A stretch of 54,041 nt of DNA from Candidatus Woesearchaeota archaeon (GTDB taxonomy: Archaea > Nanobdellota > Nanobdellia > Woesearchaeales > UBA12501), in contig JAWOBY010000021.1 of NCBI GenBank assembly GCA_046484055.1, positions 1 through 54,041 of the forward strand, given 5' to 3'. Of the stretch, positions 1-54,041 are shown piece by piece; positions within the stretch are counted from its first letter, which is position 1, and the number at the start of each line of letters is the position of its first letter. The notes under the pieces are model-generated. The model was given only the letters and a program-made list of their open reading frames with translations. It was not told where the DNA came from and searched no databases. The translations under genes were made by a program, and so were the position numbers.

Positions 1-119
1 TTGTAGAGCAGGAAAGGCAGAAGGACCCTGAAGAAGAGGAAGAGCCAGACAGGCATGAGGAAGTAGAGGGCTGTCCTGTGCCTGTAAGCCTGTTTCTTTA
101 GCTTGAGAAGGGCTTTCAT
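1..119 (-). CDS. N-terminal fragment of a membrane protein (runs off window start)
   Basis: ATG at 119 (minus) gives MKALLKLKKQAYRHRTALYFLMPVWLFLFFRVLLPFLLY, a basic N-terminus plus hydrophobic stretch; TATA-like TTTTTATAG near 140-148 on the minus strand. Confidence 0.5.
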   Translation of the reverse strand, partial: MKALLKLKKQAYRHRTALYFLMPVWLFLFFRVLLPFLLY

Positions 120-205
120 ATCTCCTGCCCTGCGGGAGAGCTATAAAAAGGTTGCTGAACAAGGAAGCAAAAAAAACAGAGAAAAAGAGAATAAAAAATA
201 AAGTT

Positions 206-667
206 TTATTCCTGCACAGTTGACGCGACTTCAACACTCACTTCGTGGGTGAAGTCTGAGTTGGTGCCTGTGTAGTATTTAATGGTGAAGGTTCCTTTTC
301 CCTTGCCTCCTGAGGTGAATGACTCACTACAGCTTGCTGTGAAGGTCATCTCCTTGCCTGACTCCCAAGTCTCATCTACTATACCCGAAGTATCAGCTGT
401 GCACTCGGCATCAGTACTCTCAAAGGAAACACCATCTATTTTCATTGCCTTCCCCATGCCGTTTGACAGCTTGGCTTTAACTTCTCCAGTACTTATCTGA
501 TAATCCTCACATGTAATTCCCGGCGTTGCTGTGCACTTGTCAGGCAGCAGCCTTGCTGGGTTCAGCACACCAAAGTATGCCAATGCACCTATGACTACGA
601 GTACTACAAGAATCGCCCAGCCGTAGGTCATCAAGAACTCCATAGCAGCTTGTCCTTTTCTGGCCAT
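206..667 (-). CDS. Type IV pilin-like protein with class III signal peptide
   Basis: MARKG/QAAMEFLMTYGWAILVVLVVIGALAYFG is a prepilin-peptidase cleavage motif plus hydrophobic helix; paired Cys in a beta-rich domain; SD GAGGTGA and TATA (TTTATATA ~733-740) upstream. Confidence 0.85.
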   Translation of the reverse strand: MARKGQAAMEFLMTYGWAILVVLVVIGALAYFGVLNPARLLPDKCTATPGITCEDYQISTGEVKAKLSNGMGKAMKIDGVSFESTDAECTADTSGIVDETWESGKEMTFTASCSESFTSGGKGKGTFTIKYYTGTNSDFTHEVSVEVASTVQE

Positions 668-833
668 TTAATCACCTCAGTTTTTATTATTGCAATTTAA
701 GATTGCTGTTTTACGCCTTTAGACAGCCTTAATATATAAATATTTCGCTTTGAAGAGGATGCTGGGATAACAAGATGCCATAAAAACATTTATATATCTA
801 TTATCCAGACCACAGCGCACCAGAGGTGATACA

Positions 834-1121
834 ATGATAAAAAAGGGTTTCACATTATCAGTCATTCTTGTCCTGCTTTCTGTCGCTGTGCTTTCCGGCT
901 GCGAGCAGATGGAGGGTGAGAGCGGCTGCGGCGGCTGCTGCGACGGATGCTGTAATGAGGATGAGGAGGACAAGCAGGAGGCGGAGACTGAGGATTCAGA
1001 GCCGAAGCCCGCATCAACGACAGCTCCCTCTCCTGACACTGCATCACTCCCCACCCAGGATGATCAGGACATTCCAGGGGATGATGACACATCTGATGAT
1101 ACCTCCGCTGATAACACCTGA
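834..1121 (+). CDS. Small lipoprotein (lipobox LSGC) with Cys cluster and acidic disordered tail
   Basis: KK plus hydrophobic helix plus VLSG/C; CGGCCDGCC motif; D/E-rich tail; SD GAGGTGA and TATA at ~790. Confidence 0.75.
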   Translation: MIKKGFTLSVILVLLSVAVLSGCEQMEGESGCGGCCDGCCNEDEEDKQEAETEDSEPKPASTTAPSPDTASLPTQDDQDIPGDDDTSDDTSADNT

Positions 1122-1148
1122 TGATACATCATCTTAAAGGCCGTCTAA

Positions 1149-1943
1149 ATGACAGTAGCTTACACTGCTTACGGGAATTACTGGATCATAAAGCCGTACC
1201 TCTATATCTCCCCTTACTTTGTTATGGCGGCCATCGCCACAATTGCTGCAATAGCCATAACATACTTTGAGTTCAGGCGCAGGGGCCTCCCAAGAAAACA
1301 TCTTGTGTGGCTTTCAATTCTGATCTATCTCTTTATGGGCGGATTCGCAAGGCTTTTCTACTCGCTCGGGCCGTGGTCATGGGGCGAGTACTCGTCACTC
1401 TCTGAAAGATTCATTGACATGTTCACTCTTGAGCCCGGCATGGTCTTCTACGGCGGGCTCATAGGAGGGCTTATCGCAATACTAATATATGCGAGGATAA
1501 GGAAACTGAATTTCTGGAGATACGCTGACGCATGGGCGCCCGCGGGAGGCCTTGTGCTCTTCTTCGCGAGGATCGGCTGCTTCTTCTCGGGCTGCTGCTA
1601 CGGCATCGTCTCGCGTATCAACCTGCCATGGCTGCTCCAGACAGAGGCGGGACCCATACATCCCACGCAGCTGTATTCCAGCATTGCGGGCATGCTCGTG
1701 TTCATAACCGCCACAGAGCTGAGGTACAGGCAGTCTGCATGGAAGCTTTTTGACGGTTATGTCATGCTCTGGACCCTTGCAGCATACGCGGTACTGAGGT
1801 TCCTCATAGAATTCATGAGGTATTATGACTTCAGGTTTTTATGGCTCACCACATCACAGTACATCTCCATAGCACTGCTCGTTTTCTGCGCAGTGCTCCT
1901 TGCTGTAAAGTACAGGAGGGACAGTACAAGCAGAAGGGCATGA
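1149..1943 (+). CDS. lgt: Prolipoprotein diacylglyceryl transferase (Lgt family)
   Basis: Multi-pass membrane protein with Lgt motifs GMVFYGGLIGG, RIGCFFSGCCYG, HPTQLY, RFLIEFMR. Confidence 0.88.
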   Translation: MTVAYTAYGNYWIIKPYLYISPYFVMAAIATIAAIAITYFEFRRRGLPRKHLVWLSILIYLFMGGFARLFYSLGPWSWGEYSSLSERFIDMFTLEPGMVFYGGLIGGLIAILIYARIRKLNFWRYADAWAPAGGLVLFFARIGCFFSGCCYGIVSRINLPWLLQTEAGPIHPTQLYSSIAGMLVFITATELRYRQSAWKLFDGYVMLWTLAAYAVLRFLIEFMRYYDFRFLWLTTSQYISIALLVFCAVLLAVKYRRDSTSRRA

Positions 1944-2066
1944 AGCAGGTCTCTCTTGAACATATCTGTCCGAAATGTGTGGGCAGGATGCTGATCAGGG
2001 ATCAGATTGGATTTACACACACAAAATGTAGATGCATGATATATGCCTGCTTAAGAACGGTATTCT

Positions 2067-3878
2067 TCATCCTGTTATGACATTGCCTTCCTCATCAAAT
2101 CTGATGTCACCCAGATGGGCATTCAGCTCCTGTTCACTACTTGACTGATCCCCGATCTCTTTAAGGTAGGACAGCATATTGCCTATTTTTGCAGACAGCC
2201 TGAGTTTAGCCATTACAGGGTCAACAGATACACTGTTCCACAACTTGAACACCATACCTATTCTTTCTGATATCATCATGGGGGTCATGGAATCAGTATC
2301 AACCCAACCTGGCCCATTGACTGCCCTGGCATTCATGGAAGTGGCTTTGTCAATGAATTCATAAAAGTCATCAAAGGTCAGGGAAGCTGTGAAATCAAGG
2401 TCGCGTGGCCCATCCTCAGCCACCCTGAATATGACATCATCGTTAATGCTGATCCTCCTGCTGAATATATTCTCCTCTCCCCCCTCCAATATGAACTTAA
2501 AATCAAGAGAATCTCCAAAACCACTGGTCAGTTTATGAAGGATTTCCATCGCGTGCTCTTCGGACTTGATCTCCCTCCGCTCTTCAGGGCCTGGTTCAAA
2601 GGCACTATTCTCAGACAACTGACGCTTTATTATTTGTCTCATCAAACCCTTATCACCCAACACTCTGTACCTGTAGAGGGTACTCCACATAACGATGCCC
2701 CTTCCATCAACATGCACCATCTCTTCCCAGATATGGAATTCAATATTTCCATCCACATAATCAATCTCTATTTTTTCAAACTCATCCGGCCAGGAATCTT
2801 TGCCCTTGCATTCAAGCGTTTCTGAAACTTTCATCTCGCTATCTGCAAATAACTGCATGAGACGCTCAAAACCATCGCCTGAATTGATATGCTTATCCAC
2901 ATCTTCACCCAAAAAATCATGGACATACCAGTCAAAGAATCTTTCATCCACAGCATCCTGGAGTTTCATCCTGAGATACAAGGCAGGTTCATAATTCCAT
3001 GGTTCGCATTTTTTCGGCTTTCTGGCGCCGGATATCCTGTTCAAGACATCATTGCCGTAACTGAGTCCTGACTTGTATCCTGAATGTTCCAAAACAAAAT
3101 AATTGTTTTCAGGGTCGGACTTTGAACAGATGCCTATCAATTGAAACCTTGGAGGATTTGATCCACACTGTTCCACACAATCATCCCTGCCCCTGCAATC
3201 GTGTGATCGCATGCATTCTTCCTTTGTTTCCTCAAGGATTGCGGCGCTGAATATCCTGCTGTCCTTTGGATGATAATCAAAAAACCAGTCTGCCAGTTCA
3301 TTTCCGCTTGTCTCTTCCATCACACTCAGGCCTTCCATCACCCCGACACACCCATCATATGTGTTTATGTTCCACATCACTTCGAAGACATCAAATGATT
3401 GACGGCCAACTTCAGAGACAGAGGGCTTGCCATTCTCATAATAACCTTTTATGTTGTCAATCAAGCTCCGGACATCATCATCGAATTCATCCTTATAGTA
3501 TGAATCAGGGTACTTTCTGGCGCCTATGTTGTACCCCAACCTATAATGCTCATCATCCGGAGAGTGCATCCCTAAAAAAATATTCAGATCATGGGCCCTC
3601 ATCATGTGGCCATACTCAGTCTTATATTCATCCAAAGCCCCCTCAACTTCCGATCGGCTCCAACCAGCCATGCCTTTCTCTTTCAATCGGTTGTCCATTA
3701 TGGCCTTATGATTCTCAAGCAGGATGACAAGTTGCGCTACAGAAATCTCCCCAATATCATACATTCGAGCAGTCTCTTCAAACTTCTGAAGCGTATCGCC
3801 AGGCGCCAGAGAGAATGCAGAAGGGATTGCCACCAGGAACAACAAAACAAGACCGAGTGATAAAAAGATAGATCTCAT
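2067..3878 (-). CDS. Secreted or surface hypothetical protein (~600 aa)
   Basis: Long ORF with N-terminal signal peptide (MRSIFLSLGLVLLFLVAIPSAFS) and a Cys cluster mid-protein; ATG 3878 preferred to GTG 3893. Confidence 0.75.
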   Translation of the reverse strand: MRSIFLSLGLVLLFLVAIPSAFSLAPGDTLQKFEETARMYDIGEISVAQLVILLENHKAIMDNRLKEKGMAGWSRSEVEGALDEYKTEYGHMMRAHDLNIFLGMHSPDDEHYRLGYNIGARKYPDSYYKDEFDDDVRSLIDNIKGYYENGKPSVSEVGRQSFDVFEVMWNINTYDGCVGVMEGLSVMEETSGNELADWFFDYHPKDSRIFSAAILEETKEECMRSHDCRGRDDCVEQCGSNPPRFQLIGICSKSDPENNYFVLEHSGYKSGLSYGNDVLNRISGARKPKKCEPWNYEPALYLRMKLQDAVDERFFDWYVHDFLGEDVDKHINSGDGFERLMQLFADSEMKVSETLECKGKDSWPDEFEKIEIDYVDGNIEFHIWEEMVHVDGRGIVMWSTLYRYRVLGDKGLMRQIIKRQLSENSAFEPGPEERREIKSEEHAMEILHKLTSGFGDSLDFKFILEGGEENIFSRRISINDDVIFRVAEDGPRDLDFTASLTFDDFYEFIDKATSMNARAVNGPGWVDTDSMTPMMISERIGMVFKLWNSVSVDPVMAKLRLSAKIGNMLSYLKEIGDQSSSEQELNAHLGDIRFDEEGNVITG

Positions 3879-4240
3879 CCTGATTGCATACACTAAGAGT
3901 TATATAAAGCTTTCCCCGCGCAGGCCTGCTCTGGCTGTATATGGAGTTTTTAAGGTTCTTGAGGGTTTTTAAAGAGCCCGCCCAAAAAGCAGGTTCCTCC
4001 CGCGACGGCCATACACAATCATGTTAATTGTGCTCGCAGTATTGGCGCCAACGGCCTCAACCCTGTATGTGCAGGCAGCCCCGAAATACCAAAATATTTA
4101 TAAATATGTTTTAAACATTTCAATATGAACCATCTGGCATTATAAAATCAGGAAATCATAAGTGCCGTTGTTAAGACACCTGGAAGAGCATGCCTGTAGA
4201 AAAGTGGAGGTTTTGAAGGCTCTTAAACTGGTGGTGCAAA

Positions 4241-4348
4241 ATGAGCAAAAGGAAGAAAATTGTTTCAAGCGTGATTTCATGGATCGCCATAATCCTGGGG
4301 TTGATTGTCATAATAATTGTGCTTTACAAGATGATCAGCGGTCTGTAA
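4241..4348 (+). CDS. 35-aa single-TM small protein (not in ORF track)
   Basis: MSKRKKIVSSVISWIAIILGLIVIIIVLYKMISGL*, preceded by GGTGGTG SD-like sequence. Confidence 0.55.
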   Translation: MSKRKKIVSSVISWIAIILGLIVIIIVLYKMISGL

Positions 4349-4349
4349 A

Positions 4350-4520
4350 ATGGATGACACTGATATTGCATTAAAAGTGGTCATAACCGTGTCCACTGTG
4401 GTTTTGTTCATATATGGGTTATACAAAGGATACGACACACTGGAATTATTCACATACAACATATACTTTACAGCGCTCATATTATATCTTATTAAGACAA
4501 ACCTATTGAGCAAGAGGTAA
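4350..4520 (+). CDS. 56-aa two-TM small protein (not in ORF track)
   Basis: MDDTDIALKVVITVSTVVLFIYGLYKGYDTLELFTYNIYFTALILYLIKTNLLSKR*, starting 1 nt after the previous stop. Confidence 0.5.
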   Translation: MDDTDIALKVVITVSTVVLFIYGLYKGYDTLELFTYNIYFTALILYLIKTNLLSKR

Positions 4521-4632
4521 AAACCGGATACAGATTATCCGAAAATACGGCAGGAAACACAGTATAGATTCCCGATACAAAGGAAACATAAAGCCTAAAA
4601 ACCACCCAAGAAACCCTGACAGAGAGAGAATA

Positions 4633-7600
4633 ATGACCAAGATCAACAAGCTTGTGATGCACGGCTTCAAGTCCTTCGCCAAGAGGACAGAACTCATATT
4701 CGGCGATGACTTCAACTGCATTCTCGGCCCCAACGGAAGCGGAAAGTGCGTGAAAGGCGATACTCTTGTGCAGCTGGAAGACGGCTCGCTTGTCAGGATA
4801 GACGAGCTGGTGGATAACAACCTCAAATCAAATCCTGTCAGAAAGCTTGATGACGGCCTCATAGCTTACGGCGGGTCAACGAAGGTTCTTTCCCTTGACA
4901 CAGGCTCGCTGAAAACAGTGCCGAGGCCTGTCCAGGCGTTCGTCAAGAGGAAAGCGCCGAAGAGCCTTCTCAGGATAAAGACAAGGAGCGGCAGGGAGAT
5001 CACAGCGACAGAGTACCATCCTCTATTCATCCTCAAAGACGGGAAGATTGAAAGCATCAAAGCCGAGGAACTGAAGGAAGGGACAAGAGTTGCTGTCCCC
5101 AGGAAAATTATGGCTGCTGCAGGAACAAAATATTTTATTGAGCTTCTTGACATGATAAAAGCAGAGGATAGTCTTTATGTCCCCTTCAAAGAGGAATTTG
5201 CGGTAATCCTGCGCTCTATGAAAACAAAGACATGGAAAGAACTTTCAGAGAGAATAGGGATACCTCTTAATTCAGTAAAAGGCCTTCTCGACAGGCAGTC
5301 AGTGAATTTTGCTCATCTTGTCAGGATCATGAGGCACGCAGGTATGGATGACTTGGAGATAATGAGGCGCGTCCGCGAGGTTAAGCTGAAGAATTCTTCT
5401 CTTACCTGCCTGATCCCCTGGGAGAACACCCCTGAGTTCGCAAGGCTGCTCGGCTACCTTCTTGCTGAGGGAAAGCTCTCTGCATCAAACCAGATATGGT
5501 TCACGAACAGCAGGGATGAGATTGTGGAGGACTACAGGAACCTGATTTCGCGTGAATTGGGGGTAAGGGCCACGACAAATGAGTACAAGCCCGGATGCTG
5601 GGATGTCATAGCGTACTCCTCAGCTGCGATGGTCATTCTGGGGAAATTCGGAATGGCCTCAGGGACAGAGTACAAGACAATAACCAGCCTCTTCCTGAAG
5701 CATTCCGAAGAAGAGGAACTCTCTGCCCTCCTTGACGGCCTCTATTCGGGGGACGGCTATGTTTCCAATAACTCAATAGAGCTCACAACAAAAAGCAGGA
5801 AACTGGCAGCAGCTGTTGAGAGCATACTCCTGAGGCTCGGCATAAATTTTACTGCAAGGTACATGGTCAAGATGGCGGCCAACTCAGGCTTCAGCGGTAT
5901 CTATAAGAATATAGTAGTGTATGGTGCTGATAATTTCGGAGAATTCCACAGGCATGTCAGGCTCACTCACTCTGAAAAGCAGAGAAAGGTGGAGAATCTC
6001 CTGGGCAGGAAGGGCAACCCCAATACAGACCTGATAGAAGCCAATTCCCTCGTGAAGGAAACGGCAAAAGAACTCGGCATAAAGGTGAAGCCGAACAGGA
6101 AAAGTTTCCCGAAACTGGATGCATACTGCTATAACCAGTGCCTTCCGTCAAGAGAAGGGATAACAGAGATTATCAAGGGGCTTTTCACCCGCTCCGCCCC
6201 ATTACAAGACAGCCCATCACAAGAGTCTTTCAGAGGAATGGAACCGCTCCTGAAGCTGCAGCTGCTCAGCGAATCAGACATATTCTGGGACGAGATAACA
6301 GAGATTGAAACAATAGAATCTGAAGAGGAATGGGTGTATGATCTCTGCATAGAGAAGGACCATAATTTTGTCGCGAACAATTTCTTTGTCCATAACAGCA
6401 ATGTCCTGGATGCCCTATGCTTTGTCCTCGGCAAAACATCTGCCAAGGCACTGAGGAGCGAGAAGTCCGCGAACCTCATATACAACGGCGGAAAGGCCAG
6501 AAAGCCCTACAGTGCGGGAGAGGTATCTATCTATTTTGACAACAGCAAGGGTACATTCCCCACTGAGGAGAAGGAGGTCAAGATAACAAGGATAGTCAAG
6601 AAGAGCGGCCAGAGTGTCTATAAGATAAACAATGAGTCCAGGACAAGGCAGCAGATACTGGAGCTTCTCAGCCTCGCCCGCATAAACCCTGACGCTTATA
6701 ACATAATAATGCAGGGCGACATAGTGAAGTTCGTCGAGATGCCGCCGGAGGAAAGGAGGCAGCTCGTCGAGGAGATATCAGGCATATCCATCTATGAGGA
6801 GAAGAAGAACAAGGCGGTCAATGAGCTGAACAGGGTGGAAGGGAGGATAAAGGAGGCAGAGATAGTCCTCAATGAGAGGAAAACAAGGCTCAACGAGCTC
6901 AAGAAGGAGAGGGATCAGGCCACCAAATACAAGGACATGCAGGACAAGATAAAGATAAACAAAGCATCACTGCTCCACAAGAAGATAGAGCGAGGAGAGA
7001 AGGAGAAGAAGGAGTTTGATGACAGGATAGAGAAACAGCAGAAGCAGCTGGACGAGAAGCAGAAGGAGATAGACAAGCTCAAGGAGGAGATAAAGAATCA
7101 CAGGGAGAGGATAGACGCGATAAACAAGGAGATAGAGCAGAAGGGAGAGAAAGAGCAGGTGGACATGAACAAGGAGATAGAGAAGCTAAGGGTGGATATC
7201 GCGTCCTCAAAGAACAGGGTCGAGTCGGTCAAGGGAGAGATAGGGAAGATAAAGGAGAGGAGGAAACAGCTCAAGCAGAATTCTGATGACATGAGGCAGA
7301 AGCTCAAGAAGCTTGAGGATGAGAAGGCCGAAACCCAGAAGAAGGTGAAGAGCAGGGAAGAAGAGATAAAGAACATAGAGAAGAAGATGGAGGATTTCAG
7401 GAAGAAGAACAAGCTTGATGATGTTGAAGGCCTGGAAAAGGACATAGACGAGATAGACAGGAAGGCAGAGGAGAAGCAGAAGGAGATACAGGATCTGAGG
7501 CAGAAGCAGCAGGAGCTCCTGAGGGAGAAGGACCGGCTGGAGGTCCAGATACAGGCCATAGACGAGCGCATAAGCAAGGTCCTTGAGGTGGAGAAGGAGA

Positions 7601-9780
7601 ACAAGGAGCAGATTCAGAAGCTCAAGAAGATGAAGGAGGACTTCAAGAAAGCCACCGCAGACCTCAACAAGAAGCTCAGCGATGATTCAGGCATTGCGGC
7701 CCAGCTGGGCAACGCGAGGAACAGCCTCCTGCAGCATAAGGAGGACTTCTCAAAGCTGCAGGCCAAGAGCATGTCCATACAGGAGAAGATAGGCAAGGAA
7801 AGCGCGGTCAGCAAGGTCCTCCAGCAGAAGAACAAGATAAAAGGCATACACGGGACAGTATCAGAGCTGGGCAAGGTCAGCAACAAGTACTCGCTCGCCC
7901 TGGAGATAGCGGCAGGGCCGAGAATAACAAGCATAGTGGTCCAGAACGATCAGGTGGCATCAAAATGCATACAATACCTGAAGGATAACAGGCTCGGCAT
8001 AGCCACATTCCTTCCCCTGAACAAGATAAAGGCCCCGCAGAAGAGAGAGGGCATAGATGACCTGAAGAAGGCCAACGGAGTGCATGGCACAGCCATAGAC
8101 CTCATAAATTTTGACCCCAAGTTCAGGGATGTCTTCTCATACGTCTTCGGCAACACTCTCGTCGTGGACAGCATAGATGTGGCGAGAAGGATAGGCATCG
8201 GCAAGGCAAGGATGGTCACGCTCGACGGCGACATGGCTGAGGTGAGCGGGGCCATGCAGGGAGGCTTCAGGAAGAAGGGAAGCACTGGTCTGGGATTCAG
8301 CGAGAAGGAGGTCGAGAAGGACATAAAGGAATGCGAGAAGAAGCTGAAGGACACCGAAGATCTCGTCTCAAGGCTTGAGAAGGACAAGAAGAAGAATGAG
8401 GAGGAGATAGAGAAGCTCAGGCATTTCAAGGCCAATCTTGAGGGTGACATAATAAAGATCGAGAAATCGCTCCATCTGGACTCAGAGGATACTGACGCAT
8501 CAAGGAAGGAGAAGGAGAAGATGCAGAAATCCGTTGAGGAGATGGACAAGAAGATAGAGGATATCAATGACAAGATAACAGGATGCAACAAGGAGCTGGC
8601 TGAGAACAAGAGCAAGAGGCAGGAGATAAGGAACAGGATAAACGAGCTCAGGAATCCCGCCCTGCTCGCGGAGCTCAACGCATTCGAGGAGAAGAGGAAC
8701 CAGCTGAGGGAGGAGCTCGTGAACCTCAATGGTGAGATCAAGAATCTGGAAGCCCAGAAGACGAATGTTATCAACCCTGAGCTTGAGAACCTGGAGAGGA
8801 TAAGCAGGCAGAACGAGAAGGAGGAACAGGACTTCAAAGAGGAGCTCGAGATGCTCAACAAGGAGATAACCAACATGAGCTCAGACCTCAGGGAGAAGGA
8901 GGAGAAGCAGAAGAGATTCCAGTCAAAATTCAAGGACCTCTTCAGCGAGAAGAGCAAGCTTGACGAGAAGATAAGGAAAAATGAGGAGAAGATAGACGCT
9001 CACTCAGATAAGGTCAAGGAGATAGAGAAGAAAATAAACCAGATAAATGTAGATGCCGCGAAGGTCAAGGCGGAGCTGGCAGGCCATCAGGAGGAGTTCA
9101 AGGAATATGAGGGAGTCCACATAGTCAAGAACAAGTCAGAGCAGGAGCTGAAAAAGGAGATAGGCACATATGAAGGGATACTGACCAAGCTCGGCTCTGT
9201 CAATATGAGGGCGCTGGAGGTCTATGACCAGGTGGAGAAGGAATATAATGAACTGAGCGAGAAGAAGGAGAAGCTCGTGCTCGAGAAAGAGGACGTTCTG
9301 GTCATGATAAACGAGATAGAGACGAAGAAGAAGGACCTTTTCATGAAGACATTCGATGTGGTCAATGAGAATTTCCAGAGCATATTCTCGGCCCTCACAA
9401 CAAAAGGGGAGGCATCGCTTGTGCTGGAGAATCCGGATTCGCCATTTGATGGGGGGCTCATGATAAAGGTGAAGCTGTCAGGCAGCAAGATGATGGACAT
9501 AAGAAGCCTTTCAGGAGGCGAGAAGTCACTGACAGCGCTGGCATTCATATTTTCCATACAGGAGCACGAGCCGGCCTCATTCTATGTTCTTGATGAGGTC
9601 GACGCCGCGCTCGACAAGAAGAACTCGGAGAAGCTGTCCCAGCTGGTAAAGAAATATTCAGAGAAGGCCCAGTATGTTGTGATAAGCCACAATGACGGCA
9701 TAATAACAGAAGCCAGCATACTTTACGGAGTGAGCATGGACGAGCACGGGATGAGCAATGTGGTGAGTCTGAAGGTCTGA
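4633..9780 (+). CDS. smc: Chromosome segregation protein SMC precursor containing an intein (1165 aa after splicing)
   Basis: GFKSF, Walker A GPNGSGK|SN split by an insert, coiled coils, hinge (GIHGTVSEL...GIATFLPL), signature LSGGEK, Walker B/D-loop LDEVDAALD, VVISHN. Confidence 0.97.
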   Translation: MTKINKLVMHGFKSFAKRTELIFGDDFNCILGPNGSGKCVKGDTLVQLEDGSLVRIDELVDNNLKSNPVRKLDDGLIAYGGSTKVLSLDTGSLKTVPRPVQAFVKRKAPKSLLRIKTRSGREITATEYHPLFILKDGKIESIKAEELKEGTRVAVPRKIMAAAGTKYFIELLDMIKAEDSLYVPFKEEFAVILRSMKTKTWKELSERIGIPLNSVKGLLDRQSVNFAHLVRIMRHAGMDDLEIMRRVREVKLKNSSLTCLIPWENTPEFARLLGYLLAEGKLSASNQIWFTNSRDEIVEDYRNLISRELGVRATTNEYKPGCWDVIAYSSAAMVILGKFGMASGTEYKTITSLFLKHSEEEELSALLDGLYSGDGYVSNNSIELTTKSRKLAAAVESILLRLGINFTARYMVKMAANSGFSGIYKNIVVYGADNFGEFHRHVRLTHSEKQRKVENLLGRKGNPNTDLIEANSLVKETAKELGIKVKPNRKSFPKLDAYCYNQCLPSREGITEIIKGLFTRSAPLQDSPSQESFRGMEPLLKLQLLSESDIFWDEITEIETIESEEEWVYDLCIEKDHNFVANNFFVHNSNVLDALCFVLGKTSAKALRSEKSANLIYNGGKARKPYSAGEVSIYFDNSKGTFPTEEKEVKITRIVKKSGQSVYKINNESRTRQQILELLSLARINPDAYNIIMQGDIVKFVEMPPEERRQLVEEISGISIYEEKKNKAVNELNRVEGRIKEAEIVLNERKTRLNELKKERDQATKYKDMQDKIKINKASLLHKKIERGEKEKKEFDDRIEKQQKQLDEKQKEIDKLKEEIKNHRERIDAINKEIEQKGEKEQVDMNKEIEKLRVDIASSKNRVESVKGEIGKIKERRKQLKQNSDDMRQKLKKLEDEKAETQKKVKSREEEIKNIEKKMEDFRKKNKLDDVEGLEKDIDEIDRKAEEKQKEIQDLRQKQQELLREKDRLEVQIQAIDERISKVLEVEKENKEQIQKLKKMKEDFKKATADLNKKLSDDSGIAAQLGNARNSLLQHKEDFSKLQAKSMSIQEKIGKESAVSKVLQQKNKIKGIHGTVSELGKVSNKYSLALEIAAGPRITSIVVQNDQVASKCIQYLKDNRLGIATFLPLNKIKAPQKREGIDDLKKANGVHGTAIDLINFDPKFRDVFSYVFGNTLVVDSIDVARRIGIGKARMVTLDGDMAEVSGAMQGGFRKKGSTGLGFSEKEVEKDIKECEKKLKDTEDLVSRLEKDKKKNEEEIEKLRHFKANLEGDIIKIEKSLHLDSEDTDASRKEKEKMQKSVEEMDKKIEDINDKITGCNKELAENKSKRQEIRNRINELRNPALLAELNAFEEKRNQLREELVNLNGEIKNLEAQKTNVINPELENLERISRQNEKEEQDFKEELEMLNKEITNMSSDLREKEEKQKRFQSKFKDLFSEKSKLDEKIRKNEEKIDAHSDKVKEIEKKINQINVDAAKVKAELAGHQEEFKEYEGVHIVKNKSEQELKKEIGTYEGILTKLGSVNMRALEVYDQVEKEYNELSEKKEKLVLEKEDVLVMINEIETKKKDLFMKTFDVVNENFQSIFSALTTKGEASLVLENPDSPFDGGLMIKVKLSGSKMMDIRSLSGGEKSLTALAFIFSIQEHEPASFYVLDEVDAALDKKNSEKLSQLVKKYSEKAQYVVISHNDGIITEASILYGVSMDEHGMSNVVSLKV
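4747..6396 (+). mobile_element. Intein with LAGLIDADG homing endonuclease (550 aa) in the SMC P-loop
   Basis: Starts CVKGDT (block A), has ITATEYHPLF (block B), LAGLIDADG-like LLGYLLAEG and LLDGLYSGDG, ends VYDLCIEKDHNFVANNFFVHN followed by Ser+1; removal restores GSGKSNVLDAL. Confidence 0.95.
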
Positions 9781-9866
9781 ATTTCAGGCGCATCCATGCA
9801 TTACAGGCCTGAGGGCCTGTCCAAAAAAGAGGTTCTTTAAGGATTCAGACTGATAAGTACGGCAAT

Positions 9867-9933
9867 ATCATGAGTGCATCACTATTATGGGTGCAGCACT
9901 ATTATGATGGCCAATACTATCATGACAACCATT
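9867..9933. repeat. Degenerate ~17-bp tandem repeat (about 4 copies)
   Basis: ATCATGAGTGCATCACT / ATTATGGGTGCAGCACT / ATTATGATGGCCAATACT / ATCATGACAACC. Confidence 0.55.
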
Positions 9934-9949
9934 ATCAGCAGGTGATATC

Positions 9950-10396
9950 ATGGATAAATATGAAAAAGATGATGAGGAATACGGGAAGGACCTGGTGATC
10001 AATCCCTGCGGCCTGTGCAGGGAATACCACGAGCTTATGAGCCATTACCTTATTTCCATAGTGGGGGGCGATTTCAATGCTCTCACAGGGATGGGGGTGC
10101 TGGTGGAGGAGCTCATGCCTGAAGCGGTGCTCGAGGAAAAGATCATGGGAGGGCTTTCAGAAATCTGCTCCTCATGCGAATATGAACCAAACATCTACAC
10201 CCGGGCTTTCAAGGATGACAGCAGGGAAGTTTATTCTCTCCTGAAGGATGCTATAGACAACAAAGAAGAAGAGGGGACATTCTCCCAGGCAATAAGGAAA
10301 AAGATTGAAGAGAAGGAAGGCAAAAGGCTTGAGGAACTGAAAGATTATCTTGAAGGCCCGCGCATAGGGTTGGTGATAAGCATCAAAGGCTCCTGA
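9950..10396 (+). CDS. Hypothetical protein, possible Zn-binding (CxxC...CxxC)
   Basis: SD CAGGTGA; PCGLC and ICSSC motifs. Confidence 0.7.
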   Translation: MDKYEKDDEEYGKDLVINPCGLCREYHELMSHYLISIVGGDFNALTGMGVLVEELMPEAVLEEKIMGGLSEICSSCEYEPNIYTRAFKDDSREVYSLLKDAIDNKEEEGTFSQAIRKKIEEKEGKRLEELKDYLEGPRIGLVISIKGS

Positions 10397-10581
10397 AACT
10401 TCCCCGAACAAAAAATATAAAAAGCATCGCCGGATATGATACTGGGTGGTGCATGATCAGGATATCGCTGCATATCATTGAAGTTCATGGTCAGCAGTTG
10501 CAGTTCTGTCACATTATGCACACTCAGAAAAACATAAGATGAATGATATCCTTATGTCAGGAAACAAGAGAGGTGATGAAC

Positions 10582-11130
10582 ATGGCAAAAACTGAAGAGA
10601 ATCTCAAAGAGGCATTCGCAGGCGAGAGCCAGGCGAGGAACAAGTACGACTATTTTGCTAAGGTCGCAAGAAAACAGGGCTACCATTACATAGCGAGGAT
10701 ATTCGAGGAGACAGCCCTGAATGAGGTACAGCACGCCAAGGATGAGTTCAAGCTCCTGAAAGGCATAGGGGACACCAAAGCCAATCTCAAGGCGGCTATG
10801 GAAGGCGAGCATTATGAGAATTCCGATATGTATCCGAGGATGCAGAAGGAGGCAGAAGAGGAGGGCAATGATGAGGCCGCAAAACTGTTCAGAGAGATTG
10901 CAGAGGTGGAGAAACAGCACGAGGCACGATACAAAAAGCTCCTTGATCTTGTGGAGAAAGGGACTGTCTTCAAGAGGGAAAAACCAATAAGATGGAAGTG
11001 CAGCAAGTGCGGCTACATCCATGAGGGGACAGAGCCTCCAGAGGAATGCCCTTCATGCGCGCATCCGAAGGAGTATTACGAGCCTGAATGCATGTGCCTC
11101 AGGGAAGGATGCGATTGCTGCGGGCTTTAA
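10582..11130 (+). CDS. rbr: Rubrerythrin
   Basis: NLKEAFAGESQARNKY, ETALNEVQHA, EVEKQHE, rubredoxin-like CSKCG...CPSCAHPK; start at 10582 after SD GAGGTGA. Confidence 0.95.
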   Translation: MAKTEENLKEAFAGESQARNKYDYFAKVARKQGYHYIARIFEETALNEVQHAKDEFKLLKGIGDTKANLKAAMEGEHYENSDMYPRMQKEAEEEGNDEAAKLFREIAEVEKQHEARYKKLLDLVEKGTVFKREKPIRWKCSKCGYIHEGTEPPEECPSCAHPKEYYEPECMCLREGCDCCGL

Positions 11131-11166
11131 GCGCAGTATAAGCGGAACACAAAAAAAACAGAGGGG

Positions 11167-11778
11167 ATGATTATGGCTGACAGATATTCACTGCCGGAAC
11201 TGCCTTACGGCTACAAGGATCTTGAGCCGCACATGTCAGAGGAGCAGATCAGGATACACCATGACAAGCATCACAAGGCTTATGTGGACGGAGCGAACGC
11301 AATACTCGACAAGCTTGATAATGCAAGGAAAGAAGGTGAAGAGCTTGACATGAAAGCAGCGCTTAAGTCGCTGTCATGGAACGTCGGAGGGCATGTTCTC
11401 CACTCATTATTCTGGCCGAACCTCTCGCCAAATGGCGGAGGCGAGCCTGAAGGAAAGCTAAAAGAAGCCATTGACAGGGATTTCGGGAGCTTTGAGCAGT
11501 TCAGGAAGGAGTTCTCCTCAGCCGCCAAATCAGTTGAGGGTTCGGGGTGGACAGCGCTCACCTTCTGCCGCACAACAGGAAAACTGCTCATAATGCAGAT
11601 AGAGAAGCACAACACGAACATCTACCCAGGATTTCCTGTCCTCCTCGTGCTGGACATGTTCGAGCACGCATATTATATTGACCAGAAGAACGAGAAAGGG
11701 AAGTATATAGACGCTTTCTGGAATATCGTCAGTTGGGATGAGGCGGGGAGGAGATTCAGCAAAGCTGTTGGTGAATGA
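11167..11778 (+). CDS. sod: Fe/Mn superoxide dismutase
   Basis: [34 protein letters not shown]. Confidence 0.96.
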
Positions 11779-11949
11779 ATCTCCGGACAGCAGGAATCAG
11801 CGCATCTTCAGGGGCTATGAGGGGCTTGATCAGGCCCCATGATTCTGTTTATGGCGGTTCATCCATGCCCGGAGCGCAAAGCTTAAATATCTCTTCTGCC
11901 AATATGTAAGATATACACTATACCAAAGTATAACAGACCTGTGTGATAT

Positions 11950-12399
11950 ATGGAGCGGGGGTGCAGTGTGGAAGCGTACAATCAGAGCGGCAGCCTGGTA
12001 TGGGTGGTCTCGCACGACGAAGTGAGGGCCCTGTTCTTCTCGCCATTGGAGACAGAGCTGCTGCTGCCAGGAGGAACTCCTGCAGGAAAAAAGGCAAGGC
12101 TGGCCTTTGACAGGGATGGAGAATGGATGAGGAAGGATGTACTTCCTTCGCAGTATACAGCATGGGACGATGTTGAATCTTTCGGCATAACAATAGGGAG
12201 AAAGGCCTACAACCAGCTCTTTTACACAGGAGCCATAGGCAGGCAGGATGCCTCAGCAGACCTGCTTGTTCAGGAGCCCGCACTATTAGGGGGTGGAGCC
12301 TATATAAGATGCGATTACCCCGATCCGGAGGAAGACACGAACAGCGATTTTTTCCCGAGGCTCGGCTGTCATAGCAAAGGAATGCAGGGAGACATATAA
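11950..12399 (+). CDS. Hypothetical protein
   Basis: 149-aa ORF with genome-like codon usage downstream of a TATA-like TTAAATAT (~11883); no motif recognised. Confidence 0.55.
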   Translation: MERGCSVEAYNQSGSLVWVVSHDEVRALFFSPLETELLLPGGTPAGKKARLAFDRDGEWMRKDVLPSQYTAWDDVESFGITIGRKAYNQLFYTGAIGRQDASADLLVQEPALLGGGAYIRCDYPDPEEDTNSDFFPRLGCHSKGMQGDI

Positions 12400-12409
12400 T
12401 AAAACATAA

Positions 12410-12626
12410 TAAAAATTTGACCATTATTTGACAAGCAAGCCCTAACTGCACCCTCAAGGTTCCAAAACTTGTTTTTGGAACTAAGAAAATACTTCGTATT
12501 TTCTGTTGGTGCAGTATTCACGGGCTTGCATTATTGATGGTCAAATTTTTAGTCTTGAAAATTTCGACCTGAAGGTAGGGGTGTTAGACCCCTTGGAAAA
12601 TTTCTCCTTCCAGTCGAAATTTTCAA
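12410..12626. repeat. Nested palindromic intergenic element, copy A (two adjacent multi-hairpin units)
   Basis: 15-bp IR TAAAAATTTGACCAT (12410-24) / ATGGTCAAATTTTTA (12537-51) encloses GCAAGCCC/GGGCTTGC, ACTGCACC/GGTGCAGT and two hairpins; a second 14-bp IR TTGAAAATTTCGAC/GTCGAAATTTTCAA spans 12555-12626. Confidence 0.85.
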
Positions 12627-12647
12627 TAAGATGGGGGTTTGATAAGA

Positions 12648-12800
12648 ATGATAGACTGGCTCGTGACACTGATGATAATACTTCTGATAGTCTTTGCGGC
12701 TGCGAGCATAATAAAGTTCTTCGCGAGATTCCTGCTCAAGCTGGGGATCTTCGCCTTCCTGGTGTTTGCGGCGCTTTACCTCATGAGGGTTGCAGTTTGA
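12648..12800 (+). CDS. 50-aa two-TM small membrane protein (not in ORF track)
   Basis: MIDWLVTLMIILLIVFAAASIIKFFARFLLKLGIFAFLVFAALYLMRVAV*, SD-like GGGGGT upstream, genome-typical codons. Confidence 0.65.
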   Translation: MIDWLVTLMIILLIVFAAASIIKFFARFLLKLGIFAFLVFAALYLMRVAV

Positions 12801-12888
12801 AGATTTGATAGACACAGGACATCCTTGTAATTATTGTTGAGTAGTTAAAAAACGAAAAAATTATAAACCAGCATTGCATAATCCATTT

Positions 12889-13647
12889 ATGGCGAAGCAA
12901 ATAATATATCTGTTGAGGCATGGGCAGACCTTCTGGAATGCTGAAGACAAAAAGAAACACCAGACACATTCAGATGGATATGGGAATCTTCTTACTGAAG
13001 AGGGAATTAAGCAAGCGCATTACGCCGCCAGATTATTGGAGGATGTTGATTTAGATTATGCATTCCACACTCCACTGAAGAGATCAAAGCAAACATTGGA
13101 TATTATTCTGAAGTATCATCCCGAAACAAAGATTTCTGAAAAGCCAGAACTTAGGGAGATGTCGATGTCATTTCTTGACGGGATGACACAAGAGGATTGG
13201 GAGAGAGAATTTCCAGAGACTAAACCATTATATAATAACAGAAAAAAGGATAAGTTTGGCTGTAAAGTCCCGGAGGGAATCGATTATTCAAGCTGTATTG
13301 AAAGAGCTAAACAGATCGCTGAGGAGAACGGCGAATATGGAAAGGTCATCCCCCCATGGGAAAATTATGCTGATGTAGTAAAAAGAATTGGAGAAAGTTT
13401 CATCCCTGAATTAGATATGATGGGGGATTGTTCAATAGTCATTTCCGGACACCAGGGGGTGAACAGAGCGCTATTGGGGAATCTTTTGGCTGGATCCATC
13501 CACCTTCCAGAAATGAGAGGGATTGTAAACTTAGAGACGCCTAACGCAGTAATTTTCAGAGTTGAAAGATCCCAAGATGGAGTCAGATTATACCATAATG
13601 AGGAGGGTGACTGGTCTTATGGATTTATAGGTGAAAAAAATCAATAA
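12889..13647 (+). CDS. Histidine phosphatase (phosphoglycerate mutase-like) family protein
   Basis: YLLRHGQT, LTEEGIKQA, PLKRSKQT, LRE, ISGHQG; ATG at 12889 downstream of TTATAAA. Confidence 0.88.
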   Translation: MAKQIIYLLRHGQTFWNAEDKKKHQTHSDGYGNLLTEEGIKQAHYAARLLEDVDLDYAFHTPLKRSKQTLDIILKYHPETKISEKPELREMSMSFLDGMTQEDWEREFPETKPLYNNRKKDKFGCKVPEGIDYSSCIERAKQIAEENGEYGKVIPPWENYADVVKRIGESFIPELDMMGDCSIVISGHQGVNRALLGNLLAGSIHLPEMRGIVNLETPNAVIFRVERSQDGVRLYHNEEGDWSYGFIGEKNQ

Positions 13648-14356
13648 AAAGAAAATCCTTTTTGAATTTGATTTTGACAAGACCCTTGCAGATGCTTTTG
13701 AGATACAAAAAGAAGCATCAAAGGCCATTTTCGAGCCCTACCCTATTGAAGGGGATATGACTCTTGTGGATTATGAGGGAAGCACCCACTACCACATAAT
13801 AAGGGACTGCCTGAGAAAAATAACAGGAAATGCCCCCTCTGAGGATGAAACACAAAAGGCGAAAGACAGGTGGGTGGATGAGATCAAGAGATTGTCATCC
13901 AAAAAACCTATCAGGGTTTATGAAGGGGTTAATGATGTTCTCTCTATACTCCAGGAAAATGCTTTTTTGGGATTAGTGACAGGGAACCCAAGCGATATAG
14001 GATTCCTCCTTCTTGAAAAGAGCGGCCTACTGCAGTTTTTCCCGGAAAAAACAAGGGTTTATGGGGAAATGTTCGGGGAAGAGAACAGGGTGGGAGGAAT
14101 CAAAAGATGTTTAACAGAATCCTCACAATATTATGGTGTCAATTTTCATGCATTGGTTTATGTAGGGGATAGTGTGAGAGACATTGAAGCTGGAAACAAT
14201 GCTAAAAAGGTTATCCCCATAAAGATTTATAGTGCAGGGGTTGCACATTCTGAAGAAAGAAGTTTGGAGAATCTATCATTCAAGGATGCTGATTTTGCTT
14301 TCAGGGATTTTAAGGATTATGAAAGAGTGACAGATTCCCTGTTGGAATGCATATGA
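13631..14356 (+). CDS. HAD-superfamily phosphatase
   Basis: Motif I FDFDKTL, motif II VTGN, motif IV YVGDSVRD; overlaps upstream gene. Confidence 0.88.
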   Translation: MKKINKKKILFEFDFDKTLADAFEIQKEASKAIFEPYPIEGDMTLVDYEGSTHYHIIRDCLRKITGNAPSEDETQKAKDRWVDEIKRLSSKKPIRVYEGVNDVLSILQENAFLGLVTGNPSDIGFLLLEKSGLLQFFPEKTRVYGEMFGEENRVGGIKRCLTESSQYYGVNFHALVYVGDSVRDIEAGNNAKKVIPIKIYSAGVAHSEERSLENLSFKDADFAFRDFKDYERVTDSLLECI

Positions 14357-14395
14357 ATCTTTCGCGGGACCTATAGAAATCCTGATGGAAAGCCC

Positions 14396-15568
14396 TCAGA
14401 ACCTCCCAAGACACTCCCTTATCCCTTCTACAGTCCTCTTCAATGGATACCTTGTCTCCATTGTCTTCCTGGCCATCCTTCCTATCCCCCTCCTCAGCTC
14501 AGGCCTTTCTATGAGCTTGTCCAGCTTCTTCGCCAGGATCTGCCAGTCCCCCCTCTCAAAATGGTAGCCGTTCTTCCCGTCATTGATGTAGTGCTCCACA
14601 TGACCCACTTTTGTGGCCAGGACCGGAAGACCGCAGGCCATGGCCTCCATCGTTGCCAGTGAGGATGTCTCTGTGAGGGACGGGAGTACGAAGATGTCCA
14701 TCGCCTTCAGCTGGTCCTGTATCCTGTTTGACACAGGTATGTGTATGACATCATCCATGCTGTCGAATATGCTCTCGAGCGGAAGCCCCTTCCCCACTAT
14801 CATCAGCTTGAGGTTGTCATGCTTGCTCTGTAGAGCCCTGAAAGCCCTGTATAATGTGCCGAGGTCCTTCTCCCTCCCCACCCTTCCTGTAAAACCTATT
14901 ATAGTGCTTTCCTTATCAACGCCCGCATGCTCCTTCGCCTTCTTCTTATCTTTGGCAGGCGTGAATCTTGAGGTGTCGATGCCGAGATGGATCACCTTTA
15001 TAGGGGAGGATATGCTGTTCTCCCTGAAAAGCTTTTCAGTGTCAATGGACGGCGCGATGAGAAGGTCCGCCTTGTTGTACATCCATCTGGCAAGTTGCCT
15101 GACTATGTAGCGCGCGAAGAACATGAGCTTTGAGGCGCTCTTGGGCACGAGCTCCCATTCTATGGAGTGTATGAATGAGATTACGGGCTTCTTTTTCTTT
15201 TTGGCATGCTTCATCGCAAGATATCCTATCGGCCCTATGCTCTGGCTGAAGACAAGGTCGTGCTCCTTCACAAGCTCTTTTATCCTCCCGGGCCTGAACT
15301 TCGGCGGTGTGTAATCACCCCAGCTGAAGCCGAACACAGGTATCCTTACGATACTCACACCTTTCATGCTCACCCTGCTTCCCCTGAAATCAGGTGCCAC
15401 TATTGTTATGTCATAATCCTTCTTCAGGCGAGGGATCATCTCTGAGAGGAATCTCGCTATCCCATCCCATCTCGGCAGGAAGCTGTCTGATGCTATAAGC
15501 AGCTTCTTCTTTCCCTTACTCCCCTTTCCTGCCTTGTTCCCTTTTCCTGTTTTGGTGCCTTTTTTCAT
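14396..15568 (-). CDS. Glycosyltransferase family 4 (GT-B)
   Basis: SDSFLPRWDG, GRVGREKD, FVLPSLTETSSLATMEAMACG (Ex7E). Confidence 0.92.
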   Translation of the reverse strand: MKKGTKTGKGNKAGKGSKGKKKLLIASDSFLPRWDGIARFLSEMIPRLKKDYDITIVAPDFRGSRVSMKGVSIVRIPVFGFSWGDYTPPKFRPGRIKELVKEHDLVFSQSIGPIGYLAMKHAKKKKKPVISFIHSIEWELVPKSASKLMFFARYIVRQLARWMYNKADLLIAPSIDTEKLFRENSISSPIKVIHLGIDTSRFTPAKDKKKAKEHAGVDKESTIIGFTGRVGREKDLGTLYRAFRALQSKHDNLKLMIVGKGLPLESIFDSMDDVIHIPVSNRIQDQLKAMDIFVLPSLTETSSLATMEAMACGLPVLATKVGHVEHYINDGKNGYHFERGDWQILAKKLDKLIERPELRRGIGRMARKTMETRYPLKRTVEGIRECLGRF

Positions 15569-15576
15569 GATCCTGT

Positions 15577-16392
15577 TCAGCTGTTTAGCAGATTTTTGAG
15601 GTAAGCCAGCTGTCTCCTGAAATTCTTCTCCCTCTCCTTCAGGTTTGCCAGCTTGAAATGTTTGCCCTTTCTCACCACGAATGTCTCCAGTGTGACAGTG
15701 CCTTCATAACCTGCCTTCCCCATCCAGCGTATGACTCTGTTCCAGTCTATCTTCCCCCTGCCCACAAAAAGATGGTCATCATCCTCGCCCATATTGTCAT
15801 GCATGTGCACATGCTCCAGCCTGCTCTTCCCTTTCAGTATGAAATCCCTTATGTTCCTCTCTCCGGGAAGATTCGCATGGCCTATGTCCAGATGGAGCTT
15901 CAGTCCCGGCACAGCCCTGAGCACTCTGTTGAATTCGCTGAATGTCTCGAAAGGATAACCATTCTCCAGCATCAGCAGCTGGCCGTTCTTTTTCGTGTGC
16001 TTTATTATCTCTTTCAGGGATCTCACATGCTGCTCCCTCACAAACTTATCGCCCAAAGCTGCCTTCACAGTCACGTCAGGATGCACATTGACCTTTTTCA
16101 CGCCCATCCGCTTAAGGATGTCCGATGACCTCATTATGTCTCTTACAGCCGCTTTCCTCACGTTCTCGAATTCATGCGCTATGGGCAGCCTCCAGCATGT
16201 GTGGCCCACAAGATCCATGCTGTATTTTCCCGCAAGCTTTTTCACGCGCTCAGGCCTTATTTTTTCAGGAGAAGGCACAGGGTATTCCACTGTAAAGTCA
16301 ATGAATGAAAGGCCAAGCCTGCGCGCGAATGCGAATTCCTTCTCTATGGCCCTGTAAGGGCTGTTCATCATTCCGAGTTTCATCTGTCCCAT
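15577..16392 (-). CDS. Sugar-phosphate isomerase/epimerase (AP endonuclease 2 TIM barrel) family
   Basis: LMLEN, HLDIGHA, HVHMHDN...DDHL, G.G.IDW, TLE metal-binding motifs. Confidence 0.88.
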   Translation of the reverse strand: MGQMKLGMMNSPYRAIEKEFAFARRLGLSFIDFTVEYPVPSPEKIRPERVKKLAGKYSMDLVGHTCWRLPIAHEFENVRKAAVRDIMRSSDILKRMGVKKVNVHPDVTVKAALGDKFVREQHVRSLKEIIKHTKKNGQLLMLENGYPFETFSEFNRVLRAVPGLKLHLDIGHANLPGERNIRDFILKGKSRLEHVHMHDNMGEDDDHLFVGRGKIDWNRVIRWMGKAGYEGTVTLETFVVRKGKHFKLANLKEREKNFRRQLAYLKNLLNS

Positions 16393-16437
16393 GATCTTTA
16401 TCTCACATCAATTTAGATTGCTTTAGTTTATCCTGGC

Positions 16438-17175
16438 TCACCTTATCTTATAAAACACCTCGGCATACCAGCAATGGTTCATTATGCCGTTCTTTATGGC
16501 CCTGTAATACACGCTCCAGAGCAGGGAGAGCATGGCCAGCTTCTGGCTCTCGAAGCAGCGGAGCGCTTTTATCTTGGTCCCGAAGGTCTTGCTTATGTCA
16601 ACCACCATCCTCGGCAGGTTCCTTTCCTTGAACTTGAGGGGGTTCCAGACATCAAAAGAGTAGACATCACCATTGTAGCCTATGTTATCGCAGAAGCTGA
16701 GCACAAAATCGTTGAGCGCCTTATGGTCCGGATGGGGGTCATCTCCCGCATGGGTGAAAACCTTTGAAGGCCTGTACTTCCTGAAAGTTTCCGCGAGCCT
16801 TGAGCTTATATCCCTCTCTTTTATCTGCTCCTCGAATCTGCCTTCTTTTATGCCGTAGAAGAATGTCTTTTGAGCGCCGAGTATCTCGGATGCTTTCCTG
16901 CTCTCGCCCACCCTCATCTTCGCTGTCACCTTCTTTTTCAGCCAGGGGTGGCTCTTCTCGCCGTAAGAGAATATGATTATAATGACCTTCTTGCCCTCCT
17001 GGGCATACTTTGCAAGGGTGCCTCCCGCACCGAGGACCTGATCGTCAGAATGGGCGCATAAAGCAAGAACGGTCTCTTTCCGTCCTTTCCGTCTTCTGAC
17101 GGCTTCATTCATCCCTTCCGGGGCGCTATCTGCTGTTCCTTCCCCTTCTCCAGCCCCTTTCTTCCTCCCTGCCAT
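16438..17175 (-). CDS. PIG-L/LmbE family N-deacetylase
   Basis: AHSDD..LGAGGT, THAGDDPHPDH, KIKALRCFESQ. Confidence 0.9.
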   Translation of the reverse strand: MAGRKKGAGEGEGTADSAPEGMNEAVRRRKGRKETVLALCAHSDDQVLGAGGTLAKYAQEGKKVIIIIFSYGEKSHPWLKKKVTAKMRVGESRKASEILGAQKTFFYGIKEGRFEEQIKERDISSRLAETFRKYRPSKVFTHAGDDPHPDHKALNDFVLSFCDNIGYNGDVYSFDVWNPLKFKERNLPRMVVDISKTFGTKIKALRCFESQKLAMLSLLWSVYYRAIKNGIMNHCWYAEVFYKIR

Positions 17176-17263
17176 AATGAAGCGGTGATAACCCTCTCTC
17201 TTTTTTTATATTTTTCTGAAAGCCGGCTGTGCAGCATTAGAATCCTGCAGGAGTCCGGAATAA

Positions 17264-17583
17264 TTAAAATGTGACCATTATTTTGTCAAAACCTACGGTT
17301 TTTTCCCCTTTGTGTTCAACTGAAATCATTTAAACAGTTGAACACAAAGTATAAGCAAGCCCTATCCCCTACCTGAAGGCAGGGGTGTTACGGGCTTGCA
17401 TTATACTTGCAGATCATGATTTGCAAGTCTTAAAATCCCAGACGCTTGACTAAGCGAAGCTTAGGCAAGTCTTATAATCTCGACTTCAGTCGGGATTATA
17501 TTTAAGCTAGTGAGTCGGGATTTTATATAGATGGTCACATTTTAAGCCTTACTTGCAAATTTTTTTGCAAGTCTGAAAATCCC
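17264..17583. repeat. Nested palindromic intergenic element, copy B
   Basis: 15-bp IR TTAAAATGTGACCAT (17264-78) / ATGGTCACATTTTAA (17531-45) encloses GCAAGCCC/GGGCTTGC (17355-99) and at least 6 hairpins; a further hairpin lies at 17551-72. Confidence 0.85.
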
Positions 17584-17715
17584 TGACTTGAAAGAAGAGG
17601 TATTGCGCTATTTGTAATAAAACCTGGTGTCAAAAGAGAAACAGAAAAAGAAAGAGATATTGAGTGTCAAAAGAAAAGGATGAATGAGATGCCAATGAGC
17701 TGAAGCGATCCGGAA

Positions 17716-18177
17716 TCATCTGGTTTTGGCCGCGCCCGCCTTCTTACTGCCCACCTTCTTACTGCCCGCCTTCTTACTGCCCGCCTTCTTACTGCCCGCC
17801 TTCTTTTTTGCTCCGCTATTTTTCTGCCACTTGAACTTATAGTCTATCCTGTTCTTCCTGAGATATTCCATGAACTCATCATAGGTGTGGAAAGAGAGCT
17901 TTTCAGCATCACCCTCACCATTCCGCACGCATTCATCAGGAGAATAATCCCTGCAGATTACAGGCCTGCTCTCATGGTGGATGCACATGCCCTTCTGCCT
18001 CCACTCGCAGGGTGTGGAGAACTCTATGTACCAGTCATTCTCGTCATCGACGAATACCTTCACATCCTTGTGCAGGAGGAACCACAGTATCTCATGATAA
18101 TCCCTCTTGGAAGTAGGCCTGTCGATCTCAACAGCCACATGATTGCAGCACCCTCCGCAGTTCTTGCACTCTGCCAT
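17716..18177 (-). CDS. YkgJ/CxxCxxCC cysteine-cluster protein with Lys-rich repeat tail
   Basis: CKNCGGCC ... CEW...C.IHESRP.ICRDY; C-terminal (KKAGS)x5. Confidence 0.88.
   Translation of the reverse strand: MAECKNCGGCCNHVAVEIDRPTSKRDYHEILWFLLHKDVKVFVDDENDWYIEFSTPCEWRQKGMCIHHESRPVICRDYSPDECVRNGEGDAEKLSFHTYDEFMEYLRKNRIDYKFKWQKNSGAKKKAGSKKAGSKKAGSKKVGSKKAGAAKTR
17734..17805. repeat. 15-bp in-frame tandem repeat (4.8 copies) encoding KKAGS
   Basis: GCCCGCCTTCTTACT units. Confidence 0.9.
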
Positions 18178-18273
18178 GATAAACCATCCCAGAGAGGTCG
18201 TTTATATTGTTTTCTGTCTGTAAAAAATACAGCTTAAGGATACACAGCATGATAAGGATAAGAAAATGACAAG

Positions 18274-18561
18274 CTATTTATCTTCCTGCGCTTCATCCCC
18301 TTCTGAAGCCTCCTGCTTCTGCTGCGGCATGAACTCAAGAGCTTTCTGGAGCATTGGAATCACCGCTTCGGCCTCCTCCCTGAGCATCCTTCCCAGCTTG
18401 GCGAACTTCCACTCCCCTGTAGTATTGTCCAGTATCTGCCTGCTTATCTGTATCTTGGGCTCGCCGTCATTGTAGGAAAAGACCCCTACTGTTATCTTCG
18501 CTGTCTCAAAGCTTGCTGTCTCTGAAAAAAGCTCCTTGTCAAGACTCTTATCGAATGCCAT
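18274..18561 (-). CDS. Small conserved-type protein, possible PC4/p15-like ssDNA-binding fold
   Basis: Beta-rich TVGVFSYNDGEPKIQISR...WKFAKLGRM followed by a helix; SD GGAGGT; fold call is by pattern only. Confidence 0.65.
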   Translation of the reverse strand: MAFDKSLDKELFSETASFETAKITVGVFSYNDGEPKIQISRQILDNTTGEWKFAKLGRMLREEAEAVIPMLQKALEFMPQQKQEASEGDEAQEDK

Positions 18562-18627
18562 ATTATCATTACCTCCCTGTTGTTCATCTCAAATCGTTGT
18601 GTGTCCCAAAGCGTACTCCATGCCTAG

Positions 18628-18844
18628 ATAATCCCGACTCAGCAAGCTTCGTCCGGGATTACTGTCAAACTTAGTTTGACAGGCCTGAAAATGCTTGCAT
18701 TTTCAGTATCACGCATCTCAAAGCAATTTTTCCGACTAAATGTTTTATTATTTCCAATGCGTAGAAAATTCCGACTAAAGTCGAAATTTTCATGCATCCA
18801 AAATGGCGAAATTCCGACGCTGTCTGGAATTTAGCCATTTTGTA
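18628..18844. repeat. Palindromic multi-hairpin element, copy C, abutting the tRNA 3' end
   Basis: Hairpins TAATCCCG/CGGGATTA, CTGTCAAAC/GTTTGACAG, CTGAAAATGC/GCATTTTCAG, GAAAATTCCGAC-TAAA-GTCGAAATTTTC, CAAAATGGC/GCCATTTTG. Confidence 0.8.
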
Positions 18845-19025
18845 TGCGCCGGCCGGGACTTTCGAACGAGGGTTTTACGACTTAAGTCAACCGACGGATT
18901 TTACTGCGCAAACCCTCAAGTTTTCGAACCCGGATCAAAGGCTCTCTTCGCCCTGGCCTGAGGCCGGCGGATTATGGACCCGGATGCGTGGAAGGCCTCT
19001 ATCCTAGCCATTAGACTACCGGCGC
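18845..19025 (-). tRNA. tRNA-Gly(UCC) with two introns (18944-18988 at 37/38; 18859-18922 at 59/60)
   Basis: Spliced sequence GCGCCGGTAGTCTAATGGCTAGGATAGAGGCCTTCCA|AGCCTTTGATCCGGGTTCGAA|TCCCGGCCGGCGCA folds to a 72-nt cloverleaf; both junctions form bulge-helix-bulge-type motifs; no encoded CCA. Confidence 0.92.
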
Positions 19026-19059
19026 AAATATTTAAGTGTTATGGATGGAAAATGTCACA

Positions 19060-19075
19060 TTTATAAAGCTTTCTC
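19060..19075 (-). promoter_or_regulatory. BRE/TATA promoter of tRNA-Gly
   Basis: Minus strand GAGAAAGCTTTATAAA ~35 nt upstream of the mature 5' end. Confidence 0.7.
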
Positions 19076-19077
19076 AA

Positions 19078-20112
19078 TCATAAGGCCTTTTCAAGCTCTT
19101 CCAGAAACTTCTTCGCATCATCTGCTTTGACGCAGGCCCCGCATGCATGCTCATGGCCCCCTCCATATCCCTCAACATCATTGAGGGCCTTTTCTAAAGC
19201 AGGGGGGATAAGCTTATCTGTGGCCCTTATGCTGAACTTGATCTCTCCTGCCTTCTCTCTCCCCACTATTATTATCTTTGAGGGGTATTTGTAGAGGAGC
19301 TCGTTCGCAAGCTCGCTGGAGAAGCTGTACTTCTCACCTTTGTATATGAACACGACCATCATCTTCTTTGTTACTTTTTCCAGTCCTTTGCTGAGCAGCT
19401 CGTCATAATACCTGTTTATCATCTCATAACGCTTGTGGATGAATCTTCCCTTGGGAGTCTTCTGGTCCAGTATCTCGTAAGGGCTTTCTATGCGGGTCAG
19501 GACCTTCATGCATTTGATGACCTCACTGGTAGCGCCCTTGAGCACGAAAGAGAAAACCTTCACCAGCTCGCCGAGCCTTGATGCGAAAAGGGCGTCCTTC
19601 TGCTCTTTGATACTCTTGTCAAGCAGGTCAGGATATTCTTCTATGAAATCATTCCAGTAATCGGGCTTCTGCCAGTCTCCTATGGCGCCGACCATGGCAA
19701 TCCAGATATCCCTCTTCACCACTTCATAGCACACTCTTGTTATGCATGTGTCATCATCAGGGTCATGCTTCCGCGGGTTGAATGTGACTGCATGCTGCAC
19801 AGGCGCAGGATTGTGGTGGTCTATCCAGAAGCACGGCACATTCAGCTCTGCCACCTTATCAAAGAACTCCTGGTCCACGACAGGCACATCAAGTATGAAC
19901 ACCTTGTCGGGACCGTATTCCTCCACTTTTTTTGCGAACCTCGAATCCATGCCTGGGTGGGTCTTGACGACAATCCCCTTCCCTTCAATCTTGTAGCGGT
20001 AGAACAGGAGGAAGCTGCACAGGCCGTCAGCATCATCATGGAAGAAGAACAATGGCCTCTTGCAGTTGTCAAGCTCTTCCCTGATTTTTGTGATCTCGTC
20101 TTCCGGAATCAT
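19078..20112 (-). CDS. DHH/DHHA1 phosphoesterase (RecJ/NrnA/GAN-like)
   Basis: HDDADG, ILD, IDHH, GGGH. Confidence 0.92.
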   Translation of the reverse strand: MIPEDEITKIREELDNCKRPLFFFHDDADGLCSFLLFYRYKIEGKGIVVKTHPGMDSRFAKKVEEYGPDKVFILDVPVVDQEFFDKVAELNVPCFWIDHHNPAPVQHAVTFNPRKHDPDDDTCITRVCYEVVKRDIWIAMVGAIGDWQKPDYWNDFIEEYPDLLDKSIKEQKDALFASRLGELVKVFSFVLKGATSEVIKCMKVLTRIESPYEILDQKTPKGRFIHKRYEMINRYYDELLSKGLEKVTKKMMVVFIYKGEKYSFSSELANELLYKYPSKIIIVGREKAGEIKFSIRATDKLIPPALEKALNDVEGYGGGHEHACGACVKADDAKKFLEELEKAL

Positions 20113-20253
20113 TTTAGCACGCCAAACAAAAAAATATTAAACAAACACCCTGTCTTACAAGCGTCTTAGGGCATCTGGATATGAAGGGAAACTTGTAATA
20201 TAAGCATCGAACAAGAGCATTTTTTAAGCTTTGCGGTCAAACCGGTCCGCCTG

Positions 20254-20958
20254 CTAAACCCTCTTCACCTTCGCTCCCCTCAAGGCATTGTCAAGTCCAG
20301 ACATGGCCCCCGAACCCTTCATCTTCCCAGTGTCGGAATCGCCGTTTATGTTCACCACGAACATATCCCCTTTCTTGTCCGAGTACATGTTGTGGAAGTC
20401 GAACATCGCGCCTATGACTGTGAGACCGCCTTCATCCACCTGCTTCCGATACTTTTTCACTGCGTACGCCACCTGCTCATCCACATTCTGCTGCGCGTAT
20501 TTCGTCTCCCTGAGAGTGATATCCTCATCCTCAAACCCTCCTGTGAGCTTCTCCTTGAGGCTGTCAAGCTCTTTCCTTATGCTGTCAGGCTCAGAAGAGT
20601 AGTCTCCCAGCGCTGCATGGACTGCTCCGCAGTGGGTGTGGCCCATGACCATGAGCACAGGAGTCTTCAGGTGCAGGACGCCGTAATCGACAGAGCCCTC
20701 TGCTGTCGCGACCTGATTGCCTATGTTCTCTATGCCGAATATGTAGTTGGTCGTGTTCATGTCAAAAACATTTGACTGCACTCTTGAATCCGAGCAGTAA
20801 ACCAGAGTGAGCTTGGGGCTCTGCCCTGTGAGCAGGCCTTCATAATGCTCATCAGGAGTCTTCTCCGCGTGTCTGGCATTTCCCTCAAAAATCTGCTTCA
20901 ATACATCCTTTGCTTCCATCATCTCAAACCCCTCAATCTTGTTCTTTGAATCTGTCAC
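20254..20958 (-). CDS. Beta-class carbonic anhydrase
   Basis: CSDSR, NIGN, GSVDYGV, GHTHCGAV; start overlaps the atpD stop. Confidence 0.92.
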   Translation of the reverse strand: MTDSKNKIEGFEMMEAKDVLKQIFEGNARHAEKTPDEHYEGLLTGQSPKLTLVYCSDSRVQSNVFDMNTTNYIFGIENIGNQVATAEGSVDYGVLHLKTPVLMVMGHTHCGAVHAALGDYSSEPDSIRKELDSLKEKLTGGFEDEDITLRETKYAQQNVDEQVAYAVKKYRKQVDEGGLTVIGAMFDFHNMYSDKKGDMFVVNINGDSDTGKMKGSGAMSGLDNALRGAKVKRV

Positions 20959-21569
20959 CCTTTTATCCTCTTGAGCCTGAAGACATTCTCCCTCTCCATC
21001 TCCTCAAGCCTGAACCTGATGAACTCCACTGTCTTCTCCATCTCAGGTATGACCGCGAACTCAAGAGCATTCACCCTTCTCTTTGTCTTCTCTATCTCCT
21101 GAAGCATCTTCTTCATTGATGTCTCAATCTCCGCGGCCTCTATTATCTTCTCCACCACCCTCTCATAGGCGGAAGCGGCTTCCTCTATGGAGAATGAGCT
21201 CTCTGCAAGGCCGTAACCCCTCTCGAACATGGTCTTCTGGAGGCCTTCGCTCTCGATCCTGGGCACTGTCACACCCATTATGTTCTTTGTCTTCAGGCTC
21301 ACCTCAGGCTCTGACGTTATGGCCATTGCCATGGACCTTATCTTCTCGTCCGACTCAGTAACCCTCGCTATGTTCATCGCATTGACTGCCTTCTTGTACT
21401 CCTCCACCAGCTCCTGCCTGAGAGTCTTGGCCTTCTTGAGTATCTCGAAGAAATCGAGTATGAGTCCGTCCCTCTTCTTCTTCAGGAGATTGTATCCTGA
21501 ATTGGCCAGCTTCACCTTGTTCTTGAGCTTTATCAGCTCGCTCCTTGTGGGTTTCACATCAAGCGCCAT
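20955..21569 (-). CDS. atpD: A/V-type ATP synthase subunit D
   Basis: KPTRSEL, LLKKKRDGL, TKRRVNALE, EMERE..FRLK. Confidence 0.96.
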   Translation of the reverse strand: MALDVKPTRSELIKLKNKVKLANSGYNLLKKKRDGLILDFFEILKKAKTLRQELVEEYKKAVNAMNIARVTESDEKIRSMAMAITSEPEVSLKTKNIMGVTVPRIESEGLQKTMFERGYGLAESSFSIEEAASAYERVVEKIIEAAEIETSMKKMLQEIEKTKRRVNALEFAVIPEMEKTVEFIRFRLEEMERENVFRLKRIKG

Positions 21570-21635
21570 TTTCGTGTTTCATCCCCTGTTCGCATCCGAT
21601 ATTGCATGTTCCTTCCTGATTCTATTTTCCTAATC

Positions 21636-23273
21636 CTATTTCTTTCTCTTCGCTTTACCTGATTTACTCGCGGATTTAGGTTTGGCTTTCTTCTTTGATT
21701 TCGCTTTTTTCTTTGCTTTTTTTACTGCCTTCTGTCCCGGCTTCTTTGCAGCCCCTGACTTTCCGGAAGCGCCCTTTGCAGACTTCGCTGATTTCCTTGC
21801 AGAGCCTGCCTTCTTAGCGGGGGCACTGGCTGACTTCCCAGCGGCCTTGCCTTCTGAGGCCCTGCTCCCAGCTTCTTCCTCATCTCCCTTACTGCCTGCC
21901 TCTCCTGCTTCCTTGCCGTAGTACTTCTCCTTGAGTTCAGGGCTGATCCTTGTCAGCTCATCCTTGGGTATTGATACCAGAAGGCTCCATCCGTGTGTGA
22001 GGGTCTGCGCTATGCTCCTGTCCTCTGTCCTGCCCTGCCTTACAAACTTGTCCTCAAAGCTCTCCGCGAACTTGAGGAGCTTCTTGTCCCTGTCGCTCAG
22101 GGCTTCCTCTCCCACTATAGCGACAAGGCCTCTGAGGTCCCTTCCTTCAGCGTAATTCGCGTAGAGCTGGTCCGACACCTGCTTGTGGTCCTCTCTTGTC
22201 TTGCCCTTGCCTATGCCCATGTTCATGAGCCTTGAAAGCGAAGGCAGTACATCTATGGGAGGGTAGATATTCTTCCTGTGCAGTTCCCTGCTCAGGACTA
22301 TCTGGCCCTCGGTGATGTACCCTGTAAGGTCAGGTATGGGGTGAGTGATGTCATCACCGATCATGGTGAGGATGGGGAATTGTGTTATGGATCCTTTCCT
22401 TCCCTCCACCATTCCCGCTCTCTCGTATATCTGCGCGAGATCTGTATACATGTAGCCGGGGTAGCCCCTCCTTCCGGGGATCTCTTCCCTTGCTGCTCCG
22501 ATCTCCCTCAGGCTCTCGCAGTAGTTCGTCATGTCTGTCAGTATGACCAGCACGTGCATGTCCTTCTCATATGCGAAGTATTCAGCTGCAGTAAGCGCCA
22601 TCTTGGGTGTTATGATCCTCTCCACTGCCGGATCGTCCGCAAGGTTGAGGAAGACCACGCTCTGCTCAAGAGCTCCTGTCTCCTCAAAATCCCTTATGAA
22701 GTGCTGGGCCTCCTCGTTGGTTATTCCCATCGCGGCGAATATCACAAGGAATTTTTCTGACTGTCCTGTAACCTTCGCCTGCCTTGCGATCTGAAGTGCT
22801 ATCTCATTGTGGGGCAGTCCTGACCCTGAGAATATCGGAAGCTTCTGCCCCCTCACAAGAGTGTTCATCGCGTCTATCGTTGATATGCCTGTCTGGATGA
22901 AATCCTTTGGGGGCGCCCTTGAGTAAGGGTTGATTGCAGCCCCTATTATGTCCATCTTCTTCTCAGGTATTATCTCCGGCCCGCCGTCAATCGGCTTGCC
23001 AGCGCCGTTGAGTATCCTCCCCATCATCTCTTCAGAGACAGGAAGCTTTATTGTCTCGCCGAGGAACTTCACCTTTGAATTCTTGTCTATGCCGCTTGTC
23101 CCCTCAAACACCTGCACCACTACCTTATCCTCACTGGTGTCAAGCACCTGGCCGTTCTTCACTGAGCCGTCAGGCAGGCTTAACCTCACAAGGTCAGAAT
23201 AACCTATAGGCTCTGTCTTCTCCACAAAGACGAGGGGTCCCGCAATCCTTTTTATTGTCCTGTATTCTTTCAT
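21636..23273 (-). CDS. atpB: A/V-type ATP synthase subunit B with ~90-aa Lys/Ala-rich C-terminal tail
   Basis: [41 protein letters not shown]. Confidence 0.97.
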
Positions 23274-23326
23274 GATATCACCCTGCTAACGCTGATTTTA
23301 CAATGCTGTTTCATTTGGTGTCCTGC

Positions 23327-25165
23327 TCATTTGACTATCCTGTCGAACTCTGAATCCATCTCCTTCTGCACCTCGTTAAGGAGCTTCTCGTGCTGCTTCG
23401 TGAACTTTGCATCAGCCACCTTGTTCTTTGATTTTATCCCCATTATGTCCTGCACTCTCGCTCCCTTGTCAAGAGCGTTCTCCGCAAGATCAGCAAAATG
23501 GAGTATGGTCTTCATTATGAGATGGTTCTTGCTCAGGTCAGAGAAGGTGTCCACATCATGGAAGGCGTTCTGCTGCAGCAGGAATTCCCTGGCCATCCTT
23601 GCCACTTCCAGTGTCAGCTGTTCCCTCTCAGGCAGGGCATCCGATCCCACGAGCTGCACTATCTCCATCAGCTTGTCCTCCTGCTGGAGTATGTCCATCA
23701 TCCTGTCTATCAGCTGCCTCCAGTCTGAAGCCACATTCCTGGCCAACCAGGGCTCAAGGGAATCAAGATAAAGCGAGTACGAGGTCAGCCAGTTTATGGA
23801 GGGGAAATGCCTCTTCTGCGCGAGTTTTGCATCAAGGGCCCAGAATGTCTTTGTCACCCTCAGCGTTCCCTGCGTTACCGGCTCTGAGAAATCCCCGCCG
23901 GGAGGACTCACCGCCCCTATTATGGTGACCGAGCCTTCCTTGCCTTCCTCTGATCCAGGCTCCTTGCCGAGAGGTATCACTCTTCCTGCCCTCTCATAGA
24001 ACTCAGCGAGCCTCGTGGAAAGATAAGCAGGGTATCCCTCCTCACCTGGCATCTCCTCAAGCCTTGATGATATCTCTCTCATCGCTTCAGCCCATCTTGA
24101 TGTTGAGTCAGCCATAAGAGCGACGCTGTATCCCATATCCCTGAAGTATTCCGCCATGGTTATTCCTGTATATACAGATGCCTCTCTCGCCGCAACCGGC
24201 ATGTTTGATGTGTTCGCTATGAGGACTGTCCTGTCCATGAGAGGCCTTCCTGTCTTCGGGTCTGTGAGGTGGGGGAATTCAGTGAGTACCTCTGTCATCT
24301 CATTGCCCCTCTCCCCGCATCCGATATACACTATGATATCCGCGTCGCACCATTTTGCCAGCTGCTGCTGGGACACTGTCTTGCCCGCGCCGAAAGGGCC
24401 GGGAATCGCTGCAGTACCCCCTTTGGCCAGCGGAAATAGCACGTCGAATATCCTCTGGCCCGTTATCAGCGGCATCTCGGGAGCCAGCTTCCTGCTGCTC
24501 GGCCTCGGCACCCTGACAGGCCATTCCTGTTTCATCTTTATCTCTTTCCCGCCGACTTTGGCTATGACTTCATCCACAGTGAATTTTCCTGATCTTATGC
24601 CTGTGATTTTTCCGCTTAATTTCGGGGGGACCATTACCTTATGGACAAGGCCTTCTGTTTCCTTGACCTCCCCTATTATGTCCCCCTGTTTGACCTCGTC
24701 GCCGTCCTTCACCACGGCCTTGAAATCCCATTTCTTTTCGTGGTCCAGGCCTGCTGCCTCGACACCTCTTGATATGAAATCCCCTATGTCCTTCTTTATG
24801 ACAGGAAGAGGCCTTTGTATCCCGTCATAGATGCTCTTGAGCATGCCCGGGCCCAGCTGTACCGCCAGAGGTATCCCTGTGTTCAGTACAGGCTCTCCAG
24901 GCTTTATGCCCGAAGTGTCCTCATATACCTGTATCACTGTGCTGTCCTCTGTTATCTGGATGACCTCGCCCATGAGTTTCTCCTTGCCCACACGGACAAC
25001 ATCATACATCCTCGCCTTGAGGCCTTTGGCCACCACGACAGGGCCCGCTATCCTGTAAAGGGTTCCCCTGCCTGATCCTGTGCCGGAGCCTGCGCCGCTG
25101 CCTGATGATCGGGCCGGTCCTTCCTTCACTGATCCTTTTTTTGATGCTGTTTTTGTTTTTGCCAT
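23327..25165 (-). CDS. atpA: A/V-type ATP synthase subunit A
   Basis: [35 protein letters not shown]; Gly/Ser-rich N-terminal extension; no intein. Confidence 0.97.
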
Positions 25166-25215
25166 CTTATCACCTTAACAATGATTGTTCTGTTTTTTGA
25201 TTCCTTTCTTGATCT

Positions 25216-25632
25216 TCATTGCTTCCAGAGGTCCACACCTATCGATTTTATTATCATCTTCCTCAGGGCGTCCTGTGCGCTGGCCTCGGTGGATACCACG
25301 ACTGTCACGGGCTTTACTGATGATTCCACTTCTTCCCTCATCCTGTCATCAAGCTTTCCCATCGTCTTTTCATCCGTCACTATTATCCCTGTCTTTCCGT
25401 CTTCCATCAGTTCTTTTATCCTGCCTGATGCTGCTGAAGGATCCTCCACATCAAAGGATCTCCTTATGCCCGCTATCCTGAATCCGAGGGTGAAGTCCGG
25501 GCCCCCTACTACAGCGATGCCTGATTTTGCGCCATCCGCATCCCTGCCTTTGTTTTCCCGGCTTCCCGCCTTATTAGGATGGTCCTTCGTTTTCACCTTC
25601 TCTTCGCCTGCCATCTTCTCTTCGCCTGCCAT
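25216..25632 (-). CDS. atpF: A/V-type ATP synthase subunit F (start uncertain: 25614, 25632 or 25656)
   Basis: IAVVGGPDFTLGFRIAG ... KSIGVDLW; N-terminal 18-bp repeats. Confidence 0.9.
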   Translation of the reverse strand: MAGEEKMAGEEKVKTKDHPNKAGSRENKGRDADGAKSGIAVVGGPDFTLGFRIAGIRRSFDVEDPSAASGRIKELMEDGKTGIIVTDEKTMGKLDDRMREEVESSVKPVTVVVSTEASAQDALRKMIIKSIGVDLWKQ

Positions 25633-25684
25633 CTTCTCTTCGCCTGCCGATCTCACATCACAATCTCTCTCACATCACAATCTC
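25597..25684. repeat. 18-bp tandem repeat x3 (atpF start) and 17-bp tandem repeat x2 (atpC stop)
   Basis: CTTCTCTTCGCCTGCCAT at 25597-25648; TCTCACATCACAATCTC at 25651-25684. Confidence 0.9.
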
Positions 25685-26758
25685 TTTCTCTATGAAATCC
25701 TCCTGCATTCCGAGCTGCTTGCCTTTTATTATGGTCTTGAGATTCCTTATCTCTATCTCCTTTGCGAACATGTAACCGAGTATCACATCCACTGAAAGGG
25801 GGTGCTGGTGGAGCAGCAGTGCCGCCTTGTCAAGCAAGTGCTTGTTCAGCACGAGCTCTATTTCCATAAGGCTCTCTTTCTTCTCCACCCCCTTGGGCAT
25901 GAAACCGTATCCTGCCCTCTTCATGGCGTTGATTATGCTCTCTGTGCTGTCCATGCCCGCCAGCCTGTCCAGATCCTTCCTGCCGAGCCTGGCGCCGGGG
26001 CAGAGGAAGTATTTTCCTATCTCATCCCCGCTCAGACCCTGCTGTTTCAGCCTGAGCAGGATCCTTATGTTTATTATGTCTATCTCGTTCTCCACGAACT
26101 GCCTGAAGAGATGCCCCTGCCTGGGCAGTTTCCTGGCGAATGCCAGGAGGTATGAATAATAATCCTTGTCTATCGCGTTCTCCAGATCAAAGAGGTTGCC
26201 TTTCTCCCTGTAGCCGGGAAGGACCTCCTTCAGGTTATCGAACCTCATGAATTTGAGGGAGCTTATGATCTCCTCGACAGACTGCTTGTCCGCAAGGGCT
26301 GAAAGGTATTCCTCCCCCAAGGCGCCGACAGGCACGAGCAGGTCCATTATCATCTCTTTTTCCTGGCCGCTGTGCACCCCTCTCAGGATCGCCTTTATGT
26401 TCCATATGTCTTTCCTCATCATGTACGCGTTTATCACCCTCGCCAGCCCTTCGTCCTCTGATATCCTTTTCAGCTTCCTGACCGTCCTGATCAGGTTCGC
26501 ATTCAGAGCGCTTTCTATCAGGTCCACGCCTGACCTTGATGAGGCGAGCTCGTCAATCTCCCTCTTGTATTCTGTGTCCTGCAGGAATCTTGTTATATCA
26601 TTGATCCCCATCTTGAGAACCTTGTAATAGCCGTCCCTCTTTATGAGTCTGGCTTTCATCACGCTTACTCTTGCGTAAGTGTAGGGGTACTCCCTCAATC
26701 TCACTTTTTCTATATTCTCCCCGGGCATTTCAGCGCCCGCAATGATCGCTTTTGCCAT
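25670..26758 (-). CDS. atpC: A/V-type ATP synthase subunit C
   Basis: YPYTYARVSVMK, DIWNIKAILRG, KEIEIRNLKTI; operon position. Confidence 0.93.
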   Translation of the reverse strand: MAKAIIAGAEMPGENIEKVRLREYPYTYARVSVMKARLIKRDGYYKVLKMGINDITRFLQDTEYKREIDELASSRSGVDLIESALNANLIRTVRKLKRISEDEGLARVINAYMMRKDIWNIKAILRGVHSGQEKEMIMDLLVPVGALGEEYLSALADKQSVEEIISSLKFMRFDNLKEVLPGYREKGNLFDLENAIDKDYYSYLLAFARKLPRQGHLFRQFVENEIDIINIRILLRLKQQGLSGDEIGKYFLCPGARLGRKDLDRLAGMDSTESIINAMKRAGYGFMPKGVEKKESLMEIELVLNKHLLDKAALLLHQHPLSVDVILGYMFAKEIEIRNLKTIIKGKQLGMQEDFIEKEIVM

Positions 26759-26895
26759 GATTCTTACCCATCCTCCTGCCTGTTCTTATCATACAATATC
26801 TTGCCTGTTTTTACCATATAATATGCAGGCTTGCAATATCATCTGAAGGCTGGCCATGCCTTCTGCAGGTCTTCGGCCAGCCATGCCAGTCATTG

Positions 26896-27005
26896 CCTGT
26901 GATCTTCCCTTCAACTTTCCCTGCAATCTTCCCTGTGATCTCCCCTGCAATCAGCGGCTCCTTCCCCTTCCGCTCTTGTTCCGAGCCCCTTCCGCTCTTG
27001 TTCCG
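26896..27005. repeat. Degenerate 12-bp tandem array plus a 20-bp direct repeat in the atpE-atpC spacer
   Basis: CCTGTGATCTTC-like x~5; CCCCTTCCGCTCTTGTTCCG at 26964 and 26986. Confidence 0.75.
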
Positions 27006-27074
27006 GGATGCAATACCTGTGTTCACTTGCTGTTAAGGGCCTTGTCCGGAGGGGTTCTCCGGCCAGCAGTCCGC

Positions 27075-27641
27075 TCATCCGAAAAGCTTTGCAGCTATCT
27101 CCTGCAGATATTTCTTCTTGACCTCTTCAAGCAGCTCGTCATAGCTCATATCCACGCTGAATTCTCCTCCTTTGCTTTCAGCTATTATACCCCCTGATAT
27201 GTCCGCTGTGCTGCACTTCACGCCCGGCATTTTCTGGACAATCTTCTGCACTATCTTCCTGTCCTCAGGGCTGGAGTAGACTGTCCCGACATCAATCTCC
27301 TTCTTCGCCTTCTCAAGAAGCTTCTTCATCCGCGCCTCCTTGTCCTTATCACTCATGTCCTGCAGGCGTTTCCTCGCGTTTTCAAAGGCCATGTCTATCA
27401 TTTCTTTCTTCTTGTCCAGTTTCATCTTCTTGATGTCAAAATCGGCTGAGGCCAGGGTCTTCTTCTCCATCCTCTCTATCACCTTCCTGTTCTCTTCCTC
27501 TGAGTTCTTCCTGTACTCTTCAGCCTCCTCATCCGCTTTCTTCATCATTTCCTCTGCTTCCTTCTTTCCTCTGCTGATTATGCTGTCCGCTTCCTTCTCT
27601 GCTTTCTGCAGGATTTCCTTTTTTACTTTGTCAAGGCTCAT
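27075..27641 (-). CDS. atpE: A/V-type ATP synthase subunit E
   Basis: MSLDKV coiled coil, GGIIAES, DMSYD..L, IAAKLF. Confidence 0.92.
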   Translation of the reverse strand: MSLDKVKKEILQKAEKEADSIISRGKKEAEEMMKKADEEAEEYRKNSEEENRKVIERMEKKTLASADFDIKKMKLDKKKEMIDMAFENARKRLQDMSDKDKEARMKKLLEKAKKEIDVGTVYSSPEDRKIVQKIVQKMPGVKCSTADISGGIIAESKGGEFSVDMSYDELLEEVKKKYLQEIAAKLFG

Positions 27642-27825
27642 TTTTTTACCTTTTTATCTTCTTTCAGCATTGTTCCTGTCTCGTCTGTTCTTGTTCTCCA
27701 TCATGACTCAGTTTTTCTGTGTCTGGCCCTGCCTGATCCGCATCACTCTGTCAGGCTATTGCAGGCCGGTTCTGCAGGTATCCCCGCAGGCCTCCCTGAA
27801 CAAGGATGGAGGGCCCGGCTTATGC

Positions 27826-28056
27826 CTAATGCCCTGCCATTCCTATTATCAGGATAGCTACCACAAGGCCGAATATCACGATGGTCTCCGGAATCACTGT
27901 GAGGATAAGCCCCTTTCCGAATAGGCCTTCCTTTTCCGCCATCGCGCCCACTGCTGCAGAACCTATCTGCTTTTCTGCTATTGCTGTTGCTATTGCTGTC
28001 ACGCTGATGGCTATTCCCGCGCTCAGCGCAATCAGTCCTGTCCCAAAATCTGCCAT
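27826..28056 (-). CDS. atpK: A/V-type ATP synthase proteolipid subunit K/c (single hairpin)
   Basis: Two TM helices, IAEKQIG ... LTVIPETIVIFG with the ion-binding Glu. Confidence 0.95.
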   Translation of the reverse strand: MADFGTGLIALSAGIAISVTAIATAIAEKQIGSAAVGAMAEKEGLFGKGLILTVIPETIVIFGLVVAILIIGMAGH

Positions 28057-28148
28057 TTTATTACCTCCGTCGTTTTTTGGATTTTCTGTTTTTTGTTATT
28101 TTATGTCCTTTTATGTTCTTTTGCCCCTTTTATTTTCTTCTATCATGT

Positions 28149-30038
28149 TCATCTGTTGTCAGATCCGAACGGGATGTATCTCATGCCTCCCCCTTCATAA
28201 AACTTTGTGAAAAACTCCACATAATGCAGCCTTAAAGAGTGGAGGAACGGGCTGATGAGGCCCAGACATATGTTTATGGTGTGGCCTATGACAAGCAGGA
28301 TCGCTCCGCCTATGGCGCCAGCAATCCCTGCCGCGAAAAGCCCTCCCGCAAGGTCGTTGACCACGACAGCGAGAGTTACCGAGGCAAGCCCTACTGCCAT
28401 AAGCCTCGCGTATGAGAGCATATGGCTGAATATCGTCGGTATCTCCACAAGGCCCTTGGCCCCTTCGCCCTTGTATATCATCACGACCGACAATGCGATC
28501 ACAACAAAACCAACCCATGGAAGCGGTTTGGGTGAGATATAATCAGTGTATGCCAGGGCAACAAGCACTGCGCCGGCCTCAAGCACCAGCCAGCTAATCT
28601 TTTCGAACACTGCCTTAACAAAACCGTGTGACATGAGCTCATTGTAGAATCCTATAAGGATACCTATGTTGATGTGGGCCGCCCCTATCGCTATGGCCAT
28701 CGTGAGCAGGCCCTGCGTGTCGTGGTGCCTGTTGATTAGGATTGGGTCGTAAAGCTCCAGTCCGAAATACTCCGCGAATAATGCCCCGAATACCATCGTC
28801 GAGATCGAGGCGAGTATCATGGCATTGACCAGTCTTCCGAAGTCGCCTTTTATCCTTGTCCTGAGTATGAGGAAAAGCACAAGTGTGACGAGGCCGTAGC
28901 CGACATCCCCCAGCATGAATCCGTAGAATAGGGGGAATGTGAGGAACATCAGGAAAGTGGGGTCTATCTCCTTGTATTTGGGCAGTGTGTAAAGGTCCAT
29001 GAACCATTCATAGAATCCCACTGGGTTGGGGTTCTTCAGCTTTATTGGTATGTCCTCCTCGTTCCTCACGGGCTCATGGGTTATGTAGATCCTCTCTTTA
29101 GTTGTGGTGTTGAGCTGCTTGATGACATTGTTCATCCTCTTTGTAGGGACCCATCCTCTTATGGTGAATGATTTCTCTGTCGCGCCGAACCTGAGCGGAG
29201 CTTCCGCTTTCTCAGCCTTCATTGAAAGAAGCTTCTCATGAAGGACAAGGTAATCCTTCTCCTCTTTCCTTGTCTTCTCCCTGTGCTTCTCTATTTCATT
29301 GATCCTCCTTCGCAGCTTCTTCTGCTCTTCCTTCAGCTTTTTGAGATGCTCGGCAGCGCTTCCTTTTACCCCTTCAGCAGGGCTTGCGTCAATCTCAGAG
29401 TATCCCTTTCCTGCCAGGACATCCATGACTTCCTTCTGTTTCTCTTTTTCAAAGAAAACAGCGATGAGGGTTGAGTTGTCCTTCCCTGCATGGCGGAGCT
29501 TGTATCCTGTATTCCTGTTGTTGAGCTCCTCCCTGATCTGCCTTATTCCCTCTTCACTGCTGATCCTGCCGATGGTGTATGACAATGATTCATATCCTGA
29601 AAGGTCTTCCGGCTCAAGCTTGAGGAGTTTCAGGATCTCAAAAAGTTCCGCTCTCTCCTCCAGCTGTTTCAGATCCTCCCTCATCTCCCTGAGGTTCTCT
29701 GTCTTTTTTGAAAGGTCATTCATGATCTTCTCGGCTTTTCTCCCCGCCTCTTTTATCCTGCCCCGCGTGAGCTTCGCTTCCTCCTGCTCGAGCCTTGACC
29801 GGCTGATCCTCTCCTCTTCAGGGTTTATGCCCAGCGAGGAGCAGAGGGACCTTATCTTGACAAGGCTGTCTGATACGCTTTCAGAATCAGGGGAGGGGGA
29901 GCCTATGTCCAGCTCCTCGCTCTTCTCGTGGTCCACGATATGATATATCTTAAGGCTGTAAAGCTTGTCTATCACATCCCCCATCACAGTCTTGGGGCCC
30001 ATGATGGTCATCTTCGACATACTTTCCGGCTTGAACAT
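28149..30038 (-). CDS. atpI: A/V-type ATP synthase subunit I/a
   Basis: PKYKEIDPT, GFMLGDVGYG, SYARLMA, HSLRLHYVEFF. Confidence 0.96.
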   Translation of the reverse strand: MFKPESMSKMTIMGPKTVMGDVIDKLYSLKIYHIVDHEKSEELDIGSPSPDSESVSDSLVKIRSLCSSLGINPEEERISRSRLEQEEAKLTRGRIKEAGRKAEKIMNDLSKKTENLREMREDLKQLEERAELFEILKLLKLEPEDLSGYESLSYTIGRISSEEGIRQIREELNNRNTGYKLRHAGKDNSTLIAVFFEKEKQKEVMDVLAGKGYSEIDASPAEGVKGSAAEHLKKLKEEQKKLRRRINEIEKHREKTRKEEKDYLVLHEKLLSMKAEKAEAPLRFGATEKSFTIRGWVPTKRMNNVIKQLNTTTKERIYITHEPVRNEEDIPIKLKNPNPVGFYEWFMDLYTLPKYKEIDPTFLMFLTFPLFYGFMLGDVGYGLVTLVLFLILRTRIKGDFGRLVNAMILASISTMVFGALFAEYFGLELYDPILINRHHDTQGLLTMAIAIGAAHINIGILIGFYNELMSHGFVKAVFEKISWLVLEAGAVLVALAYTDYISPKPLPWVGFVVIALSVVMIYKGEGAKGLVEIPTIFSHMLSYARLMAVGLASVTLAVVVNDLAGGLFAAGIAGAIGGAILLVIGHTINICLGLISPFLHSLRLHYVEFFTKFYEGGGMRYIPFGSDNR

Positions 30039-30136
30039 TTTCCTTTCGCTAGGTCCTTTTGCTGGACAACCCCCTCATGACATGTTTGATGATTGTATGC
30101 TTGATAATAATGATCATATGCTTGTTACATCTGATT

Positions 30137-30206
30137 CTTCAATCTGTCTCCTCTTCAATCTGTCTCCCCTTCAATCTGTCTCCCCTTCAATCTGTCTCCC
30201 CTTCAA
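30137..30206. repeat. 16-bp tandem repeat (4.4 copies) duplicating the atpH stop codon region
   Basis: CTTCAATCTGTCTCCC units; the minus strand reads GAA GGG GAG ACA GAT TGA. Confidence 0.92.
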
Positions 30207-30513
30207 GCTTTTTGAGAATGAGCTCCTCTGCTTTCCCTGAGTTGTCCTTTGCCTTCATCTCTATCCTTTCCGCCTCTTCCCTGCCCTTCCTTGTTATCTC
30301 TTTTTTCTTGTCTTCCAGCTCCGCCGATTTTTTCCTGAGGAGCTCGTCCATGTCCCTGTCTGTCTTCTCTTTCTTCTGCTGGAGGCGGTCCATGGATTCC
30401 TGGTTGGCCTTGCTGATCATTTCAGACCTTCTTTTTTCAGCATCCTCCACTATCTTCCTCGCCTTCTCTTCAGCGTCCTTGATGTCCCTGATCGCGTTAT
30501 CCATCTTTTCCAC
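30187..30513 (-). CDS. atpH: A/V-type ATP synthase subunit H/G (peripheral stalk)
   Basis: Charged coiled coil IKDAEEKARKIVEDA; first gene of the operon. Confidence 0.85.
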   Translation of the reverse strand: MEKMDNAIRDIKDAEEKARKIVEDAEKRRSEMISKANQESMDRLQQKKEKTDRDMDELLRKKSAELEDKKKEITRKGREEAERIEMKAKDNSGKAEELILKKLEGETD

Positions 30514-30700
30514 CTTCTGTCAGTCTTATTAATATGCAAAGCTTACCATTGAGTGTGCAAAGGTATGCAGGATATTCCCTTTCTATTAGGGGGACCTTAT
30601 AAAGTTATACTAAATAGTCTATTTAGTTCTCGTTATCATGGTTGTTCTTATGCTTTTTCACCCAACTGCCCGGCCATCCTTATTGTTTTCGCGACCATGT

Positions 30701-31594
30701 TCATTGCTCCACCAGGTTGGTCACCGCCCAGTCCATCAGCACCTCGCTTATGCTGCCGAAGTAATGCCTGACTCTTATCTTGTAGTACGATTTTATGTCC
30801 ACTACCTTGTCCTCCTTCATCCTGAATATCTTCCTGGCGAATTTTATGACATAATTGTAATCCAGGCTCTTTTCAGGGTCAAGGGCCACTTCTATCACAT
30901 CCTTCAGGGAACTCATGAGTTCTGTTATGCTCTCGATGAATGCCTTGTCCTTCCTGTCCACCAGTATGAGGTGGTCCACCATCCTCTCAAGATCCTTCGC
31001 TATCAGGCTTATGTAATGCAGGTTTATGGTCTTCATCCTGGTCTCCCTGTTGAATGTTATGGAGCTTATCACAGACTTGTCTATGAGCAGCCTGTTGCGG
31101 TCTATTTCCTCCTCGTAACGCTGTATGAGCTCCTCATTGTAGTTCCTTGTCATCACGATGAGCATGTTCTTTATCTTGCTCACCAAGGTCCTCAGGAGTA
31201 TGTCAGGCTCGCTGACCCCGAATGATGACTCGCAGGTCACCTTCTTGCCCTCTATCTCCATGAGCTCCACAGAAAGAAGCCGTTTCTGATCAAGGAGCTT
31301 CCTCTGGTCCAGTGCCTTCTCAAGATTGATAGTGAATGAGTCGAGAGGGTTGATATAGCACGCGACCACCAGCTTGTTTATTATCTCAAGATTGTCCTCG
31401 CTTACAGAAAGGTTTATCTTTTTCCGTTTCTTGTCGACAAGCTTGGGGGTGATCACCAGGCTGCCGCCGCTGCCCTGTCTGATGCCGACTTTTGAGGCAG
31501 CGCCTATCTTGTGCTCCCTGCACCATGAAGTGGGGAGATACATGTAATGCATGTCCCCTGTCTTCTGTATCTTTCTTATGTCCATACTATCCAT
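30701..31594 (-). CDS. AbrB-domain PhoU-family phosphate uptake regulator
   Basis: IRKIQKTG...LPTSW (AbrB), VACYI, YEEEIDR, KDLERMVDH (PhoU). Confidence 0.85.
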   Translation of the reverse strand: MDSMDIRKIQKTGDMHYMYLPTSWCREHKIGAASKVGIRQGSGGSLVITPKLVDKKRKKINLSVSEDNLEIINKLVVACYINPLDSFTINLEKALDQRKLLDQKRLLSVELMEIEGKKVTCESSFGVSEPDILLRTLVSKIKNMLIVMTRNYNEELIQRYEEEIDRNRLLIDKSVISSITFNRETRMKTINLHYISLIAKDLERMVDHLILVDRKDKAFIESITELMSSLKDVIEVALDPEKSLDYNYVIKFARKIFRMKEDKVVDIKSYYKIRVRHYFGSISEVLMDWAVTNLVEQ

Positions 31595-31995
31595 ACTAAA
31601 TAGGTGGCAAATACCACCTATTTATAAATCTTTTCATATACCATTATAAATCATGACACAGAGAAACGGCTGAAAGCAGTAAAATTAAGGAAAGAACAGG
31701 CCTGATTTAAATGTTTCTGAACACCTGAAATGAGAATCTGATGAGGCATGTAAAAAAGGGCATGAAAAACCATATAGTAGGAGAAAAACCATGGTATGAG
31801 AATACAGTGGATTGCACGCCGGACCATCCTCTAACAGAGAATGCCTTAACAGATTGCCTTAACAAATAGTCAAACAGCGCCTGAACAAATAGGCGTATGT
31901 AAAACATTTAGGGATTCCCGCTCTTTAGCCATACATCAGCCCTACATAAAACATTTGGGTTGTATTAATCAATGACCTGCAAAAAACAGCGCATC

Positions 31996-32202
31996 ATGGG
32001 ATTCCAGGAGATACAGCAGATAATGATCTATTTCTGCATATTCATAACAGGCCTCATAGCGGGAAGGCTGTCCATGGCGATACAGTATGCGGTGATGAAA
32101 AGCCCGGATGAAGAGGGCTCAGGCCGGAAAGGACAAGGAGAGAAAGGCCAAAAAGATCAGGCCAGGAATGAGCAGGAGCATGAAAACCGCCGGAAGAAAT
32201 GA
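31996..32202 (+). CDS. Small membrane protein with charged tail
   Basis: MGFQEIQQIMIYFCIFITGLIAGRLSMAIQYAVMK..., one TM helix. Confidence 0.6.
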   Translation: MGFQEIQQIMIYFCIFITGLIAGRLSMAIQYAVMKSPDEEGSGRKGQGEKGQKDQARNEQEHENRRKK

Positions 32203-32440
32203 TAAGCCGGCGGAAGGAATGATAAGGCAAAACAAGAATAATAAGACAAAACAAAAGACAATGATATAACAAATACAAAATATTGACACAGGATGATAGC
32301 GGGAAAAAAAGAAAAACAATAGGAGACAGAAAAACAGGAGGATAGCATGAAAGGATCCAAAAGAATCAAAATATTTAAATATTCATGATGCGGAATGCCT
32401 GAAATCAGGACAAGAAAGATTAAAAGAGGAGAAAAAAAGA

Positions 32441-32947
32441 GTGAAATCAGTGAGACCGAGGAAAGCGCAGGCGGGAAAGGTCTTCATGTATGCTCTCACA
32501 CTGATAGTGGTGGCCATGATACTTCTGTTCGGATACAAGGCGATAGCTAAAGTGACAGAGACATCAGAAGCAGCCACAATGGCGCAGTTCAAGAACAACC
32601 TGAGGAACAAGATAGACACCGCGTCATCCCACGGCAGGATAACCACAGAAGAGTTCGAGACCCCTATGAAATTCAAGGCGATATGCTTTGTGGCAGAGGA
32701 CAATCCTGACGATCTCAATCGGGAATTCGTCCAGGATTACCCGTGGGGCGCTGATGTGGCAGACTCCCCTGACAACGCCTTCCTTTTTGACGGCCAGAAC
32801 ATAGACCCCTTCAAGGTGGACAATTTTGAGATTGACGATGGGGATGAGTTCGCATACGGGCCTGACGCATTGTGTGTCCCGATAAACAACGGCCAGTTCA
32901 GCCTCAGGCTTGAGGGTCTCGGCGACAGGACACTGATAAACAGTTAA
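32441..32947 (+). CDS. Class III signal-peptide (pilin-like) protein
   Basis: RKA/QAGKVFMYALTLIVVAMILLFGYKAI; two Cys in a beta domain. Confidence 0.75.
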   Translation: MKSVRPRKAQAGKVFMYALTLIVVAMILLFGYKAIAKVTETSEAATMAQFKNNLRNKIDTASSHGRITTEEFETPMKFKAICFVAEDNPDDLNREFVQDYPWGADVADSPDNAFLFDGQNIDPFKVDNFEIDDGDEFAYGPDALCVPINNGQFSLRLEGLGDRTLINS

Positions 32948-33120
32948 GACATAAACAGTTAAAACACAACCAAGAATCTGAACATCTGAATGATGGGAAT
33001 CACCACAATATTTATAAAAAAGCCCTAGAAACCCAGAACAGTAAGAACATAATTGAAGGTTAAGACAATAATCAACCAAACCAATAGATAAGTACAAAAA
33101 ACCAGTGAGGGGGTGTTTTG

Positions 33121-35082
33121 ATGAACATAATATTGCCGATAGTTATAAGTATTCTTGCTCTCGCTTTCGCGGGGCTGACAGCGTGGAGGGTGATGAAGAA
33201 GTCCGCGGGCAACGCGAAGATGAAGGATCTCTCACAGATGATCTATGAGGGTGCGATGACATTCCTCAACAGGGAGTATAAGATACTCTCCATATTCCTT
33301 CTGGTGGTGGCGGTCATACTCTACTTTGTGATAGGCCGTGAGATAGCCATCGCCTTCATCTTCGGGGGAATATTCTCCGCCCTTGCAGGCAACATAGGGA
33401 TGAGGATAGCAACAAAAGCGAATGCGAGGACAGCTGCGGGAGCTAAAAGATCAGTCAATGAAGGGCTGGGTATAGCATTCTCATCAGGAACAGTCATGGG
33501 GATGTGTGTTGTCGGCCTCGGCCTGCTGGGGGTTGCATCCCTCTACTGGATATTCGGGGACCCGCAGATAATATACGGCTTCGGTTTCGGAGCGTCATCG
33601 ATCGCCCTGTTTGCAAGGGTGGGCGGAGGAATATACACAAAAGCAGCTGATGTCGGAGCTGACCTTGTAGGAAAGGTAGAGGCAGGGATACCTGAGGATG
33701 ACCCGAGGAATCCGGCGGTCATAGCAGACAATGTCGGCGACAATGTCGGAGACGTAGCGGGCATGGGCGCTGACCTCTTTGAGAGTTATGTGGACAGCAT
33801 GATAGCAGCGATGGTGCTGGGAGTGAGCATGACCGCAGCCGCAGACAATTCATATGTGATGCTTCCCATGGCGCTCGCAGCCTCAGGGATAGTCGCCGCA
33901 GTGGCCGGCACATTGTTCGTGAAGACCACGGGGAAAAGCAGGATACATTCAGCGCTCAACAAGGGAGTGTTCGCAAGCTCTATCCTGATGATAATATTCG
34001 CCTTCATCATAATAAGGTACATGGTGGGCGAGATGGGCATCTTCTATGCTACTATCTCAGGGCTTATTGCCGGAGTTGTGATAGGCCTCTCCACAGAGTA
34101 TTACACATCGAATGACAGGAAGCCCGCGCAGAAGATCGCGGAAGCGTCAAAGACAGGAGCTGCAACAAACATAATACACGGCATCGCAACTGGAATGATC
34201 AGCACGGTCATACCTGTTCTTGCGGTCTGCGCTGCAATCTTCCTTGCATACTATTTCGCAGGGATATACGGCATCGCGATAGCCGCAGTGGGCATGCTCA
34301 GCACGCTGGGGATAACTCTTGCTACAGACACTTACGGCCCTGTGGCAGATAACGCTGCAGGAATCGCGGAGATGGCAGGAATGGGCAAGGAAGTGAGAAA
34401 GAAGGCGGAAAGCCTCGACGCTGTAGGCAACACCACGGCAGCGATAGGGAAAGGTTTCGCCATAGGATCCGCAGCCCTCACAGCCCTCGCATTGTTTGTG
34501 AGCTACACAGAACTCACAGGGCTTTCAGGCATAAACATCAGCAGCCCCAATGTGATCATAGGCCTGTTCATAGGTGCGGTGATGCCTTTCGTGTTCTCTG
34601 CAATGAGCATGAGCGCTGTGGGCAACGCAGCGTATGACATGGTTGAAGAGGTCAGGAGACAGTTCAAGAGCATCAAGGGCCTGATGAAAGGAAAGACAAA
34701 GCCGGATTACAAGCGATGTATTGACATAAGCACTACAGCTGCCCTGAAGGAGATGGTGATCCCGAGCCTGCTTACAGTGCTGATGCCGATAATAATCGGG
34801 CTGACACTGGGAGCAGAGGCGTTGGGGGGTCTTTTGGCAGGAGCGATCTCGACAGGATTCCTTCTTGCGGTCTTCATGGCCAACTCAGGCGGAGCGTGGG
34901 ACAACGCAAAGAAGTACATTGAGGAGGGCCATTACGGCGGCAAGAATTCAGAATCCCACAAGGCGGCTGTGGTGGGCGACACAGTAGGCGACCCTTTCAA
35001 GGATACCTCTGGGCCGAGCCTGAACATACTCATCAAGCTGATGAGCATAGTTGCCCTTGTCTTCGTGCCATTGTTCATATGA
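33121..35082 (+). CDS. hppA: K+-dependent, probably Na+-translocating membrane pyrophosphatase
   Basis: [40 protein letters not shown] (Ala = K+-dependent), [14 protein letters not shown]. Confidence 0.96.
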
Positions 35083-35208
35083 GCATTATGTGGGTGCCGG
35101 CTAAACAGGTATCGGTGAACAGAAAGCGGACAATATGGCAATGATCTGTTTTTTATTTTTTTATCTATTTACTTTTTATGTTTCTCATCCTTTCCTGTAT
35201 TGCTTCAG

Positions 35209-35784
35209 TCATTTCTGAAGAATCATCTCCCTGGGCTCAAGAGAGATTATATCATAATCTGTGCGCTTTATCTCTTCCTCGCTGAGGATGATTGAGTCCT
35301 TTTTGGCGATGTACTCGCAGCACACGAACAAACCCCCCTCCCTGGTGCGGCTGTAGGCGCTGTGCATTATTTCAGAGGCCCAACCCTTGAGCATGGTTTC
35401 AACCATCTTTTTCCCGTCCTCATGATTCATGAGTGAATGATACACCATCGGGCCGTACTTGTCCCTGAACCTGTTGAGCTGGGCCTGCCTGCACATCACC
35501 CCGTTCGCTATTACCATGTCTAATCTTTTGCCGCCCATCATGCTTTCCATGTCACCCGCGTCTGCATGGATGAGGTATTCATCCGAGAAAGAGCGGTTTA
35601 TGTCCACCCCAAAAGCATCAAATCCTCTCTCCCTCAGGGATTTGACATAATCACCACTGCCGCAGCCTATCTCAAGGACTGAATCGATGGGGTGTTCAGC
35701 GCAGAGGGATGTGACAAGCTCATCCATCCTGCTGTAATGCGCTAGCGGATCCACCGCATCCCTCATTATTGCTAATTGGCCCAT
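35209..35784 (-). CDS. Class I SAM-dependent methyltransferase
   Basis: VLEIGCGSG, GVDI, ADA. Confidence 0.82.
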   Translation of the reverse strand: MGQLAIMRDAVDPLAHYSRMDELVTSLCAEHPIDSVLEIGCGSGDYVKSLRERGFDAFGVDINRSFSDEYLIHADAGDMESMMGGKRLDMVIANGVMCRQAQLNRFRDKYGPMVYHSLMNHEDGKKMVETMLKGWASEIMHSAYSRTREGGLFVCCEYIAKKDSIILSEEEIKRTDYDIISLEPREMILQK

Positions 35785-36012
35785 ACTGCAGGGTGCAGAA
35801 CTCCTATTTATAAAGCTTTCGTTTTTTAACCACTATAAAGTAATAATTAATTTCGTATCGTAGCGCCCAGATGGGCCTGAATATACAGTGGCATGCACCC
35901 GGATACAAACTGCCTGCCCCAAAACACATACTCCTGCAGGATTTCACAAAACTTTTTATATGAATTATTGATATATTCCCCTATGAAACGGATTGTCAGG
36001 AAATTCTCAAGG

Positions 36013-36402
36013 ATGAAAGACAATGTAAAGGACAGGATTGCGGGCAGGGAATACAAGCAGGTGATCCTTATGAGAGAAGACCTCAAGCTGCCCAAGGGAA
36101 AGATGGCTGTCCAGGCAGCGCACGCCTCAGTGAGCGCACTGATGGACGCGCAGAGGAGAGGGGACGATGATATCATCCACACGTGGAAAGAACAGGGCAT
36201 GAAGAAAGTGGTCCTCAGGGCCGGAAGCCTCAATGAACTGAAAGAATACGAGAAGCAGGCAAGGATAAGGAAGCTCCCCGCCGCGGCCATAACAGACGCG
36301 GGCAGGACAGTGGTGGAACCAGGGACAACAACCTGCCTGGGAATAGGGCCTGCAGAAGAGAAGAAGATTGATGAGATCAGCGGAAACCTGAAATCCTATT
36401 AA
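36013..36402 (+). CDS. pth2: Peptidyl-tRNA hydrolase Pth2
   Basis: KQVILMREDL, GKMAVQAAHA, KKVVL, DAGRT, TCLGIGP. Confidence 0.95.
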   Translation: MKDNVKDRIAGREYKQVILMREDLKLPKGKMAVQAAHASVSALMDAQRRGDDDIIHTWKEQGMKKVVLRAGSLNELKEYEKQARIRKLPAAAITDAGRTVVEPGTTTCLGIGPAEEKKIDEISGNLKSY

Positions 36403-36437
36403 GATCATATCAATAAACAATCTGAAAGGCGATCATT

Positions 36438-37049
36438 TTGGCAGAGAACCGCAATGCAATCGAATACCCCTCTCCGGCCCATGTGGTTAAGTGTTTCTTC
36501 AAACCTGAGATGTACAGGCCTGATATGAGCGTGAACACTCTTGAAGACATTGACACAGCCCTGCTTGAACAGAGAGAAGGGATCCACTCGTACATACTCG
36601 ACGCTGACCACACCCTTCTCGGATTCAATGACTGCAGTATTGATGAGAGAGTGGCAGAGAGGTTCAATGAGATGAGGAAGTCATACGGGCTGTGCATACT
36701 CACCAACAGCCCAGGTTACAGGAGGAATAAGCTCGCGGATCATTTCAGGGAGATAGATGTGAAAGTTATAGAATCAGAGTATCTGAAACCAAGACTCAGA
36801 GCATTCAACGACGCGCTGTCATATCTGGGAGAGAGGCCTTCCAATACCTCATTGGTGAGTGACATGCTGATAGACATATTCGGCGCGAACCTCGCCGGAA
36901 TCTACTCTGTGAAGGTTGAACCGATGGGGATTGAGCATTCCCCCCTCCCCGTAAGAGCAGTCCTTGGTGTTGACAGGGCATTAGCTGCTGCAGCCCGGAT
37001 GTTTTATAGCGACACTCCTGAGAGGGATATACAGAAGAGCGGCCCATAG
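36438..37049 (+). CDS. YqeG-like HAD IIIA phosphatase
   Basis: ILDADHTL, ILTN, KP, SDMLIDIFGANLAG. Confidence 0.82.
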   Translation: MAENRNAIEYPSPAHVVKCFFKPEMYRPDMSVNTLEDIDTALLEQREGIHSYILDADHTLLGFNDCSIDERVAERFNEMRKSYGLCILTNSPGYRRNKLADHFREIDVKVIESEYLKPRLRAFNDALSYLGERPSNTSLVSDMLIDIFGANLAGIYSVKVEPMGIEHSPLPVRAVLGVDRALAAAARMFYSDTPERDIQKSGP

Positions 37050-37141
37050 AAGAACAGATCATGAAACACGAGGGTATGAAAGATGAGGGCCATAAGAGAT
37101 AAAGGGATATAAAATAACAAAAACTCGCCGCTCGGAGCTGA

Positions 37142-37330
37142 TGCAAATCATTTCGGATTTGCAGGCCTTAAAATACCCTGCATTTTTATGAGGTTCCAAA
37201 CCTTGTTTTTGGAACTAAGAAAATACGGAGTATTTTCTGTTGGCGGAGTTTTACGCTCCTCGCCTTGAGAGGCGAGTTTTTGGATTTGAAAATGCTGCGC
37301 AATTTTCAAATAAGGAGTGTAAAGAATGCA
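37142..37330. repeat. Nested palindromic intergenic element, copy D
   Basis: 37191-37243 matches 12457-12509 at 49/53 nt; further hairpins TGCAAATC/GATTTGCA, TTTACGCTCCT/AGGAGTGTAAA, CTCGCC/GGCGAG, ATTTGAAAAT/ATTTTCAAAT. Confidence 0.85.
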
Positions 37331-37378
37331 AAAAAATAGAATAAAAAAACAGAAGAGGTCATAAGAACGCAAGAGCAT

Positions 37379-37639
37379 TCAGAGCTTGGGGTTCTTGCTT
37401 GCCTTGAATGTCATGACGCTTCTTGCCGGGATCTTGAGCTTCTCGCCGGTCTGGGGATTGATTCCGGTCCTTGCCTTTCTCTTGGAAAGTTTGAAAGTGC
37501 CGAATCCCACAAGCTGCACGGGAGACTTCTTTATCCCAGTGTTTATGTTCTTCAATACCGATGCCAAAGCGCGCGAAGCATCCGCCTTTGACAGCTTTGT
37601 TTCCTTTGCTACTGCTTCAATCAGTTCTGCCTTGTTCAT
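37379..37639 (-). CDS. hup: HU-family DNA-binding protein
   Basis: MNKAELIEAVA, VQLVGFGTF, RKARTGINPQTGE..IPA, FKAS. Confidence 0.95.
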   Translation of the reverse strand: MNKAELIEAVAKETKLSKADASRALASVLKNINTGIKKSPVQLVGFGTFKLSKRKARTGINPQTGEKLKIPARSVMTFKASKNPKL

Positions 37640-37771
37640 TTATGCACCTCTTGTTTGTTTGTTGGGTTTTTACTCTTTTCCTGATGCGGGAAAACAGACG
37701 ATATATAAAGGTTATGGTAAAAAGGCCTCTCCAAAGCCCCTTACCTCCTGCGAAAAAGCGCGAAGAAGCAG

Positions 37772-37827
37772 GGGGAAACATGACAGAGGAAACATAATAG
37801 AGGGAACATAACGGAGGGAACACGACG
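37772..37827. repeat. Degenerate 14-bp tandem repeat x4
   Basis: GGGGAAACATGACA / GAGGAAACATAATA / GAGGGAACATAACG / GAGGGAACACGACG. Confidence 0.7.
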
Positions 37828-37839
37828 GAACTCAAAGCC

Positions 37840-38910
37840 TCAAACAGAATCCCTTATCCTCTCAAGAGCCCTTTTTATCTCCTCAGCGTCATCCTTCGGC
37901 TCCGGCTCAGGCCCCTCCTTTCCGCCTATCCTTTCCACATCCCTTCCGTCCAGATCAAGCACCTCAGGTTTCTTCCCCTCTTGATTCTGTGAATGTTCCA
38001 TAGGGAATGTCTTGTCCTTGATCCTTGACTGTATGTCATCAAGGTCAGGCTTCTCCTCTAGAGGGGCAGGGAGTATATCAAGGCCGTCATCCTGGGTCCT
38101 GGGGAGGATGTGGATCTCCAGCCTGCCTTCAGGATTGTCCATGCTTGTCCCTGTCTTGAGGATTATGTTGGATCCCTGCGCTCCGAGACCCTCAAAAACT
38201 GCTGTCGCGCACAATGACGCAGCTGACAGAAGGTGGAAAGAAGACTCGCCTCCAAGGTTCTCTATGAGCGACTGCTCTTCCTGGGAATACACAACGAGAT
38301 GACCTATACACTGGGGCTTTTCAGGCAGCGCCACAAGGATCTTCTTGTCCTCATGCACAAGATTGCCGCTTATCCCTTTGAGGTGATCCGCTCTGCTTAT
38401 GTCCGATGGATCCCACTGGACAGCATTCCGCTGGTAATGCTTCTTCATCATCAGGGGTATGTTGTTCTTCATCATCTCCGCTGCCTTCTTGAAATTCTCC
38501 TTATCAACGCTCTTCTCCTCATTGAACGCGAACTTGTCCGCACCGTCGCCGTTCTCCCTCGGAAGTATGTGCAGTATGAAATGAGGGCTCTGCTGGCCTG
38601 CTATTCCGCCGTTGGCGATGAAGACATTGGCTCCTGTGGTCAGCATCGCGCTTTTGACCGCCCCCACAAGCGAGGGGATCATGCTGGCCATGTGCCTGAA
38701 TGTGGGAGGAGGCAGGAGGGGCATGATAGGATAATGCTCTTTCGGCATGAGAAGCACGTGCCCCTTTACCCAAGGGTTTATGTCAAGAGTCGCCTGCAGG
38801 AGATCGTCCTTATAGACTGTCTTTGATTCCATCTCACCGCTGATTATCTTGCAGAATATGCAGTTCGCCTTCTGCGCTTCAAGCTGTGCCTGCATGTCCG
38901 GGTCTGTCAT
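37840..38910 (-). CDS. Tandem HIT-domain protein with degenerate histidine triads
   Basis: CIFCKII, DINP..KGHVL.MPKEH, QQSPHFILHILPR; second domain GHLVV...LEIHILPR. Confidence 0.88.
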   Translation of the reverse strand: MTDPDMQAQLEAQKANCIFCKIISGEMESKTVYKDDLLQATLDINPWVKGHVLLMPKEHYPIMPLLPPPTFRHMASMIPSLVGAVKSAMLTTGANVFIANGGIAGQQSPHFILHILPRENGDGADKFAFNEEKSVDKENFKKAAEMMKNNIPLMMKKHYQRNAVQWDPSDISRADHLKGISGNLVHEDKKILVALPEKPQCIGHLVVYSQEEQSLIENLGGESSFHLLSAASLCATAVFEGLGAQGSNIILKTGTSMDNPEGRLEIHILPRTQDDGLDILPAPLEEKPDLDDIQSRIKDKTFPMEHSQNQEGKKPEVLDLDGRDVERIGGKEGPEPEPKDDAEEIKRALERIRDSV

Positions 38911-39336
38911 GCCCTGAGGCTCTTAAAGGTGATTTAAATATATTTCTATGGGGAGAACATGAAGGATGACCTTATCTGAAATTATCTGCTGGCCTGCTGA
39001 AACACACTATGACAGAACAAAACGGCTGAACCCGCTATGACAAAAATGTCTCAGTTGTTTATCCTGGAGTTTGAGAGTATTTATAAGGATACGAAACCTA
39101 ACAATGCAAGGGATGACATTAATGTCATAAAAAGCCTGATGCCATATTGATACTATACGGGACTATAAAAGACCGGATCATATGTCCAGAGGTATATGAT
39201 AGGATGGGGGAAAAGAGGATCAGATGGAAAAGAGAGTGAATATGAAAAGTTCAAGATGAAAATATGACCGAAAATATTAACTTAAGATGATTTCAAGGTT
39301 CGAGCAGAATGGAAAACAAAGACGAAAGTGATTATC

Positions 39337-40476
39337 ATGGTATGCACCCCTCACGCTTACAGGATTACAGGTATGGCCCTGGGCTACTCGCCGGCTCCTG
39401 CCGGAGGCAAAGGTTATGGCATGAGTCCCGGTTACTCGCAGGCCAGACAGGGATACATGCTTAACACAGGCAGCACACTAACCGCATATGATCCCCTGAA
39501 AGATTCTTACTCAAATGCTGAAAGGCAGCTCCCGGCAGTATCATACAATTCTCTGGCCAGCACTGTCAGTTCAGAACTCCCTTATTCCGGGAGCAGACAG
39601 AAAGCAGGTGATGCAGGCCTTATGCGGCGCATCGGGCAGGATGCAGTCATGGCCCAGGAGAAATATACTGGATCATCAGCAAAGGGCCTTCCTGAGTATG
39701 CAGGGACTGCATTATCAGGTTATTCTCCGGCAGAGTATATCCCTGCTGCTTCCGGAGCGGATGGAAGCATGAAGCGGATCGCTGTACCGCAGCCTGTGGG
39801 TGCAATTGAAGAGACGGATGATGCACAGGAAGCTGAAGGGGCAGATAAGAAGATAAGGCCTGTGAACATACAGATAAGGCTTGAGTCAGGGATTGAATCA
39901 TATATAGTCAGGGGCGGAATGATTGACGCAAGGAACGGCGAGGGGGAAGATGAAAAGGATCAGGAAGAGAACCAGCGGGGGTTTCAGCCAGAGCCTGCAT
40001 GGAACAAGGATTATGCCCTCCCTCCTGAACAGGCAGGCGAGCAAGCATACGTCATGACAGTGCCTTCATCAGATGCGTACAAGAGACAGGTACCAGGAGG
40101 GATTGAACAGGGATCAAAAGTGATTGAAGAGGGATGGAATGGTACAGGGGGTGCCGCCGGCGAGATGGATATGAACAGAGGGGCCATTGATGAAGAGAAG
40201 GACGCTTATGATACTGTCATCATGTATAACAACAATAACAACAAAGACGGCCGTAATGACAAAGACAGCCGGCCAACAACAAGTGCAGTGCAGGGATCGC
40301 AGGGAAGTGAAAAAGCGAGAATGATGAGGGAAGAGCTTGAGGAACTCATAGGCATGGAGACGGGGCATATCGCCTCCGGCAATGATCCCGGCCACCCTTT
40401 AAGCACCCATGATGAGGGGACCATCCCTCCCCGCCAGATAATCCAGAAGCTGGACGGGAGCACAACCCATCACTGA
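39337..40476 (+). CDS. Hypothetical low-complexity, probably disordered protein
   Basis: Long ORF; Y/S/G/A/P-rich N-half and acidic C-half; own TATA at ~39080. Confidence 0.65.
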   Translation: MVCTPHAYRITGMALGYSPAPAGGKGYGMSPGYSQARQGYMLNTGSTLTAYDPLKDSYSNAERQLPAVSYNSLASTVSSELPYSGSRQKAGDAGLMRRIGQDAVMAQEKYTGSSAKGLPEYAGTALSGYSPAEYIPAASGADGSMKRIAVPQPVGAIEETDDAQEAEGADKKIRPVNIQIRLESGIESYIVRGGMIDARNGEGEDEKDQEENQRGFQPEPAWNKDYALPPEQAGEQAYVMTVPSSDAYKRQVPGGIEQGSKVIEEGWNGTGGAAGEMDMNRGAIDEEKDAYDTVIMYNNNNNKDGRNDKDSRPTTSAVQGSQGSEKARMMREELEELIGMETGHIASGNDPGHPLSTHDEGTIPPRQIIQKLDGSTTHH

Positions 40477-40639
40477 ATCGATCAGAAACATCGATGTCTG
40501 CACATGCCAACTGGTGACAAGAAGGATGGAACAAAAAAGGATGGGATAGAGGGAATGAAACAGAAAAGAGACGGAAGAAAGTATGCAAGAGAAGAGGATG
40601 AAAACGGCGGAAGCAATCGAATGACAGGAGGCCGGTATC

Positions 40640-42166
40640 ATGTGCGACACAAAGGATGCAGAGAGATATGAAGAGCTTGCAAGGATGCAGGAGAAAGAGG
40701 GCGAGAATGAGAAGGCCAGCAGGAATCATCTTGAGGCGGCAAGCATACACCTGCTTGAGGCGGAGCACCACAATGACGGCGGCCATCTCAAAGAAGCGAA
40801 CAGGTGCTACAGGAATTCAAGAAAGGCAGCAGGAGAGGATTTCCGGCGCGAGCTCACCATGCAGGAGCTGGCGAAAAGGACCATAACGGAATCAGGCGGG
40901 AAGAGCAGAGATAAGACTGATAACATGGACCATAGCCGGGCTCATAGATGCCATAATCATAAGGAAGAACACAATCATAAGGATGATAATACACCGGAGG
41001 ATGATAAGATGTGCGGCAAAGAGAACATAATGGCGCAGATAGAGCTCGCCAAGAAGCAGGAGAAGGAAAGCCCGGCAAAGGCAGCGCAGAACTATTTTGA
41101 GGCTGCTGACAAGCTGCTCAAGGAATCCTACAGGAACCCGTCAAGGGAGGAGGAGTTCATAGAGGTCGCTAACGATATCTATCTCAAGGCCAAGAAGCTC
41201 AAGACAAAGGTCTCTGAGGAGCCTGCAAACAATTACAGCCAGCCCGGTCTGCTGCCTGCGGGAAGCGACAAGGTATCATTCAGGGACATAGGGGGGCTTG
41301 ATGATCTCAAGGAGGAGATAAGCTTCAAGATAATCAAGCCGCTCACCAATCCCGGGCTGTTCAGTTATTACGGCAAGAGTATAGGGGGCGGCATCCTCAT
41401 GTACGGTCCGCCCGGCTGCGGCAAGAGCCTGATAGCCAAAGCCACCGCTAATGAGGCCAATGCTGCATTCATACACGTCAAGAGCTCTGACCTCAAGAGC
41501 AAGTTTGTGGGGGAGACTGAGAAGAACATAGCCGAGCTGTTTGAGAAGGCGAGATCATCACAACCCTCCATAATATTCTTTGACGAGTTCGAGGCATTGG
41601 GAGGTGACAGGTCAGACAGCAGCTCTTACGAGAAGAGCTCAGTGGCCCAGCTGCTCACAGAGATGGATGGGATAGATTCAGAAGGCCAGCAGATACTGCT
41701 CCTTGCCGCGACCAACGAGCCATGGTCCATAGACCCTGCCCTGAGGAGAGAGGGAAGGTTCGGGAGGACTCTTTTCATACCCCAGCCTGACGCAAAAGCG
41801 AGGGAGGACATATTCAGGGCATCCCTCAAGGGAAGACCTGCGCAGAAGCTCGATTACAGGAAGCTTTCAGGCATGTCAGGAGGTCTTTCAGGGGCTGACA
41901 TAAAATCCGCATGCGAGATCGCGACAGATATACCTCTGAAGGAGGCCATGAGAAAGAACGCAGAAAGAGGAAGAAGGATAACGATGGATGACATAACCGA
42001 GGGGATAAGAAGGACAGAGTCTGTTCTCCAGCAGTGGTACAAGAAAGCGCACCAGCAGCTGAAGGAGAAGAGGCTGGAGGACTCCTTCGGAGAGCTGGTA
42101 AAGGCGGCAGGAGGCATGGAAAGCGGAATGAGAACAGCGGATGCAGGGCAGGAGATAGAAGCATGA
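40640..42166 (+). CDS. Single-ring AAA+ ATPase (Cdc48/Vps4-clade-like) with duplicated N-terminal helical domains
   Basis: FRDIGGL, GPPGCGKS, SKFVGE, IIFFDE, AATN.PW.ID.ALRREGRF. Confidence 0.9.
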   Translation: MCDTKDAERYEELARMQEKEGENEKASRNHLEAASIHLLEAEHHNDGGHLKEANRCYRNSRKAAGEDFRRELTMQELAKRTITESGGKSRDKTDNMDHSRAHRCHNHKEEHNHKDDNTPEDDKMCGKENIMAQIELAKKQEKESPAKAAQNYFEAADKLLKESYRNPSREEEFIEVANDIYLKAKKLKTKVSEEPANNYSQPGLLPAGSDKVSFRDIGGLDDLKEEISFKIIKPLTNPGLFSYYGKSIGGGILMYGPPGCGKSLIAKATANEANAAFIHVKSSDLKSKFVGETEKNIAELFEKARSSQPSIIFFDEFEALGGDRSDSSSYEKSSVAQLLTEMDGIDSEGQQILLLAATNEPWSIDPALRREGRFGRTLFIPQPDAKAREDIFRASLKGRPAQKLDYRKLSGMSGGLSGADIKSACEIATDIPLKEAMRKNAERGRRITMDDITEGIRRTESVLQQWYKKAHQQLKEKRLEDSFGELVKAAGGMESGMRTADAGQEIEA

Positions 42167-42231
42167 CAACAGGAGGGAGTCATGGTCTCAGCAACACCCC
42201 CACCACCGGATTGTATGCATGGATTATATGC

Positions 42232-42897
42232 TCAGACGATGACCTTCACATCATCACCATCCTTTATGCGCAGTTTTTTCCTGAGATGATCAGGGGCGAT
42301 GACCTCCACAATATCATCACCATGCACTGTCCTGAAAGGAAGGACCACAGCGCCCGCCGCGCTCCTGCCTTTCGCCTCTATCTTCGCCTTTGAGCACTTC
42401 AGCGGTCCGAAGCTCTTCTTCTTTGTGGAGAACCCCTCTATCATCACAAAGTAGGGTATGCTTCTCACTTTTCTTCCTGTTGAAGGAGAGACCTTGAGAT
42501 TGAGTGTTCCGGCATAAGGTATGAAACCGAGTTTTGAGCTGAACTGTCTCCTGTATCCCTTAAGCCCCACAAAATAACCTCCCTTTCCCAGTCCGCCGGC
42601 GAGCTTTCCTGTGAATCGGGTCTTCCTTACAGAGAATACGCTGCTAAGCTCCTCATGCTTCTTCCTCAGGAGCTCCTGGCCTCTGTTTGTTATCCTTACA
42701 ACCTGGCCGTCAGAATATACCTTCCTTTCTACAAGGCCTTTTTCATCCATCTCCTTGAGAAGCCTTGATGCTGACTGCTGGCTCAGGCCGAGCATTGACG
42801 AGAGCTTCGGCGTGGAAAGCTTGACCCTGTCGAAACGGCCCTGTCTCGCGATCTCTATGAGTATGTCAAGATGCTTTGTGCTGTTTATGCCCCCCAT
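42232..42897 (-). CDS. ribK: CTP-dependent riboflavin kinase with N-terminal wHTH (RbkR-type)
   Basis: LGLSQQSASR HTH; GLGKGGYF, LGFIPYAGTLN, RTVH, EVIAP..LR..L. Confidence 0.9.
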   Translation of the reverse strand: MGGINSTKHLDILIEIARQGRFDRVKLSTPKLSSMLGLSQQSASRLLKEMDEKGLVERKVYSDGQVVRITNRGQELLRKKHEELSSVFSVRKTRFTGKLAGGLGKGGYFVGLKGYRRQFSSKLGFIPYAGTLNLKVSPSTGRKVRSIPYFVMIEGFSTKKKSFGPLKCSKAKIEAKGRSAAGAVVLPFRTVHGDDIVEVIAPDHLRKKLRIKDGDDVKVIV

Positions 42898-42961
42898 AGC
42901 TACCTGTAAATGAGTAGGTATTAAAAAGATTGCGGAAATACTGCTGCCTGCGGGCACAGGC

Positions 42962-44026
42962 TCATTTCCTTATTACATCCATCATTCCCTCAATGCCTTC
43001 AGACACCCCATGATTGTAATGCCTGTCATGCACATGCCTCACTGCCGCGATTATGCCCGGCTGGTAGAGGCCTCTGCCATTGACTCTTGTCTCAAATCCT
43101 GCATTTGTCCCCCTCTTCTCATGCGCATTGAAGTAGAAATTGACAGCTGCCGCCTCTGAACCGCCGTCCATCATTGTGAGGTATGCGTTCGCTATCTGCG
43201 CCCCTTTTGTGTCAGCATCTGACGGATGAGGTGCAGTACTCCTGACTCCCAGCTCAACATCATACTTGTTCATCACATTCCAGAAAGGCCTTGCGTCATC
43301 ATTGTCCCTGCATTTTATCCTGCAGTCAAAGCCCTCAAAAGGATTCCTGAAATTCTTAGCAGCGTATTCCAGCACTGCGGCCCAGAGCAGGAGCGGGCCC
43401 CCTGTATAGATATCGCTGTGCATGTTCACCTTATGGTATCCATGGCCTTCAGGCTCAAGCCTCTCAGGCAGTATCTCCTCAAGATCAGCGCCAAGGTCCC
43501 TCAGGGCAGTTATCCACTTGCCCCTTGTCCCGCTCGGGTCTGCCTTGTAGAGCTGGTGGCTTTCCGCGAACCATCCTTTGAAGCCCTCAAGCGCGCCGGG
43601 AGATCTCTTCAGAGACCTCTCATCCGAAAGGCTGCTCAGGGCATTGCCCAGCACTATGAGAGGGACAGCCATGTTCACATCATAGACACCGCATCCTGCA
43701 AGCTCTTCCTTATTGACTTTTGTTGTTCCGCTGACCCAGGGTATGCCATATTCCGCAAAAAGAGGGGTGTTGTTCGTACCCGGCTCTGCGAATTCCATGG
43801 CCACAAGATTATCTGTGCCGGAGATATCTTTCAATGCATCCCTGAAATCTTTCGGCTTTACGAGATCGACAACTCCATTGCCTGAATCCCATTTGCCCCC
43901 CTCAACATCATCTCCTGTAAAGGCGATGTCTGCCAGTTCAATATCATCCCTTCCCTTTATTGCTGCTGCAAAAGCATCCCCCATGCTGCCTGTTCCTGAG
44001 ATCAGTACTTTTATTGGTTCATTCAT
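42962..44026 (-). CDS. dapB: Divergent 4-hydroxy-tetrahydrodipicolinate reductase with internal insertion
   Basis: Rossmann ISGTGSMG, VSGTT, NMA, ESHQLYKADPSGT, VNGRGLY..G; adjacent to dapL and lysA. Confidence 0.75.
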   Translation of the reverse strand: MNEPIKVLISGTGSMGDAFAAAIKGRDDIELADIAFTGDDVEGGKWDSGNGVVDLVKPKDFRDALKDISGTDNLVAMEFAEPGTNNTPLFAEYGIPWVSGTTKVNKEELAGCGVYDVNMAVPLIVLGNALSSLSDERSLKRSPGALEGFKGWFAESHQLYKADPSGTRGKWITALRDLGADLEEILPERLEPEGHGYHKVNMHSDIYTGGPLLLWAAVLEYAAKNFRNPFEGFDCRIKCRDNDDARPFWNVMNKYDVELGVRSTAPHPSDADTKGAQIANAYLTMMDGGSEAAAVNFYFNAHEKRGTNAGFETRVNGRGLYQPGIIAAVRHVHDRHYNHGVSEGIEGMMDVIRK

Positions 44027-44039
44027 TTTCTTTCCCCCC

Positions 44040-45317
44040 CTAAAACCTCAAATTGACTTCTTTCATCCTCGACACCATCTCATCTATTGTCTGCTTCTCT
44101 GCCTCCATCTTCTCTTTTTCAGTCATCCCCTCGGTGCTGCCCTGTAGTGTGGGGAATGTCGCTGAGAATCTCAGGTGAGGCTGGTCCGGGATGTCATCCC
44201 ATGGCACTGTGGAGATGAGGCATTCCTTTATGAGGTACTGAGATGCGTCCTCTGCTGACCCGAATTCATTGTCCCCTGCTCCTTTAGGGGAAGGGACGTA
44301 AAGGAAAAATGTTCCGTCAGGCATCCTGGCATCAAAGCCGACATCCCCCAGCCCTTCAACCATCATCTCAAGCCTTCTTTGGTATTCATCTGCTGTATCC
44401 CGCGGGATATAAAAATTCTCAAATGCGGCATATGCGACTGCCTTCTGTATGGCCTTGAACTGGCCTGAATCAAAGTTGTCCTTAACTCCCCCCAAAACTT
44501 TTATCACATCCTCATTGCCTGCTGCAAAAGCCAGCCTCCATCCTGTCATGTTATATCCCTTGGAGACCGAATGCAGCTCAATGCCCACATCCTTCGCTCC
44601 GGGAACAGACAGGAAGCTTTCAGGATGGCTGCCATAAGTCAGCAGGGAGTAAGCACCGTCCTGAACAACAATGAAATTATGATCTTTCGCCTTGCTGACA
44701 AGATTTTCGTAAAAATCCTCTGTGGCCTGCGCTCCTGTGGGATTGTTGGGGTAATTGACATAGAAAAGCTTGGCCCTGTCAAGCACATCATCAGGTATGG
44801 AGTCAAGGTCAGGCATGAAATTGTTCTCCTTCCTTAGCTCCGCCTTGTAAACCTCTCCCCCCAGCCATCCGGCCAGCGTGCCCATCACAGGATAGCCCGG
44901 CACTGTCGTTATCACTGTGTCCCCAGGATTAACAAACCCCATGGGAAGGAATGCGAGAGCATTCTTCGCGCCCACTGTGTGCAGCACCTCACTGTTATTG
45001 TCGATTCTAACACCGAAATGAGCGACCATGTATCTTGAGGCAGCGTCCTTGAACTCCTGTATTCCGTTGTCAGAGTAGCCCCTGTTCTCCCACTTTATTG
45101 CTTCTGCATGCAAAGAATCTATGACTGTCTCGTCAGCCATCATGTGCGGCTCTCCAACACCCATGTCTATCAGAGGGACGCCCGGATTATTCTTTACGGC
45201 CTCCCCTTTCGCTTCCTTGATCTTCCCGAACTTGTACAATGTCCCCCCTTCAAAAAAACCTTCTCCCCCCAGCCTGTCCGCGACCAGACTGCTTATGTGT
45301 CCGTATTTTTCTGCCAT
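44040..45317 (-). CDS. dapL: LL-diaminopimelate aminotransferase (PLP class I)
   Basis: DMGVGEP, NYPNNPTG, DGAY, HSVSKGYNMTGWR, DNFDSGQF; DAP operon context. Confidence 0.88.
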   Translation of the reverse strand: MAEKYGHISSLVADRLGGEGFFEGGTLYKFGKIKEAKGEAVKNNPGVPLIDMGVGEPHMMADETVIDSLHAEAIKWENRGYSDNGIQEFKDAASRYMVAHFGVRIDNNSEVLHTVGAKNALAFLPMGFVNPGDTVITTVPGYPVMGTLAGWLGGEVYKAELRKENNFMPDLDSIPDDVLDRAKLFYVNYPNNPTGAQATEDFYENLVSKAKDHNFIVVQDGAYSLLTYGSHPESFLSVPGAKDVGIELHSVSKGYNMTGWRLAFAAGNEDVIKVLGGVKDNFDSGQFKAIQKAVAYAAFENFYIPRDTADEYQRRLEMMVEGLGDVGFDARMPDGTFFLYVPSPKGAGDNEFGSAEDASQYLIKECLISTVPWDDIPDQPHLRFSATFPTLQGSTEGMTEKEKMEAEKQTIDEMVSRMKEVNLRF

Positions 45318-45386
45318 TTTTCAATACCCCCTATTCATAATTCTTACATTCATTTGATTAATAGTCTGCTATTACAATAACTGTGT

Positions 45387-46676
45387 CTATGACAGATAAT
45401 CAGGGAGTTTCTCCCCTCTGACCAGGCCCTCTTCTTTCTCCCTCTCCTTTATCAGATGCACCCCTCCTTCCATGTCAATCAGTATCTCCGGCATCTTCAG
45501 CTGCGAGCAGTAATTGGAGCTCATTGTTTCGCCGTAAGCACCTGTATTGCCCAGCACAACAAGATCACCTGCATTGAGGGCGGGGAGTCTCCTCGGCTCC
45601 AATGTGCCGTCATCCTTCTGCGTGAAAACATCCCCTGATTCACAATTAGGCCCTGCGACAACAACATCCTCCTGTAAGAATGAAATCTGGTGTCTGCATA
45701 CATTGATCGGATGGTAAGAACCATACAGGGCGGGCCTTATGAGATGATTGAATCCGGAATCGCAGAGCGCGAACCTGTAATCAGGTGTCTCGTTTATGGC
45801 CTCAACCCTCGTGATGATGGAGCCTGACTCTGCGACAATATACCTCCCGGGCTCGATAACCATCTCCAGCGGAGAGCCGTATTCATCGCAGAACCTCTCA
45901 AACCTCTCGTCCAGCCTCTTCCCGAACTCGGCGATATCAAGCCTTTCGTCATCAGGCCTGTATGGCACAGGAAGCCCTCCTCCGAAGTCCACGAAATTAA
46001 GGCTCTTAAACTGCTTTGCGCAGTCCATTGTGCTTTCTATTATCCTGAGCCATTCGCCTATATCAACTCCTGTGCCGATGTGGGAATGCACACCTATTAT
46101 GTCAAGGGCGTAGGTTTCTGCAATATCCTTTATTTCCGGAATCCTTGTGTACCATATGCCGTGCTTACTGGCGAGCCCTCCTGTGCTGCACTTTCTGTGA
46201 TGGCCGTGGCCCTCCCCTGGGTTTATCCTGACGCTGACCTCATTGATAGCATTGAGAGACGGGCGGTGAGAATAGTGCTTCCATAAATCCCTTACGGCCT
46301 CCCCATAATTCCTGAGCATCTGGAGCGATCCGCAGTTAACAAGTATCTCATTCTCAATGCACCATTCCAGTTCATCCCTGTCCGCGCAGTCCTTGTTTAG
46401 CATGATATCGCCCGGATCAAAGCCTGCATTGAGCGCTCTCCATGCTTCTCCTTTTGAGATCACCTCTGCTTTCAGCCCCTCATCCCTGATTATGGAACAT
46501 ACCGCTCCGAGAGTGTTAGCCTTAGGCGCATACATTATTTTTCCGTTAATATTTTCCTTGAGCTCCCTGCACCTCTCCCTTATAATCCTTTCAGAATTAA
46601 CTGACACAGGAGTGCCATACCTGTCCGCGATCTCCCTTATGCTCACACCATCGATATGGGTTAAATATCCCTCCAT
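45387..46676 (-). CDS. lysA: Diaminopimelate decarboxylase
   Basis: YAPKAN, RINP, SKHG, HSHIG, DFGGG, EPGR, RPALY, CESGD, GAYG.TMSSNY. Confidence 0.93.
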   Translation of the reverse strand: MEGYLTHIDGVSIREIADRYGTPVSVNSERIIRERCRELKENINGKIMYAPKANTLGAVCSIIRDEGLKAEVISKGEAWRALNAGFDPGDIMLNKDCADRDELEWCIENEILVNCGSLQMLRNYGEAVRDLWKHYSHRPSLNAINEVSVRINPGEGHGHHRKCSTGGLASKHGIWYTRIPEIKDIAETYALDIIGVHSHIGTGVDIGEWLRIIESTMDCAKQFKSLNFVDFGGGLPVPYRPDDERLDIAEFGKRLDERFERFCDEYGSPLEMVIEPGRYIVAESGSIITRVEAINETPDYRFALCDSGFNHLIRPALYGSYHPINVCRHQISFLQEDVVVAGPNCESGDVFTQKDDGTLEPRRLPALNAGDLVVLGNTGAYGETMSSNYCSQLKMPEILIDMEGGVHLIKEREKEEGLVRGEKLPDYLS

Positions 46677-46815
46677 GAAACCCCTCCTGAAGGCATACCC
46701 CCATAAATCATATATAAATCTTTTGTTACTCTGGAATGGAAAAATATGGGGGTGTAAGAATAATAACAGGCTGAGGAGACTGCATCAGTTTATCTTTGTT
46801 TTCACATCTTGATTG

Positions 46816-47466
46816 TCACATCCTCTCCATCGCATTGTAGGCCTTCATCGCGTCCCTCCTGCTGACAAGGAAACTCAGCTCCTTGAATGTTGAGACTATC
46901 TCCAGTATGTTCACCCCGCTCCATGCGAGCTTTCTCGTCACTGCTGACAGCACGCCGTGCTGGCTGAAGTACTCCTTTGAGAAGTTCAGGCTTATCATCA
47001 CGCAGTTCTTCTCTGTACGGATTATCTTCTCGCCTGAAAGTGATTCCTTTATCCTTCCGAGCATTTTCTCATCCACTATCAATGATATCTCGTAATTGCC
47101 CTGCACTATATTAAATGTCTCGCCTTTCTCGGCATCAACCATTGAATATATTTTCTTCAGCTTGCTGTGCAGAGAAGGCGATCTTACAATGCCTATGTCG
47201 CAGAGACTTGTCTTCATGATGATCTCCTGCTTCTGACTGATATTCTTTTTTCTGCTGAACTTATCGATGCGTTCTCCGTATCTCCTTACTGCCATCACAA
47301 CAGCGCTGTGCTTCACCTCCTTCCCGAGCTCTTTCTCTATCTCAGGCTTCAGCTTCTCTGCAAGAGCGCCGAAGCTGACTATGCCCTCAATCATCGCTTC
47401 CTGCATGAGAGGCCTTGATCCTATGATGTGTTCAGCCACATGCGCTATTGTCGGCATAATACTCAC
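46816..47466 (-). CDS. HTH plus ACT-domain protein (aspartokinase-regulatory-like, no kinase domain)
   Basis: EGIVSFGALAEKL...AVVMAVRRY helical domain; C-terminal ACT GVLSAVTRKLAWSGVNILEIVSTFKELSFLV. Confidence 0.78.
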   Translation of the reverse strand: MSIMPTIAHVAEHIIGSRPLMQEAMIEGIVSFGALAEKLKPEIEKELGKEVKHSAVVMAVRRYGERIDKFSRKKNISQKQEIIMKTSLCDIGIVRSPSLHSKLKKIYSMVDAEKGETFNIVQGNYEISLIVDEKMLGRIKESLSGEKIIRTEKNCVMISLNFSKEYFSQHGVLSAVTRKLAWSGVNILEIVSTFKELSFLVSRRDAMKAYNAMERM

Positions 47467-47679
47467 CCAAATCAGTTGTATTAATCACTTCAGCCATCAT
47501 TTGGCCCCTGTTTTGTATTCGTATATTTTCGTCACTGAAAACAGGCGAAAAAACCTTATTTCACATATTGTTATAATAATAACATAAAGTTAATATAGTA
47601 TTATATAAATATTGCTATTAAAAGGCGCAAATGCTGATACAAACGCCACTACAAAAATACAGATAAGGGGGTAATAAGA

Positions 47680-48714
47680 ATGCCACAAAACAGCAGAGCA
47701 AGTAACGAACCCATAACAGCAAATGAACTGCAGGGGGTTATCCCTGCACTGGCAACACTGATGGACTATGAGGGCAATGTGGATCTTGAGAGACAGGGCA
47801 TGCTGGTCGATGACCTCGTAGAGCAGGAAGTGGATGCAATACTCGTGATGGGCACAACGGGACAGGCAGCCACATTCGATTATGACGAGCATATCGCCCA
47901 GGTTGTCCACACCCACCACATAATCGACGGAAGAGTGCCGATGATTGTTGGAGCGGGCACTAATGACACGAACAAGGCGGTTGAGCTGGCACAGAAGATA
48001 GAGAGGGCCATAGGCCCCACCACATTCCTGGAAGCCACAGGCTATTACCTGAAGCCGCCTGCAGAAGCAGCAGTGAGGCATTACGAGAGGATCGCTGACG
48101 CGATAGAGGGAAACATAGTGTTCTACAATGTGCCGGGAAGGACAGCCCTGAACCTCGAGGATGCTCCTGTCATATATCTCGCCAACACAAGACCTGACAA
48201 GTTCATAGGCCTGAAGCAGGCAGCGCCGGATGATGAATACACCCAGAATATAATCAACGAGACAAACCCCGAAAGGTTCTCTGTTGTGTCAGGAGAGGAT
48301 GACGGAGTCTACAAGACAATGAGCATGGGCGGCCGAGGTGTCATCTCCACGACAGCGAACGCATGCCCTCGCCTGTTCCAGAACATAACAGAAGCCATGC
48401 TGGCAGGAAACCATGAAGAGGGGCGCATGAGGCAGGAGGAAGCTATGCCTTTTGTGAGCTACGCATTCGGAAAGCCGGGCAACAATCCCATAAACCTGGC
48501 CTACCTGTTCCGGTCAGGAGCGAGAGGCTGCAATGACACACTGGAGAGCATGGCGCTGAGAGCGGAAAACATAGCAGGAGTTACAGGAAGCGAGAAGTAC
48601 AGGGAAAGGGCAGAAGCATTCAGGAATCTCATGCAGGAAGGCGACAGGCTCGTGCAGGAATACGGACCAGGCACAACAGGTATGGACCTCCAGAAATACA
48701 GGAGGATGGCATGA
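47680..48714 (+). CDS. dapA: 4-hydroxy-tetrahydrodipicolinate synthase
   Basis: GVIPAL.T, GTTGQ, GAGTN, YY, YNVPGRT, Schiff-base IGLK, SGED. Confidence 0.88.
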   Translation: MPQNSRASNEPITANELQGVIPALATLMDYEGNVDLERQGMLVDDLVEQEVDAILVMGTTGQAATFDYDEHIAQVVHTHHIIDGRVPMIVGAGTNDTNKAVELAQKIERAIGPTTFLEATGYYLKPPAEAAVRHYERIADAIEGNIVFYNVPGRTALNLEDAPVIYLANTRPDKFIGLKQAAPDDEYTQNIINETNPERFSVVSGEDDGVYKTMSMGGRGVISTTANACPRLFQNITEAMLAGNHEEGRMRQEEAMPFVSYAFGKPGNNPINLAYLFRSGARGCNDTLESMALRAENIAGVTGSEKYRERAEAFRNLMQEGDRLVQEYGPGTTGMDLQKYRRMA

Positions 48715-48821
48715 CCCCTCATGATCCCCTTGGGGTTTATGTCACAATCAGTGTTGTTACACACATAAATACCCTTGAAGTAGAATGAATATCCCAAACA
48801 GGATAAGCAGAAGGTGGAATC

Positions 48822-49232
48822 ATGACAGGAATAGAATTCATACTGGACGGAGAACAGGATGAGATAAGCAGGCATGCTGCCGAAGTGGTCGCCGGCCTTG
48901 CAGGAATAAAGCCGGAGACAGCAAGAAAAGGGATAAGCAGGGATCTCGGCTGCAGGGACATATACAGGAAGCGCACAAATGACTGCCTCTTGATAGAAGT
49001 CCAGCTCTATGAGGGATGCAATCTCTACGGGCTCATGGTATCCAGGAACGGAGACACATACAGCAGCGGGAATTGCAGCAGAGACAGGAGGGAAGGAAAC
49101 CCTATTCCTGATGCCGGCTCTGATGCCGATAATGGCTATGTGGCCCATGCGCAAAGGCTGGCTGACAACCACCTCAGAGAATATATGGTAGAGAACCCTA
49201 TATCCGGAACAGGCAGACAGCAGGATGGCTGA
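48822..49232 (+). CDS. Hypothetical protein
   Basis: SD AAGGTGG; genome-typical codons; lies between dapA and lysS. Confidence 0.6.
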   Translation: MTGIEFILDGEQDEISRHAAEVVAGLAGIKPETARKGISRDLGCRDIYRKRTNDCLLIEVQLYEGCNLYGLMVSRNGDTYSSGNCSRDRREGNPIPDAGSDADNGYVAHAQRLADNHLREYMVENPISGTGRQQDG

Positions 49233-49301
49233 AGAGAGAGTTGAAAGGGAGAACTTAGGCCCACAAAAACCTTTAAAAAGCCCTGACTCATCTTTCATGC
49301 C

Positions 49302-50933
49302 ATGAAGGAAAGCAAGAGTGACAATGGCAGGGAAAAACAGGAACAATCCCTTTTCTGGGCAGACCAGATCGCAGATGAGGTCATTGAAAAGTTCAGCAAG
49401 ACCATTGGAAAGAACGAGCCTTTCACTGTAAAGACCTCAGCCTCTTTGTCAGGAGTTCTGCACATAGGCCGCCTTTCTGACACGATAAGGTCAGCATCTG
49501 TCCACAAGGCATTGCTTGATGCGGGAGTGAAGTCAAGGCTCATCTGGGTTTCTGAGGACATGGACCCTTTGAGGAAGGTGCCTGAGGGAGTGCCGAAGAA
49601 TTATTCTGAATACCTTGGGATGCCTGTGACTGACATACCTGACCCTGACGGGTGCCACAAGAGCTACGGGGAGCATCACAGGCAGGAATACCTCAAAGTG
49701 ATTGACCGGTTCGTCGATGTTGATATGGAAAAGTTCTCAATGAGGGAGGAGTACAAAAAAGGCAGCTTCAGGGAGCAGATAAAAAAGATAATGGATAATG
49801 CAGAAGATGTCAGGAACATACTCATGAAGTACCGCGACTCAGAGCTTCCAAAAGGCTGGAGCCCTTTCACTCCAATATGCGGGAAGTGCGGGAAGATCGC
49901 CACTCCGAGGGTGACGAGCTTTGAAGAAGGAAAAGTACATTATGTATGCCAGGATTATAAGTTTGAGAAGACAACAGCAGAAGGCTGCGGCCATGAGGGC
50001 GTAGCAGACCCGCTTAAGGATGCTGGAAAGCTCATGTGGAAGTCAGAGTGGGCCAGCCAGTGGGATCATTGGAAGGTCACCTCAGAGGGAGCGGGAAAGG
50101 AGTATCAGGTCCCCAATTCAGCATTCTGGGTCAATGCAGAGATATGCGATAAAGTGCTCGGCTTCCCCCGCCCAATACCCATCTTCTACGAGCACCTGAT
50201 GATCGACGGGAAGAAGATGTCGGCATCAGAGGGCAATGTGATATATCCGAAGGACTGGCTTGAGGTCGCCAATCCTGAGCTTTTGAGGCTGTTCTATAAC
50301 AAGCGCCTGATGAAGACAAGAAGCTTCTCATGGACAGACCTGCCAAAGCTGTATGATGAGTATGATTATCTTGCGGATAAGTTCGCAGGAGAGAAAAACA
50401 CTGAAAACATAAGAAAAGATGAACACACGCACAGGCTGTTTGACATCAGTCACGGCAGAGAGGCAGGAAAGCCCCTGAAGATGAGATTCAGCCACGCAGT
50501 TCTTGTCTCGCAGCTCTTTGAGAAAGAGGAGGACATGATTAACGCGCTGAAAAAGACAGGCCACTGGGAGGAAGGTAAGAAAGAGGAGATTCTTGAAAGG
50601 CTCGGAAAAGCCAATAAATGGCTGAAGAAATACGCCCCTCCTGAAGCGAAGTTCGAACTTCAGACAGAGGTTGATGAGGAGACAAGAAAACAGCTTGATG
50701 AGAATCAGAGGAAGGCCCTTAAGCTTGCCGCAGAAAAAGCCAGGGAGAAAGGATATACTGAAGAGGAGCTCCACAATGAGTTCTACAGCATATGCAAGGG
50801 CCTTGACCTTCCCATAAAGGATTTCTTCAGGGCAGCGTACATGGTTCTGCTGAAGAGGGAGAGGGGCCCAAAGCTGGCAGGATTCGTCCTCACGCTGGGA
50901 GAGAGGGCATTGAAGCTGTTTGATGAGGTGTGA
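49302..50933 (+). CDS. lysS: Class I lysyl-tRNA synthetase
   Basis: FWAD, SG..HIG, DPLRKVP, CGKCG, KLMWK..W, EGAGKE, KMSASEG, RGPKL. Confidence 0.96.
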   Translation: MKESKSDNGREKQEQSLFWADQIADEVIEKFSKTIGKNEPFTVKTSASLSGVLHIGRLSDTIRSASVHKALLDAGVKSRLIWVSEDMDPLRKVPEGVPKNYSEYLGMPVTDIPDPDGCHKSYGEHHRQEYLKVIDRFVDVDMEKFSMREEYKKGSFREQIKKIMDNAEDVRNILMKYRDSELPKGWSPFTPICGKCGKIATPRVTSFEEGKVHYVCQDYKFEKTTAEGCGHEGVADPLKDAGKLMWKSEWASQWDHWKVTSEGAGKEYQVPNSAFWVNAEICDKVLGFPRPIPIFYEHLMIDGKKMSASEGNVIYPKDWLEVANPELLRLFYNKRLMKTRSFSWTDLPKLYDEYDYLADKFAGEKNTENIRKDEHTHRLFDISHGREAGKPLKMRFSHAVLVSQLFEKEEDMINALKKTGHWEEGKKEEILERLGKANKWLKKYAPPEAKFELQTEVDEETRKQLDENQRKALKLAAEKAREKGYTEEELHNEFYSICKGLDLPIKDFFRAAYMVLLKRERGPKLAGFVLTLGERALKLFDEV

Positions 50934-50958
50934 TAAATTTTATGAGGTATGGACAAGA

Positions 50959-51387
50959 ATGAAAAAGATATTCTTCGCCTGCTCGATGAGAGGGGGCCAC
51001 AAAAAAACGAGTACCGAAGAGTTGAGGCAGATAGTGGATGTCATGGAGAGCTCAGGGTTTGAGCTGGTATCAAAGCATCAGGTAGACAAGAAGACTATTG
51101 AGAATGAGAGATCCCTGTCGCTGAGAGAGATATATGAGGGGGATATTGGATGGCTAAAGGAAGCTGATTTTGTTGTCGCAGAGATAAGCAATCCCAGCCT
51201 CGGCGTTGGGGCAGAGGTCGCTGAAGCGGTCCATTTGGGGAAGCCAGTCCTATGCATCTATAAGAAAGGCATAGGCAGGAGCGTGTCCGCTTTCCTTAGG
51301 GGCAAGCCGGGAGTGCAGTGCGCTGAGTACGGCTCATTGGGGGAGTTCAGGGCGATCCTGTTTGACTTTGCTGAGAAGAAGAAATAA
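50959..51387 (+). CDS. Nucleoside 2-deoxyribosyltransferase / dNMP N-glycosidase (DNPH1/Rcl) family
   Basis: KIFFACSMRGG, IYEGD..WL, ADFVVAE, PSLGVG.E; start 50959. Confidence 0.88.
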   Translation: MKKIFFACSMRGGHKKTSTEELRQIVDVMESSGFELVSKHQVDKKTIENERSLSLREIYEGDIGWLKEADFVVAEISNPSLGVGAEVAEAVHLGKPVLCIYKKGIGRSVSAFLRGKPGVQCAEYGSLGEFRAILFDFAEKKK

Positions 51388-51412
51388 TGCTCGTTAAGTA
51401 TGGGCGGCAAAG

Positions 51413-52429
51413 CTATCTTTCCGCTTTCTGCATTCTTTCTGAAGCATAAGCTTTCACTTTATCAACCATCGGGTCAAGCTCCTGCGTCAGTATAGGCTGG
51501 ATGGGGCATGGATCCTTCGACCTTAGTACCTCATAAAGCGCAATGTGATCGCCTGCCATGCTGGAGCTTCCGGTGTTCATGTACTCCACAGCCATCCTGA
51601 CCCCTATGACAGCATTCGCAGCCCTGCTGCCCGCCTTGTGCATATTAAACGAGGCCTGCCTGTAGAAATCAAGAGCATTGTCCGGATTGCCCTTTCTTGA
51701 GAATATCCTTCCAAGAGTGTGGTATGCATCACCCAGATCATGATGCAGCTTCCTGAGAGCATCATCAGATTTTTCGTTTTCAGTTTCTTCTTTTCCAGAT
51801 TTTTCGTTTCCGGTTTCTTTGTTTTCAGATTCCCTGTCCTGAATAATCTCATCGTATATCCTTATTGCTTTGTGGCAGTTCCCGAGACCGATGCCGAAGC
51901 CCGCAAAAGGCATGTGAAGTGTAAGCGATTCCGCGTAAAGGCAGTGCGCTCTCGCGGTCTTCATCTGATCTCCAATGTCATGATAAAGCTGCAGTGCTGA
52001 TTCGTGGTCATTTGCAGCCTGCTCATAATCGCGTGTATACTGCTGGTGCATAATGCCCCTGAACTCAAAAGCTTTGGCCTTTCTTCTCTTGTCATCCCCC
52101 GCGAGCTGTATAGCGCTGGTGAAATACTTTGCGGCCTCATCAATGCTCTCCCCGCTGCCTTCTATCCTCCTTATATCTCCCATATTGGTGCAGAAGTCTG
52201 ACATGAAATGCCTGGCATCATAACCCCCCTCTTTAAGGTCCGCCCTGTAGAGCAACGCTATGCTCACTGCCCGTCTGTACATATCCTCAGCATGATCAGA
52301 CCTGCCCTGCATTCTCGCGCCTATTCCTTCCTGATTGCTCCTATCTATCTCTTCAAGGATCTCTTCAACGCCTGAAAGGCCTGGAGCATCTGCCAGTTCT
52401 GCCAGTCTTGTGTGTGTCCCGTCGTGCAT
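51413..52429 (-). CDS. Tetratricopeptide-repeat protein
   Basis: Repeated helical pairs (NMGDI...EAAKYF; DAYHTLGRIF..KGNPDNALDFY); charged repeat insert. Confidence 0.75.
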   Translation of the reverse strand: MHDGTHTRLAELADAPGLSGVEEILEEIDRSNQEGIGARMQGRSDHAEDMYRRAVSIALLYRADLKEGGYDARHFMSDFCTNMGDIRRIEGSGESIDEAAKYFTSAIQLAGDDKRRKAKAFEFRGIMHQQYTRDYEQAANDHESALQLYHDIGDQMKTARAHCLYAESLTLHMPFAGFGIGLGNCHKAIRIYDEIIQDRESENKETGNEKSGKEETENEKSDDALRKLHHDLGDAYHTLGRIFSRKGNPDNALDFYRQASFNMHKAGSRAANAVIGVRMAVEYMNTGSSSMAGDHIALYEVLRSKDPCPIQPILTQELDPMVDKVKAYASERMQKAER

Positions 52430-52688
52430 TTTACCACATTTGATATATTATTGCCTGCCCATTACAGCATGCCCAATATTTTTGGTGTGAATCCATCATA
52501 ACCTTTCACAGCCTTAATACTTCAAAGAACCTCTTTTTTTGTCAATAGAACAAGCAGGTATTTAAATATTACCCTTTTCGGCAGGCCCACAGGCAATTCT
52601 CCGCAGCATCCGCACAGGAACAGAATCCGCGTAGGAAGCTCCTCCCTGAAACGTTAATTTTATAAACCATCATCTTTTTAATCAGGCC

Positions 52689-53072
52689 ATGATAAGCTTC
52701 AGCAGGAGGGATATAGTAGTGGAGTACAAGGACAGGACAGTGATAGGTCTGACCGAGCCCATAAAGCTGTTATCCAAGAAGGGGAAGAGCAAGGAGGTTA
52801 CAGCAAGGATAGATACGGGCGCGACAAGAAGCTCTCTTGACATAAACATGGTCGCAGAGCTCCAGCTCGGCCCTGTGCTGAAGTCAAAGCTTGTCAAATC
52901 CGCATCAGGCAATACAGTGAGGCCAATCATAAAGACCGACATGCTCATATCGAACAAGAGAGTGACAGCAGAATTCACACTTGCTGACAGGGAGCACATG
53001 AAATACAAGGCGCTCATAGGCCAGGATGTGCTCAAGAGCAACAGGTTTTTGATAGACCCGACCAAGAGATAG
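52689..53072 (+). CDS. RimK-associated retropepsin-like (ATP-dependent Zn protease family) protein
   Basis: IGLTE, ARIDTGA..SSL, EFTLADR.HMKY..LIG. Confidence 0.88.
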   Translation: MISFSRRDIVVEYKDRTVIGLTEPIKLLSKKGKSKEVTARIDTGATRSSLDINMVAELQLGPVLKSKLVKSASGNTVRPIIKTDMLISNKRVTAEFTLADREHMKYKALIGQDVLKSNRFLIDPTKR

Positions 53073-53161
53073 TCAATTAATTATAAATATGAATGATGGA
53101 TACGGGTACAGCCCTGCATCACATTAATAAGCAGGAAGCGAATGGGGGGACAGGATACCAT

Positions 53162-54041
53162 ATGAAAGCAGCGATAATATCATTGGGGGCCACTTCCTCA
53201 AAATGGGTGGCTGAGGAGATGAGAAAGCTCTTTGAGAAGGTTGATGAGCTCGATCTGAAGAAGGTAGAGGCCAACTTCGGCCCTAAAGGGATAGAGATCA
53301 TGTATGACGGCAAGCCGATAGGGGAGTATGACTGCATATACCCCAAGGGCTCTTTCAGGTATTCCCCTCTCTTGAGATCCATAGCGACTGCACTGCACGG
53401 GAAGTCCTATATGCCCCTTGATCCTCCCGTCTTCACGAGGGGCCAGGACAAATTGATAACGCAGCTCGTGCTTCAGGAAAGCAATGTGCCAATGCCCTCA
53501 ACCTACCTTGCGGCGACTGTTGAGGCAGCGAAGCACATACTTGAGCAGGTCAATTATCCGATAGTCATGAAGTTCCCGCAGGGTACGCAGGGCAAGGGAG
53601 TCATGTTCGCGGATTCGTTCTCTTCAGCATCATCCATGCTTGATGCTCTGTCCGCTCTGAAACAGCCCTTTCTCATACAGGAGTATGTGGAGACAGACAA
53701 TGTTGACATAAGGTGCATAGTCGTGGGCAAAAAGGTCGTGGCCGCGATGAAAAGATACGCGGTCGGGGGCGAGAAAAGAGCGAACATCCATGCGGGCGGA
53801 AAAGGTGAGGCATTCGAGCCGGACAACCTCATGAAGAATATCGCGGTAAAGGCTGCGGAGGCTATAGGCGCGGAGATATGCGGTGTTGACATGCTGGAAA
53901 GCGCAAAAGGCCCGATGGTCATAGAGGTCAATCTCAGCCCGGGACTGCAGGGGATAACAGAGGCCACAAAAGTCAATGTCGCTGAGAAGATAGCGAAACA
54001 TATCTATAATAAATCCAAGGAATTCACCTCAAAAGAGAAGG
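53162..54041 (+). CDS. rimK: RimK-family ATP-grasp alpha-L-glutamate ligase (runs off window end)
   Basis: Own translation from ATG 53162: MKAAIISLG...DKL...YPIVMKFPQGTQGKGV...IQEYV...DIR...RANIHAGG...GVDMLES..GP.VIEVNLSPG. Confidence 0.9.
   Translation, partial: MKAAIISLGATSSKWVAEEMRKLFEKVDELDLKKVEANFGPKGIEIMYDGKPIGEYDCIYPKGSFRYSPLLRSIATALHGKSYMPLDPPVFTRGQDKLITQLVLQESNVPMPSTYLAATVEAAKHILEQVNYPIVMKFPQGTQGKGVMFADSFSSASSMLDALSALKQPFLIQEYVETDNVDIRCIVVGKKVVAAMKRYAVGGEKRANIHAGGKGEAFEPDNLMKNIAVKAAEAIGAEICGVDMLESAKGPMVIEVNLSPGLQGITEATKVNVAEKIAKHIYNKSKEFTSKEK

Follow-up and report, generated by a model that had tools for sequence, protein, structure and literature searches.

The four intergenic loci A to D belong to a genome-wide set of small, gene-less mobile elements that nest in one another's hairpin loops and have hairpins in common with the ends of a resident IS200-type insertion sequence (IS). 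The elements are dispersed and sharply bounded, occur in filled and empty pairs that are specific to particular loops, are absent from an orthologous site in relatives, and match IS ends in two genera. All four loci lie in a window of 54,041 nucleotides, the whole stretch of Candidatus Woesearchaeota contig JAWOBY010000021.1 that was analysed. The host is an archaeal MAG of 1.44 Mb, which is 87.7% complete and whose assembly is broken at repeats. We give a probability of roughly 0.5 to the reading that A to D are copies of a transposase-less element family either derived from an IS200/IS605-type IS or co-evolving with one.

Module copies of the four loci are found on 7 to 30 further contigs of the same MAG. 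Counted as non-self blastn-short matches within the genome (E ≤ 0.01), these amount to 63 on 30 contigs for locus A, 43 on 18 for B, 13 on 7 for C, and 59 on 29 for D, with identities of 85.7-100%; 20 mononucleotide-shuffled query sets gave a single match in total. A genome survey of repeats identifies 164 regions, together 26.9 kb, that each have 3 or more further copies, and 109 of the 144 merged regions form one network of 22.4 kb, 31 of them at contig ends. The preliminary description of a combinatorial, non-autonomous and dispersed DNA family is borne out by these copies, by sharp ends with unrelated flanks, and by the filled and empty paralogous hairpins discussed below.

Structurally, the basic unit is made up of ATAAY, hairpin 1, a 4-nt linker, hairpin 2 and TAA, with fixed, sharp ends (termini written ATAATTAAAATGTGACCAT...) and no gene. 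Units range from 75 nt (the smallest copy, at C66:2663) to about 450 nt, the bigger copies carrying further units in their hairpin loops. The left anchor of the D-type is present in 16 copies, each with a sharp boundary and unrelated flanks, and 11 copies are full length. In the S-type, hairpin 1 has perfect 15-bp inverted arms that enclose variable cargo and are complementary at two variable sites (18/18 and 16/18), and all 21 right arms of hairpin 1 are followed by hairpin 2. The arms of a pair are at most 372 nt apart, with none further apart around a gene, and the arm motif occurs 37 times in this genome vs 0-1 times per genome in 200 others of the order. Folded as single-stranded DNA against dinucleotide shuffles, the loci reach z-scores of -12.9 (A), -11.8 (B), -9.4 (C) and -7.5 (D), and no shuffle folds as well as its locus (0/200, 0/100, 0/200 and 0/200, respectively). 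The two strands do not differ clearly in folding energy, with the top strand the more stable one among 9 of the 11 D copies and 10 of the 18 S copies. The commonest tetraloop of the network is TAAA/TTTA, found in 15 of 80 perfect hairpins vs 9 of 480 elsewhere, counts in which the copies are not independent.

The four loci had been described as built from hairpins with interchangeable modules, and every shared module listed is present. Loci A and B have the scaffold AAAAT(T/G)TGACCAT...ATGGTCA(A/C)ATTTT, in which the outer-stem change of T/A to G/C is complementary, as well as the module ACCTGAAGG(T/C)AGGGGTGTTA. Loci A and C have GAAAATT.CGAC / GTCGAAATTTTCA in common, while B and C carry ATCCCGACTCA..AGCTT in opposite orientation. 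The double hairpin of A and D measures 62 nt at 89% identity or 53 nt at 92.5%, by two comparisons. In each of the four loci GYCTKAAAAT does come after hairpins, where it forms the first arm of the following hairpin rather than a linker. The limits of the loci are also revised, to 12406-12629 for A, 17260-17620 for B, which runs about 37 nt past its earlier end, 18628-18842 for C and 37114-37313 for D.

Locus A is a complete S-type two-hairpin element on the plus strand, made up of ATAAT, hairpin 1 (arms 12411-12424 and 12537-12550), the linker AGTC, hairpin 2 (12555-12626) and TAA. Its nearest copies are on C16 (93.6% over 156 nt) and C35 (86.6% over 157 nt). Host hairpin H3 (CTGCACCC / GGTGCAG) with its insert occupies 12446-12514 on the plus strand and is enclosed by the middle stem of A, AAGCAAGCCC / GGGCTTGC. 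The insert in the H3 loop is the 51-nt double hairpin common to A and D (12457-12507, plus strand), the right half of a unit termed U1. Locus B, an S-type element on the plus strand, consists of ATAAT, hairpin 1 (arms 17265-17278 and 17531-17544), AGCC, hairpin 2 and TAA; its hairpin 2, of the TTAC..GCGCTATTTGTAA type, carries a U4 insert and has lost 38 nt internally. Locus B is matched on C57 (98% over 202 nt) and C17 (98.5% over 130 nt). Three parts of B can be told apart on the plus strand: a 67-nt insert that consists of two hairpins and occupies the hairpin 1 loop (17284-17350), a core hairpin CCCCTACC-TGAA-GGCAGGGG (17364-17386), and a 120-nt nested unit with TATA on each side and the outer hairpin TTAAAATCCC..GGGATTTTA (17406-17525). 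The core hairpin is related to the right-end hairpins of IS200-type elements, CCCCAACC-TTTA-GGTTGGGG in the relative G001 being one of them.

Locus C is not a two-hairpin unit; it is a five-hairpin array with one repeat module. Hairpin 1 (18628-18661) has a ATAATCCC stem and the loop GACTCAGCAAGCTTCGTC, and is followed by hairpins 2 and 3, CTGTCAAAC-TTA-GTTTGACAG and CTGAAAATGC-TT-GCATTTTCAG (18662-18706), a segment matched on C1 and C18 at 98.8% over 84-85 nt. The repeat module (18707-18763) contains GCATCTCAAAGCAATTTTTCCGACT, with a k-mer count of 8 over both strands. Hairpins 4 and 5, GAAAATTCCGAC-TAAA-GTCGAAATTTTC and CAAAATGGCGAAATTCC..GGAATTTAGCCATTTTG (18764-18842), stop 3 nt short of a tRNA-like gene on the minus strand, on the side of its 3' end. 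Locus D lies on the plus strand and is a complete two-hairpin element of the D-type, with ATAAC, hairpin 1 (AAAAACTCGCC..GGCGAGTTTTT), in which further units are nested, GGAT, hairpin 2 (TTGAAAATGC..GCAATTTTCAA) and ATAA. A match on C2 is 98.4% identical over 189 nt.

Nesting is seen most clearly for U1, a unit of 102-104 nt that lies just 3' of the TAAA loop in two different host hairpins, H1 and H2, both of which are also found empty. Hairpin H1 is empty in 11 copies and filled directly after CC-TAAA in 3, with 2 more filled copies truncated where contigs C29 and C63 end; H2 is empty in 3 copies and filled at the same position in 4. The third host, H3, holds the right half of U1 in the window; on metagenome contig L049, a related S-type element has an unfilled H3 whose loop is TAAA. 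The 67-nt insert of B is missing in most S copies and is filled in C4 and C17, each with two empty paralogues. Stacking of this kind reaches three hairpin layers. Comparison of filled and empty hairpins shows no target duplication at U1 or at a 58-nt unit, and each U1 junction lacks one G. Other inner units are flanked on both sides by TA, TAC/TTAC and TATA (U3, U4 and the 120-nt unit of B, respectively). Filled and empty pairs with microhomology could also reflect deletions instead of insertions.

The likeness to IS200/IS605 ends proposed earlier is supported by the resident IS. Its Y1 gene (C25:9062-9496) scores 89.5 bits against the IS200 model (cut-off 55) and 51 bits against the NCBIfam RAYT model (cut-off 80), scoring thus as an IS200 TnpA and not as a RAYT. 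It is the one IS200/IS605-type Y1 transposase gene in the genome, accompanied by an internally deleted second copy of the element on C46. The gene is not flanked by the repeats, and with its deleted second copy it therefore behaves as an IS. The right-end hairpin of the IS, CTGAAACC-TTTA-GGTTTCAG, is itself a module: it serves as host hairpin H2 and forms the core of 6 nested elements. The inner stem of the left end, CTTTGAGC/GCTCAAAG, is confined to the 2 IS copies and 7 S copies, and in 6 of these 7 a right-end-like TTTA/TTCA hairpin comes next, with the same order and polarity as in the IS. The pattern is replicated in a second genus, G001, whose own IS right-end hairpin occurs at 5 further sites, all 5 of them cores of S-type scaffolds. 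In four members of the IS clade the loop stays TTTA while the stem varies, and AG(G/A)AGGTCAT comes after the hairpin. None of the element ends corresponds to the cleavage ends (TTCATTC... and ...GGAGGTCATT) of the resident IS, with which the elements have internal hairpins alone in common. It could be that modules invaded the IS ends, instead of the transposase moving the modules.

Across relatives, modules in G001 and G011, which represent other genera, are 86-95% identical where housekeeping DNA is 68-81% identical, and a 97-nt portion of the 120-nt unit of B is found in another genus at 91-95%. The orthologous site of B is element-free in both G001 and G011, the PIG-L/CxxC intergenic space being only about 60-80 nt there. 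Among 40 relatives, 12 have D-type modules and 9 have the Y1 gene, and only 3 have both; G011, at 91% completeness, has at least 20 module copies and no Y1 gene. No G000 modules flank the Y1 loci of relatives.

The elements are most likely IS200/IS605 derivatives without a transposase that are mobilised in trans as single-stranded DNA, with both the enzyme and the target rule inferred. The single Y1 (HUH) transposase would recognise TTTA/TAAA-loop hairpins on single-stranded DNA, excise a unit and paste it into single-stranded targets without duplication. As hairpin loops are single-stranded, older units would often receive new ones in their loops, giving hairpins within hairpins, and modules may then be shuffled by later deletions between 2-4-nt direct repeats and by exchange of look-alike stems. 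The G missing at U1 junctions is not predicted by simple peel-and-paste.

Classical cut-and-paste MITEs offer an improbable alternative, in which a DDE transposase, since lost or unassembled, bound the inverted arms (e.g., TTAAAATGTGACCAT) as double-stranded TIRs and duplicated TA or TAA. Perfect S-type arms around variable cargo, the lack of strand asymmetry in folding and a MAG that is incomplete and broken at repeats are in keeping with this, and the flanks of the inner units together with the ATAA...TAA of whole elements could be target duplications of such an enzyme. However, hairpin 1 never occurs without hairpin 2, so the inverted arms are not the ends of the element, and a whole element begins and ends with different hairpins. 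Duplications are lacking at U1 and at the 58-nt unit, no arm pair more than 372 nt apart encloses a gene, and the arm motif is nearly confined to this genome when set against the 200 others of the order. A genome-wide search for seven Pfam transposase families gave matches only on C25 and C8, upholding the earlier statement that the window holds no transposase (the Y1 gene lies outside it, on C25), and the genome yielded no gene of the DDE_3, rve, IS110 or TnpB type. The sole DDE_Tnp_1 gene adjoins a different, classical MITE. A true MITE of this genome has 9-10-bp direct repeats and is unlike the present elements.

About as doubtful is a mover that is neither Y1 nor DDE, on the model of the SMR-A repeats; the hairpins in common with the IS would then result from such repeats targeting IS200/IS605-type palindromes. 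The weak link between Y1 and module presence in relatives speaks for it, as does the fit of U1 to the published outline of SMR-A (about 100 nt, weak inverted ends, no duplication, inside IS-type hairpins), but no candidate enzyme was found, and modules match the genome's own IS right-end hairpin in two genera, which makes co-evolution with the transposase the simpler explanation. Somewhat less likely still is a cellular role (structured RNA, transcript ends, processing signals or protein-binding sites) that keeps the hairpins, with spread secondary. Hairpin 1 of locus C recurs at the syntenic place in G016, G009 and G011, its 16-nt loop conserved and its stem changed; it occupies the same site by the tRNA-like gene in four genera, and is also found at other tRNA genes. 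Compensatory stem changes, modules more conserved than genes, an orientation toward the start of the downstream gene in 16 of 21 S copies, and an over-representation in divergent-gene gaps (25/78 network regions vs 272/1474 intergenic gaps, by crude gene calls) point the same way. Against such a role, and against the structured-RNA alternative raised earlier, the elements have no Rfam match and no folding-strand bias; more than 100 copies in unrelated contexts, with presence/absence variation and an empty B site in relatives, also speak against it.

The closest known counterparts of A to D are the PATE and SMR-A elements of Haloquadratum walsbyi, both of them published, and the earlier view that such a family is not described in archaea is too strong. 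Palindrome-associated transposable elements (PATEs) are described as gene-less IS200/IS605 derivatives (Dyall-Smith et al. 2011, PMC3119063). As in that description, the present elements are too short to code, have palindromes adjoining both ends that are alike within an element and akin to the palindromes of a resident IS200/IS605 element, show core deletions between short repeats, nest mutually and reside in an archaeon. They differ from PATEs in lacking a TnpB (IS1341-type) gene in the genome searched, in stacking hairpins up to three layers, and in ends (ATAAY...TAA) unmatched to those of the resident IS; the lack of target duplication is seen here for inner units only. SMR-A is reported as about 110 bp, inserted without duplication inside near-terminal palindromes of PATEs and IS605-type elements, and its mobilisation is termed enigmatic (PMC3119063). 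By description rather than sequence, U1 is similar in its length, absence of duplication and location inside IS200/IS605 right-end-type hairpins; it differs in its weak inverted ends and apparently in its exact insertion point, directly after the loop TAAA.

The elements also resemble REPs, REPINs and BIMEs, as far as these are characterised in the cited accounts, in being many short intergenic palindromes arranged as mosaics (Nunvar 2010, PMC2817692; Bertels and Rainey 2011, PMC3116915; Quentin 2018, PMC6006769), with a low-copy Y1 HUH protein and a lineage-specific hairpin that tracks the local Y1 element. They fall outside the REP/RAYT definition; the Y1 protein scores as an IS200 TnpA, and a consistent GTAG or CGTC tag is absent. 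For archaea, Quentin 2018 reports subclass 1.1 (IS200-type) alone, across 172 genomes. DDE-dependent MITEs are similarly small, non-coding, intergenic and multi-copy with inverted arms, but here no matching autonomous IS was found, the arms are internal and some units lack duplications. Comparable elements are thus already known in salt-loving archaea, and those described here are a variant in an archaeon with a small genome that is not a haloarchaeon.

The four hairpin-packed intergenic stretches of the window, loci A (12406-12629), B (17260-17620), C (18628-18842) and D (37114-37313), are built from shared modules as the preliminary description held, and each of the common modules it listed was found in the sequence. 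Folding as single-stranded DNA gave z values of -12.9 for A, -11.8 for B, -9.4 for C and -7.5 for D, with no shuffle matching the fold of any of them. Ordinary genes lie on either side of all four loci. Locus A is bordered by an unnamed ORF and a 50-aa ORF, with SOD and histidine phosphatase genes farther out; B has a PIG-L deacetylase gene on one side and a CxxCxxCC gene on the other; C separates a 95-aa ORF from a tRNA-like gene that adjoins a DHH gene; and D lies downstream of a HAD-type phosphatase gene.

The modules are dispersed across the metagenome-assembled genome (MAG) to which the window belongs as contig C4, an assembly of 1,435,985 bp in 88 contigs that is 87.7% complete. The genome is identified as archaeal by a TBP gene with two repeats, a family that, among the control genomes, matched only in the four archaeal ones. 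A genome-wide search returned 63 non-self matches on 30 contigs for A, 43 on 18 for B, 13 on 7 for C and 59 on 29 for D, at identities of 85.7-100%, while twenty shuffled query sets gave one match in total. Self-comparison of the genome yielded 164 regions with at least 3 other copies (26.9 kb in total), and segments of at least 20 nt join 109 of the 144 merged regions (22.4 kb) into one network, which was built by single linkage and so also takes in an unrelated MITE found next to or inside some members. Contig ends hold 31 of the 109 network regions, so the actual number must be higher. A GC-richer repeat of another type at 3995-4060, with up to 9 other self-comparison matches, is in the network by single linkage only. 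Readings of the repeats as CRISPR, as an integron attC array or as a single large RNA gene were dropped, since the spacing is not regular, there are no cassettes, and the copies are modular and dispersed, respectively.

Two classes of two-hairpin unit have sharply defined ends. The left anchor of the D type, seen in locus D, is present in 16 copies with unrelated flanks and an exact start at ATAACAAAAACTCGCC, and the 11 full-length copies end at GCAATTTTCAAATAA. S-type copies, represented by loci A and B, start with ATAAT followed by (T/A)AAAAT(G/T)TGACCAT. After the matching arm, ATGGTCA(C/A)ATTTT(A/T), 21 of 21 copies continue with AG(T/C)C and a second hairpin, either TTACAAATAGCGC...GCGCTATTTGTAA or TTGAAAAT...ATTTTCAA, after which come TAA and unrelated DNA. 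These ends define the unit as ATAAY, hairpin 1, a 4-nt linker, hairpin 2 and TAA, and its size runs from ~75 nt in the smallest copy (contig C66, 2663) to ~450 nt in the largest. The arms of hairpin 1 are complementary at two variable positions, in 18 of 18 pairs at one (10 T/A, 8 G/C) and in 16 of 18 at the other. Inner units of 48-58 nt follow the same plan of a hairpin, 2-3 nt, a second hairpin and TA or TTTA. Locus C is a five-hairpin array plus one repeat module rather than one two-hairpin unit. ORFs of 70-100 aa within the elements are seen only by naive ORF calling and are spurious.

The units are also nested within one another, and comparison of paralogous copies gave 166 filled/empty pairs with 96 distinct inserts. 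The inner unit U1, made up of four hairpins in 102-104 nt, is positioned directly after CC-TAAA in the loops of different hairpins. The host hairpin H1, CTCCGCCC-TAAA-GGGCGGAG, is found empty 11 times and filled with U1 three times, with two more filled copies cut by contig ends (C29 and C63); H2, CTGAAACC-TAAA-GGTTTCAG, is found empty three times and filled four times. The right half of U1 lies inside a third host, H3 (CTGCACCC/GGTGCAG), in locus A, and metagenome contig L049 carries a related S-type element whose H3 is empty and has a TAAA loop. The U1 joints contain no duplicated bases, and one G of the 3' arm is absent every time. There is likewise no target duplication around the 58-nt inner unit. 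Direct repeats do bound other inserts, namely TA for the 49-nt U3, TAC/TTAC for the 53-nt U4, TATA for the 120-nt unit of B and CT for the 77-81-nt U2. These 2-4-nt repeats may be duplications, chance, or the footprints of deletion between short repeats; a 38-nt deletion in B lies between ACTT repeats. Whole elements bear ATAA...TAA, which may be target- or element-derived. Joints in contigs from four DNA runs, such as 17283>17351, match paralogous copies, and a search of metagenome contigs with the empty-D-site pattern gave 0 matches.

Seven transposase Pfam families were searched across the genome as candidates for the moving enzyme. DDE_3, rve, OrfB_IS605, the TnpB TNB domain and the IS110 type had zero matches, and the only Y1_Tnp gene encodes a protein of 144 aa (contig C25, 9062-9496) with the motifs DHLH, WS and YIRNQEHHH. 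It scores 89.5 bits against the NCBIfam model NF033573 transpos_IS200 (cut-off 55), making it an IS200/IS605 TnpA, and 51 bits against NF047646 REP_Tyr_transpos (RAYT), below the cut-off of 80. The element that carries the gene has hairpins at both ends. What remains in its second copy, on contig C46, is the right end together with 96 nt from the left end and the final 45 nt of the ORF, which indicates that the IS moved and that a deletion of the core followed. The flanks of the Y1 gene match solely this deleted copy, with the right-end hairpin alone common to the modules. The one DDE_Tnp_1 gene (contig C8, 64-894) lies beside a different repeat, a classical MITE of 176 nt (contig C8, 980-1160, outside the window) that has GGGTCTGTCCC... 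as its inverted ends and CTGTTATCTT as a direct repeat of 9-10 bp; this MITE is present in 12-20 copies and is a family separate from the hairpin elements.

The modules and the resident IS are linked through their hairpins. The right-end hairpin of the IS, CTGAAACC-TTTA-GGTTTCAG, is on its other strand the U1 host H2, which forms the core of a three-layer nested scaffold with six copies in the genome. The inner stem of the left end, CTTTGAGC/GCTCAAAG, is found in this genome only in the two IS copies and seven S-type copies. In six of these seven, CCCCTACC-TTTA (or TTCA)-GGTAGGGG follows 39-97 nt downstream on the same strand, reproducing the order and polarity of the left and right ends of the IS. 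The four closest IS relatives, three of which have protein identities of 46-51%, show a right end made up of a variable stem, a TTTA loop and then AG(G/A)AGGTCAT, and three of the four have a TTTA-loop hairpin at the left end. The module hairpins co-vary with the local IS in a second genus as well: in the related genome G001 the IS right-end hairpin is CCCCAACC-TTTA-GGTTGGGG, and its five further sites are all cores of S-type scaffolds. TAAA/TTTA is the commonest tetraloop of the perfect network hairpins, at 15 of 80 versus 9 of 480 elsewhere, counts in which copies are not independent.

Of 40 related genomes, 12 have D-type modules (10 of the 16 in the same family, 2 of the 24 in other families), and 4 of the 16 family genomes have B modules. 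A 97-nt part of B (17434-17530) has at least six copies in G001 at 91-95% identity and is found in G011, also of another genus, at 86-91%, whereas the neighbouring genes, over a 4.2-kb stretch, are 68-81% identical to those of G001, G011 and two further relatives, G009 and G016. Either the elements move between lineages or constraint acts on them. Whole S-type elements with both hairpins also lie on L049 and on a second metagenome contig, L051, whose genes are just 71-77% identical to those of this genome. The exact S-type arm motif occurs 37 times here versus 0-1 times per genome in 200 others from the order, which as sampled comprises at least 136 families with genome sizes of 0.6-2.7 Mb. 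In species-representative genomes, a 20-mer was found on 5 contigs (6 loci) of one other MAG record and in 2 single bacterial matches that look like chance. Counts of the 10-mer ACCTTTAGGT in 40 relatives were mostly near those of a reversed-pattern control (7 versus 2 in this genome, 11 versus 4 in G001), and two module patterns had 0 matches in viral contigs.

At the B site, G001 and G011 keep the gene order PIG-L, CxxC, 95-aa ORF, tRNA-like gene and DHH. Their PIG-L/CxxC spacer measures only ~60-80 nt and has no element, compared with 540 nt including B in the window; divergence of the flanks prevents the empty site from being defined to the base. G016 and G009 keep the gene order of the site, with the CxxC gene undetected. 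For the D site, none of the 16 family genomes contains an orthologue of the flanking protein at E<=1e-20. Stretches 30137-30216 and 17734-17808 of the window hold between them a 16-nt tandem repeat, CTTCAATCTGTCTCCC, in 4-5 copies and 15-nt repeats coding for the C-terminal tail of the CxxCxxCC protein; compared with the 119-120 residues that align in G001 and G011, this tail is longer in the window. The tRNA-like gene beside locus C (~18846-19026, minus strand) has the acceptor GCGCCGG, is interrupted by long insertions and is kept at the same place in G001, G011, G016 and G009. The CCA in the anticodon loop of the syntenic copies suggests that it is probably tRNA-Trp; ARAGORN placed no tRNA at 18500-19150, and Rfam made no call of the gene.

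Element placement was counted with crude gene calls and the elements masked. The 78 network regions with genes on both sides comprise 43 tandem, 25 divergent and 10 convergent cases, against a background of 929, 272 and 273, and 16 of 21 S copies point to the start of the downstream gene. Bacterial REPs are usually located at the 3' ends of genes, and the elements described here differ from them in this respect, which may reflect selection or a role near promoters. At 18628-18661 there is a hairpin with a conserved 16-nt loop, GACTCGCAAGCTCGTC, that contains a GCAAGC mini-hairpin, while its stem differs between genera. In several genera, tRNA genes have hairpins of this type by their 3' ends, at syntenic sites in three other sequences (L041, L039 and L040) and also in L030 and L031; tRNA-adjacent targeting, or a role at the ends of tRNA transcripts, is possible. 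A separate 38-nt inverted pair (12830-12867 and 35807-35844), 79% complementary and AT-rich with TTTATAAA, looks like a common promoter-type sequence upstream of two genes.

In full-text literature searches we came upon no account of such elements from these archaea, but the earlier view that they lack any archaeal precedent was too strong. A report on Haloquadratum walsbyi describes PATEs, gene-less elements with no inverted ends, palindromes by both termini and no target duplication, some of which arise from IS605-type elements via repeat-mediated core deletion (Dyall-Smith et al. 2011, PMC3119063). Like PATEs, the elements here are too short (75 to ~450 nt) to encode a transposase, have palindromes near both termini (in D and S types, hairpin 1 lies 5 nt from the left end and hairpin 2 lies 3-4 nt from the right) and share palindromes with IS200/IS605 elements of the same genome, through 6 cores and 7 left-stem S copies here and 5 cores in G001. 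Their ends are different hairpins, although AAAAT-rich stem starts lend them a weak inverted likeness. As to target duplication, U1 and the 58-nt unit show none and three other units are flanked by TA, TAC or TATA. Mobility of PATEs is judged by strain-specific insertions; the observations here are paralogous filled and empty hairpins and a B site with no element in two other genera. The closest match to the overall pattern is the small mobile repeat SMR-A of the same source, which is ~110 bp long, inserts without duplication into palindromes near the termini of PATEs and IS605-type elements, and has a mobilisation termed 'enigmatic' (PMC3119063). U1 agrees in its size and in its joints, with two full host hairpins, one of them of the IS right-end type, and its right half in a third. 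SMR-A has prominent inverted terminal repeats, however, and by eye the U1 ends, CGCTCAAAAATC and the reverse-complemented 3' end AACAGAAAATAC, match at only ~7/10 positions.

The elements fall outside the REP/RAYT definition. The Y1 protein is not a RAYT by NCBIfam, the single gene is not flanked by the repeats it would serve, and modules and host hairpins read by eye carry no consistent GTAG or CGTC tag at the palindrome foot. A survey of 172 archaeal genomes, in the parts available to us, lists only IS200-type subclass 1.1 Y1 proteins and no REP-associated classes, and the motifs of the present protein fall between its subclass 1.1 and 1.2 signatures with an exact fit to neither (Quentin et al. 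2018, PMC6006769). MITEs share terminal inverted repeats with an autonomous IS; for the elements here no autonomous partner was found in this genome, in the 200 others from the order or on 3 metagenome contigs, and as the MAG is incomplete its absence is not established. The suggestion of a structured-RNA family found no support in Rfam, which had no match at gathering score in the window; two loci were also scanned at E<=1 and gave nothing beyond generic hairpin matches far under threshold.

We infer that the elements are transposase-less relatives of IS200/IS605 that a Y1 enzyme would move in trans in the form of single-stranded DNA. Units would insert by preference into the loops of hairpins already present, which are single-stranded, and small deletions and exchange between look-alike stems would then remodel the units. 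What the data show is dispersal, sharp ends, nesting, the hairpins common to modules and IS, and the co-variation of these hairpins with the local IS in two genera; the enzyme, the single-strand route and the target rule are deduced. The mobile-DNA and IS200/IS605-like interpretation first offered is largely right. Against the Y1 reading, the element ends are unlike IS cleavage ends. Folding energy argues against it too, as the top and bottom strands show no clear difference, and so does the patchy occurrence of Y1 genes, which are present in 3 of 12 module-bearing relatives versus 6 of 28 without modules, many of these MAGs being incomplete. The flanks of 13 Y1 loci in relatives hold none of the modules, with a single 17-nt match at three. 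Alternatively, a DDE enzyme absent from the assembly may move the elements, for which the TA/TAA-like flanks leave room, and the common hairpins could result from modules targeting IS ends.

It is also conceivable, although we think it unlikely, that the family is an archaeal counterpart of REP-RAYT. A low-copy IS200-like Y1 enzyme would then uphold the population of hairpin elements, with a core hairpin that co-evolves with the enzyme from genus to genus and structure-specific insertion at a fixed point of TAAA tetraloops, and some copies may later have been recruited as signals by tRNA genes and gene starts. In the accessible parts of the literature, we found no description of IS200/IS605 elements targeting such a fixed point. 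What is new here is the unit anatomy, the loop-exact insertions, the cross-genus identity above that of genes, and the match between module core and local IS right end in two genera.

Archaea with small genomes, such as this one, are considered streamlined, yet nested selfish hairpins make up ~1.6-1.9% of this genome. They break its assembly at ~30 places, which matters for binning, and they bear on how intergenic 'RNA-like' structures in small archaeal genomes are read. The exact filled/empty hairpin pairs provide a test system for whether a Y1 transposase inserts into hairpin loops and may account for the 'enigmatic' small repeats of haloarchaea, which attack IS605-type ends. Modules are more alike across genera than genes are, which suggests either that these uncultivated lineages have recently exchanged mobile DNA or that function constrains the modules.
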